Shown here: positions 1 through 32,000 of the stretch, one piece after another
Layout: each line of letters begins with the position of its first letter
Numbering within the stretch: the stretch's first letter is position 1
Assembly (NCBI GenBank): GCA_934660865.1
Contig: CAKUIA010000006.1
Coordinates: forward strand, 78,418-110,417
Source: an uncultured Opitutales bacterium
GTDB lineage: Bacteria > Verrucomicrobiota > Verrucomicrobiia > Opitutales > Intestinicryptomonadaceae
Length of the DNA stretch: 32,000 bases
Direction of reading: 5' to 3'
Made by a program: the position numbers and the translations under genes
Notes under the pieces: model-generated
What the model saw: the letters and a program-made list of their open reading frames with translations, nothing else
Told to the model about the DNA's origin: nothing
Database searches by the model: none

Positions 1-96
1 AGGTTTTGAAAGATACTGATTCCGAACGGGAATTCGGGAAAGCGTATAGCTCGATAGAAACGGCTATGAAAGTGTGGAATTCGAGAATCAGAAAGA

Positions 97-465
97 ATGT
101 TGAATATGCCGTCAGATAGATTTTTCCACATTCTTTGCACCGACGGCGAGAAAGTCCGCTATGAGGGGCGATTCCAATGCTCGAGCCGAAATGTTGCATA
201 CCGACTCTTGCGCGAAAAAGTCGGCAAAAAGAACCTCTACGGACTCAAATACACCATCACTGAATTCCCAATAGAAGTTCTTCGTGAAATTATAGATTCA
301 ATTCTGAATAAAAGACCTCTGCCCGAGGGAGATATTTTAAAGCACAAGACGGTTCAAAGCCCACCGAAACAGCCTCCACAAGTCTACGCAAATGTTAAAG
401 ATATGCGGTATAATCCACACAAGCCGACTCGCTCGACGGTAAAAAGGCGATTGGGGGATTTATGA
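97..465 (+). CDS. hypothetical protein (122 aa)
   Basis: ATG-initiated ORF. Its stop overlaps the next start (ATGA at 462-465), which suggests translational coupling. No motif recognised. Confidence 0.5.
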   Translation: MLNMPSDRFFHILCTDGEKVRYEGRFQCSSRNVAYRLLREKVGKKNLYGLKYTITEFPIEVLREIIDSILNKRPLPEGDILKHKTVQSPPKQPPQVYANVKDMRYNPHKPTRSTVKRRLGDL

Positions 466-878
466 AATACCTTCTCGACCTAAACCAGACGCTTGTCGAC
501 CGCGAGAAAGACGCGCCGAGAATACGACCGTTTGAGCGTCAAATAGAACGCGAGACATACCGCCAGTGGCTCGTTGAAATCTTGCGGGATAGCTATGTAA
601 TCCTGATAACGGCGCGCCCCGTAAAATACAAACAAATGACGCTCGAACGGATTTTGGCTCTCACAAATTGGCAGCCTCGGGAAGCATATTTCGCGGAAAT
701 AAAAACGCTCCCGCACCTAAAAAAAGAATATCTCTTGCGCAAATACATACTTCCAAGATTTAAGCCCGACGAACTTTTCGGAATAGAAAGCAACCCCAAA
801 ACCCGCACGATATATTCAAATTACGGAATTGCGTCCGCTCCCGCCATCGACGAAAACGGCGTTAAAATATCGCTTTAA
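462..878 (+). CDS. HAD-like fold protein, paralog A (138 aa), variant catalytic motifs
   Basis: N-terminal LLDLNQTLV resembles HAD motif I (DxDxT) with Asn in place of the second Asp. ILITAR resembles motif II. GIESNPKT sits where the acidic motif IV is expected. Clear paralog of 3032..3466. Confidence 0.6.
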   Translation: MKYLLDLNQTLVDREKDAPRIRPFERQIERETYRQWLVEILRDSYVILITARPVKYKQMTLERILALTNWQPREAYFAEIKTLPHLKKEYLLRKYILPRFKPDELFGIESNPKTRTIYSNYGIASAPAIDENGVKISL

Positions 879-904
879 TTTTGACACTTCCGCCGTTATA
901 TATG
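878..904 (+). promoter_or_regulatory. ATTTTGACA-N15-ATG motif copy (a)
   Basis: TTGACA at 881-886, a pyrimidine-rich 15-nt spacer with no Shine-Dalgarno, ATG at 902. It directly follows the TAA of the upstream gene. Confidence 0.6.
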
Positions 905-1540
905 GCAGAAGACAAAGCACGCATTTTGGCGGACGGAATTGAAGTTTGGTGCGCCTACGACAAACTCGTAAAGGTTGACGAACTTATTCCCCACCCGAAA
1001 AATCCCAACACCCACCCGCAAAACCAGATAAAGATTCTGGCGCAGAATATCCGCTACCACGGTTGGCGGCACCCGATTGTGGTTTCAAAACTTTCTGGCT
1101 ACATTGTGGCTGGACACGGCAGACTCGAAGCCGCGAAAGAATTGGGCGTTTCAATCGTCCCCGTAGAATTTCAAAAATTTTCTTCCGAAGACAACGAACT
1201 TGCCGTTCTTGTCGGCGACAACCGCTTGGCGGAGCTTTCGAGCATAGACCTAAACGGGCTTCAAGACATCGTAGACGGTTTCAAGGAGACGAGCTTCGAT
1301 ACAATCTTGGCAGGTTTTGAACCAGCCGATTTGGACGCTCTGCTTGACGAAAAAACTCCCGATTTTGAAGACGAAGCCGAAAGGGAGCTTACCCAATCGG
1401 AAGTTACAATTCAGGCTGGGAACTATCGATTCCGCATAAGTCAGGAAGATTTCGGTGTATGGATTGACAAATTAAAGCAGGAAGTCGGCTTCGACAAGGA
1501 ATCGGTAATTGCCGAACTTCGCAGGAGGCTTTCCATATGA
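902..1540 (+). CDS. ParB-like N-terminal (nuclease/Srx-like) domain protein
   Basis: IPHPKNPNTHPQNQIKILAQNIRYHGWRHPIVV...VAGHGRLEAAKELG matches the ParB-like domain commonly found in phage ParB and methylase proteins. Start taken at ATG 902 rather than the track's TTG 881, because of the recurring motif. Confidence 0.8.
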   Translation: MAEDKARILADGIEVWCAYDKLVKVDELIPHPKNPNTHPQNQIKILAQNIRYHGWRHPIVVSKLSGYIVAGHGRLEAAKELGVSIVPVEFQKFSSEDNELAVLVGDNRLAELSSIDLNGLQDIVDGFKETSFDTILAGFEPADLDALLDEKTPDFEDEAERELTQSEVTIQAGNYRFRISQEDFGVWIDKLKQEVGFDKESVIAELRRRLSI

Positions 1541-3048
1541 TAAAAATTGAGCCTCTTTCGGCGGTAAACCCGTCGACCTACAACCCGCGAACCGCCGACC
1601 CGAAGCGGCTTGATTTGATTGAGCTTTCGCTTCGCAAATTGGGATTCATTGCGCCGATATATGCCGACGCAAACGGCGAAATTCTTTCGGGGCACCAACG
1701 CCATTTTGTGGCAACGCGAATGGGCGTAAAAAACGTTCCAGTTTTCAGGATTCCGCCGATGGAATTGGAGAAGCGCAAGGCGTTGAACATTGTCTTTAAC
1801 CGCGCCACTAACGACGGCGACATTTGCCAGACACCAGAAAAGGCTAAGCGCATTCTGGAAAGTCTAAATCTCTCGGAACTCGCCGAAAATATTCAAGACA
1901 AGGAGTTGGAGAGCAGAGACTTTTTCAGATGCGCCTACCCTGCGAAGGTGTCGGTTGCAAAACTTTGCAGGATAAATTCGGGACGATGGATTCAATACGC
2001 AAAGAGCATTGCCAGAACACTTCGCAAGGCTGGAATTGTTATGCCGATTGTCTGCACGCCAGACGGCAAAGTTATAAACGGAATCGGAAGACTCGAAATG
2101 CTTGCCGAACTCAAAGTAGATACTTGCGATGTGGTCTACATTTCCGAAGACGAGGCGAAATTTGCCGACGCTATGATGAACCTGCTTACGATGGAGTTCG
2201 ACATTCACACGCGCTACGCCGATTTGCTCCGCTATAATTCGTTCCGACGCGCCCGCAGAGTTCGCGAAGAATTGGGACACGGCTTTGTGTTCGCCGTTCA
2301 CGGGAATAAGCCCTGCCACAGTTTCGATATTTTCGATAAGTCGCAACAGGCGAAATGGCGCAAGGAGCACGGAAATTCAATTCTCGACTTCGGCGCGGGA
2401 CACCTTACGGAGACGAACATTTTGAAGTCTGCGGGCTTTGATTGTGTTCCGTTTGAGCCGTATCACATAAGCGTTTCCGAAATCGACAAGGAAAAGTCGC
2501 TTGAGATTTCGAGGGAATTTCTAAACGCCGTCGCAAATGGCAAGGAATTTACAAGCATATTCATTTCAAGCGTGTTAAACTCAGTTCCTTTCGCAAGGGA
2601 TAGAGAACACATAGTTTGCATTTGCGCCGCGTTGTGTCGTCCGTTTACAAAACTCTACGCCTGCGCTTCGTCGACGGCAGAAACCGGTTATAGGCAGGTA
2701 AACGGCAAGGCATTTCATAATGAATCGAATGCGGGCAATATAGCGTTTCGCCTTGAATACGAATCGGGAGTTCGCATTGGCGACTTTCAGGACAAGCCGA
2801 AAGTCCAGAAATACCACACAAAAAAGGAATTCTACGAACTCTTTTCGCCGTTTTTTAGAAACATTCAGATTTCGGAAATGACGGGCAACGTAAACGCCAA
2901 ATGCGAAAACGTCAGACGCATTCCGTGGGAACGCCTCGAAGAAGCGTTGAGATTTGAATTCAATCTGCCTTATCCCGACGGCTCTCGTATGGGATTGGTA
3001 GACGAGGCAATTTCGGCATTCAAACACCGCTATGAAATACTTGGTTGA
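1537..3048 (+). CDS. ParB-like domain(s) fused to a class I SAM-dependent methyltransferase (503 aa)
   Basis: N-terminus has NPRTADPKRLDLIELSLRKLGFIAPIY...SGHQRHFVA (ParB-like). A second degenerate ParB-like stretch lies near residue 170-200 (INGIGRLEMLAEL). C-terminal half has ILDFGAGHL (SAM motif I) and VPFEPY (acidic residue after beta-2). GGAGG lies upstream and the ATGA overlaps the previous gene. Confidence 0.8.
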   Translation: MIKIEPLSAVNPSTYNPRTADPKRLDLIELSLRKLGFIAPIYADANGEILSGHQRHFVATRMGVKNVPVFRIPPMELEKRKALNIVFNRATNDGDICQTPEKAKRILESLNLSELAENIQDKELESRDFFRCAYPAKVSVAKLCRINSGRWIQYAKSIARTLRKAGIVMPIVCTPDGKVINGIGRLEMLAELKVDTCDVVYISEDEAKFADAMMNLLTMEFDIHTRYADLLRYNSFRRARRVREELGHGFVFAVHGNKPCHSFDIFDKSQQAKWRKEHGNSILDFGAGHLTETNILKSAGFDCVPFEPYHISVSEIDKEKSLEISREFLNAVANGKEFTSIFISSVLNSVPFARDREHIVCICAALCRPFTKLYACASSTAETGYRQVNGKAFHNESNAGNIAFRLEYESGVRIGDFQDKPKVQKYHTKKEFYELFSPFFRNIQISEMTGNVNAKCENVRRIPWERLEEALRFEFNLPYPDGSRMGLVDEAISAFKHRYEILG

Positions 3049-3466
3049 TTTAAACTATACGCTTGTTGGAAATTCCCCGAGATGGGGAGAACCGCGCATT
3101 ACGCCGTTTTCAAGGCAGATTGAGCGGGAGACATACCGCCAGTGGCTTGTGGATTTCTTGCGGGATAAATACGCAATCCTCATTACTGCGCGACCTGCCA
3201 AATACAAAGAACAAACGCTTGCGAGGATTTTCTCTCAGACAAATTGGCACCCGCAGGAAACATATTTTGCGGAGATTTCCGCTACTCCACCCGAAATCAA
3301 AGAAGACCTATTGTTGCGGTATATCTTCCCGAAACACGGCAAAAATGGCGCGGATTTCTTCGGCATTGAAAGCAATCCGAAAACGCGGGCAATGTATGGA
3401 AAACATGATATAGAATCGCTATGTTTTGCCGATTTTAAGAAACAAACCGTTGACAAATTCGGATAA
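3032..3466 (+). CDS. HAD-like fold protein, paralog B (144 aa)
   Basis: Shares MKYL(L/V)DLN.TLV, RQIERETYRQWLV, ILITARP.KYK, TNW.P.E.YFAEI and FGIESNPKTR with 462..878. Includes an identical 20-nt run, gagacataccgccagtggct. Overlaps the end of 1537..3048 by 17 nt. Confidence 0.6.
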   Translation: MKYLVDLNYTLVGNSPRWGEPRITPFSRQIERETYRQWLVDFLRDKYAILITARPAKYKEQTLARIFSQTNWHPQETYFAEISATPPEIKEDLLLRYIFPKHGKNGADFFGIESNPKTRAMYGKHDIESLCFADFKKQTVDKFG

Positions 3467-3478
3467 AAGGAAGAGATT

Positions 3479-3649
3479 ATGGGCATGACAATGATAGCAA
3501 CACAGACAGAAGAAGAAATCCAACGTCAAGTGCGCGTTATCAGAGATGCCGCGCGGATTATTCGCCGTAGTCGGAGTAAGACCGACGCTTTTTTAAGGGC
3601 TATCGACCCAGATCTTGATAAACGTAAGAAGGCGAAGAAAAGTAAATAA
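3479..3649 (+). CDS. small basic hypothetical protein (56 aa), not in the ORF track
   Basis: Hand-translated: MGMTMIATQTEEEIQRQVRVIRDAARIIRRSRSKTDAFLRAIDPDLDKRKKAKKSK. AAGGAAG Shine-Dalgarno lies 8 nt upstream. The stop abuts the ATG of the next gene (TAAATG). Confidence 0.4.
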   Translation: MGMTMIATQTEEEIQRQVRVIRDAARIIRRSRSKTDAFLRAIDPDLDKRKKAKKSK

Positions 3650-4297
3650 ATGAATTCTTCGCTCATACTTACTGGCTATCACGGTTGCGATATAACTACG
3701 GCATATGACGTTGTTCTGGACGGACGTTTGAATCCGAGTCGAAACACATACGACTGGCTTGGGAATGGCGTTTATTTTTGGGAAGACGATATTGAAAGAG
3801 CCTATGACTGGGCAAAATACGTTTCGGCGAATCCCAAACTTTTTCACAACAAAATAGAACATCCTTGTGTTGTCGGCGCGGTAATCGAGTTGAAAAACCA
3901 TCTTGATTTGACTATTTCAAGCGCAAGGCAGGTCGTAAGAGAAGCATACAACAACATTTCGGAAATCTACGCCGAAAAGGGTTTGGAATTGCCCAAAAAT
4001 CGCAAATCGTCAAAAGGCGATGACTATTTGAAGATTCGCGAACTCGACTGCTTGGTTATAAATTCGATAAACGAGTTTAGAAAAGCCAAGAAAGAACCGC
4101 TTATTGATGTCGTTCGAGCTCCGTTTTTGGAGGGTGAACCTCTATACGCAGGGGCTTCTTTTATGAACGAGACTCATATCCAAATTTGCGTAAAAGATCT
4201 CTCCGCAATTAGGGGATATTTTATTCCGCCGCAATTCAAGAGTATGTTTAAGAACGCAAAAATTCCGAATTGGGATAAGGTTCTCGGGGAATATTAA
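3650..4297 (+). CDS. DUF3990-like protein (215 aa)
   Basis: GYHGC...LGNGVYFWEDDIERAYDWA and the later THIQICV resemble, from memory, the DUF3990 pattern (YHGS...FGxGFYxT...A..WA...THQI). Confidence 0.55.
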   Translation: MNSSLILTGYHGCDITTAYDVVLDGRLNPSRNTYDWLGNGVYFWEDDIERAYDWAKYVSANPKLFHNKIEHPCVVGAVIELKNHLDLTISSARQVVREAYNNISEIYAEKGLELPKNRKSSKGDDYLKIRELDCLVINSINEFRKAKKEPLIDVVRAPFLEGEPLYAGASFMNETHIQICVKDLSAIRGYFIPPQFKSMFKNAKIPNWDKVLGEY

Positions 4298-4323
4298 ATT
4301 TTGACATTCCGCCGTCTTGTATG
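4298..4323 (+). promoter_or_regulatory. ATTTTGACA-N14-ATG motif copy (b)
   Basis: TTGACA at 4301-4306, spacer ttccgccgtcttgt, ATG at 4321. The spacer is nearly identical to copy (a). Follows the TAA at 4295-4297. Confidence 0.6.
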
Positions 4324-5016
4324 GAATTGCATACGGACGACAGGATTATTTCGCGACAGAGCAACTGGGTGTTCGACGAACACGTCGCGCCCGAATTCGA
4401 CAAGCACGTCAGAAAGAGCGTGCCCAATTACGTTCACGTTCAGGATTTGGCGGAGACATTTTCCGACTGGTTCACATACCCCAATTCGACTGTAATCGAC
4501 TTCGGGGCTTCCACAGGCGAAACCCTGCGCAGGATAAAACGCCGCCATTCGAAAACGATCCACCTCATAGGCTACGACAATTCGCAGGCGATGATAAATC
4601 AGGCGAAAACAAAAGGCGTAGACATCATTTTTGCCGACCTCGAAAAGCCGTTTGTTCTGCCCAATTTTTCCTACGCAGTTTCGCTTTACACATTGCAATT
4701 CCTGCGCCCAGACGCGCGGAACGCGCTGTTAAAGCGCATATTCCACAGCCTTGAAAATTGCGGCGGAATGTTTGTCGTCGAAAAAGTTCTCGGCTCAACA
4801 TCGCAAATGCAGGACATTTTGCAACAGCTCTATTGGGAAATGAAGGCAAAGAACGGCTTTTCGTCAGAACAAATCATCAACAAGGCGAAAGCCCTGCGCG
4901 GGTGTATGTATCCCAAAACCGTAGCCGACAACGAAGCGGAATTCCGCGCAATCGGGTTCAATTCGGAAATAGTTTTCAAAGAATCGCAGTTCTGCGGTTG
5001 GCTGCTTACGAAATGA
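4321..5016 (+). CDS. CmoA-like SAM-dependent methyltransferase / carboxy-SAM synthase family (231 aa)
   Basis: NWVFDEHVAPEFDKHVRKSVPNY, VIDFGASTG, YTLQFLRPDARNALLKRIFHSLENCGGMFVVEK and the C-terminal FCGWLLTK parallel E. coli CmoA ([59 protein letters not shown]), recalled from memory. Confidence 0.7.
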   Translation: MELHTDDRIISRQSNWVFDEHVAPEFDKHVRKSVPNYVHVQDLAETFSDWFTYPNSTVIDFGASTGETLRRIKRRHSKTIHLIGYDNSQAMINQAKTKGVDIIFADLEKPFVLPNFSYAVSLYTLQFLRPDARNALLKRIFHSLENCGGMFVVEKVLGSTSQMQDILQQLYWEMKAKNGFSSEQIINKAKALRGCMYPKTVADNEAEFRAIGFNSEIVFKESQFCGWLLTK

Positions 5017-6794
5017 AGCTTCTTCGGGATATTCTCAAAGACGCTTGGACGCCCGCCGACCGCCGAGAGCCTTGGCGTTGGTGCGAAGACCATATAAAAA
5101 GCATTCCGTATTCGCCGCTTCCAGGACCGTTCAGAAGCGAAAACTCGCCGTGGATTCGCGAAGTTATGGAGGCAATCGTTGACCCGAAAATCCGCCTTGT
5201 CTCGATTATCGCCGCCGTCCAAAGCTCGAAGACTACAAGTCCCGAGCTTACGCTTTGCTACATAATAGCCAACCTCCCAGGACCTTGCCTTTGGCTCGAC
5301 CAGACGGACGAAGACGCAAAAGACGAGTCGGAAAGCCGCCTGCAAAAGCTTTTTGAGAGCTGCGAGCCGGTAAAAAAGCTATTTCCAAAGAACAAAAATA
5401 AACAGCGCAACTGCACAATCCACTTTTCAAACGGAATGACGCTTTGGCTGCTGGGAGCGTATAACAAGACCAATCTCCAACGCCGTTCAATCCGCTGGCT
5501 TTTCGGAGACGAAACTTGGCGATGGCCAGTCGGACATATGGCGGAAGCGGAGGCAAGAACTACGGCTTTCGGGTGGCTCGGCAAATGCGTGTTTATGAGT
5601 CAAGGCGGAGAGGAGAACGACGACACCCACCGCAAATTTGAAACAACCGATATGCGCGAATGGCACTACAAGTGTCCCAAATGCGGCAAATACATTCCCT
5701 ACAAGTGGGAAAACATCGAGTGGGACGACGACTGCAAAGACGAAAACGGCGAATACGACTTTTCAAAAATCAACCATTCAACAGCCTTGAAATGTCCCGA
5801 ATGCGGGGAGTATTTTGAGGATTCCGACAGAATGAGGCGCATTCTCAACAAGGACGGAAAGTTTATCGCGCTCAATCCGAATGCTTCAAAAGAAAACGTG
5901 GGCTTCCATTGGAATGCGCTCGCTTCGATGAGTTGGGGCAAGCTTGCCGAGCTTTACCTTCGCGCGAAAATTGCCGCAAGAAAGGGCGACAGCTCTTTGC
6001 TGCAACAATTCTACCAGAAACGCCTTGCTCTTGCTTGGAGGGAATTTGCCGAAGACTACCGCCTTGAAATCGCCTCTGGCAGCTATAATTCGGGGGACGT
6101 TTGGGATGAGGAAGCGGGCTTCAACAAGCTCGGTGAAATCATCGCCCCGCCTTTTGCCGAAAACGAGGTTATCGCGCCGCTTCGCATAATGTCGGTTGAT
6201 GTTCAGATGAACTGCTTTTACTTGGTTGTCCGCGCTTGGAGCATTAACGGTTCGAGTCGTCTTCTATGGCACGAAAAGGTACTGACGTGGGAAGACATCG
6301 AGGAAATCCAAAAGCGTTTTAAAATTTTGGACAACCTTGTATTTGTCGACGCGGGGTATAATTCGTTTGAAGTCTACAAGCATTGCGGGGAGCGGAATTG
6401 GATTGCGCTTATGGGCGACAACAGGGCGAACTTCTTTCACAGACTTCCGAACGGCAAGACGGTTTTGCGCTTTTACTCTCCCGTAAAGCACATATTTATT
6501 TCGCGCTACGTTAAGTGCCGTATGCACTTTTGGAGCAACCTCAACGTAAAAGACACTTTGGCGAGAATCAGGCGAAACCAGAATCCTGCCGACGGCGCAA
6601 CTTGGGAAGTGCCGACGGATATTTCCGAAGACTACTTAAAGCAAATGGAGTCCGAACACCGCATTAAAAAGGGCAACTCGTGGATATGGGAGCAAATCGG
6701 CAACCGCCCCAACCACTACCTCGACTGCGAAGCTATGAACTGCGCAGGAGCGTTGATGTTGAAGATTGTGGGGAACAATGGTTTATATAGTTAA
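5013..6794 (+). CDS. terminase large subunit, GpA (lambda-like) family
   Basis: Walker-A-like AAVQSSKTT and paired zinc-ribbon motifs CPKCGK...CPECGE, as in GpA-family terminases. Size about 593 aa. Position immediately upstream of gpW-like and portal genes. Start taken at ATG 5013, which overlaps the stop of 4321..5016. Confidence 0.85.
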   Translation: MKLLRDILKDAWTPADRREPWRWCEDHIKSIPYSPLPGPFRSENSPWIREVMEAIVDPKIRLVSIIAAVQSSKTTSPELTLCYIIANLPGPCLWLDQTDEDAKDESESRLQKLFESCEPVKKLFPKNKNKQRNCTIHFSNGMTLWLLGAYNKTNLQRRSIRWLFGDETWRWPVGHMAEAEARTTAFGWLGKCVFMSQGGEENDDTHRKFETTDMREWHYKCPKCGKYIPYKWENIEWDDDCKDENGEYDFSKINHSTALKCPECGEYFEDSDRMRRILNKDGKFIALNPNASKENVGFHWNALASMSWGKLAELYLRAKIAARKGDSSLLQQFYQKRLALAWREFAEDYRLEIASGSYNSGDVWDEEAGFNKLGEIIAPPFAENEVIAPLRIMSVDVQMNCFYLVVRAWSINGSSRLLWHEKVLTWEDIEEIQKRFKILDNLVFVDAGYNSFEVYKHCGERNWIALMGDNRANFFHRLPNGKTVLRFYSPVKHIFISRYVKCRMHFWSNLNVKDTLARIRRNQNPADGATWEVPTDISEDYLKQMESEHRIKKGNSWIWEQIGNRPNHYLDCEAMNCAGALMLKIVGNNGLYS

Positions 6795-8020
6795 ATAATT
6801 TCTCCTCGAAAATAATCTTTTATTATTTTTATATATTTATTTGGGATTCCTAGCCTTTCTCTAAACAAATTTTTCACAGGTACAGGATTTGGATTTAATA
6901 TGATTATATTTGGATATTTAGTCTTTTTGCAAAAAGCCTTTTTTAATAAATCAATTGCTCTTATATCAGTGATGGGGAAAGAGTATCCAATTACATATAT
7001 TGATTCTGCTTTACTTAAATCAGATTCAGCATATTCCCATAAATTTTTAAATAATTTGCCCCAAAAATTATAACTTTTATTTTTGACTGGAGGGATAATC
7101 AGTGGAGTACTTGGCATTCCATCACTAGGATAATTACTTTCAGGAATCCAAGGAAATTTCGGTCTTACCCTGATAATAAGCCGATCTTTAGGTGCTGTTT
7201 TTCCTTTGTCTGATAAAATATTTGGGGGATAATATCCCATAGAAAAAGGAGCATATCCTTCCATATATCTACCCGCGTACGCAGGATAAGGTTTAGTTGC
7301 GTATTCATATATCCAAACTGAATCATTTGGAGATTCTTGTATTAGTTTAAAATCTTTTGCTTCTTGATCATAGTACATAGGAGAAGTGAGCCAATTTGTT
7401 GAGCCATGTAACTTTATTAATTTTGGGGATTGTTTGAAGCTGTTTTGAGGCAACAGCCATTTATCTCGATATATACCACAAGGCGAAAAACCATATCCAA
7501 AGTCTGTTTCCCAATCAGTATCTTCTTGTAAGGCTCGATCCAATAAAGTATCCCAATTAAATGTTATTATAGTATCATCTGTATTTATTTTTTTTAAAAA
7601 TAATCTATGTGCTTTTGATGTTGGTCCATTTTGAATTTCATTTATAATCGATGAAAAAAAATAAACCAATTGTTGATAAGTTTTTGTCAATATAAGCAAC
7701 TCGCTGGAAATATGTTCGCAATTTTGATCCTTTTCAATTAAGGTAAGCATTTTATATTCAATCGCAGAGTGAATTTTCTCAATATCTAAATCTCCTTTAA
7801 AAACTGATTCGATAGGAACATTTCTGGTCTTATGTAAATAATTCACGATGTCACCGATTATAACCCAAGGGTTTTGTGATATATTTAATTTTTCAAAGGT
7901 AGAAAAAACCTCTGTTGCCAATGGCATTTTTTGACCAGATAAGGATTCACCATAAGACTTAGATGCTCCAGCTCCCAATATATATACATTCATTTCATTA
8001 TTTAAGTTCAATGGATACAT
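6791..8020 (-). CDS. SIR2-like (SIR2_2 type) domain protein, stand-alone
   Basis: YILGAGASKSYG (N-terminal glycine motif), IITFNWDTLLD (TTNYD-like, Asn retained), LIKLHGSTNW (catalytic His) and YVIGYSFPITD. AT-rich, on the opposite strand to the phage genes. Start at ATG 8020 or 7993; the track's 8068 start would run through the gpW promoter motif. Confidence 0.8.
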   Translation of the reverse strand: MYPLNLNNEMNVYILGAGASKSYGESLSGQKMPLATEVFSTFEKLNISQNPWVIIGDIVNYLHKTRNVPIESVFKGDLDIEKIHSAIEYKMLTLIEKDQNCEHISSELLILTKTYQQLVYFFSSIINEIQNGPTSKAHRLFLKKINTDDTIITFNWDTLLDRALQEDTDWETDFGYGFSPCGIYRDKWLLPQNSFKQSPKLIKLHGSTNWLTSPMYYDQEAKDFKLIQESPNDSVWIYEYATKPYPAYAGRYMEGYAPFSMGYYPPNILSDKGKTAPKDRLIIRVRPKFPWIPESNYPSDGMPSTPLIIPPVKNKSYNFWGKLFKNLWEYAESDLSKAESIYVIGYSFPITDIRAIDLLKKAFCKKTKYPNIIILNPNPVPVKNLFRERLGIPNKYIKIIKDYFRGEII

Positions 8021-8033
8021 GTAAATTACTCGA

Positions 8034-8063
8034 ATTTTTTTGACAAGTTTTATTCTTATCATG
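8034..8063 (+). promoter_or_regulatory. ATTTTTTTGACA-N15-ATG motif copy (g)
   Basis: TTGACA at 8040-8045, 15-nt spacer with no Shine-Dalgarno, ATG at 8061. Confidence 0.55.
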
Positions 8064-8318
8064 TCCAATTACATTTACACACGCGGGTATACTGTGGCGG
8101 AGCTTGAGGCTTTGCTTGTTCGGGTAAAAGCCGAGCGCGAAAAGTATCTTCAATCGGCTTCCGATAGCGGAAGCTCGTATTCACGCATCGCGCTTTCGGA
8201 AATCGAGAAGAAGTTCAACGGCATAATGGACGCGTTGGAGCTTCTCGCGCCCGAAAAATACCCCAAAACAAACCGCCGAATTTCCCTTAGCGGCGTAGTA
8301 GGAGGAGTTATCCAATGA
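8061..8318 (+). CDS. gpW-like head-tail joining protein (85 aa)
   Basis: Small protein between the GpA terminase and a lambda-family portal, the position of lambda W. Helical AELEALLVRVKAEREKYL ... SEIEKKFNGIMDALELL pattern. ATGA overlap with the portal gene. Confidence 0.5.
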   Translation: MSNYIYTRGYTVAELEALLVRVKAEREKYLQSASDSGSSYSRIALSEIEKKFNGIMDALELLAPEKYPKTNRRISLSGVVGGVIQ

Positions 8319-9730
8319 CGCTACGGAGGAAAATCGCCAATATGTTCTACGGAATCGGGCACGCGTTCGAGTCTGCAAAGGTTTCGCTTTCGCGCGGCAA
8401 CCCAAACACGCTGAACCCTACGGACGCGAGCGCGGAACTGCCCTCATGCACAAGAAGCGAACTTGTCCGCAAAGCCAGATACCTCGAAAAGAATTCGGGG
8501 CACATTCGTGGAATTCTGCGCGATTTGAAAGTCTACGGAATCGGCAAGGGAATCTACCCTAACGCGAAATCCGACAACCACGCTTGGAATAAGCAGGCGG
8601 AGGATTTCTTCTTCAAATGGAGCAGACATTGCGACATCACAAACCGCTTTTCTTGGCGCGAATGCCAGTCGATGATTCTGCGCGCGCTTATCGTCGACGG
8701 CGAAATCTTCGTAATAAAAACATTCGACAGCTTCGGCGTTCCCAAAATCCAGCTAATAGAAAGCCACCGCCTAATGTCGCCAAGCGACTCTGATAGCGGG
8801 CGCATTGTTGACGGAATGGAGTTCGACAAATTCGGGAGGGTTAAAAATTACTACTTCGTTGTAGGCGATGATTCGCAAACCACCAAAGTTCCCGCAAACG
8901 CAGTTTTGCATATCTTCGATCCTGAACGCGTTTCGCAGGCGCGGGCTTACCCGCAAATTCAACATTCGATAAACGACGTAATCGACAGAAAGGAAATTCT
9001 CGCTCTCGAAAAAAAGAAAGTGAAGGCGATTTCCGACATCGTCCATATCCTGAAAGGCGGTCAGGGAATGACGCTTGACGGAGACTATAAAGTTGACGTA
9101 GGCAACCGCCCAGAGGGCACGTCTACGGCAACACTAAACCGAATATTGGGTGGCAAAAATATCCGAATCGACCCCGACGAAAGCATAGACGTTCACGAAA
9201 GCAATACTCCGTCTCCCACATTTTCGGGCTTTTTGACGGAACTTGACCGTTCTGGAAGTCTCGGCGTTCTCCCCTACGAATTTGTCATAGACCCGTCGAA
9301 AATCGGCGGAGCTTCGGTGCGTCTCATTGCCTCGAAAACACAACGATACATCGACGACATCGCGCAAATCATAGACGAACGCTTCAACGATGCCGTATGG
9401 TTCTTCGTTATCGGCTGGGCAATCGACAGCGGAACTTTACCCGCCCAAAATTGGTGGTGGTATTGCTCTTGGACTCACCCGCGCAAACTCACCGTCGACG
9501 CGGGACGAGAGGAACAGCAAAACCGCGCAAATGTCGAAATGGGCTTGAAGACGCTCGAAGAAAGCTTCGCCGAATGCGGGCAGGATTTCGAGGACGAAAT
9601 GCGCACGCGCGCCGACAACGCCCGCTTCATTATGCGCTTGGCTGGAATCCCCGACAGCGAGCCGATTCCGCTTTATATGCTCTACAAGGTAAACGGCACA
9701 CAGGTAATCGAAAAATCCGATGACAAATAA
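8315..9730 (+). CDS. portal protein, lambda family
   Basis: 471 aa. Synteny is terminase-W-portal-S49. ELVRKARYLEKNSGHIRGILRDLKVYGIGKGI resembles the N-terminal portal_2 pattern. GGAGG Shine-Dalgarno upstream. Confidence 0.8.
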   Translation: MTLRRKIANMFYGIGHAFESAKVSLSRGNPNTLNPTDASAELPSCTRSELVRKARYLEKNSGHIRGILRDLKVYGIGKGIYPNAKSDNHAWNKQAEDFFFKWSRHCDITNRFSWRECQSMILRALIVDGEIFVIKTFDSFGVPKIQLIESHRLMSPSDSDSGRIVDGMEFDKFGRVKNYYFVVGDDSQTTKVPANAVLHIFDPERVSQARAYPQIQHSINDVIDRKEILALEKKKVKAISDIVHILKGGQGMTLDGDYKVDVGNRPEGTSTATLNRILGGKNIRIDPDESIDVHESNTPSPTFSGFLTELDRSGSLGVLPYEFVIDPSKIGGASVRLIASKTQRYIDDIAQIIDERFNDAVWFFVIGWAIDSGTLPAQNWWWYCSWTHPRKLTVDAGREEQQNRANVEMGLKTLEESFAECGQDFEDEMRTRADNARFIMRLAGIPDSEPIPLYMLYKVNGTQVIEKSDDK

Positions 9731-10544
9731 CATTTTTCTAAACGGCATTTGCAGACCGTGGAATATCCACGCTGGAACGTTTCTTGCGCTTTCGCTTAGA
9801 ACACTTGCGGAGGCTTCGGGCGGAAATTCACTCGAAACTTGGCGGGAGAAATTCTCGCAATTCGTCCCGCAACGAAGCCCGCTTTCAATAGACGAAAACG
9901 GAATTGCGCATATTTCAATTCACGGAACGCTTTTCAACAAGGAAGCCCCGTATTTTGTGGCGGGCTACGGCGGAACCGACTACGCGGAAATTCTGCGCGA
10001 CATCGAAACCGTTTCCGAAAAAGCGAAAGCGATTTTCCTGAAAATAGATTCTGGCGGCGGGCACGCCTGCGGGAACGACAAAGTGGCAAAAGCCGTTTCG
10101 CAGTGCGCAAAGCCCGTATTCGCCTACACCGACGGAATGTGCTGCTCGGCGGCATACGCGATAGCTTCGGGCGCGTCCTACATCTGCGCTTCGGCAGATT
10201 CAACCGTTGGCAGTATCGGAACAATTCTTCCGCTAATGGATGTTTCGGGGCTTTGGCAGTCGCTCGGGATAAAGCCCGACTACATCACAAACCGCGAGGG
10301 AACGCTCAAAACGGCGGGCTATCCGCCGAGCCAGAACGAAGCCGAACGCGCCGCCCTGCAAGCCGAAACGCAGGAGTATTTCGAGCTTTTCAAATCGCAC
10401 GTTTTGGCAAACAGGCAAATTGCAAATGATGATATGCGCGGACAGGCGTTTGTGGGCGCTGATGCGTTAAAGCACGGACTTGTAGACGAAATCTGCGACG
10501 AAAAAACCGCCTACAATAAACTCAAAATTTTGACAACTTGCTAA
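9720..10544 (+). CDS. S49 (SppA/ClpP-like) prohead protease
   Basis: IFLKIDSGGGHA, YTDGMCCSAAYAIASGASYICASADSTVGSIG (serine nucleophile context of the S49 family). Follows the portal as lambda gpC does. Confidence 0.85.
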   Translation: MTNNIFLNGICRPWNIHAGTFLALSLRTLAEASGGNSLETWREKFSQFVPQRSPLSIDENGIAHISIHGTLFNKEAPYFVAGYGGTDYAEILRDIETVSEKAKAIFLKIDSGGGHACGNDKVAKAVSQCAKPVFAYTDGMCCSAAYAIASGASYICASADSTVGSIGTILPLMDVSGLWQSLGIKPDYITNREGTLKTAGYPPSQNEAERAALQAETQEYFELFKSHVLANRQIANDDMRGQAFVGADALKHGLVDEICDEKTAYNKLKILTTC

Positions 10545-10552
10545 GAAGTATG
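10527..10552 (+). promoter_or_regulatory. ATTTTGACA-N14-ATG motif copy (f)
   Basis: TTGACA at 10530-10535, lying inside the last codons of the protease gene. ATG at 10550. Confidence 0.5.
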
Positions 10553-10954
10553 GACGAATCTAAACAAAAAACACTTGCCGATGCCATCGCGAAAATCGAG
10601 ACGCTTTCGGCGGAAAATACGAATCTTGCTTCGGATTTGGAAGCGGCAAAGGCGCGCATCTGCGAACTCGAAAACGAATTGTCCGCCGAAAAGTCGGCGC
10701 ATAATTCGGCAAACGAAAAACTCTCCGCGCTCGAAGCAAAGCACCGAGACATCGACAAAGAGGTTTCGGCAAAAGTCGCAAAAGTTGCGGCTCAAAGCGG
10801 AGTTTCACCGATTGTCGACGTTTCCAACAGTAGCAACAATGAAAGCCTTGAAGAGCTTGCAAAGCGCATTGACGCCGCCCACGGAATCGAAAAGGCGAAG
10901 CTCATCGAGAAAAACTACGACCGCATTATGTCGGCAATGAAAGGAGCGTGCTAA
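10550..10954 (+). CDS. putative scaffolding protein (coiled coil, 134 aa)
   Basis: Ala/Glu/Lys-rich heptad-like sequence (LSAENTNLASDLEAAKARICELENELSAEK). Positioned between the protease and the capsid gene. Confidence 0.6.
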   Translation: MDESKQKTLADAIAKIETLSAENTNLASDLEAAKARICELENELSAEKSAHNSANEKLSALEAKHRDIDKEVSAKVAKVAAQSGVSPIVDVSNSSNNESLEELAKRIDAAHGIEKAKLIEKNYDRIMSAMKGAC

Positions 10955-11848
10955 GTGAACACTATTCCCGTAGCGTTAAGGCGTTCGCTGATTTTGAAGT
11001 CGGCGATGGAGGAATTCAAGCACAAGCTCATTCCGCTTGGGCTGTTTTCAACGGTTCTTCGCAACGTTCCGCTCGAAGGCAACAACGAAATCGACATTCC
11101 GTATATCCCGCTTGCTACGAGCGCGAGCAAGGATTTTGACGGAACGTATAAGTTCGACAAGGGCGATATGCAGTCGCGCAAAATCACGGTGGACAGGCGC
11201 AAATACCAGTCGCTTACCTACACTTCCGAAGAAAAGGCGCGCCAGCCGTATTTCGACCCGATTACATTGGGCAGGCTCAAGGGCGCGAAGCTTGCCGAAG
11301 ACGTATTGCTCGACATTTTGTCGGTAATCACCAAGGCGAATTTCGGAGAGGCGATTCTTATAAGAAACGCGACGGACTTCGACACGGACGACATCATCGA
11401 CCTTGAAACGAAGATTGACGAGCTTGAATGGCCCGATTCTCCGCGCGGAATACTTTTGAAATCGTCGTATATGGCGAACGTAAAAAAGGACATCAAAACT
11501 TCTGGCGGGCTTGCAAACTTCGGTTTTTCCGCGTTGGGCGAGCTGCCGAACCTTTTGGGATTTAGCTTTTCCAAGTTTAACAGGCTTCCGCACAACAACG
11601 AAAAGTTGCAGGGCTTTGTTGTGTATCCGTCGGCGATAATGGTTGCCCTTGCGCCGATTCAGCCCACCGCAAACGTTATGAAGCAACTTTCGACATACAC
11701 GACCTACACCGACCAGCAAACTGGGCTTACACTTGAATACCGCGCTTGGGGCGACGCCGACACGGACGCTTCAAAGGAAATCATTGAGTGCAACTACGGT
11801 TTCGGCGTTGGCGAAAGCAAAGCATTAAAGCGCATAGTTTCGGAATAA
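10955..11848 (+). CDS. putative major capsid protein (297 aa)
   Basis: Called by position after protease and scaffold. GTG start with AAAGGAG upstream. Strong coding signal. No fold-specific motif recognised. Confidence 0.55.
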   Translation: MNTIPVALRRSLILKSAMEEFKHKLIPLGLFSTVLRNVPLEGNNEIDIPYIPLATSASKDFDGTYKFDKGDMQSRKITVDRRKYQSLTYTSEEKARQPYFDPITLGRLKGAKLAEDVLLDILSVITKANFGEAILIRNATDFDTDDIIDLETKIDELEWPDSPRGILLKSSYMANVKKDIKTSGGLANFGFSALGELPNLLGFSFSKFNRLPHNNEKLQGFVVYPSAIMVALAPIQPTANVMKQLSTYTTYTDQQTGLTLEYRAWGDADTDASKEIIECNYGFGVGESKALKRIVSE

Positions 11849-12066
11849 TGAACTCGTTTATAACTGTGGCATATAAGGCAAACGGAACATCGGAAATTTT
11901 GGCAACGCCCGATGTTTCCTATGCCAAACAGCGCGAAATTTTCAAAACCCTGAAAGGCGGCTATACCGAAGTCGAGGTTTGGAGCCGTTCTATGGGCAAG
12001 ATTAAGCAACGCAAAGTTTCAAAAGAATCAAAAGTTTCCAAAACTTCAAAAACATCAAAGGAGTAG
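11848..12066 (+). CDS. hypothetical protein (72 aa), Lys/Ser-rich tail
   Basis: The ATG overlaps the capsid stop (TAATG). C-terminus is KVSKESKVSKTSKTSKE. Confidence 0.45.
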   Translation: MNSFITVAYKANGTSEILATPDVSYAKQREIFKTLKGGYTEVEVWSRSMGKIKQRKVSKESKVSKTSKTSKE

Positions 12067-12069
12067 AAG

Positions 12070-12375
12070 ATGAGAGAAAACGACATTTTAAGAATCAGAC
12101 CCGAACACACTCACGCTGGCGGTTTGCAAATTTGCGACGACGGCGCGGACGGAACAGTTCAAAAACTGGGCTTTTTCGGCGCGACGCCTACCGTTCAGCG
12201 CAAAGGCGCGGCTCAAGCAAATGTTGCGACTGCTGAAATTGCGAATGCGGCGGGCGAAGCTCCGACAGCGGCTGAATACAATGCGGCTGTTACGCAGATT
12301 AACGCCCTTACCGTGCTTGTAAACGAACTGCGAGACGCCCTCGTCGAAAAAGGCCTGATAAAAGGTTCGGCATAG
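12070..12375 (+). CDS. hypothetical head-associated protein (101 aa)
   Basis: AAGGAG Shine-Dalgarno. KLGFFGATPTVQ and an Ala-rich helical C-terminus. Last gene before a terminator. Confidence 0.5.
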   Translation: MRENDILRIRPEHTHAGGLQICDDGADGTVQKLGFFGATPTVQRKGAAQANVATAEIANAAGEAPTAAEYNAAVTQINALTVLVNELRDALVEKGLIKGSA

Positions 12376-12398
12376 AATTTTGAATACGATTCCATTCG

Positions 12399-12428
12399 GA
12401 GAGCTTTCGCAAGGAAACTCTCTTTTTT
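12399..12428 (+). terminator. Rho-independent terminator
   Basis: GAGAGCTTTC-GCAA-GGAAACTCTC stem (one mismatch, one G-U pair) followed by TTTTTT. Confidence 0.7.
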
Positions 12429-12444
12429 ATACGATTTTCATTTG

Positions 12445-12903
12445 CTATGATACTCGAAAGTTTTTCGCAGAAGTTGGTGTAATCTGAAATATAATCCCAT
12501 CGTGCCTAATCAAATACAGCACATTTAGGGAGTCATTTGTTATTAGAATATCGTCCGATGATGGATACCAAATATACTTAAAATAGTCGCAGAAATCCGC
12601 ATAATTAAAAATATCCATAGGGCATTCATAACCCCATATAACGATTATATTATCGGATTGGTCAGATAGTAGATTCAAAGACTTGATAGAAAAGTCTTCT
12701 GATGTTGCGTCCGTATTTTCAATATATTTTCCAGCTTCCTGAACTTTGTTAAAATCAGATATATCTAAATTATAACGCAACGACAGTTTTCTTGTAATCG
12801 ATTCGCTTTCCTTTTTTGATAATGTATTGAATGAAGGAAATTTCGATTGTGTTTCATTTTCAAATATTGAAATTTTGAATGAGTCCACTCTTCTTATCCC
12901 CAA
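12445..12903 (-). CDS. hypothetical protein (about 147-152 aa), third gene of the Phd/PIN operon
   Basis: AT-rich ORF starting 12 nt after the PIN stop. It has no in-frame ATG near its 5' end, so it must use TTG 12903 or GTG 12888. No motif recognised. Confidence 0.5.
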   Translation of the reverse strand: MGIRRVDSFKISIFENETQSKFPSFNTLSKKESESITRKLSLRYNLDISDFNKVQEAGKYIENTDATSEDFSIKSLNLLSDQSDNIIVIWGYECPMDIFNYADFCDYFKYIWYPSSDDILITNDSLNVLYLIRHDGIIFQITPTSAKNFRVS

Positions 12904-12915
12904 TTTCGTTTGCCT

Positions 12916-13317
12916 TTACAAAAACTCCAACGCTTCGGCGGGAGAAAGAACCGTTATGCCGAGCTTTTTCATAAGCGGTTTGGGATAGTGTTTTGCATTT
13001 CCCGTAACGATTATTTTATCCTGCGTTGCAAGTGCCGCTTCTATGAAAATTTTGTCGTCAATATCGGGAAGTTCTTCGGAAATATGCACGGGTTCTATCG
13101 GGTCAGTTCCCATTAAATCCACAAGAAATATGTTTACGCATTCCTCGGTGAGGTGAAATCGCGGGCGGGACAAAACTTCGAGATATTCGCAGATTATTCG
13201 GTTGTCGTAAACCGCTGTAAAATTTTCGCCCATTTTCGACATCAGCAAATGCGGCGAACCGTTTGTGCTCAAAAACGCCGAAACAACGACATTTGTATCA
13301 ATTACAAAAGTCTTCAT
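12916..13317 (-). CDS. PIN-domain toxin (VapC-like)
   Basis: Starts MKTFVIDTNVVVSAF (first acidic PIN residue). Later acidic residues in PDIDDKIFIEAA, and TGNAKHY. 133 aa. Overlaps the upstream antitoxin by 4 nt. Confidence 0.8.
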   Translation of the reverse strand: MKTFVIDTNVVVSAFLSTNGSPHLLMSKMGENFTAVYDNRIICEYLEVLSRPRFHLTEECVNIFLVDLMGTDPIEPVHISEELPDIDDKIFIEAALATQDKIIVTGNAKHYPKPLMKKLGITVLSPAEALEFL

Positions 13318-13616
13318 TTTCTGTTCTTGCGTTCTTTTCTCGCTGCGGCGATTTCGGCGTCAATTTCCTCCATCGTCATATTGGAAGTTCCGTTCTTTAC
13401 CGCGCGCATTTGGCTACGCAAGAGCATTTGCTTGAATTTCATATGAACGACAGCGCGGATATCGGGCAACAGAGTATCCTCCGTTGTCGATATTAGAATG
13501 GAACGCGGCTTGCCGTCCTTTGTGATGACTACGAACCCGCTTTTGTCGACTTCCTTCATAACCTTGCCCGAATTTGTGGCAAGTTCTCTTGTGGCTACCA
13601 TTTTCATACGTTTCAT
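13314..13616 (-). CDS. Phd/YefM-like antitoxin
   Basis: VATRELATNSGKVMKEVDKSGFVVITKDGKPRSILIS matches the Phd/YefM N-terminal pattern. 100 aa with a basic C-terminus. Immediately precedes the PIN gene. Confidence 0.7.
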   Translation of the reverse strand: MKRMKMVATRELATNSGKVMKEVDKSGFVVITKDGKPRSILISTTEDTLLPDIRAVVHMKFKQMLLRSQMRAVKNGTSNMTMEEIDAEIAAARKERKNRK

Positions 13617-13661
13617 AGTGTTTTACATTTGTTTTATAGTGTTTTACATTTGTTTTATAGT
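13615..13661. repeat. about 2.2 tandem copies of a 21-bp unit AGTGTTTTACATTTGTTTTAT
   Basis: Perfect copies at 13617-13637 and 13638-13658, plus partial copies at each edge. Abuts the antitoxin start codon, so it is a likely operator/promoter of the TA operon. Confidence 0.8.
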
Positions 13662-13695
13662 CAAGCCTTTTATCGGCATAATCCGCGCGGTTTTA

Positions 13696-13721
13696 ATTTT
13701 GACATTCTGCTTTGCTATATG
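13696..13721 (+). promoter_or_regulatory. ATTTTGACA-N14-ATG motif copy (c)
   Basis: TTGACA at 13699-13704, spacer ttctgctttgctat, ATG at 13719. Confidence 0.6.
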
Positions 13722-14030
13722 GACTTTTTTAGTGAAATTAAATCGGCGTTGGAGGAAATCTTTTCTTCGTTTTCGCAGCCTGTTATCTGGCGCGGGCGCG
13801 TTATGAACGCGATAATAGCCGAGGGTCAAGAGGCGGTCGAATTGGAATCTGGCGGGTTTGTTCCCGATTCCACTTTTAATATGAAGTTCTTGGAGTCGGA
13901 ACTCGACGGCGAATATCCCCACATCGGCGAAGTTGTCGAATACAACGGCAGACAATTCCGTATACATTGGGTGTCTGTTCGCACAAATCGAGGGCAAGTT
14001 GAAATAACCCTAAAATCGATCGACAAATGA
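13719..14030 (+). CDS. hypothetical virion (head-tail connector region) protein (103 aa)
   Basis: Start set at ATG 13719 by the motif. ATGA overlap with the next gene. Called by position between head and tail modules. Confidence 0.5.
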   Translation: MDFFSEIKSALEEIFSSFSQPVIWRGRVMNAIIAEGQEAVELESGGFVPDSTFNMKFLESELDGEYPHIGEVVEYNGRQFRIHWVSVRTNRGQVEITLKSIDK

Positions 14031-14767
14031 GCGTGAATTTTGAAATCATTACAAAAGACTTTGAAAACACACTTGCAAAATACAAAGTCGCCTGCCGCAA
14101 GGATTGGCAATTTGTAATTCGGCAACAGTCGCGCATTGTCGGCGAAAAACTTGTGAAATTTACCCCGCCCAAAACAGCGTCAATAGGCAAGCGCAATGTT
14201 GCGCGGGACATCGGCAAAGTGTTTGCAGACCTAAGCAATACAAAATGGAACGACAAGTCTTTGGATAAAATGTGGCGCGCGGGCAACTTTGAGGGCGTAA
14301 AAAAGGCTCTCGAAAACCACCCGAATAGGCTTCAAATGCCCGTCTTTAAATACAAACGCATTTTCGCAAAGCCAGTCCGCAATATCCACAAGGCGGCAAT
14401 CAATAGAAGCGGAAGAGTCCCGAAAAATTGGCGGACTTCCTACGCCGTAGCTGGCAAAGGCGAACTTAAAAAATACGTCAAAAAGGTTCAACTGCAAGTG
14501 GGCGTTGCAAAGTCGGGCTGGCTTGCGGCACTTGTGAAGTTGGGAGGCAAAGCCCCGAATTTCGTTTCGCGCCACGGCACAAAATACGGCGGATTTGTCG
14601 ACGGCAACAAGGGAGACAATCCATTCTTTACCCTAATCAACAAGGTTTCGACATTCCCGCAGGGAGGCACTCCCGCAAGAATTTTACGCCGCGCATTCAT
14701 CGCACAAACAAAGGCTATGGGAAAAAATATCAAACGTCTGATGGATAAATCTGGAAGGATTTTCTAA
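14027..14767 (+). CDS. hypothetical virion morphogenesis protein (246 aa)
   Basis: Basic protein, translationally coupled on both sides. No secure motif. Confidence 0.5.
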   Translation: MSVNFEIITKDFENTLAKYKVACRKDWQFVIRQQSRIVGEKLVKFTPPKTASIGKRNVARDIGKVFADLSNTKWNDKSLDKMWRAGNFEGVKKALENHPNRLQMPVFKYKRIFAKPVRNIHKAAINRSGRVPKNWRTSYAVAGKGELKKYVKKVQLQVGVAKSGWLAALVKLGGKAPNFVSRHGTKYGGFVDGNKGDNPFFTLINKVSTFPQGGTPARILRRAFIAQTKAMGKNIKRLMDKSGRIF

Positions 14768-15165
14768 TGCGCGAAAAACTCGAAAACATACTCTATTCGA
14801 AGTTAAAAGCTTCGCTTCCTGCGGAATTTAAAACAATGCTTGTTCGCGGACATTCCACGAACGACAGGCACATTCCGTATATAAGCCTCGATGTCGGCGA
14901 ACTCCGCCCGTTCGGCGATTTGCAATCCACCGACGGAATGTTTGAAGCCGATGTAAGCGTCGCAATAGCCGATTCCGCCCACGACATTGAATACCCCGAA
15001 CTCTTCAAGCGCATTCGCGCGGTAATGTCGGCTTTCGAGAATTTTTCCTACGCGGAAGACAATATCCTAATAAACGCCATCTACTACGAAAACGAAACAG
15101 ACGCCAGAGACGACAACAATATGGGAATAATTTTGGCATATCGGGTAATTCTTCAATCCCTATGA
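14767..15165 (+). CDS. hypothetical neck/tail-completion protein (132 aa)
   Basis: TAATG coupling. Size and position are typical of tail-completion proteins. Assignment is by synteny only. Confidence 0.45.
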   Translation: MREKLENILYSKLKASLPAEFKTMLVRGHSTNDRHIPYISLDVGELRPFGDLQSTDGMFEADVSVAIADSAHDIEYPELFKRIRAVMSAFENFSYAEDNILINAIYYENETDARDDNNMGIILAYRVILQSL

Positions 15166-15192
15166 AAAAAATCAGCTCGACAAATTAAACAT

Positions 15193-15218
15193 ATTTGACA
15201 TCATACATGACTATAATG
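15193..15218 (+). promoter_or_regulatory. ATTTGACA-N15-ATG motif copy (h)
   Basis: TTGACA at 15195-15200, 15-nt spacer, ATG at 15216. An in-frame ATG also exists at 15207. Confidence 0.45.
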
Positions 15219-16118
15219 AAAAGGAAGTATAAAGTCGTATTAGGTCTTTTAGCGGCCTTTGGAGGGAAATTGTCCCGAAAGTACATGCAAAAGCTTGTAT
15301 TCTTGTTTTGCGAACGTAATGATTCTTCGTTGTTTACGTTCATTCCTTTTCGCTATGGGTGTTTTTCCGAAGAATTAGCAACCCTCCAAGAAAGTTTTAT
15401 TCAGGACGGATACTTGAAGAAAAACGAATTGTGGGAACTGTCAGACAAGGGAAGAAAACAAACCGTCGATATAGATCTGTTTGATTCGGAAGCCATAGAA
15501 AAATTAACTCGTCGTTTTGGAACACTTACAGAATCTGAAATCATAAAATATGTATACCAAACTCATCCGTATTATGCTATAAATAGCGTAATTTTGGATA
15601 AGATATTATCTCCAGAAGAGCAGAAACCGATACTACAGTTAAAGCGAAAATTAAAAAACGAAATAGACAACAAAAAAATTGTAAGTATCGGATATGAAGG
15701 ATACACAATAGACGATTATATAAAAATGCTTTTGGATAATCGAGTAAAAGTTTTATGTGATGTTAGAAAAAATCCAATAAGCCGCAAAAAAGGATTTTCG
15801 AAATCTGCTCTGTCATTTGCCTTGGAAAAATTGCACATAACTTACTATCATTTTCCCGAATTAGGAATTCCGTCAAACATGCGACAGAAGTTGGTTTCTC
15901 AGGAAGATTACGATAATCTTTTCTGTTTCTATGAAAAAAATATTTTATCTAAAAATTTTTCATACATAGAAGAAATTTCCTCTTTTCTTGACAAATTTGG
16001 AACGGTTGCGCTGTTATGCTTTGAAAAAAATCCTAATCAATGCCATAGGACGCGTATCGTTAATAGAATTCTTGAATACAGAGAAAACGATGTAAAGGCG
16101 ATTACGTCATGTCAGTAA
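15216..16118 (+). CDS. winged-helix-like N-terminal domain fused to a DUF488 domain
   Basis: C-terminal half has IVSIGYEGYTIDDYIKML..VKVLCDVRKNPISRKKGFSK..L...L....ITYYHFPELG ... ALLCFEKNPNQCHRTRI, which is the DUF488 pattern as I recall it. The N-terminus ends in DGYLKKNELWELSDKGRK, which is wing-like. AT-rich. Confidence 0.7.
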   Translation: MKRKYKVVLGLLAAFGGKLSRKYMQKLVFLFCERNDSSLFTFIPFRYGCFSEELATLQESFIQDGYLKKNELWELSDKGRKQTVDIDLFDSEAIEKLTRRFGTLTESEIIKYVYQTHPYYAINSVILDKILSPEEQKPILQLKRKLKNEIDNKKIVSIGYEGYTIDDYIKMLLDNRVKVLCDVRKNPISRKKGFSKSALSFALEKLHITYYHFPELGIPSNMRQKLVSQEDYDNLFCFYEKNILSKNFSYIEEISSFLDKFGTVALLCFEKNPNQCHRTRIVNRILEYRENDVKAITSCQ

Positions 16119-16939
16119 GTAAGAAAAGGATTTTTATAACGGTTAAAACTTACCCAAATCCATCAGCCTCATATGTTGAGACTGTTTGTACCGCAGGGAT
16201 TATTGAAAATGAAGGGTGGATTAGATTATATCCAATACCTTTTAGGGTATCGGACGAATACAAACAATTTAAAAAATACCAGTGGATTACTGTCGATGTT
16301 GTAAAAAGACCAGCTTCTTCCTCAGATAGACGTCCTGAAAGTTTCTCTCCGCAAGCAGGAACAATGAAATTGGGAAATATAATACCGAGCTCCTCAGATG
16401 CACGAAAAGATATTATATTCAAAAACACGAGAACTTATAATGATTTTGAAGAAATCTTCAAATTGGCAAGAGAATTTAAGATTTCATTAGCGACATTTAA
16501 GGCAACGCAAATACTTGATTTCTATGTAGAGCCAGTAAAAGAAAGAGATTGGACTCCCGAAGAACAGTCAAAATTGCGCAGAGAATTTTGCCAAGAAGAT
16601 TTATTTTCCGATTCACATCTTAGGGCTTCAAATTTACGAAAACTTCCATACAAGTTTAAATTTAAATTAGAAGATATAAAAGGGAAAATATCAAATATGA
16701 TGATAGAAGATTGGGAAGTCGGTGCGTTGTATTGGAATGTCTATAATTCAACAAAATCAGAGGAACAAGCGGTTAAGGCGGTAATTGATAAATATACATC
16801 TATATATAAGGAACAAGATTGTACTTTCTTTTTAGGCACTGTGAATAAAAACCAAAATATCAAAGCTCCAAATCCTTTTGTGATAATTGGACTTTTTCAC
16901 ACGCAAAAAACATTACAAACAGTTTTTAGTTTCGAATAG
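16109..16939 (+). CDS. hypothetical protein (276 aa), partner of the DUF488 gene
   Basis: Overlaps the upstream gene by 10 nt. N-terminus is ITVKTYPNPSASYVETVCTAGIIENEGWIRLYPIPFR. I cannot assign a named family. Confidence 0.6.
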   Translation: MSVSKKRIFITVKTYPNPSASYVETVCTAGIIENEGWIRLYPIPFRVSDEYKQFKKYQWITVDVVKRPASSSDRRPESFSPQAGTMKLGNIIPSSSDARKDIIFKNTRTYNDFEEIFKLAREFKISLATFKATQILDFYVEPVKERDWTPEEQSKLRREFCQEDLFSDSHLRASNLRKLPYKFKFKLEDIKGKISNMMIEDWEVGALYWNVYNSTKSEEQAVKAVIDKYTSIYKEQDCTFFLGTVNKNQNIKAPNPFVIIGLFHTQKTLQTVFSFE

Positions 16940-16966
16940 ATTTTTGACATTGTTCCCTTTTGTATG
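16940..16966 (+). promoter_or_regulatory. ATTTTTGACA-N14-ATG motif copy (d)
   Basis: TTGACA at 16944-16949, spacer ttgttcccttttgt, ATG at 16964. Follows the TAG at 16937-16939. Confidence 0.6.
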
Positions 16967-17326
16967 AGCAATCCATACAAACTAAGAGGGACAAAACAGC
17001 CTATTTCGTTCGGCGTTGAAAAGCTTGACGGCTATATTGTCGACGCAACCGAAGAGACTATCGAGGGCGAAGAGCTTGAAGTTGAAGACGAAAACAACAA
17101 CGTAGTTGCGCATTTTTCGGGCTTCGGTATTCGACACAAACGCACGGCAAGCGTGATTCCGCTTGTAGGAGCAACCGCGCCGCTTCCAGGAGATTCGTTT
17201 AAAATCGGCGAGAACTTCGAGTTCATCGTAAAGTCTGTTAAAAAATCCCGCGCCCGCAAGGACGTTGAAAAATGGGATTTGGAGGGCACATACTACCCCG
17301 AAGTTCCGATGGAGGTAATCGGGTAA
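16964..17326 (+). CDS. putative tail tube or other tail structural protein (120 aa)
   Basis: First gene of a unit ending in the tape measure gene. Assignment by position only. Confidence 0.4.
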   Translation: MSNPYKLRGTKQPISFGVEKLDGYIVDATEETIEGEELEVEDENNNVVAHFSGFGIRHKRTASVIPLVGATAPLPGDSFKIGENFEFIVKSVKKSRARKDVEKWDLEGTYYPEVPMEVIG

Positions 17327-17856
17327 TGGAAGACTTCTACGAAGCCTTTATAAATTGCTCGCACACGGCTTTGGGCAAACGCCTGAAGCCTTTTTGCTTG
17401 AAGCATTGTTTGTATTTGGAGGCGGTAAATTCGCCGATAATGCGCCTTGTAAACGGCGAGGAAGCGGAAATTTCCCGCCAAGATTTAGAGGTAGCCGTTA
17501 TTATTTGCTCGGCGGACGATATTCTAAAAAGCCTGAAACGCCCGTATCTTGGAATGAAATTCCATTCATACAGACGCGGATTAACGGCGTTTCTTTCGTA
17601 TCTGACGGACTTTGTTGCCGTCCCCGAACTCTGGGATAAAATCGATTCGGAAACCACGCTCAACGCACCTTGGATACTCTCGCGGGCTATGTTGCTTCTT
17701 TCAAAAACTTCGCTGAGGCTTGACGAGGTTTGGAATATGCCGCTTGGCGAGCTTCTCTGGTATTGCGCCGTGTTTGCCGAACAGGAGGGCGTGGCTCAAA
17801 TTCAGTCGGACACAGAAAAGCGCATAATCGAGGAAATTAAAAATGGCAACAAGTAG
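17326..17856 (+). CDS. hypothetical protein, tail-assembly-chaperone position (176 aa)
   Basis: TAATG coupling. Immediately precedes and overlaps the tape measure gene. No slippery heptamer found. Confidence 0.4.
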   Translation: MEDFYEAFINCSHTALGKRLKPFCLKHCLYLEAVNSPIMRLVNGEEAEISRQDLEVAVIICSADDILKSLKRPYLGMKFHSYRRGLTAFLSYLTDFVAVPELWDKIDSETTLNAPWILSRAMLLLSKTSLRLDEVWNMPLGELLWYCAVFAEQEGVAQIQSDTEKRIIEEIKNGNK

Positions 17857-19321
17857 CATTCTTGCAAAAATCGGGCTAAACTCCGCTGGGTTTAAGACTG
17901 GGCTGGCGCAGTGTCGAATGGCTGCGGGGAATTTTAAAAAGTCCGTCGGCGGTATGTTTTCGGGAATCGGGTCGCAGATTCTCGGGGCGTTGGGCGTGTC
18001 GGCGGGGATTGCGGGGATTTCCGCGTTCACTCAAAAGACAATCGAATTCGGCGGGCACGTCGAGGATATGGCAAACCAGCTGCGAATGGGCAAAAGCGAA
18101 TTTCAGGCACTTGCCTACACCGCAAAGCTTGCGGGTGTTGAAGAATCGAAGCTCGTCCAGACTCTGCAAACGCTCAACCAGCGCACGATTGACGCCTGCG
18201 ACGGCAACTACACCTACCGCGACGCCTTAAACCGCCTCGGCATAGACTTGAAGAATTTTGCCAACCAATCCCCCGAAAAGCGTTTTGAAATGTTGGGACG
18301 CGCCTTTAAAAATTCGGGCGAATCGCTTACGGCGTTAAACGACATTTCCACTATATTGGGGCAAAAGACCGCCCCGCAGCTTTTGGAGGTTTTGGATAAA
18401 GTGGCGACGCAGGGAATGGAAAGCATAACGCAGTCGGCAATCGAAGCCGGCAACGTTATGGACGAAGAAACGCTTGCCGCTCTTGCCCGCGCGGGAGACG
18501 AAATCGACAAATGGCAAAACCGAATCATAGTCGGATTCGGAGGGTTTCTCGCCGATATTGCTTCCGCAATCGGTCGGCAAAAATGGGGGCTTTTGATTGG
18601 TATGAAGTTTACCCAAGCGGGAGAATTTATCGAGGAGGCGCTGCGGGATATTTCAAACTACATACTCGCGGTGTTTTCGAGCGTGTTTAGATATATAAAC
18701 AGCGCGTTTTCGGGCTTTGTTGTTCCCATTCGCAACGTCTTTGTTTGGTTTATCGAGACTGTGGGGAACGCGTTGGGGAAGTTTGTTGGAATGTTTTCCG
18801 AGAGTTGGCAAAACGCGATAAATGGCGCGCTTGACGGCTTGCGAGAACTAAAAGACGAGGCAAACCGACTTTCCGCGAAAGACAAAAACAAAAGCTTCGG
18901 ACAGATTTTTGCCGAAGAAGTTTCCGATGCGTCGAATAGGAACAATTCGCGCAACCGCCAAAATTTGCTAACTTCGAAATCGGTTGATTGGTATAAAGAA
19001 CAGCTAAAATATGTAGAACAAGCCCGCGATGCCGAGAAGCAGTTGGCGGTTTCGGCGGAAAATGCGCGCAAGGCAAAATACCGAAAGGCGGACGAATCTC
19101 CCGAAATCAAAAAGTCGGCAAAAGAGCGGAAGCTCGAAAAGTCGCTCTCAAACCACAACGATTCGGCGCTTGCAAAAATCGGCGGAGGCGGACTTCTCGC
19201 AGCCCGCTACGACATCACCGCAAAGCAGCTCTCGGAATCCAAATGCCAGTCGAAACTTCTCCAAAAGATAGCCGAAAACACCGAACACCAGTCGGGAAAA
19301 TCGGAGCTGTTGATGAAGTAA
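17843..19321 (+). CDS. tail tape measure protein (492 aa)
   Basis: Gly/Ala-rich hydrophobic segment GIGSQILGALGVSAGIAGISAF, long helical Ala/Glu/Lys-rich regions, and position in the tail module. Confidence 0.7.
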   Translation: MATSSILAKIGLNSAGFKTGLAQCRMAAGNFKKSVGGMFSGIGSQILGALGVSAGIAGISAFTQKTIEFGGHVEDMANQLRMGKSEFQALAYTAKLAGVEESKLVQTLQTLNQRTIDACDGNYTYRDALNRLGIDLKNFANQSPEKRFEMLGRAFKNSGESLTALNDISTILGQKTAPQLLEVLDKVATQGMESITQSAIEAGNVMDEETLAALARAGDEIDKWQNRIIVGFGGFLADIASAIGRQKWGLLIGMKFTQAGEFIEEALRDISNYILAVFSSVFRYINSAFSGFVVPIRNVFVWFIETVGNALGKFVGMFSESWQNAINGALDGLRELKDEANRLSAKDKNKSFGQIFAEEVSDASNRNNSRNRQNLLTSKSVDWYKEQLKYVEQARDAEKQLAVSAENARKAKYRKADESPEIKKSAKERKLEKSLSNHNDSALAKIGGGGLLAARYDITAKQLSESKCQSKLLQKIAENTEHQSGKSELLMK

Positions 19322-19341
19322 TTTCAATTACAAATCTAAGC

Positions 19342-19818
19342 TTACATAATCATCATACTGTATATAAACATCAGCCAAGCAAGAGGTAGAAAGAGAATGG
19401 AGATAAATAGCCATACACGTTTAAGCTTAGGCGATGTCTTTGAAAACCTCTCGAAGTACTTAAGGTATTTATCTTTTCTCCATAAGAGCAAATGATTTAT
19501 TAAGTAACAAGGAATTCCCGTAATTAAGCAAAAAGTCCACTTGTCTAAAGGCACTAAGGAAACGCGAGGGTATAAGATAGATGCAAAATTGAACAATGTC
19601 CATACCAACAGAGCGGTAAAAGCCAACATCATTACGTCAGAAATCGTTGTTTGCAGTAGCCAAAACTGCAATAGAGGCATTCTTATATAACGTTTGGCAT
19701 TTGGGACGAAACAAGACACCAAAGCTTCTGCAAACCTGTTTATTGCGAGTTGGGTTATTTTGTTCCACTCGTAAACACAAAAATACAACCAGTTCCAAAA
19801 CAATTCAATATGCTTCAT
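19342..19818 (-). CDS. multi-pass membrane protein (158 aa), AT-rich moron
   Basis: Several hydrophobic spans (VMMLAFTALLVWTLFNFASILY, FCLITGIPCYLINHLLLW, VWLFISILFLPLAWLMFIYSMMIM). Opposite strand, between the tape measure and distal tail genes. Confidence 0.65.
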   Translation of the reverse strand: MKHIELFWNWLYFCVYEWNKITQLAINRFAEALVSCFVPNAKRYIRMPLLQFWLLQTTISDVMMLAFTALLVWTLFNFASILYPRVSLVPLDKWTFCLITGIPCYLINHLLLWRKDKYLKYFERFSKTSPKLKRVWLFISILFLPLAWLMFIYSMMIM

Positions 19819-19887
19819 ATAAACTTCGTTATCTTGGGGCTACTCCCGACGTTTTCATATTAATAGCTTTCAATCTACAAAAGATAG

Positions 19888-19916
19888 ATTTTTTGACAAG
19901 CCGAATTCTTTATATG
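19888..19916 (+). promoter_or_regulatory. ATTTTTTGACA-N15-ATG motif copy (i)
   Basis: TTGACA at 19893-19898, 15-nt spacer, ATG at 19914. Confidence 0.55.
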
Positions 19917-20603
19917 CGGGTAAGATTGCATGACGGCGAGGTGTGTTTTTTGAGGGATTCGGGCGAGAGAATTGTCTCGGCGGATTCTGTCGCGACGTGT
20001 TCAGCCACTTGGTTTTGTTATCCGTATTCGGCGGCGCTTGCGCATTGCCCGATTGTAAACAAGTCTCCGCACCCGATTTGGTCGGATTTGTATTGCAAGT
20101 CGGTAGGCATTAAGCGGCACGGCGAAGGCGCGATAATAACCGCCCAATACGAGGGTTCGGAATTCGTCTGGGATTCGAACAAAGATTCCTCCGAAAACAC
20201 CGTCGAAGTTTCCTGCACGATGCGCGAAGAGCCGATAGAAAGCCACCCTGATTTCGAGAGATGGGCGGGAAGCCCAGACAAGCCCAACTGCGGAATATTC
20301 GACGACGACGGCAAATTCGTCGGCTGGAATTCCAAAACGCAGGGCGGCAAAATAATGGCGGGCGTAAAAAGCTACCTCGTGCCGTCGTATTCTGCGGCGG
20401 TAGGCTATATTTCAAGGGGAATGCCGAGCCTCGGCGGAATCGGCTCAATCGGCGGCGGCAGCGGCTTGCCCGCAGTCGGCGGAAACCGCCAGTGGATGTG
20501 CACGGGAATTTCCTACAACAAAATGGCTGACGGCAAATACAAAGTCTCCGTCACCTATCTTTTGAGCGGCCCGAACGGCTGGAATAAATACATATACAAA
20601 TAA
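19914..20603 (+). CDS. hypothetical distal tail protein (229 aa)
   Basis: Start set at ATG 19914. The track's 19647 start would overlap the antisense membrane gene. Gly-rich [17 protein letters not shown]. Confidence 0.5.
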
Positions 20604-20605
20604 AA

Positions 20606-22348
20606 ATGCTAAACGACATCGGAAACCAGAAACTGCCGCGATTCCGCGCAGGGCTACCGCTCTTGGAACAGGTAACGGCGGAACGGCTAAACGACATCTG
20701 CGCAATGATTGAAGCTTCGCGCCTGCAAAACGGCGTAGGATACACAATGAATAGAAGCGCGGGCGGAACTACGCTTACGATACTGGATACGCTGATAACG
20801 AAAAATTCCAAGGCGTGGCGAATCTCCTTCGGCGACGAATTCTCCGAAATGGAAAAGTCGATGCTCGCAGTCTACACGGCAAAAGACACCGAGGAATTGC
20901 CCGACATCAAGTTCCCCGATTCGGCTACAATCCGCTTCGATATCGAAAACGCCTTCAAAACTTTCCAAAAAACGCCCAAAAGCGGCGATGTCATCTGGAA
21001 CGAAACCGACGGCTTGCGCTATCTTGTCTTCTCCGAAAAGATTTTGAAAGACTGCGGAGGCGCGGTCGAAAAGGATTTTTACAGCATAAAGTTTTCGACG
21101 GGCGAAAAGGAAAACGCGAAAACTTTCTACGCGCTTTACGTCGGCGAACACCCGCAACAGCCTGCGGGCAGAACGCCGAGCCAGCCGATTGCGGGCCCTG
21201 CGGGCAGAGACGGGAAAGACGGCAAGGACGGTGAAAAGGGAGAAAAAGGCGACAAGGGCGATAAGGGGGACAAGGGAGACCGTGGCGAAAAAGGCGAGAA
21301 AGGCGAAACGGGTGATAAAATCGTCGAAAAGATTGTCGATAGCGGTGCGTATGACGACACCGAAATCCGCAACCAGCTTTCAAACTTAAAAGCCTTGTGG
21401 GACGAGCACAGCGCGCTAATCGCCGAACTCAATACGCTTACCAACGACGAACTTTACAAACGCCAACAGCTCGAAAAACGCGTCGACGAAATCGAATCGC
21501 AAATAAAGGCTATTGTGGAATCTCTGAAAGCCCTCGCCGATACCGACGAAAGCATAAAGGCGCAGATTTCGCAACTGTGGGCTGCTATCAACAACCTGCC
21601 CAAGGGCGAGAAAGGAGACCAAGGCCCAGTCGGTCCGCAAGGTCCTCAGGGAATTCAGGGGGAACGCGGGGAGAAAGGCGAAAAAGGCGATACGGGACCA
21701 ATGGGGCCGCAAGGTCCTGCGGGAGGAGGCGGCGGAACTCAAGGCCCGCAGGGCCCGAAAGGCGACAAGGGAGACAAAGGGGATAAGGGCGACACGGGCG
21801 CGCAAGGTCCGATGGGACCTCAGGGGCCTCGCGGCGAAAAGGGAGATTCCGCCGACACTTCCGCGCTTGCTTCGGCGGTCGCCTCGCTCGAATCGCGAAT
21901 GGGCAACATCGAAAATAGAATGTCTTCCGCAGAATCCGTAATGGCGAGTATGCGCCAAAACGTCGACTATGTGAAGCGCACGATTGATTCCGCCGTAAAC
22001 GTCGCCGTGATGGACGCAAACGGCAATCTCGCAACCCTCAAAGTTTTGCAGCACATCGACGGCGGCAACATTATGACCGACATTTACTATTTCGACCCGT
22101 CGACGAATATGATGAGCAAAACGCAGGTGTTTTCGACGGGGTCAAGGCAGGTCGATACGGGCTGGAAACCTACGAATATCCAGTTTGTTTTGCCAAACGG
22201 CGAAAGCGCGGAAATCACGATTCTTGCCGACCAAAACACTCTAAACAATCTGGGCGCGGCGTTCTATTCCGAACCCTGCGAGGTCTGCGACGGCGGCTCT
22301 TCCACCGTAAAATACTTCCTTGTAAAGTCGGGGGAAGGCGGCGAATGA
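20606..22348 (+). CDS. collagen-like repeat tail fibre protein (580 aa)
   Basis: Two Gly-X-Y blocks (residues about 197-238 and 334-414) separated by a coiled-coil-like segment. Non-repetitive C-terminal domain. Confidence 0.8.
21194..21319 (+). repeat. Gly-X-Y (collagen-like) coding repeat block 1
   Basis: [42 protein letters not shown]; reiterated ggcgacaag/ggngaaaaa triplet units. Confidence 0.85.
21605..21847 (+). repeat. Gly-X-Y (collagen-like) coding repeat block 2
   Basis: [81 protein letters not shown]. Confidence 0.85.
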
Positions 22349-22683
22349 TTCGGCTAAAATCCAAATGCTCCGACGACTGCTCGCAATGCGAGCCGAGCGT
22401 TATAGCGAGCTATACCACAAACGGCGACAACCCGACGTGGGATTTGACGCCGTATCAGGGCGACGGCGTCGGCAAGCCCGACGCGCTTTGGCGTTTGTAT
22501 GAGCTAAGCGGCTGCGTTGAATACAAGCGCGGGCGCATCGACGAAAACGGCAAACTTGAAGGATTGCCGAGCCAGTTTAAATCCAACTACACCTACGACG
22601 GCTATATGGAGCTTCAACAGGGCTGTCCCGATATTTGTTGCGACGACCTCTGGTGCGGCAACATCAAATGGCCCGAAAGTTAA
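22345..22683 (+). CDS. Cys-rich hypothetical protein (112 aa)
   Basis: ATGA coupling to the fibre gene. Nine Cys, including CSDDCSQC and [11 protein letters not shown]. Confidence 0.5.
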
Positions 22684-22686
22684 TTT

Positions 22687-23634
22687 ATGTTTGAATTCGA
22701 TAAAGGGATAAATTCGCATATGCCGTTTGTGGCGCGCGGTAATGCACCAGACTTCACGCCGAAGGCTTTTTGCTGTCTTAAAATCGGCGGCAAGTGGAAG
22801 CTTCACCACTATGAAAACGGCGAATGGAAGCGCGTTTATACAGGGCTTCCAGAAGACGCCACGGAATGTTCGCCCACCGCCGAACTTGTAGACGGCAGGT
22901 GGAGGATTTCGTTCATAGCGGGCGGACACGAAAGCGACAGGCGTTTTTATCTCTACAAGATTGACGGAATCGGCAACGTTCCCGAAAAGGTTGTCGCCGC
23001 AGATGTCGGGTTCGTTTTCAAGAACTGCATTGTCTACGGCGGGCGTTCTGGCGGGCTTTACATTGTCCGTGGCGGGAATATTCAAAAGCTGACATTTTCC
23101 GATGCCGAATACCTCTACCGCGTTTCATACAATCCCGACAACCCGAGCGAGTGGCTGATTTCGGGACAGACAAAGGCGGGCGGGATTTTTTCGCGCGTTT
23201 GCAATGTCTTTGCGGGGACTTTGCAAAGCCTTTGCGTGAACGGCAAGCCCGCCTACAAAGCGGCGTTGTTTAACGGCAGATGGTTTTACGCCGAGCGCGG
23301 CGAAAACGGCTTTGAAGACAGGCGCATTGTGGAGGCTGCGGAATTTACCAGAACCGATTTGGAGTTTGAAAAATCGGCAATTTTGGAAACTTTGGATACT
23401 TTGCCTACAACATTTCAAATGGTGGGAAAGTTTACAAAGGCAACCTACAGCTGGGCAAAATCGGGCTTCAAACTTGCCGACGAAACAGAACTTGCCAAAA
23501 GAAAATCAATCTGCAACAACTGCAACTTCTGGTATCCCACAGCCCGAATGGGACTCGGCAAATGCCTAAAATGCGGCTGCTCTTCCGCAAAACTAAAATT
23601 GGCTTCCGAAAAATGCCCAATAGGGAAATGGTGA
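22687..23634 (+). CDS. hypothetical tail-associated protein with C-terminal Cys4-type motif (315 aa)
   Basis: C-terminus is CNNCNFW...GKCLKCGCSSAKLKLASEKCPIGKW (zinc-ribbon-like). The body is repetitive and beta-rich. Confidence 0.5.
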   Translation: MFEFDKGINSHMPFVARGNAPDFTPKAFCCLKIGGKWKLHHYENGEWKRVYTGLPEDATECSPTAELVDGRWRISFIAGGHESDRRFYLYKIDGIGNVPEKVVAADVGFVFKNCIVYGGRSGGLYIVRGGNIQKLTFSDAEYLYRVSYNPDNPSEWLISGQTKAGGIFSRVCNVFAGTLQSLCVNGKPAYKAALFNGRWFYAERGENGFEDRRIVEAAEFTRTDLEFEKSAILETLDTLPTTFQMVGKFTKATYSWAKSGFKLADETELAKRKSICNNCNFWYPTARMGLGKCLKCGCSSAKLKLASEKCPIGKW

Positions 23635-23659
23635 TTTTGACACCCCAGCTTCTTGTATG
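23634..23659 (+). promoter_or_regulatory. ATTTTGACA-N14-ATG motif copy (e)
   Basis: TTGACA at 23637-23642, spacer ccccagcttcttgt, ATG at 23657. Follows the TGA at 23632-23634. Confidence 0.6.
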
Positions 23660-25870
23660 ACTCTTTTTATAGACGTTGAGAACAAGAAGCTTGTCCAGAG
23701 TTTGACTTCCGACAGGAGCGTGTCCGCGCCCGTATTTATGCAGGGCGACAACGAGCCGCTCGAAATCTTCCTCCTCCAAAAGGGCGAAGAATCGCTTTAC
23801 GAGGTAAAGCCGCTTGTAGTCGGCACCGACTTTCTGCGGGTTGCGATTGCGCGTTTCAAGGGCTATCCCAAATCACTCACCTATACGGCAGGCTACACGT
23901 TGAATCCGAACGGCGGTGCGGAAGTGGTGTTGCCGTTAAACACAACGGCAATCGAAAACGCCGTTCAGGAGAGCGAATACATCACCGCCTTCTTGGAGGT
24001 GGAATACTCCGACACTGCGGGCAGAATCGTTACGATTTTACAGACCGCCTGCCGCGTAAAAAACGACCTCATAGAAAACGCGCCCGCAGTCGAACTTCAA
24101 GAGCAGTTCTACGACAGGGTTTATACCGACACCGTCTTCTCGAAGAAATCAGCCAATCTTTCGGACTTGGCGGACAAGTCGGCTTCGAGGAAGAACCTCG
24201 ATGTCTACGCAAAAGGCGAAGTTTACAACAAATCGCAAATCGACGCGCAGGAGGCAAAGAACCTCAAAAAAGCTTCAAACCTTGCGGATGTTGCCGACAA
24301 ATCAGCAGCAAGAACAAATCTCGACGTTCCGCAAAAGCGCGACCTGTTCAAATATATGAAGTGCGGAATATGGTCGGACACCTCGTTGTCCGTTCCCTCG
24401 GAATACGGCGCAACGCTCGGCGACGACTTCGTGGCGGGAAATTGCTCGACATTCCTTACAATCTACCTGCCCGAACCGACCGCCTATTACACGCAGCTCT
24501 ACGCCATTTCATACGCAGACAGCGGAATGTTCATTCCCGAAATTTCCGCAGACGGCAAAACGCTGAAATTGGGCTACATCTATCGGGAAAGCGAAAGCGG
24601 CGGTTCGGAAATTGTCGAGCGGACGGCGGCGATTTCAAAGGCAATCGAATACGGCGACAGTATCGCGCTCACCGTCGACGGCAGGAATTTCAAGCTATAC
24701 AAGGGCATCGAGCTTGTTTCCTCGGGCGTAATTCCCGACGAACTTTCCATAACGGGCGCGTCTTCGTTCTTGGGCTGGAAAGGCTTGAAGCAGGTTATGG
24801 CGTATTCGAATTCGCTTCTGTTGCCGCTTACGGCAAGCGAAGGCAAGACCGCGAAAATCAACTATTCTATTGAGGATTTCGCAAACGGCAATTTCCCGCC
24901 AAAGGGCATTCTGAATTCGCGCTACAATTATTTCAGAAGCACGTTCGCAAGCTCGTTTACGCGCAACAGCTCGCATTCGAAAGGCGTCGGCGGCGCGGAA
25001 ATCGGCGGCAAAAAGAACGCGCTGAAAATTTCGCTCATGCCCGACAGCTACAACGCGTCGCACGAATACGAGCTACCCTCAAAGTATTTTAGTGGCAACG
25101 GAATGCTGCACAAAATCAGGTTCTTGATTTACCTGCCGACGACAAACCCGAACATCACGAAAGTCCAGCTGAGGCTCGGCAGCATTGCGCCCGCAAGCGC
25201 GGGGACGATAGTTTCAAAGACCGACAACATCGACAAGTCGGGCATGATTCTGCCCAAGGACGAATGGCAGACCGTGGAAATGATACTCACGCTTAAATGG
25301 TCGGGTTCGTTCAAGCTCTATTTGTATAAGGGAAGCAACTCGTATTTCAAACTCGAGGAGGAATCGACCGACGCAGTTTATCTGCATTCGATTACCTGCT
25401 CGTGTTTGCAGGGTTTCGAGGGCTTTTTCTACGGAGCGGGAAGTTCGGGATTTTGGAAGAACTACGGCGCGTCGAGCAGGGATTTGGCGTTTTACGGGTG
25501 GTCGCTGCCGTTCGAGGGAAACGGGAACTATACGAAGCACATTGCGGTTTCGTCGTTTTCGAGCACGACGTATCTTTACGCGGAGGGCTTCCCGACGGGC
25601 TTGGAGCTTTCGCAGATTGTCCTGCGCTTCGATTCCGAGCTGCCCGACACTTCAAGTGCCGAAGACGAAATCCAAAAGAACGTCTTCCGACTGAGAACGA
25701 ACGACGACACGGTTTGCGAGGAGCAGCTTCCCGCGATTCCCGCCAACAGGCCTTATTACATATACCCCAAGCGCGGACTTCCCGAACTCTACTATTCGCT
25801 GGAAATTGCGCCGATGTATGCGTGCAACTGCGGCGGCTCGGTCGATTTAATTTTCACAAAGGTTAGTTAA
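23657..25870 (+). CDS. tail fibre / receptor-binding protein (737 aa)
   Basis: Contains two copies of the phage fibre motif (SANLSDLADKSASRKNLDV and ASNLADVADKSAARTNLDV). Large size and late position. Confidence 0.75.
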   Translation: MTLFIDVENKKLVQSLTSDRSVSAPVFMQGDNEPLEIFLLQKGEESLYEVKPLVVGTDFLRVAIARFKGYPKSLTYTAGYTLNPNGGAEVVLPLNTTAIENAVQESEYITAFLEVEYSDTAGRIVTILQTACRVKNDLIENAPAVELQEQFYDRVYTDTVFSKKSANLSDLADKSASRKNLDVYAKGEVYNKSQIDAQEAKNLKKASNLADVADKSAARTNLDVPQKRDLFKYMKCGIWSDTSLSVPSEYGATLGDDFVAGNCSTFLTIYLPEPTAYYTQLYAISYADSGMFIPEISADGKTLKLGYIYRESESGGSEIVERTAAISKAIEYGDSIALTVDGRNFKLYKGIELVSSGVIPDELSITGASSFLGWKGLKQVMAYSNSLLLPLTASEGKTAKINYSIEDFANGNFPPKGILNSRYNYFRSTFASSFTRNSSHSKGVGGAEIGGKKNALKISLMPDSYNASHEYELPSKYFSGNGMLHKIRFLIYLPTTNPNITKVQLRLGSIAPASAGTIVSKTDNIDKSGMILPKDEWQTVEMILTLKWSGSFKLYLYKGSNSYFKLEEESTDAVYLHSITCSCLQGFEGFFYGAGSSGFWKNYGASSRDLAFYGWSLPFEGNGNYTKHIAVSSFSSTTYLYAEGFPTGLELSQIVLRFDSELPDTSSAEDEIQKNVFRLRTNDDTVCEEQLPAIPANRPYYIYPKRGLPELYYSLEIAPMYACNCGGSVDLIFTKVS
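24149..24328 (+). repeat. two copies of the NL(S/A)D(L/V)ADKSA(S/A)R.NLDV fibre motif
   Basis: Residues about 165-224 of the fibre protein; direct peptide repeat about 40 residues apart. Confidence 0.7.
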
Positions 25871-25871
25871 T

Positions 25872-26132
25872 ATGGGTAAATACATCACAAAAATCATTCT
25901 CGGAGAGGACGCGAGCGACTTCGCGCAAATTGTCGGCGTTTTGGGCTTTTGCGGCAACCGCTACATCTGCCAAGCGCTCGATTCGGACGGAAACATTATG
26001 CACGCTCAGACGTTTTCGCTTCCGAAAAACATCGACGGGCTTCCCGCCAACGATTCCGCATTGAAAGCCGACGTCCTGAAATCATGGAAGTCGGAGGAAC
26101 TCAAACGCCGCAAGGCTCGGGGGGAGGAGTAG
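25872..26132 (+). CDS. hypothetical protein (86 aa)
   Basis: ATG 2 nt after the fibre gene stop. No motif recognised. Confidence 0.45.
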   Translation: MGKYITKIILGEDASDFAQIVGVLGFCGNRYICQALDSDGNIMHAQTFSLPKNIDGLPANDSALKADVLKSWKSEELKRRKARGEE

Positions 26133-26134
26133 AA

Positions 26135-26602
26135 ATGGGAACAATATCGGCATTATGGGACAGCGGAGTTTTGGGCGCGATGGCTACAATGGCTGTTACG
26201 ACGCTCGGGCAGCTTTCCGCATTGAACAATCAGAAGTTTACGGCGGTTCTGGAAACTCTGCAAAAACAACAGTCTTCGGATTCGACGGTTCACGATTCGG
26301 CGTTTGCAAGAAGCGGAGACAAGGGCGTTGTCGTCAGGCGTATTATGCTTTTTATGGCATTTTTCGTTCTGGCAGTCTGCCCGTTTATATTCGCATTTTT
26401 CGGGGATATTCCGATAGCCGTAGAAACAGTTCAACAATCGGGAGGTTGGCTCTGGGGACTCATTCCAGAAAAAGAAACATTCGCAGTCGCCTACATAAAC
26501 GGCTTCTACTTGGCGGACGTCTGGAAAGAACTTATGGCAAATTTAATTTCCGCTTACATAGGCGCGGGTATAACGAGAAAGGCGTTTACACTCGGCAAAT
26601 GA
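26135..26602 (+). CDS. membrane protein, possible holin (155 aa)
   Basis: GGAGGAG Shine-Dalgarno and ATG at 26135. Hydrophobic spans VLGAMATMAVTTLGQLSAL and IMLFMAFFVLAVCPFIFAFFG. Located at the end of the late region. Confidence 0.5.
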   Translation: MGTISALWDSGVLGAMATMAVTTLGQLSALNNQKFTAVLETLQKQQSSDSTVHDSAFARSGDKGVVVRRIMLFMAFFVLAVCPFIFAFFGDIPIAVETVQQSGGWLWGLIPEKETFAVAYINGFYLADVWKELMANLISAYIGAGITRKAFTLGK

Positions 26603-26805
26603 ACGAAGTCTTTGAAAAGGAAATCGAGCACATTACAAAACACTTGGAAACCCTCGAACACACAGTCTACGGCAACGGACATAAGGGACTGAAAGCGGAA
26701 CTAATCGAACTCAAAACCGAAATCGAAACCTTCAAAAAAATCGCCGTCTGGCAAATCGGCATCCTCATCGCCATCCTCTGCGCCGTTCTGAAGATTCTGA
26801 TTTAA
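26599..26805 (+). CDS. small C-terminally anchored membrane protein (68 aa)
   Basis: ATGA coupling. Coiled-coil-like N-terminus and C-terminal IAVWQIGILIAILCAVLKILI. Confidence 0.5.
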   Translation: MNEVFEKEIEHITKHLETLEHTVYGNGHKGLKAELIELKTEIETFKKIAVWQIGILIAILCAVLKILI

Positions 26806-26808
26806 CAC

Positions 26809-26833
26809 AAAGCCCCGATACGGGGCTTTTTTT
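26809..26833. terminator. bidirectional Rho-independent terminator
   Basis: AAAGCCCCG-ATA-CGGGGCTTT followed by TTTTT on the + strand, with an A-rich left flank. Lies between convergent genes. Confidence 0.8.
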
Positions 26834-26837
26834 GTTG

Positions 26838-27428
26838 TCAGACAAGATGTTTTCGTTTTATGAAATTATATAGAGTAGAACGACTAACGCCAAATTTTTC
26901 TCGAATAGAACGTTTGGATTTCCCATCGCGAATCAATGTTTGGATTTCTTCCTCTCTTCCTTTTAGTTTTAAGAAAAAATCCTTAGGTTTCCCAAGTCTA
27001 TGACCTTCGGCTTTTTTTCTTGCCAATGCTTCTTTCGTTCTTGCCGAAATCAATTTTCTTTCTATTTCAGCAGACAACCCAAATGCAAATGCGAGGACCT
27101 TTGAGTTTAAATTATCTCCAAGTTCATAATTTTCCTTTATGGCTATAATCTTTAAGCCATTTTCCATAGAATAATGGAGTATACTCATTATGTTAAGTAG
27201 ATCTCGCCCTAATCTCGAAATTTCGGATACAATCAGTGTGTCGTGATTTTTCATTCGTTTAAGAAGTTTTCCGAGCTTTCTATCCGCAGCTTTTTTTGCG
27301 CCACTTACAGTTTCCTCAACCCATTTTTCAACAGAAATAGAGTGCCTCGAGCAATATTCCTCTATTTCAAATTGCTGATTTTTAATTGTCTGTTTGTCTG
27401 TGCTTATTCTGATATATGCGTAATTCAT
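26838..27428 (-). CDS. small serine recombinase (resolvase/invertase family, 196 aa)
   Basis: N-terminal YAYIRISTDKQ (catalytic Ser context), VSEISRLGRD, and a C-terminal helix-turn-helix (RSIREKFGVSRSTLYNFIKR). Size is typical of Hin/Gin/Tn3-resolvase-type enzymes. Confidence 0.85.
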   Translation of the reverse strand: MNYAYIRISTDKQTIKNQQFEIEEYCSRHSISVEKWVEETVSGAKKAADRKLGKLLKRMKNHDTLIVSEISRLGRDLLNIMSILHYSMENGLKIIAIKENYELGDNLNSKVLAFAFGLSAEIERKLISARTKEALARKKAEGHRLGKPKDFFLKLKGREEEIQTLIRDGKSKRSIREKFGVSRSTLYNFIKRKHLV

Positions 27429-27496
27429 AATTAAATTTAATCAAATTTTGCCCAACTAAGGCTTGACCTTTATTCGTTTCGGAGGTATCAATAAAG

Positions 27497-27506
27497 GGTC
27501 GTTAAT
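27497..27506. repeat. left inverted repeat GGTCGTTAAT
   Basis: Perfect reverse complement of 27630-27639, and 13/15 when extended leftwards. Lies in a 26-bp dyad TAAAGG-N14-CCTTTA (27492-27517). Confidence 0.75.
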
Positions 27507-27629
27507 CGGTTCCTTTAAATTAGCCATGATTGTCAAAAATAGAATTTTTATTTTTAGCGCATATTGCCGTTAACTTCCAGCATAACAGCCAATTAAAACT
27601 ATTCGTAATTTTGGCGTGAGTATGTCTTA
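27507..27629. promoter_or_regulatory. candidate invertible segment (123 bp) carrying an ATG and a TTTTTGACA box on the minus strand
   Basis: Bounded by the 10-bp inverted repeats. Minus strand reads ...ctatttttgacaatcATGgctaatttaaaggaaccg up to the left repeat. Confidence 0.6.
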
Positions 27630-27639
27630 ATTAACGACC
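27630..27639. repeat. right inverted repeat ATTAACGACC
   Basis: Reverse complement of 27497-27506. Lies inside the methyltransferase reading frame (codons I-N-D). Confidence 0.75.
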
Positions 27640-28745
27640 GTTCAGCAGAACATCCCCCAAAACGGAATAACCCAAAGGTAGTCTCTCTGTTTTCTGGTTG
27701 TGGCGGACTCGATTTAGGATTTCACCTCGAAGGATATAATACGATTTGGGCAAATGACTTTAATCATTTTGCCTGCGAAACATTTCGAAAAAATTTTGGC
27801 GATGTTATCGTTGAAGGAGATATTGAAAATATTGATCCCAAAAAAGATGTTCCTGATTGCGATATTATTTTAGGCGGATTCCCTTGTCAGGATTTTTCAT
27901 TATTGTGGAAGCAACCTGGACTGAATGGTGAACGTGGAAATTTGTATAAAAGTTTTCTTCGATTCATTGATGCAAAAAAACCAAAAGCGTTCGTAGCAGA
28001 AAATGTGAAAGGATTATTAACTGCGAACAAAGGTAAAGCGATTCGACAAATTTTACATGATTTTGAATCGATTGAGCCTGGATATGTTGTAATTCCAAAG
28101 CTTTATAATTTTGCGGAATACGGAGTCCCCCAATTTCGGGAAAGGGTTTTGTTTGTTGGAATTCGAGTGGATTTGGGCTTTAAATTTTCCCACCCAATGC
28201 CCTCAAACGGGCCGTGTACAAGTAATCCCTATGTTTCGGTAGGGAAAGCATTAAAAGATGTTGAGAAAGTTAAATACAACAATGAACATATGAATATAAC
28301 AGAAAAAACTCGTTCTTTGTTGGCTCTTATCCCTGAAGGAGGTAATTTTACAGATGTTCCCAAAGATAGCCCTTTATATGTCAAGGGTATGATAAGTCAT
28401 GTGTATAGGCGTATAAAAAGAGATGAACCTTCAAAAACAATAATTGCAGCAGGTGGCGGTGGAACATGGGGCTATCATTATCCAGAGCCAAGACCGTTAA
28501 CGAATAGAGAAAGAGCAAGAATTCAATCTTTTCCAGATAATTTTATTTTTGAAGGCAGTGTTGCTGAAGTAAGACGCCAAATAGGGAATGCGGTTCCTCC
28601 CCAAGGCGTTAGAGCTTTAGCGAGAACTTTAATGCCTTTGTTCTTAGGCGACTACAAGAAAGTCGATTTATACGAAATCCGAAACTCAATCGTGAATACG
28701 AACATTGATGACAGGATAAAAAATATAACGGCACGAGGTAAATGA
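27630..28745 (+). CDS. DNA (cytosine-5)-methyltransferase; no canonical start codon in the sequenced orientation
   Basis: Motif I SLFSGCGGLDLG (27684-), motif IV GGFPCQDFS (27873-27899), ENV (FVAENVKG), QFRER and GNAVPP are all in one frame, which is open from 27609. There is no ATG, GTG or TTG in that frame before TTG 27903, which lies after motif IV. Confidence 0.85.
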   Translation: MNDRSAEHPPKRNNPKVVSLFSGCGGLDLGFHLEGYNTIWANDFNHFACETFRKNFGDVIVEGDIENIDPKKDVPDCDIILGGFPCQDFSLLWKQPGLNGERGNLYKSFLRFIDAKKPKAFVAENVKGLLTANKGKAIRQILHDFESIEPGYVVIPKLYNFAEYGVPQFRERVLFVGIRVDLGFKFSHPMPSNGPCTSNPYVSVGKALKDVEKVKYNNEHMNITEKTRSLLALIPEGGNFTDVPKDSPLYVKGMISHVYRRIKRDEPSKTIIAAGGGGTWGYHYPEPRPLTNRERARIQSFPDNFIFEGSVAEVRRQIGNAVPPQGVRALARTLMPLFLGDYKKVDLYEIRNSIVNTNIDDRIKNITARGK

Positions 28746-29788
28746 TGGAGCTTTTAGTTTCTTCTGAATTGTCTGATTTTAGCGCAAAAACATCTTCGCA
28801 GCGATTGTATTGCAAAAAATGCTTGGAAGATTGTGTTCAATTTAATGTCGCGACAGGATATATTTCAAGTGAATCAATTCTTTCATTAAAAAGCATTATA
28901 GAACGAAATCCTACTCCAAATGTAAACATCTTCATAGGAATGCATTATCTGGAGTCATTTACGGAAACACAATATAAGTCTGTTTCTCGTTTAAATGAAA
29001 CATTAACAAATATGAATCGTGGAATGGTCTATTTGTCGCCACGTTTAAAATTTCACGGGAAAATGTATTCGTTCGAAAGGGACAACCAATGCTTTTCTGC
29101 AAGTGTAGGGTCTTCGAATTTTGGCAGCTTTCTTTGTGGCTCAAACGATGTATGCGAAATTGATTCTGTTTATTCAGGAGAAGCTGCAACTCTAATCGAC
29201 AACAAAATAAAAGCTCTAATAAAGGCTCTCGGGGTTCCATTTTCTGAACTATCACAACCACAATTCACACCAGAACTTCCTCTTTTAGATGGTCATTTTG
29301 GAGTAAAGAAATTGCCAGACGGGACTTTCAATTCCTATTCGATGAAGACTACAGGTCGCAGGTTTCCTATTCCGCTAAAAACAGAAGCAAAAAGTAATTT
29401 AAATGCATATTTTGGGAAGGGACGAGAAAATAAAAAACGTGGATTTATTATACCTCGTCCATGGTATGAAGTAGAACTTATAGTTCCCAAAAGTATCACA
29501 TCATTGGACGGTTATCCGCGGAATGATAGTTTCAATGTTATAACAAAAGAAAACTATTCTTTTGAATGTGAAACAAATGGCGATTATGCAAAAAATTTCA
29601 GATCTTCAAAAGATTTAAAAATTCTCGGGAAATATATAAAAGGGAATATGGAATCAAGTCGTGCGTTGGAAATAGGAAATCCCGTCGACGATAAGGTTCT
29701 TTCCGATTTTGGCTACAACTCAATAGTGCTAAGCGAAACGACTGCCCCGAAAACATGGCTATTAGATTTTGGAAACAATGAGCAATAA
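28742..29788 (+). CDS. PLD-superfamily restriction endonuclease (NgoFVII-like)
   Basis: KFHGKMYSF...SASVGSSNF resembles the HxK...GSxN motif of PLD-type nucleases. ATGA overlap with the methyltransferase stop. Confidence 0.65.
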   Translation: MMELLVSSELSDFSAKTSSQRLYCKKCLEDCVQFNVATGYISSESILSLKSIIERNPTPNVNIFIGMHYLESFTETQYKSVSRLNETLTNMNRGMVYLSPRLKFHGKMYSFERDNQCFSASVGSSNFGSFLCGSNDVCEIDSVYSGEAATLIDNKIKALIKALGVPFSELSQPQFTPELPLLDGHFGVKKLPDGTFNSYSMKTTGRRFPIPLKTEAKSNLNAYFGKGRENKKRGFIIPRPWYEVELIVPKSITSLDGYPRNDSFNVITKENYSFECETNGDYAKNFRSSKDLKILGKYIKGNMESSRALEIGNPVDDKVLSDFGYNSIVLSETTAPKTWLLDFGNNEQ

Positions 29789-31664
29789 ATATTTCGATTC
29801 CTATTTATCAACGCTGAATTCTGAAGAATTAAAAAGTTCTATAAAAGAGACCTCGGCGGAATTTTTAGACAAAATTTCAACATATGATGGTTCTTCGCAT
29901 TTAGGCGGATTGCTGCTTGGGAATGTCCAATCAGGGAAAACAGGTCAAATGTTAGGTATAATTTCAGCAATGGCCGACAATGGATACAAGTTGTTTTTGC
30001 TCTTAACCACAGATAATATTTACTTACAAGAACAAACCGAAAAAAGAGCACGAAATTCTTTGGTTAATTTTTGTGTAATTGGAGAGCGAAATAACATAGA
30101 TTTTTATAAGTGTGCATTAAAAAAACCTACCATAATAATTTTGAAAAAGAACTCTCGAATCTTAAAAAATTGGAGAAATAACATAGCAAGTACAAATTAT
30201 GCTAAAGAGAATCCTGTTGTTGTATTCGATGACGAAGCAGATGCAGCAAGCCTTAACACCAGAATTAACTCACATTCTACAAGTTCCATAAATTCCAACT
30301 TAAAATCAATATTATCATTGGCAAAAGGTAGTATTTATATTCAAGTTACCGCAACTCCGCAGGCCATTCTTTTGCAAACAAAAGAATCTGGCTGGAAACC
30401 GTCTTTTGTCGTATACTTCAAACCTGGAGAAAAATATTTGGGCGGAGATTTCTTTTATTCTACGCCACCGCCATATTGCATAAGGTTTACAGACGAAGAA
30501 GAACTTGATGAAATTAGAGGAGAAGATAGTTATATCACCATTGGGCTTCGTAAATCTTTATATGCTTATTTAATTACAACCGCCCATTTTTATTTAAAGG
30601 GGATTGATACTTGCAATTTTGTTATTCATCCGAGCGTTAGAATTAAAGATCATGATACATTTGCTAAGAAAATTGGCGAACATCTTAATCTTTTATTAGC
30701 CAGTATAGACGATGAAAATGTATTAAAAGAATTGTCTGATGCGTGGTCGGATTTACAAAAAACGAAACCCGACATTGAAAATTTTGAAGATATTTTTTCT
30801 GCAATTAAAACGCTATTGTCAGACCAGTTAATTATACCGATTGTTTTGAATTCAACCACTCCTATAGATGTAAATTACGGGACTGGGTATAATATCGTAA
30901 TAGGTGGAAATACCTTGGGTAGAGGAATCACACTCCCGAGATTACAAACAATTTACTATTGTAGAAAGTCGAAAACACCGCAGGCAGACACATATTGGCA
31001 GCATTCAAGAATTTTTGGATATGACAGGGATCCTGGATTGGTTAGGATTTTTATTCCCCAAACATTATATCAGTTGTTTTCAGAGCTAAATAGTTCAAAC
31101 AGGAATATAATAAACCAAATACACGATAAAGGCATTGAAGGAATTCAAGTTCTATTACCTCCAGGAATAAATCCCACAAGAAAAAATGTTATAGATAAAA
31201 GCGCACTCAGCATTATAGCTGGTGGCGTTAATTATTTCCCTTTGTGTCCAAATGAGAAAGAAAATGTTGAGTTAGATTCTGCGTTAAACGAATATTCAGA
31301 AGAAGAACTGTCGTATCAGGTGGAAATAGAGGAAGTAATTTCTATATTAGAAAAATTCAATGAAACAAACGACAATTTTATGTCGCGTTTTATAAATTGT
31401 ATAAGGGCATTGCGTGATAAACGCCCAATTGTGAAATGTAGACTTATAGTTCGAAGGGAACGCGATATTGGAAAAGGAACAGGGACACTATTATCTCAAA
31501 CTGATAGAGAACTCGGAGATTCCTTCTCGGAAGACATAACGTTGACTTTATACAAGATAGTTGGTTCCATAGAAAAAGGGTGGCAAGGAAAGCCATTTTG
31601 GATTCCCAATATAAAACTTCCAAGCGATATTTGTTATTACGACTCGTCTGGTTATTTTATTTAA
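29778..31664 (+). CDS. Z1-domain P-loop protein
   Basis: GNVQSGKTGQMLGIISAMADNGYKLFLLLTTDNIYLQEQT (Walker A context), VVFDDEADAAS (Walker B), IQVTATPQA and GGNTLGRGITL match the Z1 family as I recall it. Overlaps the nuclease gene by 11 nt. Confidence 0.75.
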   Translation: MSNKYFDSYLSTLNSEELKSSIKETSAEFLDKISTYDGSSHLGGLLLGNVQSGKTGQMLGIISAMADNGYKLFLLLTTDNIYLQEQTEKRARNSLVNFCVIGERNNIDFYKCALKKPTIIILKKNSRILKNWRNNIASTNYAKENPVVVFDDEADAASLNTRINSHSTSSINSNLKSILSLAKGSIYIQVTATPQAILLQTKESGWKPSFVVYFKPGEKYLGGDFFYSTPPPYCIRFTDEEELDEIRGEDSYITIGLRKSLYAYLITTAHFYLKGIDTCNFVIHPSVRIKDHDTFAKKIGEHLNLLLASIDDENVLKELSDAWSDLQKTKPDIENFEDIFSAIKTLLSDQLIIPIVLNSTTPIDVNYGTGYNIVIGGNTLGRGITLPRLQTIYYCRKSKTPQADTYWQHSRIFGYDRDPGLVRIFIPQTLYQLFSELNSSNRNIINQIHDKGIEGIQVLLPPGINPTRKNVIDKSALSIIAGGVNYFPLCPNEKENVELDSALNEYSEEELSYQVEIEEVISILEKFNETNDNFMSRFINCIRALRDKRPIVKCRLIVRRERDIGKGTGTLLSQTDRELGDSFSEDITLTLYKIVGSIEKGWQGKPFWIPNIKLPSDICYYDSSGYFI

Positions 31665-31801
31665 AGAATATACCTTACGCTCTTACAATAAATCCAGCAA
31701 CTAAAATGCAACTCTGCGATAATTCCATTGGCAATTTATGCTGATTTGCAAATAGTTGCGATTGTGTCAGCTTCCCTCCCTCTCCGCCAGTTTTTAAGCG
31801 T

Positions 31802-31839
31802 AAAAGGCAGATTTGCATTAAGTTGCAAATCTGCCTTTT
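31802..31839. terminator. perfect 16-bp-stem hairpin, probable bidirectional terminator
   Basis: AAAAGGCAGATTTGCA-TTAAGT-TGCAAATCTGCCTTTT. The T-run forms part of the 3' arm and the A-run part of the 5' arm. Confidence 0.65.
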
Positions 31840-32000
31840 CTTATGGCACAACACCCCTGTTTGTAAATGCTTCATCATCAGGGTTCAACTGGTGCGTTTC
31901 ACGCTCAGATGTGCGACCAAACAAGGGTCAACCCCAAAGGTTGTGGAATAAGGTTTTTTTTGTAATTTGTTTTTCATAGTTTTATTCCGCATTCTACGAG

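Follow-up and report, generated by a model that had tools for sequence, protein, structure and literature searches.

A near-invariant TTGACA element at a set distance from late-gene start codons in an Opitutales prophage and its relatives: a possible phage-factor-dependent promoter

What is read at a TTGACA hexamer that stands ahead of one late gene block after another, too close to the start codon for an ordinary promoter? The window, ie the whole stretch of 32,000 nucleotides that was analysed, comes from a prophage of gut Verrucomicrobiota (Opitutales), a lambda-like siphovirus, and covers its late, structural arm. A sequence-only reading of it had described nine plus-strand copies of TTGACA, each 14 or 15 nt from an ATG. 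All nine are present (Table 1) and the ORFs opened by their ATGs, of 85-737 codons, are real genes. PHROG alignments back these starts: in the 15216 protein, for instance, residues 2-284 correspond to profile positions 5-296, and in the 4321 protein residue 9 falls on profile position 6. As had been stated, the first genes lack a Shine-Dalgarno sequence (the core is found in 0 of 9 spacers), and several internal genes carry one (aggagg at 1537, taggaggag at 8315, aaaggag at 10955 and 12070), others overlapping the gene upstream. The preceding stop codon directly adjoins the copies at 881 (TAA), 4301 (TAA), 16944 (TAG) and 23637 (TGA), again in agreement with the earlier description, and at 10530 the stop of the upstream gene lies within the spacer. 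Minus-strand genes precede three of the nine copies.

Table 1. Copies of the element in the window, with the spacer (N) between hexamer and start codon
Element	Range	TTGACA at	Strand	Arrangement	Gene following	Context
Copy 1	879..904	881	+	TTTTGACA-N15-ATG	ParB-like gene 902-1540	gene opens a 5-gene block; TAA upstream at 876-878
Copy 2	4299..4323	4301	+	TTTTGACA-N14-ATG	methyltransferase gene 4321-5016	then large terminase 5013-6794
Copy 3	8038..8063	8040	+	TTTTGACA-N15-ATG	small gene 8061-8318	in 40-bp divergent gap behind minus-strand gene; then portal 8315-9730, protease 9720-10544
Copy 4	10528..10552	10530	+	TTTTGACA-N14-ATG	gene 10550-10954	within 3' end of protease gene; then major head protein 10955-11848
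Copy 5	13697..13721	13699	+	TTTTGACA-N14-ATG	gene 13719-14030	first of 3 genes; behind three minus-strand genes
Copy 6	15193..15218	15195	+	ATTTGACA-N15-ATG	gene 15216-16118	
Copy 7	16942..16966	16944	+	TTTTGACA-N14-ATG	gene 16964-17326	then tape-measure block
Copy 8	19891..19916	19893	+	TTTTGACA-N15-ATG	gene 19914-20603	behind minus-strand gene; then tail-fibre block
Copy 9	23635..23659	23637	+	TTTTGACA-N14-ATG	737-aa tail fibre-like gene 23657-25870	
Probable degenerate copy	25853..25874		+	TTCACA-N13-ATG	gene 25872-26132	
Rejected tenth copy	27531..27536		-	TTGACA-N3-ATG	23-codon ORF	not a member

The window contains bare TTGACA about as often as expected (15 times, expectation 14.4); its non-random feature there is placement, not abundance. 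The string TTTTGACA occurs eight times on the plus strand (copies 1-5 and 7-9) and once on the minus strand, against an expectation of 2.2 +/- 1.35 in shuffles, and a count of nine was reached in 0 of 100 shuffles. The ninth plus-strand TTGACA, at 15195, differs in reading TATTTGACA. A tenth copy had been placed on the minus strand within an invertible segment. The hexamer exists, but its ATG opens so short a frame that it was not accepted as a member, and convincing inverted repeats defining an invertible segment were not found around 27531. The degenerate copy at 25853 had been missed; its membership is uncertain because the TTCACA class is at background level across the family.

The placement pattern is confirmed, and is stronger than was first stated, when the fixed spacing is checked over about 90 related loci with GC contents of 38-66%. 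There, 228 of 381 distinct TTGACA (60%) lie 13-16 nt ahead of an ATG or GTG ORF start. Single-mismatch hexamers have the same spacing in 1-5% of cases, with the exceptions of TTGACG and TTGACT (13% each). Both the near-invariant hexamer and its distance are kept across the whole GC range. Spacers of 12, 13, 14, 15, 16 and 17 nt were counted 1, 105, 62, 26, 25 and 12 times, ie there is a hard lower limit at 13 and a short upper tail fading by 17, as expected of a 5' end that is set by its distance from the hexamer and must spare the start codon. The T-run reported ahead of TTGACA holds for the window and low-GC members but, with the TA, is gone from GC-rich relatives (ggTTGACA, cgTTGACA), in which TTGACA and the start-codon distance are retained. 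The conserved unit is therefore TTGAC(A), not TTTG, and the T-run is a local trait of low-GC members. Many copies lie a few nt behind the upstream stop or within an ATGA-coupled junction. Outside functional positions both strands have fewer TTGACA than expected (79 against 136, and 35 against 127), to an extent which barely exceeds the spread of permuted-hexamer controls.

Across the family a G-pyrimidine-purine step is found about 14 nt past the hexamer. Among N13 spacers G stands at position 12 in 53/70 and a pyrimidine at position 13 in 66/70, directly ahead of the initiating A or G, and the N14 class has the identical pattern offset by one. The G at position 12 is kept in the N16 (13/17) and N17 (6/8) classes and therefore tracks the hexamer, not the start codon. 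A pyrimidine occupies -1 at 123 of 154 motif starts; for low-GC members the figure is 39/45, compared with 11/26 for non-motif starts in the window (p = 1e-4). Start sites usually have Y(-1)R(+1) as their context (PMC4782308). No -10 box is conserved after the hexamer, the -12-equivalent position being T in 5 of 154, and no conserved upstream element, a -33 element included, was found. The stretch from -13 to -8, which would need to melt if transcription began at the start codon, is C/G-rich.

The spacer also tends to pair with codons 2-6, leaving the start codon near the loop. Mean hairpin z was -1.63 for the window and close relatives versus +0.33 for non-motif starts, and -0.69 versus -0.21 family-wide (p = 0.002). 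Strong hairpins (z < -2) are present in about 16% of the family and missing at several window copies; copies 7 and 2 have z = -3.8 and -3.0, respectively. The stem starts 1-2 nt past the hexamer, which is never part of it, and stems at orthologous sites differ (ccgtcttgtATG..catacggacg vs gctatctgtATG..acagatagc). No Rfam family was matched.

The motif is restricted to the genes that follow the replication module, which is without it (L008, 1-6590; L021, 1-8470). Beyond the window, the series starts directly after a conserved uncharacterised gene for a 173-aa protein (L008, 6089-6610), which lies just ahead of the first motif copy, at the end of the replication operon. A motif is found at the 3' end of this helix-turn-helix (HTH) gene or just past it in 10 of the 10 loci holding it, and is the first copy on its strand in eight; L032 (1814) and L035 (16275) each have one extra copy upstream. 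The same gene-motif arrangement is seen in unrelated Prim-Pol/PolA elements with 30%-identical HTH homologues. The motif is absent from L094, the locus of a distant homologue. The protein has a C-terminal four-helix HTH (GVTR...) of sigma-region-4/LuxR-like type, with NarL/GerE and sigma -35-binding domains as nearest structural matches. It could be aligned with RpoE region 4 by hhalign, Sigma70_r4 Pfam matches were weak, and no sigma region 2 is recognisable in it; fold and sequence matches are all weak (E > 0.3). We infer from its position and fold that it is the putative reader of TTGACA. In L092 and L097 the operon with the HTH gene itself has a motif copy ahead of its first gene, an arrangement which needs basal host recognition or autoregulation and, like the lack of the motif in L094, counts against such a reader. 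Other genes of the same phage have ordinary promoters (TTGACA-N18-TACAAT, TTGCGA-N17-TATTAT) and Shine-Dalgarno leaders, so the motif genes are a distinct class.

The best explanation, to which we give not quite an even chance, is that TTGAC(A) is an element of phage-factor-dependent late promoters giving leaderless or nearly leaderless mRNAs. A phage-encoded DNA-binding protein, with the 173-aa HTH protein as best candidate, would recognise the hexamer and steer host RNA polymerase to start about 14 bp past it, on the first base (A or G) of the start codon or 1-3 nt ahead of that base. Late gene blocks would in this way be transcribed one by one into leaderless or nearly leaderless mRNAs, whose first genes would then need no Shine-Dalgarno sequence, and the later genes would be translated via coupling or from Shine-Dalgarno sites of their own. 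The signal would act on DNA, and the mRNA 5' end would be the transcription start. Against this reading, a hexamer ending 13-14 bp before the start site matches, to our knowledge, no known bacterial RNA polymerase geometry; the usual boxes end at -7 (-10 box) and -30 (-35 box), and the stretch to be melted is C/G-rich. Three options had been offered by the sequence-only reading, of which a phage-specific promoter and a phage-regulator site both fit and may coincide; a candidate regulator gene does lie where the series of motifs starts. In Akkermansia about 10% of transcription start sites are leaderless (PMC4782308), and the phylum is therefore able to translate such mRNAs.

The third option, a Bacteroidota TAnnTTTG -7 box, was rejected together with a sigma70 -35 box and downstream -10; both are contradicted by the sequence statistics, and we find an ordinary host box scarcely credible. 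TTGACA is indeed the -35 consensus, and two window copies read TAATTTTG. However, as had been recognised for 17 bp, no -10 hexamer is present at 16-18 bp and the start site would land inside the ORF, and the same phage has ordinary -35/-10 promoters elsewhere. The TAnnTTTG box fits only 2 of the 9 copies, the host belongs to the Verrucomicrobiota, relatives do not keep the T-run and TA, and there is no -33 element upstream. It is unlikely, too, that a phage-directed polymerase uses TTGACA as its -10-type box, as in T4 late promoters, with a start 6-8 nt past the box, fixed leaders of 5-9 nt without a Shine-Dalgarno sequence and the C/G-rich stretch as discriminator. Phage-encoded sigma factors such as T4 gp55 (TATAAATA) and phiEco32 gp36 do typically read single elements of high information content, with no -35 box, the element is confined to late genes, and in GC-rich relatives the hexamer is the sole relatively A/T-rich island, followed by a C/G-rich block. 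Yet it is at position 13/14, not 6-8 nt past the hexamer, that a pyrimidine-purine step is conserved; the limits of the spacing (17 nt above, a hard 13 below) would be unexplained, the 5' arms of the hairpins would be cut by such a start site, and the candidate factor is like region 4, which reads duplex DNA, and not like region 2, which melts it.

The hairpin is unexplained by the leaderless model, in which the spacer would be missing from the mRNA. It would have a place in an RNA-level signal, with UUGACA recognised within a long polycistronic late transcript. The reader would be a nuclease that cuts about 14 nt further on, directly before the AUG, to give processed leaderless mRNAs, or an RNA-binding protein that opens or uses the adjacent hairpin for Shine-Dalgarno-independent initiation, like Mu Com on mom. 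We regard this as possible, though doubtful. It draws on pairing with codons 2-6 in excess of non-motif starts, on stems that differ between orthologous sites and begin just past the hexamer while excluding it, on the many copies hugging an upstream stop or ATGA junction, and on the likeness of G-Y|A-U-G to the RNase E preference, RN|WUU. Against it, the strong hairpin is confined to the minority noted above, there is no Rfam match, TTGACA is depleted on the antisense strand too, and a sigma region 4 DNA site with a linked HTH protein points to DNA binding. Copies in divergent gaps would moreover need a separate promoter; none is conserved upstream, and the gap at copy 3 has no space for another one. 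Asymmetric phage-protein sites that halt or modulate elongating polymerase in gene junctions, as in cluster A mycobacteriophages, would account for many sites in a single orientation within very short junctions. The L5 stoperator consensus includes TGTCAA, and the HTH weakly matches a mycobacteriophage immunity repressor in the PDB (7r6r, E about 1). A roadblock, however, does not require the start codon to lie at a constant 13-17 nt, nor the G-Y-R step, the replication module is without sites, and the candidate gene closes the replication operon and is no divergent immunity gene; we consider it very unlikely.

Among known systems, L5 gp71 stoperators likewise comprise many asymmetric, one-orientation sites in short junctions of a temperate phage, but the present sites are 6 bp long, precede late genes only and keep a fixed start-codon distance. 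Mu Com/mom shares a specific sequence immediately 5' of a start-codon hairpin; it differs from the present case, which has a dozen targets per genome, an inconsistent hairpin and no identified RNA-binding protein. Promoters of leaderless genes (the -10 box of Actinobacteria and Deinococcus; lambda PRM) have the same narrow, fixed start-codon distance, lack of Shine-Dalgarno sequence, pyrimidine before the initiating purine and use of ATG and GTG. In those genes, however, TANNNT ends 6-8 nt upstream, whereas TTGACA ends 13-14 nt upstream and nothing -10-like is present. The single-element promoters of T4 gp55, phiEco32 gp36 and the leaderless middle/late genes of Thermus phage P23-45 are also short, near-invariant, without a second box, shared by many late and no early genes, and tied to a phage factor from an early operon (here the candidate). 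They differ in that the element here is the host -35 consensus, with a spacing incompatible with a -10 position if the start is the ATG, and in that the candidate factor is sigma region 4/LuxR-like, not region 2. Recognition of the -35 hexamer by sigma70 region 4, and its replacement of the T4 MotA/AsiA type, are close in that the hexamer and its orientation to the gene match a sigma70 -35 box and the candidate reader has a region-4-like HTH, but the site is about 16 bp nearer the gene start and has no -10 partner.

PHROG and Pfam searches identify the window as the late arm of a lambda-like temperate siphovirus. It is closely related to prophages carried by Puniceicoccaceae and Opitutales of the human gut (phylum Verrucomicrobiota); Puniceicoccaceae Marseille-Q1082 alone has two related prophages, L001 and L003. 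Other relatives are prophages of Verrucomicrobiales. The metagenome scaffold L008 carries the same phage and adds 9.5 kb upstream of the window (L008 position = window position + 9539). Megablast of 25 kb against phage records gave no match, no tRNA was found in a tRNA search and no family in an Rfam search. A tblastn search with the ParB-methyltransferase returned only distant phages of other hosts, which were uninformative on the motif.

Genes of the late arm with an assigned function (window positions)
Feature	Position	Strand	Source
ParB-like protein	902-1540		PHROG/Pfam
ParB-N methyltransferase	1537-3048		PHROG/Pfam
Methyltransferase	4321-5016		PHROG/Pfam
GpA-type large terminase	5013-6794		PHROG/Pfam
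Lambda-type portal	8315-9730		PHROG/Pfam
S49 protease	9720-10544		PHROG/Pfam
Major head protein	10955-11848		PHROG/Pfam
Tape measure	17843-19321		PHROG/Pfam
Tail fibres	20606-22348 and 23657-25870		PHROG/Pfam
Serine invertase	26838-27428	-	PHROG/Pfam

PHROG, Pfam and NCBIfam assign no function to the small conserved proteins encoded at 97-465, 462-878 and 3032-3466, nor to a 206-aa protein upstream of the window. The genes at 462-878 and 3032-3466 are paralogues of the function-less family PHROG 32036 (E 1e-31 and 1e-37), which is present in 9 of 37 related loci, and they bracket the ParB-like gene and its neighbour, the ParB-methyltransferase gene. In the protein of 97-465 (118-122 aa, found in 16 of the 37 loci) the N-terminal core, HILCT..YEGRFQ, is invariant and the tail, which ends KRRLGDL, is disordered; its gene appears to be transcribed from an ordinary sigma70-type promoter directly upstream of the window.

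TTTTGACA occurs eight times on the plus strand and once on the minus strand, compared to 2.2 expected, and this total of nine was reached by none of 100 shuffles. The ninth plus-strand copy of the motif, at 15195, reads TATTTGACA. As the sequence-only reading had claimed, all nine TTGACA copies lie at a fixed distance, 14 or 15 nt before an ATG that opens an ORF of 85-737 codons, and wherever a PHROG family exists its alignment confirmed the start codon. The absence of a Shine-Dalgarno sequence from these first genes was also borne out, the core being present in 0/9 leaders. As to the companion claim, that internal genes carry a Shine-Dalgarno or are coupled, several have one and others overlap their upstream neighbour. 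A degenerate copy, TTCACA-N13-ATG, is found at 25853, and with it the nine copies divide the late arm into blocks of 1-5 genes. A supposed tenth copy on the minus strand is not a member, as its ATG opens a mere 23-codon ORF. A simple sigma70/terminator scan gave nothing specific at the motif copies. In the divergent gap between the minus-strand gene 13314-13616 and motif copy 5 (hexamer at 13699) a tandem repeat of the 21-bp unit TAGTGTTTTACATTTGTTTTA occupies 13617-13661; it may serve as an operator of the gene cluster on the minus strand.

A further 80 loci were collected from viral contigs by alignment of TerL (63-95% identity, GC 38-66%), and the hexamer and its distance were present throughout. 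Over all loci, 228 of 381 distinct TTGACA (60%) sit 13-16 nt before an ORF start, taken as an ATG or GTG with an ORF of 60 codons or more. Of the eighteen hexamers with one mismatch, all but TTGACG and TTGACT (13% each) are at this distance in only 1-5% of cases. Loci that seemed to be free of the motif have TTGACG-N13-ATG at the orthologous site downstream of the terminase gene. GC-rich relatives have lost the upstream T-run (ggTTGACA) and have a spacer ending ggcATG; positions upstream of -3 carry no information, and there is no conservation 5' of the hexamer. What is conserved, then, is TTGAC(A>G,T) together with its distance to the start. Stray TTGACA is weakly depleted on both strands. 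No recognisable motif was found in L004, a distant TerL relative (57% identity).

In 24 of 154 cases, all loci considered, the TGA within TTGACA is the stop codon of the upstream gene, and in 18 the upstream ORF runs through the motif into an ATGA overlap, so the hexamer is retained even where it is also protein-coding. At 9017-9028 of the related locus L035 a plus-strand and a minus-strand copy stand back to back (TGTCAAagccgTTGACA), and 13 nt separate each of them from its own ATG, the two ATGs being divergent.

The spacing between hexamer and start codon has a hard floor and a short tail: 13 nt in 105 cases, 14 in 62, 15 in 26, 16 in 25, 17 in 12 and 12 in one, with scattered values elsewhere. 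In the N13 class position 12 is G in 53/70 and position 13 a pyrimidine in 66/70, and the start codon comes next with its A or G; the N14 class has the same G-pyrimidine-purine pattern, moved by one. The G at position 12 is kept in the N16 (13/17) and N17 (6/8) copies, and is thus tied to the distance from the hexamer, not to the start codon. A pyrimidine precedes the start codon in 123 of 154 non-redundant cases. Among low-GC members the figure is 39/45, compared to 11/26 for non-motif starts in the window (Fisher p = 1e-4). The spacing and the G-pyrimidine-purine step are what would be expected if the RNA 5' end were set about 14 nt past the hexamer, with the start codon there or 1-3 nt inside, in which case the mRNAs would be leaderless or nearly so. 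In Akkermansia, of the same phylum, about 10% of start sites are leaderless, and start sites have the usual pyrimidine-purine context (PMC4782308).

The spacer tends to pair with codons 2-6, which places the start codon near the loop of a hairpin. The mean z was -1.63 in the window and its close relatives, compared to +0.33 at non-motif starts; family-wide it was -0.69, compared to -0.21 for coding controls (p = 0.002), with z below -2 in 16%. No hairpin is present at window copies 8040, 10530, 13699, 15195 and 23637. The stems differ between orthologous copies, which suggests selection for pairing. A sense-versus-antisense folding comparison did not discriminate between RNA and DNA structure. 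A leaderless transcript would lack the 5' arm, so under the promoter model favoured here the hairpin would act only in read-through transcripts, where it could, for example, silence an internal AUG or stabilise the RNA. At the orthologue of window copy 5 in two related loci (L001 17323-17360; L003 16850-16887) there is a perfect G+C-rich hairpin, AGCCCAT..ATGGGCT, followed by TTTTTT, which resembles an intrinsic terminator with the start codon inside; in the window copy the 5' arm is gone.

The replication module (AAA_24, helicase and primase; L008 1-5829) contains zero motif copies, the first in L008 being at 6596 and 7953. When the proteins of 37 long loci were clustered, a family of 159-217 aa (L008 6089-6610, outside the window) was always found downstream of primase. 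In 10/10 loci with this gene a motif copy lies in or directly after its 3' end, and in 8/10 that copy is the first on the strand, the replication genes upstream having none; L032 (1814) and L035 (16275) have one further copy each upstream of the gene. Unrelated Prim-Pol/PolA elements of Verrucomicrobiales encode homologues with about 30% identity; among these elements, L092 and L095 have TTGACA-N13-ATG at the 3' end of the homologue's gene and in L097 a copy precedes the gene. L094, with a more distant homologue (30% identity), has no TTGACA copies at the locus. It has CAAGCAAGCA-like repeats directly before many ATGs between 2700 and 7920 (eg 5003, 5707 and 7239), which may be a different gene-start signal.

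The family has no annotation in any of the databases searched. The AlphaFold model (pLDDT 81) predicts a C-terminal four-helix HTH, for which the best structural matches, all weak (E > 0.3), were NarL/GerE/LuxR DNA-binding and sigma -35-binding domains. Region 4 alone of E. coli RpoE was aligned by hhalign, and Pfam gave marginal Sigma70_r4, MarR and HTH matches. The turn-helix G(I/V)T(K/R)AA.S is, we take it, reminiscent of GVTRER in sigma70 region 4.2. In sigma factors, an HTH of this type reads TTGACA. Given such an HTH, and a gene placed where early genes give way to late ones, the protein is the best candidate for a reader of the hexamer. Direct repeats are found upstream of the motif copy that precedes an HTH, terminase-small-subunit-like gene: GGGAAATCGG twice with an inverted TTTCCCAC at L008 7915-7950 (some 1.6 kb before the window begins), and GGAACTT three times at L001 3040-3072, in both cases directly 5' of the hexamer. 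Their sequence varies between phages while their position is conserved, and they look like cosB-type binding or operator sites.

The hexamer in all copies is the exact TTGACA of a sigma70 -35 box. The reading as an ordinary -35 box was rejected: TAnnnT, the -10 hexamer that should partner it, does not lie 16-18 bp past it, in codons 2-3 (T at -12 in 5/154, A at -11 in 27/154), and a start 29-30 nt past it would fall within the ORF, the ATG being only 13-17 nt away. The same phage does have promoters of the ordinary kind, whose leaders carry a Shine-Dalgarno: TTGACA-N18-TACAAT before a gene on the minus strand and TTGCGA-N17-TATTAT before the three-gene operon ending at window 878, the latter kept as TTGCAG-N17-TAATAT in L001; the motif genes are thus a separate class. 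The Bacteroidota TAnnTTTG (-7) box put forward in the sequence-only reading had to be given up: it fits 2/9 window copies, and its TA and T-run are lost in GC-rich relatives that keep TTGACA. Nor is there a -33 TTTG about 19-21 bp upstream, where no information content is found, and the relatives are prophages of Puniceicoccaceae/Opitutales and Verrucomicrobiales, not of Bacteroidota. A Shine-Dalgarno role does not fit a spacing of 13-17 nt compared to 5-10 nt, and UUGACA is not complementary to CCUCC. Three other candidates were discarded. An antisense extended -10 (TGTCAAAAT, minus strand) relies on an A/T run that is unconserved in relatives; the ATG/GTG as the TG of an extended -10 with a 17-bp spacer (N13 puts TG at -15/-14) has no -10 hexamer downstream; and sigma54, ECF and T7-like geometries have the wrong spacing and lack their second elements, with no phage polymerase gene in the regions seen.

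What the element shares with leaderless genes is a narrow, fixed distance to the start, the lack of a Shine-Dalgarno and the pyrimidine -1/purine +1 step; TANNNT 6-8 nt before the start is absent, -13 to -8 being C/G-rich. Like single-element phage late promoters, it is near-invariant and repeated before late genes, and early genes are without it. To that extent the earlier suggestion of a phage-specific promoter stands, with the factor a candidate only. We favour, at somewhat short of even confidence, a late promoter dependent on a phage factor, with starts about 14 bp past the hexamer giving leaderless mRNAs. It would explain why the hexamer hardly varies, why the spacing has a floor and a tail, and why there is a G-pyrimidine-purine step and no Shine-Dalgarno. 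It would also explain copies that follow divergent genes (in one case within a gap of 40 bp), the confinement of the motif to late genes, its synteny with the gene of the HTH protein and, to a small degree, the scarcity of stray TTGACA on either strand. Its weakness is mechanistic, because we know of no bacterial polymerase promoter with its sole element at -19 to -14 and a C/G-rich -13 to -8. In its most novel form, to which we give a real but minor chance, the promoter geometry itself would be new. One TTGACA hexamer, centred near -16, would be recognised by a small phage protein whose HTH resembles sigma region 4, and host RNA polymerase would then initiate 14 bp further on with no -10 element, so that late mRNAs would be leaderless. 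Such a system would be conserved across a wide group of Verrucomicrobia phages and Prim-Pol/PolA elements.

A signal acting on RNA, through processing directly 5' of the AUG or Com-like activation, would better explain the hairpin and the junction positions; it requires unseen upstream promoters and a hypothetical RNA-binding factor, and we regard it as unlikely. A T4-late-like -10 box with 5-9 nt leaders has the merit of being conventional, yet the start-site signature it predicts is not seen and it leaves the spacing limits unexplained, so that we give it a small chance. Roadblock sites fit poorly and are improbable. Ordinary host boxes, also a poor fit, are the most improbable of all. The motif resembles stoperators in its asymmetric sites, single orientation and short junctions, but differs in having no sites in the replication module and in being locked to start codons, which places it outside that class.

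The signals that govern gene expression in Verrucomicrobia and in their phages have hardly been charted. Verrucomicrobia are not mentioned in the GeneMarkS-2 paper, and nothing usable was found in the literature on the motif string or on P1 Lpa late promoters. The hexamer-plus-distance rule sets true start codons and transcription-unit boundaries in a large family of gut and environmental prophages, divides their early from their late genes, and singles out one uncharacterised protein family as a candidate late-gene switch. If 5' ends map to the start codons, the element would be a promoter of unusual geometry, compact, portable and dependent on a factor, whose -35-type hexamer lies near -16 and which lacks a -10; it would also be a natural case of an entire late regulon on leaderless mRNAs. 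It would then be of use for understanding the repositioning of RNA polymerase and for expression tools in Akkermansia-like gut bacteria. To our knowledge no described system has a -35-type hexamer 13-14 nt before starts, without a -10, throughout a whole phage family, or has an orphan region-4-like protein linked to such a hexamer; phage-specific late promoters as such are known, and so are leaderless mRNAs.

Follow-up and report, generated by a model that had tools for sequence, protein, structure and literature searches.

A PDC-M19 gene pair as optional cargo in the virion gene block of a phage from an uncultured Opitutales bacterium

In this work we analysed a 32,000-nucleotide stretch of DNA from an uncultured Opitutales bacterium (the window) and found that a two-gene cassette lying within its phage virion module has a foreign composition and is present in only some related phages. 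The two genes, gene 1 (encoding protein A) and gene 2 (encoding protein B), are an obligate, translationally coupled pair found across many phyla, and correspond to the PADLOC defence candidate PDC-M19. Our best reading, in which the mechanism is what we infer, is that they form a DarTG-like conflict module that would act on single-stranded nucleic acid. Taken as a whole, the proposal of a horizontally acquired moron, carried in a virion-module hotspot of a temperate phage, bearing PDC-M19 and acting by a DarTG-like logic, is possible and is put forward tentatively.

Both genes are on the + strand and their ORFs overlap by 10 nt: gene 1 (15207..16118) encodes 303 amino acids (aa) from the ATG used in public gene calls, and gene 2 (16109..16939) encodes 276 aa from an ATG. 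The public gene 1 protein (P0121, 303 aa) is 100% identical and is present on 13 contigs. The longest gene 1 ORF (15195..16118) would give 307 aa from a TTG; this codon belongs to a TTGACA motif, and it was rejected as a start in favour of the publicly called ATG at 15207. The peptide motifs quoted in an earlier note on this DNA were all found in the ORF translations, and its description of a low-GC, overlapping gene pair is accurate: GC content is 0.33 in the cassette versus 0.47–0.51 in the flanking genes, GC3 is 0.26–0.32 versus 0.53–0.64, and codon frequencies of the cassette correlate with those of the phage core at 0.43, compared with 0.79 between the two halves of the core. On the left the slot is bordered by a 132-aa phage backbone gene (14767..15165, +), which is kept in all relatives whether the cassette is present or not (tblastn synteny, L081–L095), and on the right by a 120-aa backbone gene (16964..17326, +), also assigned by synteny; neither flanking protein matches a family in Pfam and PHROG searches, and the names neck/tail-completion gene and first tail gene given to them in the earlier note are putative. 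Judging by position, the 120-aa and 194-aa genes and then a 492-aa gene would resemble tail chaperones and a tape measure. The cassette upstream region (15166..15206, +) is common to the related locus L088 and missing in relatives with an empty slot, and the right junction (16940..16963, +) is backbone sequence kept in L088 and in L093–L095, empty slots included.

The two TTGACA copies reported earlier at 15195 and 16944 are both real. The left-hand copy, within the TTTGACA at 15194–15200 of the cassette upstream region, moves with the cassette: the L088 cassette, 80% identical, has it too. The right-hand copy, within the TTTGACA at 16943–16949, lies 21 nt before the ATG of the 120-aa gene and is part of the conserved upstream region of that gene, because it is present in empty-slot relatives too. 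TTTGACA occurs 10 times in the window (9 on the + strand) versus 5.8 expected, a count that is reached in 7 of 100 shuffles and is not significant alone. A sigma-70-like match (TCGACA-16 nt-CATCAT, 15177–15204) upstream of gene 1 is a putative promoter. A search for flanking direct or inverted repeats and RNA genes, as marks of a transposon or of an integration site, gave only chance matches, and no terminator is predicted on either side of the cassette.

The state of the slot in related phages bears out the view that this is a self-contained accessory cassette inside a virion module. The cassette is missing from L093, L094 and L095, although all the flanking genes are common to them: L094 and L095 have an empty slot of about 106 bp, and in L093 it is occupied by an unrelated 188-aa membrane protein. 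L088 also carries a cassette, and the decayed prophage L082 has kept the cassette with 100% protein identity. The other slots of the same phage lineage carry toxin–antitoxin and Abi cargo, PIN/Phd and ParE/antitoxin pairs lying in neighbouring slots; in this lineage as a whole the virion gene block can house at least four separate cargo slots with defence or toxin–antitoxin genes. The position of the pair within the head–tail gene block, on the same strand, might point to an ordinary virion or assembly component conserved in related phages, but this explanation is refuted by synteny, since close relatives with the same flanking genes do without the cassette; the foreign base composition and the presence of the same pair at many non-phage chromosomal loci also argue against it, and we regard it as practically impossible. 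No match was obtained among 50,697 phage records when 17 kb of sequence surrounding the locus was searched by megablast, and the closest cultured portals, from Verrucomicrobia and Akkermansia phages, are only about 26% identical.

The pair had been put forward in the earlier note as a candidate for an undescribed two-component system, a view that has to be given up. Gene 1 matches PADLOC PDC-M19A (PDLC04505) with an E of 5.4e-89, residues 9–301 aligning on profile positions 2–290 of 294, and gene 2 matches PDC-M19B (PDLC04508) with an E of 2e-84, residues 4–271 on positions 2–266 of 269; A and B are adjacent and on one strand, which is the PDC-M19 arrangement, and PHROG families exist for both proteins. 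Nor are the families themselves new, as the Pfam models DUF488-N3a and DuOB, related at or below threshold, already exist. PDC-M19 is one of 145 defence candidates (PDCs), and PDCs are found inside BREX, DISARM and type I RM systems (Payne et al. 2024, bioRxiv 10.1101/2024.01.29.577857). The name 'PDC-M19' was not found in the searchable literature.

The two genes occur together far beyond this locus. All of 80 genomic loci, drawn from many phyla, have a gene 1 homologue immediately upstream of a gene 2 homologue on the same strand, with junctions mostly of −4 to +7 nt, and of the 42 viral loci in which gene 2 was found, 41 have a DUF488 gene adjoining it. In a branch made up of actinobacteria and Gordonia phages the pair is convergent, with a 4-nt overlap. 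No A–B fusion was present among the best 150 proteins of an exhaustive profile search, nearly all of which are of about 250–330 aa (the shortest has 211 aa). Most occurrences are chromosomal, in bacteria, with no phage genes as neighbours, and most genomic neighbourhoods consist of ordinary housekeeping genes; some loci adjoin type I or IIG RM, Fic or AbiE genes, and in Actinobacteria the pair is close to AbiE genes, IS elements and Tn7-like genes. In the Gordonia phage Nymphadora it lies between the integrase and cro, with the repressor adjacent, that is, in the lysogeny region and not in the replication module. The DUF488 partner is there gp42, mis-annotated as 'HipA toxin'; gp44 ('immunity repressor'), considered as a gene 1 equivalent, has no BLASTP similarity to it and is an HTH_31 protein. 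The CarolAnn paper, in which those phages served as targets, holds no defence data on the Nymphadora pair. The pair is also present in other cultured, genetically tractable Gordonia phages (BatStarr and others).

Protein A is composed of two domains. The N-terminal one (about aa 1–155; 15207..15671, +) is helical and winged-helix-like in the AF2 model (pLDDT 93), with K29, F32, F45, P47, G51, S54, Y117, P121 and S127 invariant. Its best Foldseek match (E 5e-4, probability 1.00) is 7yk3_B/D, the DarG chain of the M. tuberculosis DarTG complex, with a modest TM-score of 0.32–0.54 (0.48–0.54 when normalised to the target); a profile alignment of positions 20–59 with residues 31–70 of 7yk3_B is weak (E 1.6). 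SocA_Panacea (PF13274, cut-off 25.7 bits) is matched below threshold in 17 of 44 gene 1 homologues (best E 3.9e-4), in one of them (P0216) at residues 57–120, within this domain; in the window protein the N-terminal region matches no Pfam family, SocA_Panacea included. The fold and the sub-threshold matches suggest that what had been called a winged-helix-like N-terminus is better described as a partner-binding domain similar to Panacea and to the DarG C-terminal domain, and the modelled domain resembles this toxin-binding domain of DarG at fold level only. About 8 viral variants and the entire actinobacterial branch lack the Panacea-like domain.

The second domain of A (about aa 157–300; 15672..16118, +, stop codon included) is the DUF488 domain recognised earlier, confirmed here by Pfam and PADLOC matches and by the alignment of 44 homologues. 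It matches Pfam DUF488 (PF04343) at residues 172–290 with an E of 8e-25 and 88.3 bits, versus a cut-off of 22.2. G162, Y163, D185, R187, S192, K194, G196, F197, K199, H215, C271, E273 and C279-H280-R281 are invariant in the 44 homologues, and the C271–R281 loop lies between a strand and a helix. All conserved residues being kept, the domain is predicted to be an active enzyme. Its fold matches, all weak, are PTP/DUSP phosphatases, Siw14, RapZ and tetrapyrrole methylases. DUF488-N3a (PF22751, cut-off 27 bits) is matched weakly by all 44 homologues; the window protein, at 17.3 bits, is below the cut-off, some homologues are above it (29.5–34.6 bits), and the Gordonia and actinobacterial DUF488 partners reach it. 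E. coli YeaO is a member of the DUF488 family, and the DUF488 literature yielded nothing on function or defence.

Protein B is modelled by AF2 (pTM 0.82) as a probable tandem OB-like fold with a basic N-terminal barrel (pI 9.7), for which the fold matches are Teb1/RPA70, RecO, RADX, SSB and baculovirus LEF-3. On this model B resembles single-stranded DNA (ssDNA) binders. The nucleic-acid-directed, defence-type role suggested for the pair in the earlier note is plausible. About 27 positions are invariant in all, several of them within low-confidence loops; those invariant across two branches that are about 27% identical include E24, C27, R39, R46, K56, D73, R75, E77, R99, S126, D201-W-E203 and D237. 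No catalytic fold is recognisable in B, and this unusually large invariant polar core suggests that it is perhaps catalytic all the same. Gene 2 has no Pfam match, and DuOB (PF22557) does not match it even at an E of 10; 17 of 51 members of the gene 2 family match DuOB below threshold (best E 4.5e-5), among them actinobacterial relatives partnered with true DUF488-N3a proteins, so that B is probably a distant, sub-threshold relative of DuOB. For both proteins NCBIfam gave no match and searches of PDB-chain sequences nothing meaningful, and a literature search on DuOB or dual OB returned only irrelevant matches.

In the DarTG-like reading, B would bind single-stranded nucleic acid or DNA ends and would be the harmful effector, blocking or chemically altering the nucleic acid to which it is bound. 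A would restrain B: its Panacea-like domain would bind B directly, and its DUF488 domain, with a phosphatase-like fold of the rhodanese-phosphatase superfamily, would act on that same substrate to undo or process a phosphate-linked group. When another phage infects, this balance would be upset and B freed; the invader, or the infected cell, would then stop replicating, and the lysogen population would be protected. In variants devoid of the Panacea-like domain the enzymatic arm would operate alone; this domain being optional, direct neutralisation cannot be the core of the system. The formation of an A:B complex, toxicity of B and a DUF488 substrate of this kind are all putative. Against this reading stand the lack of a recognisable catalytic fold in B, since OB folds usually only bind, the weakness of the DarG and Panacea matches and the mostly housekeeping neighbourhoods. 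That the dual-OB protein is a new effector acting on single-stranded nucleic acid, either as an OB-scaffold enzyme (with the core E24/C27/D73/E77/D201/E203/D237) or as a replication-blocking binder, with DUF488 playing the part of the DarTG macrodomain by reversing or processing a phosphate-linked nucleic-acid lesion, appears quite unlikely. If true, it would give the DUF488 family its first defined role, a biochemical function, and would establish a new class of toxin–antitoxin defence with two modes (type II plus type IV).

The roles of the two proteins could also be inverted, B being a harmless sensor that targets ssDNA or phage DNA termini, DUF488 the effector, and the N-terminal domain of A only an adaptor. 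DUF488 might, for example, act on terminal phosphates, removing or transferring them and thereby preventing ligation, circularisation or packaging of phage DNA. This scheme agrees with what stays constant in the system, namely DUF488 and the dual-OB partner (the Panacea-like domain being optional), and with the facts that DUF488 is the sole recognisable enzyme and that B resembles the ssDNA binders RPA70, RecO and LEF-3; moreover, a RapZ-C-DUF488-DUF4326 clade has reportedly been predicted to process DNA ends in conflict systems. However, the large invariant polar core of B exceeds the needs of a passive binder and the N-terminal domain of A resembles a toxin-neutralising domain. In addition, DUF488 proteins often occur alone, outside such pairs, so that a repair or reversal enzyme fits better than a harmful effector, and we consider the inverted scheme somewhat unlikely.

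The antitoxin-like domain of A, the antitoxin-then-toxin order, the translational coupling, the PIN/Phd and ParE/antitoxin neighbours and the cassette kept by the decayed prophage L082 would suit a pure addiction module that stabilises a prophage or a genomic island and has no anti-phage role. Addiction and defence are nevertheless compatible, because many toxin–antitoxin modules, DarTG included, defend against phages; with PDCs lying within RM, BREX and DISARM systems, and apparently complete phages also carrying the pair, addiction and nothing else seems improbable. We give equally little credence to a function that benefits the phage, in counter-defence or replication, by which the pair would guard or repair phage ssDNA or ends, or reverse a DNA modification made by a host defence. 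Such modification is reversible in principle by DarG-like enzymes, LEF-3-like and SSB-like folds serve viral replication, and the cassette, which shares the strand of the late operon and has no predicted terminator on either side, could be co-transcribed with it in lytic growth. Yet this is difficult to reconcile with the mostly chromosomal occurrences without phage neighbours, with the AbiE genes, IS elements and Tn7-like genes close to the actinobacterial pair, and with the location of the Nymphadora pair in a lysogeny region.

DUF488 is a large family without settled biochemistry and PDC-M19 is a defence candidate; at the present locus the PDC-M19 pair is mobile cargo, carried in a phage hotspot open to other cargo too. 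The domain reading gives a testable hypothesis, that of a DarG-like binding domain, a phosphatase-like enzyme and an ssDNA-binder-like partner, and the Gordonia phages (Nymphadora, BatStarr and others), where the pair lies by the immunity repressor, offer a direct experimental route.

Compared with DarTG, an enzymatic domain and a DarG-C-terminal-like domain are likewise on one polypeptide, and gene 1 adjoins the gene for a partner that, on the model, would be directed at single-stranded nucleic acid. In contrast, DUF488 replaces the macrodomain of DarG (no macrodomain match was found in gene 1), and the partner is a probable tandem-OB protein with no ART fold or Pfam match, whereas DarT is an ADP-ribosyltransferase. 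The two genes stand in the opposite order to darT-darG, and the pair is outside the DarTG family. DarG neutralises in a dual manner, by binding and by enzymatic reversal (PMC8832971), and Panacea domains neutralise many unrelated toxins via direct binding (Kurata et al. 2022, PMC8832971). The pair shares with PanA–PanT systems an N-terminal domain that, in 17 of the 44 homologues, matches SocA_Panacea below threshold, a tight two-gene operon with an unrelated partner, and occurrence in phages and prophages; it differs from them in that the window protein is below the Pfam cut-off, the domain is fused to an enzyme and the toxicity of the partner is putative. Relative to DUF488-N3a/DuOB pairs, the present version has in addition the Panacea-like domain and genes that run in one direction and overlap, and both window proteins are below the respective cut-offs (17.3 versus 27 bits, and no DuOB match). 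From PDC-M19 itself there is no family-level difference; what is new here is the cargo slot in a phage virion module and the reading of the domains.

Both proteins of the cassette match, over their full length, the components of the PADLOC candidate defence system PDC-M19 (gene 1, PDC-M19A, E = 5e-89; gene 2, PDC-M19B, E = 2e-84), and by membership of these families the pair is PDC-M19. The earlier note had proposed an undescribed two-component system; this does not hold, since both components were already known, and what is new is a further member of an existing candidate system. Gene 1 also matches Pfam DUF488 (E = 8e-25), gene 2 has no match in Pfam or NCBIfam, and both proteins fall in PHROG families of unknown function. 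Judged by profile scores, the pair is related to DUF488-N3a, DuOB and SocA_Panacea but lies under all three cut-offs. Payne et al. (bioRxiv 10.1101/2024.01.29.577857) put forward the 145 PDC candidates on the basis of genes found inside BREX, DISARM and type I restriction–modification (RM) systems and explicitly describe them as untested; our literature search found no mention of PDC-M19 by name.

Gene 1 (15195..16118, plus strand, 307 aa from a TTG) and gene 2 (16109..16939, plus strand, 276 aa from an ATG) overlap by 10 nt, as first read, and all the peptide motifs quoted at that stage are present in the window. The TTG at 15195 is the opening three bases of a TTGACA motif; public gene calls start gene 1 at the ATG at 15207, which gives a 303-aa protein (P0121), 100% identical and found on 13 contigs. 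The lower GC content reported for the cassette is confirmed (0.33, GC3 0.26–0.32, versus 0.47–0.51, GC3 0.53–0.64, in flanking genes), and its codon frequencies correlate with those of the phage core at 0.43, compared with 0.79 for one half of the core against the other.

The window is a phage encoding a gpA terminase, a lambda-family portal, an S49 protease and a collagen-repeat fibre; the nearest cultured phage portals are only about 26% identical to its own, and the whole virion block is common to contigs carrying an identical or 80%-identical gene 1. Using the 246-aa neighbour as a query, we found three IMG/VR relatives that have the same flanking genes and no cassette (L093–L095). The products of the 132-aa and 120-aa genes bordering the slot matched no family, so that the names neck/tail-completion gene and first tail gene given to them at first reading are provisional. 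In L094 and L095 these two genes are about 106 bp apart, while in L093 the slot holds a 188-aa multi-pass membrane protein gene on the opposite strand. The cassette is therefore a mobile and optional insertion in a cargo hotspot, which bears out the idea that accessory genes were inserted here into a virion module. No flanking repeats or RNA genes marking the insertion were found around it. The TTGACA copies noted on either side are indeed there, at 15195 and 16944. Similarity to the empty slots breaks off at the 132-aa gene's stop codon and restarts at a TTTGACA about 20 nt ahead of the ATG of the 120-aa gene, which assigns the right-hand motif to the phage backbone; the left-hand copy is part of the cassette and is also found in L088, a related locus with the cassette. 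TTTGACA occurs 10 times in the window against 5.8 expected, a count that is not significant by itself (7 of 100 shuffles reach 10), and nine of the 10 copies are on the plus strand. Those at 4300, 16943 and 23636 each precede an ATG by exactly 21 nt (4321, 16964 and 23657); the motif search also returned copies at 15194, 10529 and 880. As this spacing is too short for a classical −35 box, the motif may be a promoter or translation signal specific to the phage or to its host.

Other slots are also variable. A low-GC slot in the head–tail region (12445–13616, minus strand) carries a 152-aa protein, a PIN_3 toxin (E = 2e-15) and a Phd-like antitoxin (E = 3e-4); relatives have there a 277-aa gene, a NYN nuclease, or Abi_2 with a RecQ-like helicase. 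A third slot (19342–19818, minus strand), after the tape-measure-like 492-aa gene, encodes a 158-aa hydrophobic protein (GC 0.37), replaced in relatives by a Hypoth_Ymh protein or by a ParE toxin and its antitoxin. Between terminase and portal, a 425-aa gene on the opposite strand (6791–8068, minus) weakly matches SIR2_2 (E = 1e-3), and this position is a fourth hotspot because relatives carry other genes there (a 252-aa gene or an AAA_14/DUF4143 ATPase). Downstream of the cassette, the 120-aa ORF and the next one overlap in different frames (16964–17856), the second being 194 aa long when read from its earliest start codon and 176 aa as called in relatives, directly upstream of the Ala/Gly-rich 492-aa gene. 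This layout recalls a siphovirus tail-assembly-chaperone pair with its tape measure, a reading for which no supporting family match was found. In the related locus L082 (ENA ERZ27229769, k119_79575, 2439–5237) the cassette is kept at 100% protein identity; the tail genes downstream of it are cut short and run straight into bacterial TetR and RND-efflux genes, which suggests either a prophage in decay that has retained the cassette or a chimeric assembly.

The expectation that the two families co-occur beyond this locus was borne out. A search for gene 2 relatives in one genome per species yielded 583, and each of the 80 loci retained, which span many phyla, has a full-length homologue of gene 1 immediately upstream in the same orientation, with junctions mostly of −4 to +7 nt. 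The profile detected the gene 2 homologue in 42 of 43 IMG/VR loci with a gene-2 relative, and a DUF488 gene is adjacent in 41 of these 42. The two genes thus form an obligate, coupled pair. The IMG/VR layout is mostly a fused N-domain and DUF488 upstream of gene 2; in about eight loci DUF488 is short and lacks the N-domain, in one it lies downstream, and in one the two genes converge. Seven cultured Gordonia phages encode a gene-2 homologue (27.7% identity, 99% coverage). In Nymphadora (NC_031061.1) it is gp43, convergent with gp42 (6819–7271), a 150-aa DUF488 / DUF488-N3a protein (E = 1e-29) that reaches the DUF488-N3a cut-off and is wrongly annotated as 'HipA toxin'; Eviarto, BatStarr, TimTam and Herod show the same gp43 match at matching positions and probably share the mis-annotation. 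The upstream gp44 (HTH_31, 'immunity repressor'), considered as a gene-1 equivalent, is unrelated to gene 1; gp42–gp44 are placed between integrase and cro. In Rhodococcus and Mycolicibacterium loci the two genes likewise converge, overlapping by 4 nt, and AbiE genes, IS481 and TniQ are found nearby. Since some of these viral layouts and the actinobacterial ones lack the N-domain, the constant core is DUF488 plus the dual-OB protein, with the N-terminal domain optional. The gene 2 family comprises 3,220 cluster representatives (E <= 1e-3); the best 150 are nearly all about 250–330 aa long (one is 211 aa) and include no A–B fusion. Of the 119 closest ORFs at 30 genomic loci, some encode type I and IIG RM components, Fic/SoFic and Band_7 proteins, and the majority are housekeeping genes, in keeping with the comment of Payne et al. 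(bioRxiv 10.1101/2024.01.29.577857) that embedded candidates frequently occur solo.

Protein A, whose AF2 model is confident (pLDDT 93, pTM 0.83), joins an antitoxin-like domain to an intact DUF488. Residues 1–155 form a helical, winged-helix-like domain, and when the whole model is compared with the PDB, the DarG chain from the Mycobacterium tuberculosis DarTG complex ranks first (7yk3_B/D, E = 5e-4, probability 1.00); positions 20–59 of the family profile align weakly to DarG residues 31–70 (E = 1.6). SocA_Panacea is matched below threshold by 17 of 44 gene-1 homologues (best E = 3.9e-4), inside the N-terminal domain where coordinates are shown, and the window protein itself has no match to this Pfam family. 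Direct binding is how Panacea domains neutralise toxins of many unrelated kinds; DarG binds DarT and, in addition, undoes the DNA modification that DarT makes (PMC8832971). In DUF488 (residues 157–300), D185, R187, S192, K194, H215, C271, E273 and C279-H280-R281 are invariant in the 44 homologues, and the C271–R281 loop, which connects a strand to a helix, would occupy the place of the catalytic loop of cysteine phosphatases. Weak fold matches of protein A include PRL-1, DUSP15, Siw14, an archaeal PTP, RapZ and tetrapyrrole methylases, in agreement with the rhodanese-phosphatase superfamily to which Burroughs and Aravind reportedly assigned DUF488 in 2023.

The modelled fold of protein B (pLDDT 83, pTM 0.82) resembles ssDNA binders, and the suggestion of a nucleic-acid function survives. 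Foldseek returned from the PDB only OB-fold nucleic-acid binders (Teb1 AB, RPA, RecO, RADX, SSB and tRNA-synthetase anticodon domains), none at E <= 1e-3 and with low TM-scores; among viral models, the top matches (E = 1e-4, probability 1.00) are to baculovirus LEF-3, a viral ssDNA-binding protein, and span almost the entire length. Protein B has a basic N-terminal barrel (pI 9.7), and DuOB is the only Pfam family repeatedly matched (17 of 51 members, best E = 4.5e-5, all sub-threshold). Two branches of the family, about 27% identical to each other, share 27 invariant positions, among them E24, C27, R39, R46, K56, D73, R75, E77, R99, S126, D201-W-E203 and D237, several of which fall in low-confidence loops of the model. 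A passive binder would need fewer, which hints at a catalytic role or at a tight interface. In alignment A6 of gene 2 homologues, the actinobacterial proteins have a C-x4-C-x-G-H just ahead of the invariant DWE, a possible metal site specific to that lineage; cysteines are absent there from the window branch.

How the pair acts can be proposed only tentatively. The reading we prefer, while holding it to be somewhat short of probable, is a DarTG-like module in which B would be a harmful effector acting on single-stranded nucleic acid, and A would keep it restrained, the Panacea-like domain by binding and DUF488 by enzymatic reversal or processing; infection would disturb the balance between them. 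The main rival, which we consider rather unlikely, gives the ssDNA-binder-like protein B another part, that of directing DUF488 to DNA ends within a sensor–effector complex. Lesser candidates are a pure addiction module and a function for the phage itself, in counter-defence or replication. Despite its place in the virion module, the pair is not a virion component, an explanation refuted by synteny, as relatives L093–L095 have the same flanking genes without it. The likeness to DarTG in the preferred reading would be one of logic of action: DarTG has a macrodomain and an ADP-ribosyltransferase, whereas the cassette pair has neither and is not a member of the DarTG family.

Follow-up and report, generated by a model that had tools for sequence, protein, structure and literature searches.

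Can a DNA methyltransferase gene without a start codon be a working part of a restriction-modification (RM) system, or is it a remnant of one? This question is raised by a stretch of 32 kb, here called the window, in which such a gene lies next to a recombinase gene and heads what looks like an RM operon. An earlier note on this DNA had proposed a recombinase-associated inversion that toggles the methyltransferase between an OFF state, as sequenced, and an ON state. The comparison with homologous loci bears this out, as ON copies occur in nature, both states are found within the same haplotypes and the genes are under purifying selection. With a probability of roughly 85%, we are dealing with an active site-specific inversion switch, in which an Mpi-family invertase toggles the start codon of a prophage-borne Type II RM operon. 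The carrier is a tailed prophage that is common in human-gut metagenomes, and it was found on dozens of contigs from several studies of such metagenomes.

The operon comprises three genes:

27609..28745, plus strand: body of an m5C DNA methyltransferase, start-less as sequenced (Pfam, TIGR00675, PADLOC, ON-form homologues)
28742..29788, plus strand: NgoFVII-like restriction endonuclease with a PLD domain and a B3-like domain (Pfam RE_NgoFVII and RE_NgoFVII_C; PADLOC REase_II)
29769..31664, plus strand: Z1/helicase-domain protein, third gene of the operon (Pfam Z1 and ResIII; PADLOC Helicase_II)

The methyltransferase matches Pfam DNA_methylase (E 2e-78), TIGR00675 dcm and PADLOC MTase_II (390 bits), while the nuclease and the helicase-domain protein match REase_II (293 bits) and Helicase_II (754 bits) over their full length. 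Neighbouring genes overlap. The ATG of the nuclease shares the tetranucleotide ATGA (28742-28745) with the methyltransferase stop codon, and the nuclease and helicase genes have 29769-29788 in common. Judged by its domains and its overlapping M-R-helicase order, this is a Type II RM operon of the NgoFVII-like kind; the specificity of NgoFVII itself we take to be GCSGC.

That the methyltransferase has no canonical start, as had been claimed from the letters, is correct. Its frame is open from 27609, directly behind an in-frame TAA (27606-27608), and the first ATG, GTG or TTG is the TTG at 27903. Motif I (FSGCGG) and motif IV (PCQ, within GFPCQDFS) both lie upstream of this codon, and the 280-aa product that a gene caller begins there carries neither of them. 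Ahead of motif I, the frame offers only an ATT (27630) and a CTG (27687).

The recombinase gene and a hairpin behind it form the left end of the cassette:

26838..27428, minus strand: serine DNA invertase gene of the Mpi family, 196 aa (Pfam, NCBIfam, structure relatives, dN/dS)
26809..26829, no strand: likely bidirectional terminator, a perfect 9-bp hairpin AAAGCCCCG-ATA-CGGGGCTTT followed by a T run (repeat scan)

A serine recombinase of Hin/Gin size beside one of the repeats had been described, and it is found there, its start being 66-69 bp away from the left repeat arm. The protein contains the Pfam domains Resolvase (residues 3-143, E 1e-32) and HTH_7 (residues 158-187). It matches the NCBIfam model NF009949, 'master DNA invertase Mpi family', with 274.5 bits over residues 1-194 of 196, which exceeds the curated equivalog cut-off of 272 bits by a narrow margin. 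According to this profile match, the recombinase is a member of the Mpi family of serine DNA invertases. Among solved structures, chains 4m6f and 3uj3 of the Gin invertase come closest. The two enzymes share a low sequence identity (E 1e-13), and the catalytic YxRxSTxxQ motif is aligned, with YIRISTDKQ here and YVRVSTNDQ in Gin; no difference in this motif separates the window from L023, a locus of a second lineage described below. The hairpin is flanked by the last phage late gene on one side and the invertase stop codon on the other, at a position where the GC content changes from about 50% to 36%, and it is likely a bidirectional terminator at the left border of the cassette.

The repeat from which the inversion had been proposed, a perfect 10-bp inverted pair around 123 bp, is present (GGTCGTTAAT/ATTAACGACC, 10/10; 12/13 and 13/15 when extended) and statistically ordinary. 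About 17 distinct perfect 10-nt inverted pairs with a spacing of 40-400 nt exist in the window, so the repeat alone is not significant, and the same 1.2 kb holds better repeats than this one. A dyad score of 7/12 for the 26-bp site model given below is not distinctive in AT-rich DNA. The displaced ATG opens a short frame in the state as sequenced:

27456..27527, minus strand: OFF-state short ORF of 23 codons, MANLKEPINDPLLIPPKRIKVKP, with stop TAG at 27458-27456 (ORF reading)

This ORF had been reported correctly, except that its ATG is at 27527-27525 and not at 27528. It is directed towards the invertase gene, whose ATG follows 27 nt behind the end of the ORF. Its tail had been said to resemble the 5' codons of the methyltransferase over an extended length; this resemblance turned out to be marginal, as 55 of 2000 shuffles and likewise 22 of 356 real cassette windows attain its local score of 17. 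Being at chance level or marginal, the length of the repeat, the symmetry of the dyad and the extended similarity of the flanks were not accepted as evidence.

Decisive evidence comes from comparing the segment with its natural copies:

27501..27635, no strand: minimal invertible segment, 135 bp; 137 bp (27500-27636) under the GT-core model (nine reverse-complemented natural loci)

The segment carries the ATG, methyltransferase codons 1-9 and two opposed TAnnTTTG boxes. Flipped in silico, it yields a 378-aa methyltransferase starting MANLKEPINDRSAEH, just as the earlier note had predicted from an in-frame ATG, and natural ON copies possess the predicted junctions. The fetched homologous loci fall into 9 ON and 13 OFF. 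In all nine ON loci, each from a metagenome, the segment is reverse-complemented at 98-99% identity between collinear flanks, and the predicted protein is encoded. L001, for example, is 96.3% identical to the in-silico flipped window and 63.8% to the window as sequenced. At the protein level, full-length 378-aa ON forms (P0001 and P0121-P0123 among them) occur on 13 contigs, and P0001 shows 97% identity to the predicted flipped protein over 100% of the length.

Truncated gene calls of the OFF type were found on at least 60 contigs. P0139 (L108) is another OFF copy of the window's family, and a 24-mer from the fixed right flank retrieved two more OFF loci in JGI metagenomes, with no hit among GTDB genomes or in IMG/VR. 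Neither the cassette nor the phage body had a megablast match in a phage collection. A further truncated hit, P0138 (L107), was discarded as an unrelated, 5'-deleted remnant without an invertase.

All comparative loci are metagenome assemblies, and several ON contigs are short (2.5-3.4 kb), which raises the suspicion that assemblers have simply mis-oriented a repeat-flanked segment. The repeat of 10-13 nt is far below the assembly k-mers of k99-k141, so such an artefact is implausible. ON contigs also come from different assemblers and studies and reach up to 29 kb, and an arm SNP turns up in mirrored position, precisely where a genuine inversion would place it. We regard an artefact as the least probable of the alternatives weighed here.

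The SNP in question, at 27501/27635, swaps arms with the orientation in 19 of 19 informative loci. An arm mismatch at 27496/27640, by contrast, stays fixed whatever the orientation. From this contrast it follows that the crossover lies within 27497-27500 (GGTC). Consequently, the moving DNA measures about 137 bp and brings nine codons, which corrects the unit of 123 bp with seven codons assumed before. Two sites are modelled accordingly:

27486..27511, plus strand: left recombination site, 26-bp model TATCAATAAAGG-GT-CGTTAATCGGTT with core GT at 27498-27499 (arm SNP; site alignment)
27625..27650, minus strand: right recombination site, TTCTGCTGAACG-GT-CGTTAATTAAGA on the minus strand with core 27637-27638, plus-strand AC (mirror SNP)

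The left repeat arm (27494-27506) is intergenic. Its right counterpart (27630-27642) covers methyltransferase codons 8-12, and the full right site lies inside codons 6-14, in the N-terminal extension upstream of catalytic motif I. With one arm coding and the other intergenic, the switch is a partial intergenic inverton. The strand-exchange core is most likely the GT at 27498-27499, a placement that is based on the alignment of the window site with the sites of L023, L048 and L087. L048 and L087 carry AACG-GT-CGTT, the AACGACCGTT core of the right site is identical to the site of L087, and the window together with L023 gives the half-site consensus TnTnnATnAACG. The core motif was found upstream of 7 of 74 related invertase genes, where about 0.8 would be expected. 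No further copies of the recombination site exist within the 32-kb window. As for the dyad TAAAGG-N14-CCTTTA that had been proposed as a hix-type site, it is present, as is a third CCTTTA at 27467-27472, but its central AA (27504-27505) is not the crossover point, as the moving arm SNP shows.

Does the inversion recur, or did a single historical event pseudogenise the methyltransferase and leave a decaying remnant, as the earlier note had considered in the alternative? The excess of the OFF state, at least 60 contigs versus 13, would fit the latter, and so would the split helicase gene of L010, an OFF locus. Three flank haplotypes, however, occur in both states: L005 with L014-L017, L011 with L018, and L013 with L021, the members of each ON/OFF pair coming from different assemblies. 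Except for the inversion, L005 (OFF) agrees with L014/L015 (ON) throughout 12.7 kb, i.e., 5604 and 7116 bp with only two mismatches, both arm SNPs, plus 146 bp inverted, which shows both states within a single strain. Moreover, all four cassette genes are under purifying selection (dN/dS 0.02-0.11), with values of 0.02-0.04 for the invertase, 0.06-0.11 for the methyltransferase, 0.05-0.08 for the nuclease and 0.07-0.10 for the helicase-domain protein. The methyltransferase value includes the 5' part that is untranslatable in the OFF state. Every full-coverage locus has an intact nuclease and, with the exception of L018 and its terminal truncation, an intact invertase. Haplotypes in both states, the identical pair and purifying selection together exclude a one-off pseudogenising inversion, and we assign it a very slight residual probability. 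Since haplotypes are seen in both states, the switching is presumably recurrent.

A second lineage shares the design. In L023 and L024, the invertase is 57% and the methyltransferase 80% identical to that of the window. The L023 lineage has a 24-nt repeat around the ATG, with the arms arranged as in the window (one coding, one intergenic). When its OFF state is simulated, the start codon is lost and an analogous ORF of 17 codons arises, whose sequence differs from the short ORF of the window. A search with the C-terminal 278 aa of P0002 retrieved no near-identical truncated form, i.e., only ON copies of this lineage are present in the databases searched. Among 83 Mpi-family invertase loci, an RM module was found beside one, namely L024, of the same lineage as L023.

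Given a real and recurrent inversion, it is less obvious what the flip does to expression. Two candidate promoter elements on the segment bear on this:

27534..27541, minus strand: TATTTTTG, a Bacteroidetes-type -7 box (TAnnTTTG) that ends 6 nt before the ATG (regex scan)
27606..27613, plus strand: TAATTTTG, a second -7-like box in the opposite direction (regex scan)

TAnnTTTG is the Bacteroidetes -7 consensus (PMC4747536) and may not be the consensus of the host. It occurs about once per kb and strand in the AT-rich cassette, so that a -7 box is only suggestive. A sigma-70 promoter scan of both orientations of the switch found none. The TATTTTTG box faces the invertase in the OFF state and the methyltransferase in the ON state. 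The TAATTTTG box, which shares bases with the in-frame TAA stop, is directed at the methyltransferase body in OFF and complicates the simple model, put forward in the earlier note, in which a promoter may flip along with the start codon.

Alternatively, the inversion might tune expression instead of silencing it. The OFF methyltransferase would then be initiated from ATT 27630 or CTG 27687, or the switch would affect the methyltransferase alone, with nuclease and helicase independent of it. Besides these two in-frame codons upstream of motif I and the direction of the TAATTTTG box, L022 speaks for this possibility. In this copy of OFF orientation, a TTG start was gained by a single substitution (G27613T, within the TAATTTTG box), which suggests that the OFF frame can be transcribed. 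On the other hand, selection should act against cells that produce the nuclease with too little methyltransferase. Most copies are nevertheless OFF, with a nuclease gene that is intact and under purifying selection. The placement of the start codon on the segment is also kept in the lineage with a different N-terminal sequence, from which we argue that removal of the start codon is the purpose. Mere tuning hence appears unlikely to us.

It may also be asked whether the main target is the invertase itself, or the short ORF, with the effect on the RM operon being secondary. In the OFF state, both the ATG and the TATTTTTG box are directed towards the invertase, which lies on the same strand at the short distance given above, and the L023 lineage would behave likewise. 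The sequence of the short ORF is, however, not conserved between the lineages, and its substitutions are not obviously synonymous. The invertase keeps an upstream region of its own whichever way the segment lies, and an invertase target would leave the in-frame site within the methyltransferase unexplained. We consider this very improbable.

The start-codon switch is therefore retained as the preferred reading, and its mechanism may be pictured as follows. The adjacent invertase, probably the enzyme that catalyses the flip, would exchange strands at the 2-bp GT cores (27498-27499 and 27637-27638) of two inverted, hix-like sites of 26 bp, whereby about 137 bp are turned around. In the ON state, the ATG and nine codons are joined to the gene body, and the head of the M-R-helicase operon encodes a 378-aa methyltransferase. 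In the OFF state of the window, the methyltransferase is left without a canonical start, and the ATG opens the 23-codon ORF towards the invertase. Nuclease and helicase are presumably silenced along with the methyltransferase, by loss of a promoter on the segment, by loss of translational coupling, or both. The outcome would be population heterogeneity in RM activity and DNA methylation.

We may speculate further on a bistable module. The cassette would lend its promoter and ATG to the RM operon in ON and to the invertase in OFF, with an orientation-dependent switching rate. Lysogens would thereby be hedged between a defended, methylated and an undefended, unmethylated state, and a free-standing nuclease would be re-established in an unmethylated genome without killing the cell. 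This extension is conceivable, though doubtful.

How does the locus compare with known systems? As far as the accounts of Coyne et al. 2003 in PMC4747536 and PMC5903667 go, Mpi of Bacteroides fragilis is chromosomal and global, and acts on 13 distant promoter regions for surface polysaccharides. The invertase of the window belongs to the same NCBIfam equivalog family, and both systems combine a short segment (about 100-200 bp) and short inverted repeats with ON/OFF control of a downstream operon. Unlike its B. fragilis counterpart, the invertase here is prophage-borne and adjoins a single local target, other site copies being absent from the 32 kb; the segment carries a start codon and nine codons rather than a promoter alone, and the target is an RM operon. 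The Mpi repeat consensus, which Patrick et al. 2010 do not give, is probably ARACGTWCGT.

Hin/hix, Gin/gix and Cin/cix of Salmonella and the phages Mu and P1 are similar in that the invertase gene abuts one site and inverted sites flank the segment. The proposed 26-bp site model with two imperfect 12-bp half-sites and a 2-bp non-palindromic core would agree with these systems as well, and the half-sites of the window presumably resemble those of hix and gix (...AAAAC[CG]-NN-...). A prophage location is also shared, the cassette here coming just after tail-fibre and lysis genes. Hin, Gin and Cin depend on a Fis-bound enhancer. They swap tail-fibre C-termini or flip a flagellin promoter, whereas the target here is the 5' end of a methyltransferase.

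In the vsa locus of Mycoplasma pulmonis, gene bodies that otherwise lack a start receive a single promoter and 5' coding end by inversion, and in the fimS/FimE system of E. coli recombinase expression is subject to feedback from the switch orientation. Both employ tyrosine recombinases and control surface structures. Like a vsa gene, the start-less body in the window gains its 5' coding end by inversion; unlike vsa and fim, a serine invertase and an RM target are involved. A fim-like feedback on the invertase could be hypothesised for this locus.

The same layout, with one coding arm, one intergenic arm and an adjacent recombinase, is seen in partial intergenic invertons and in programmed inversions that alter genes (Chanin et al., PMC10028968; Milman et al., PMC9881135), and RM-related genes are an enriched target class of such inversions (PMC10028968; PMC9881135). 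Described RM cases are Type I hsdS shufflons and the single-polypeptide enzymes Type IIG, BREX PglX and DISARM DrmMI, where domain swaps change the specificity (PMC10028968; PMC9881135). In contrast, nothing is swapped here. A classical Type II system, whose nuclease is a protein of its own, loses a start codon, and the result would be ON/OFF control. A Type I inversion in B. fragilis (PMC7641763) exemplifies phase-variable RM, and invertons near methyltransferases, with neighbouring invertases, are on record for RM types I-III in gut Bacteroidales (PMC11741434). Phasevarions, in which Type III mod or Type I genes vary by simple repeats, likewise comprise a genetic switch of a DNA methyltransferase and population heterogeneity. 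Type I and Type III switching is intrinsically safe because the methyltransferase subunit is needed for restriction there. In the window, the nuclease encoded alongside is independent, and switching ON in an unmethylated genome is therefore a potential hazard.

The kind of switch is thus already known, both as partial intergenic inverton and as phase-variable RM, and a description of this particular locus or family was not found. What deserves attention is that a complete Type II M-R-helicase operon would be toggled on a prophage, i.e., an inverton of about 137 bp appears to switch, as one unit, a classical Type II operon in which nuclease and helicase-domain protein have genes of their own. 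It offers a natural system for asking how a cell survives when a Type II nuclease is re-activated after generations without methylation. It also raises the questions whether a prophage inversion can serve as a hedge between defence and openness to gene transfer, and whether such switches stand behind "silent" methyltransferase genes in gut genomes. For Mpi-family invertases beyond B. fragilis, it provides a naturally mapped crossover and a candidate site consensus.

Some minor observations concern the surroundings of these loci. An FGE-sulfatase encoded in the flank has no named relative above about 62% identity. L109 had come up as a match to the junction of L003, but the 20-mer match is coincidental. 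The mob genes of L003 look Bacteroidales-like, and its mobA, compared with mobA of B. fragilis, is cut mid-gene.

The window represents a tailed prophage, encoding a ParB-like protein, large terminase, portal, head protease, major head protein, tape measure and tail fibres. Its GC content stays at approximately 50% until about 26.8 kb, beyond which lies an AT-rich cassette of four genes (36% GC):

26809-26829: perfect hairpin terminator, directly before the AT-rich cassette
26838-27428, minus strand: serine recombinase (the invertase), 196 aa, Pfam Resolvase and HTH_7
27609-28745, plus strand: frame of the m5C methyltransferase
28742-29788, plus strand: NgoFVII-like nuclease, its ATG overlapping the methyltransferase stop codon
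29769-31664, plus strand: Z1/helicase-domain protein

PADLOC assigns the methyltransferase, nuclease and Z1 genes to MTase_II, REase_II and Helicase_II, respectively, with full-length matches throughout; these three make up a standard Type II set.

We consider it very probable (roughly 85%) that an active inversion switch governs the start of the methyltransferase. In the orientation of the window, referred to as OFF, the gene is indeed start-less: after the TAA at 27606-27608 its frame offers no ATG, GTG or TTG until TTG 27903, which is located downstream of motifs I and IV. The perfect inverted copies GGTCGTTAAT (27497-27506) and ATTAACGACC (27630-27639), matching at 12/13 and 13/15 positions when extended, are present as described in the earlier note, and in-silico reverse complementation of the DNA between them (ON) yields an in-frame ATG and a protein of 378 aa. 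The minus-strand ATG that opens a 23-codon ORF was recovered as well, at 27527-27525, one base off the position first reported; this ORF stops at TAG 27458-27456, leaving 27 nt up to the ATG of the invertase. All points that the earlier note had seen directly in the sequence hold, with two reservations. The repeat alone is no evidence, because about 17 equally good inverted pairs occur in the window and better ones within the same 1.2 kb. A 40-bp extension of the similarity into the flank, also proposed previously, is marginal, with a score reached by 55 of 2000 shuffles and, among real windows, by 22 of 356.

Homologous loci in the flipped orientation, which the earlier note had suggested as a check, do exist in nature, L001 being an example. 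The reconstructed ON protein, used as query, retrieved P0001, a protein of 378 aa that starts with MANLKEPINDRSAEH and is 97% identical over the full length. Its contig L001, from a human-gut metagenome, has the same layout of invertase, methyltransferase and nuclease as the window, and is 96.3% identical to the in-silico flipped window versus 63.8% to the window as sequenced. In the cluster tables, the full-length methyltransferase appears as four variants on 13 contigs, and truncated gene calls of 267-280 aa, typical of OFF, on at least 60 contigs. Nine of the fetched loci are ON (L001, L014-L021) and 13 are OFF (L002, L004-L013, L022, L108), the window not counted. Different studies and assemblers produced the ON contigs, whose length goes up to 29 kb; a repeat of 10-13 nt is too short to mislead assemblers with k-mers of 99-141.

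Haplotypes were defined from 2.8 kb of fixed flanks, with 75 variable columns among the non-window loci. Three distinct haplotypes were seen in both orientations, namely L005 (OFF) with L014-L017 (ON), L011 (OFF) with L018 (ON), and L013 (OFF) with L021 (ON). Inversion is recurrent, not a single event. L005 and L014/L015 have common chromosomal neighbours and are identical over 5604 + 7116 bp except for two arm-SNP positions, the 146 bp in between being reversed; they probably stem from one study, given the neighbouring sample accessions ERZ27253612 to ERZ27253618. The alternative of a one-off inversion that pseudogenised the gene was rejected, because a pseudogene would not give dN/dS values of 0.02-0.11. 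For the window's lineage versus the others (dS approximately 0.1-0.2), we obtained 0.02-0.04 for the invertase, 0.06-0.11 for the 5' part of the methyltransferase, which is untranslatable in OFF, 0.09-0.11 for its remainder, 0.05-0.08 for the nuclease and 0.07-0.10 for the helicase-domain protein.

The earlier note's main inference, that inversion toggles the methyltransferase start, is supported by natural ON copies and both-state haplotypes, except that the crossover lies elsewhere than proposed. Ten OFF loci carry left arm GGTCATTAAT (A at 27501) and right arm ATTAACGACC, and all nine ON loci left arm GGTCGTTAAT and right arm ATTAATGACC (T at 27635). The variant at 27501/27635 swaps arms with orientation and therefore travels with the segment, also within the identical-strain pair L005/L014, and the arm mismatch at 27496/27640 stays in place on inversion. 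Exchange consequently occurs within GGTC (27497-27500) and GACC (27636-27639), and the SNP-mapped interval 27497-27500 excludes a crossover at the central AA (27504-27505) of the TAAAGG-N14-CCTTTA dyad.

A second lineage, represented by the metagenome contig L023 and the sheep-rumen MAG L024 (invertase 57%, methyltransferase 80% identical to the window's), shows the same divergent layout of the invertase and the methyltransferase, nuclease and Z1 genes. Here, a 24-nt repeat (22/24) encloses 107 bp with the ATG, its right arm lying in codons 13-21, and the N-terminal peptides of both lineages are unrelated except for the site-encoded part. A simulated flip of L023 leaves no canonical start before codon 59, which lies past motif I, and gives rise to a 17-codon ORF directed at the invertase. 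Alignment of the L023 site AATAAACC-AA-CGTTAAT with the window site AATAAAGG-GT-CGTTAAT yields a 2-bp core GT at 27498-27499, the centre of the SNP-mapped interval. The consensus of the eight half-sites is TnTnnATnAACG; these half-sites resemble those of hix and gix. No further site copies occur in the window.

The core motif [AT]AAC[GC]NN[GC]GTT[AT] lies at most 450 nt upstream of 7 out of 74 related invertase genes, versus approximately 0.8 expected, mostly around position -100. L048 carries a near-perfect dyad, TCTAACAAAAACG-GT-CGTTTTCATTAGA. In L087 (Prevotellaceae MAG, positions 3950-5140), the AACG-AC/GT-CGTT core occurs exactly as in the window in two inverted copies, which flank the invertase gene itself beside a SusC-like gene. 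L064 (positions 2136-3925) encodes an Mpi-family invertase with its own inverted site pair; the segment of about 1.75 kb adjoins a gene fragment resembling a restriction-modification (RM) specificity or methylase C-terminus. Both loci are probably further invertons. In L003 (positions 5488-5760, window-equivalent 27632 onward), the RM cassette is fused, from 5 nt inside the core of the right site, to a Bacteroidales-type mobA that is cut mid-gene and misses about 63 N-terminal codons; neither invertase nor invertible segment is present in L003. The B. fragilis mobA has GT at the equivalent position. The fusion is either a product of recombination at the site or an assembly chimera.

From adjacency and family membership, the window's invertase presumably catalyses the flip. 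It narrowly passes the curated cut-off of the NCBIfam 'master DNA invertase Mpi family' (274.5 versus 272 bits), among solved structures its nearest relatives are Gin invertase chains, with gamma-delta and Tn3 resolvases next, and the catalytic serine motif is conserved. In OFF, the ATG and the box TATTTTTG are directed towards the invertase gene and lie on its strand; a feedback making invertase expression dependent on orientation is possible. One ON-state lineage (L018, positions 2506-3096, window-equivalent 26838-27428) has a premature invertase stop, R192*, five codons from the C-terminus. This 191-aa form, P0326, is found on three contigs and could be a partly disabled invertase stabilising ON.

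Promoter delivery by the flip, as suggested previously, is unproven. A sigma-70 promoter scan was negative for both orientations. Two Bacteroidetes-type -7 boxes lie on the segment in opposite directions; this motif recurs here at about one copy per kb and strand. Box TATTTTTG stops 6 nt short of the ATG, and box TAATTTTG (27606-27613) points into the methyltransferase gene body in OFF. Nuclease and helicase would presumably be silenced in OFF as well, since OFF is the majority state yet the nuclease remains intact and under constraint, and since its ATG overlaps the stop codon of the methyltransferase. The OFF-orientation copy L022 (window-equivalent 27612-27614) carries G27613T, which turns an in-frame TGG into TTG; with this start, the gene call is a methyltransferase of 377 aa (P0133, MREYVLINDRS...). 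The substitution may be a suppressor restoring translation without a flip; it also destroys the TAATTTTG box.

Mpi-driven promoter inversion is established in B. fragilis (PMC4747536, PMC5903667), which also has a phase-variable Type I system (PMC7641763). Partial intergenic invertons form an established class (PMC10028968), and gene-altering inversions are known in Type I, Type IIG, BREX and DISARM genes (PMC9881135). Inverton-like epigenetic phase variation was observed across RM types in gut metagenomes (PMC11741434), and invertible promoters were suggested to control silent methyltransferases (PMC10333322). In the literature we found neither a description of the window's switch locus nor a prophage ON/OFF inverton carrying the start codon of a classical Type II m5C methyltransferase-nuclease-helicase operon. 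The general classes are known; what is unusual here is a free-standing nuclease that the switch would also control.

A tail-fibre-like gene lying shortly upstream (23657-25870) encodes 737 aa in the window and 766-768 aa, or a split 113 + 653 aa, in other loci (L002-L021); an inverted-repeat site for the invertase was not found there. No tRNA occurs in the window. Homology between loci stops 120-225 bp past the Z1 stop codon (window 31786-31889; downstream parts of L002-L021), and the genes beyond differ by locus (Band_7/integrase, RHS, DUF4405/flavodoxin, HxlR and others). Since the Band_7, membrane-protein and integrase genes carry a viral MAG label in NCBI, the cassette may be located within a variable prophage region and not at the very end. 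For the flank gene, no close named relative was found; hints at the host are a Verrucomicrobiota MAG, an Opitutales bin and Bacteroidales-like mob genes in L003. In the OFF locus L010 (positions 6230-8115, window-equivalent 29769-31664), the Z1/helicase gene is called as two pieces of 264 aa and 307 aa, which may reflect accessory-gene decay in that lineage. Other AT-rich islands (32-40% GC) break the structural genes of the prophage at 6791-8068 (minus), 12445-13317 (minus) and 15195-16939 (plus). Among their genes are a 425-aa ORF, situated between terminase and portal and matching SIR2_2 below threshold, a toxin-like PIN_3 gene next to a small one, and a gene for a DUF488 protein with a 276-aa ORF without Pfam match behind it; these look like further accessory or defence genes.
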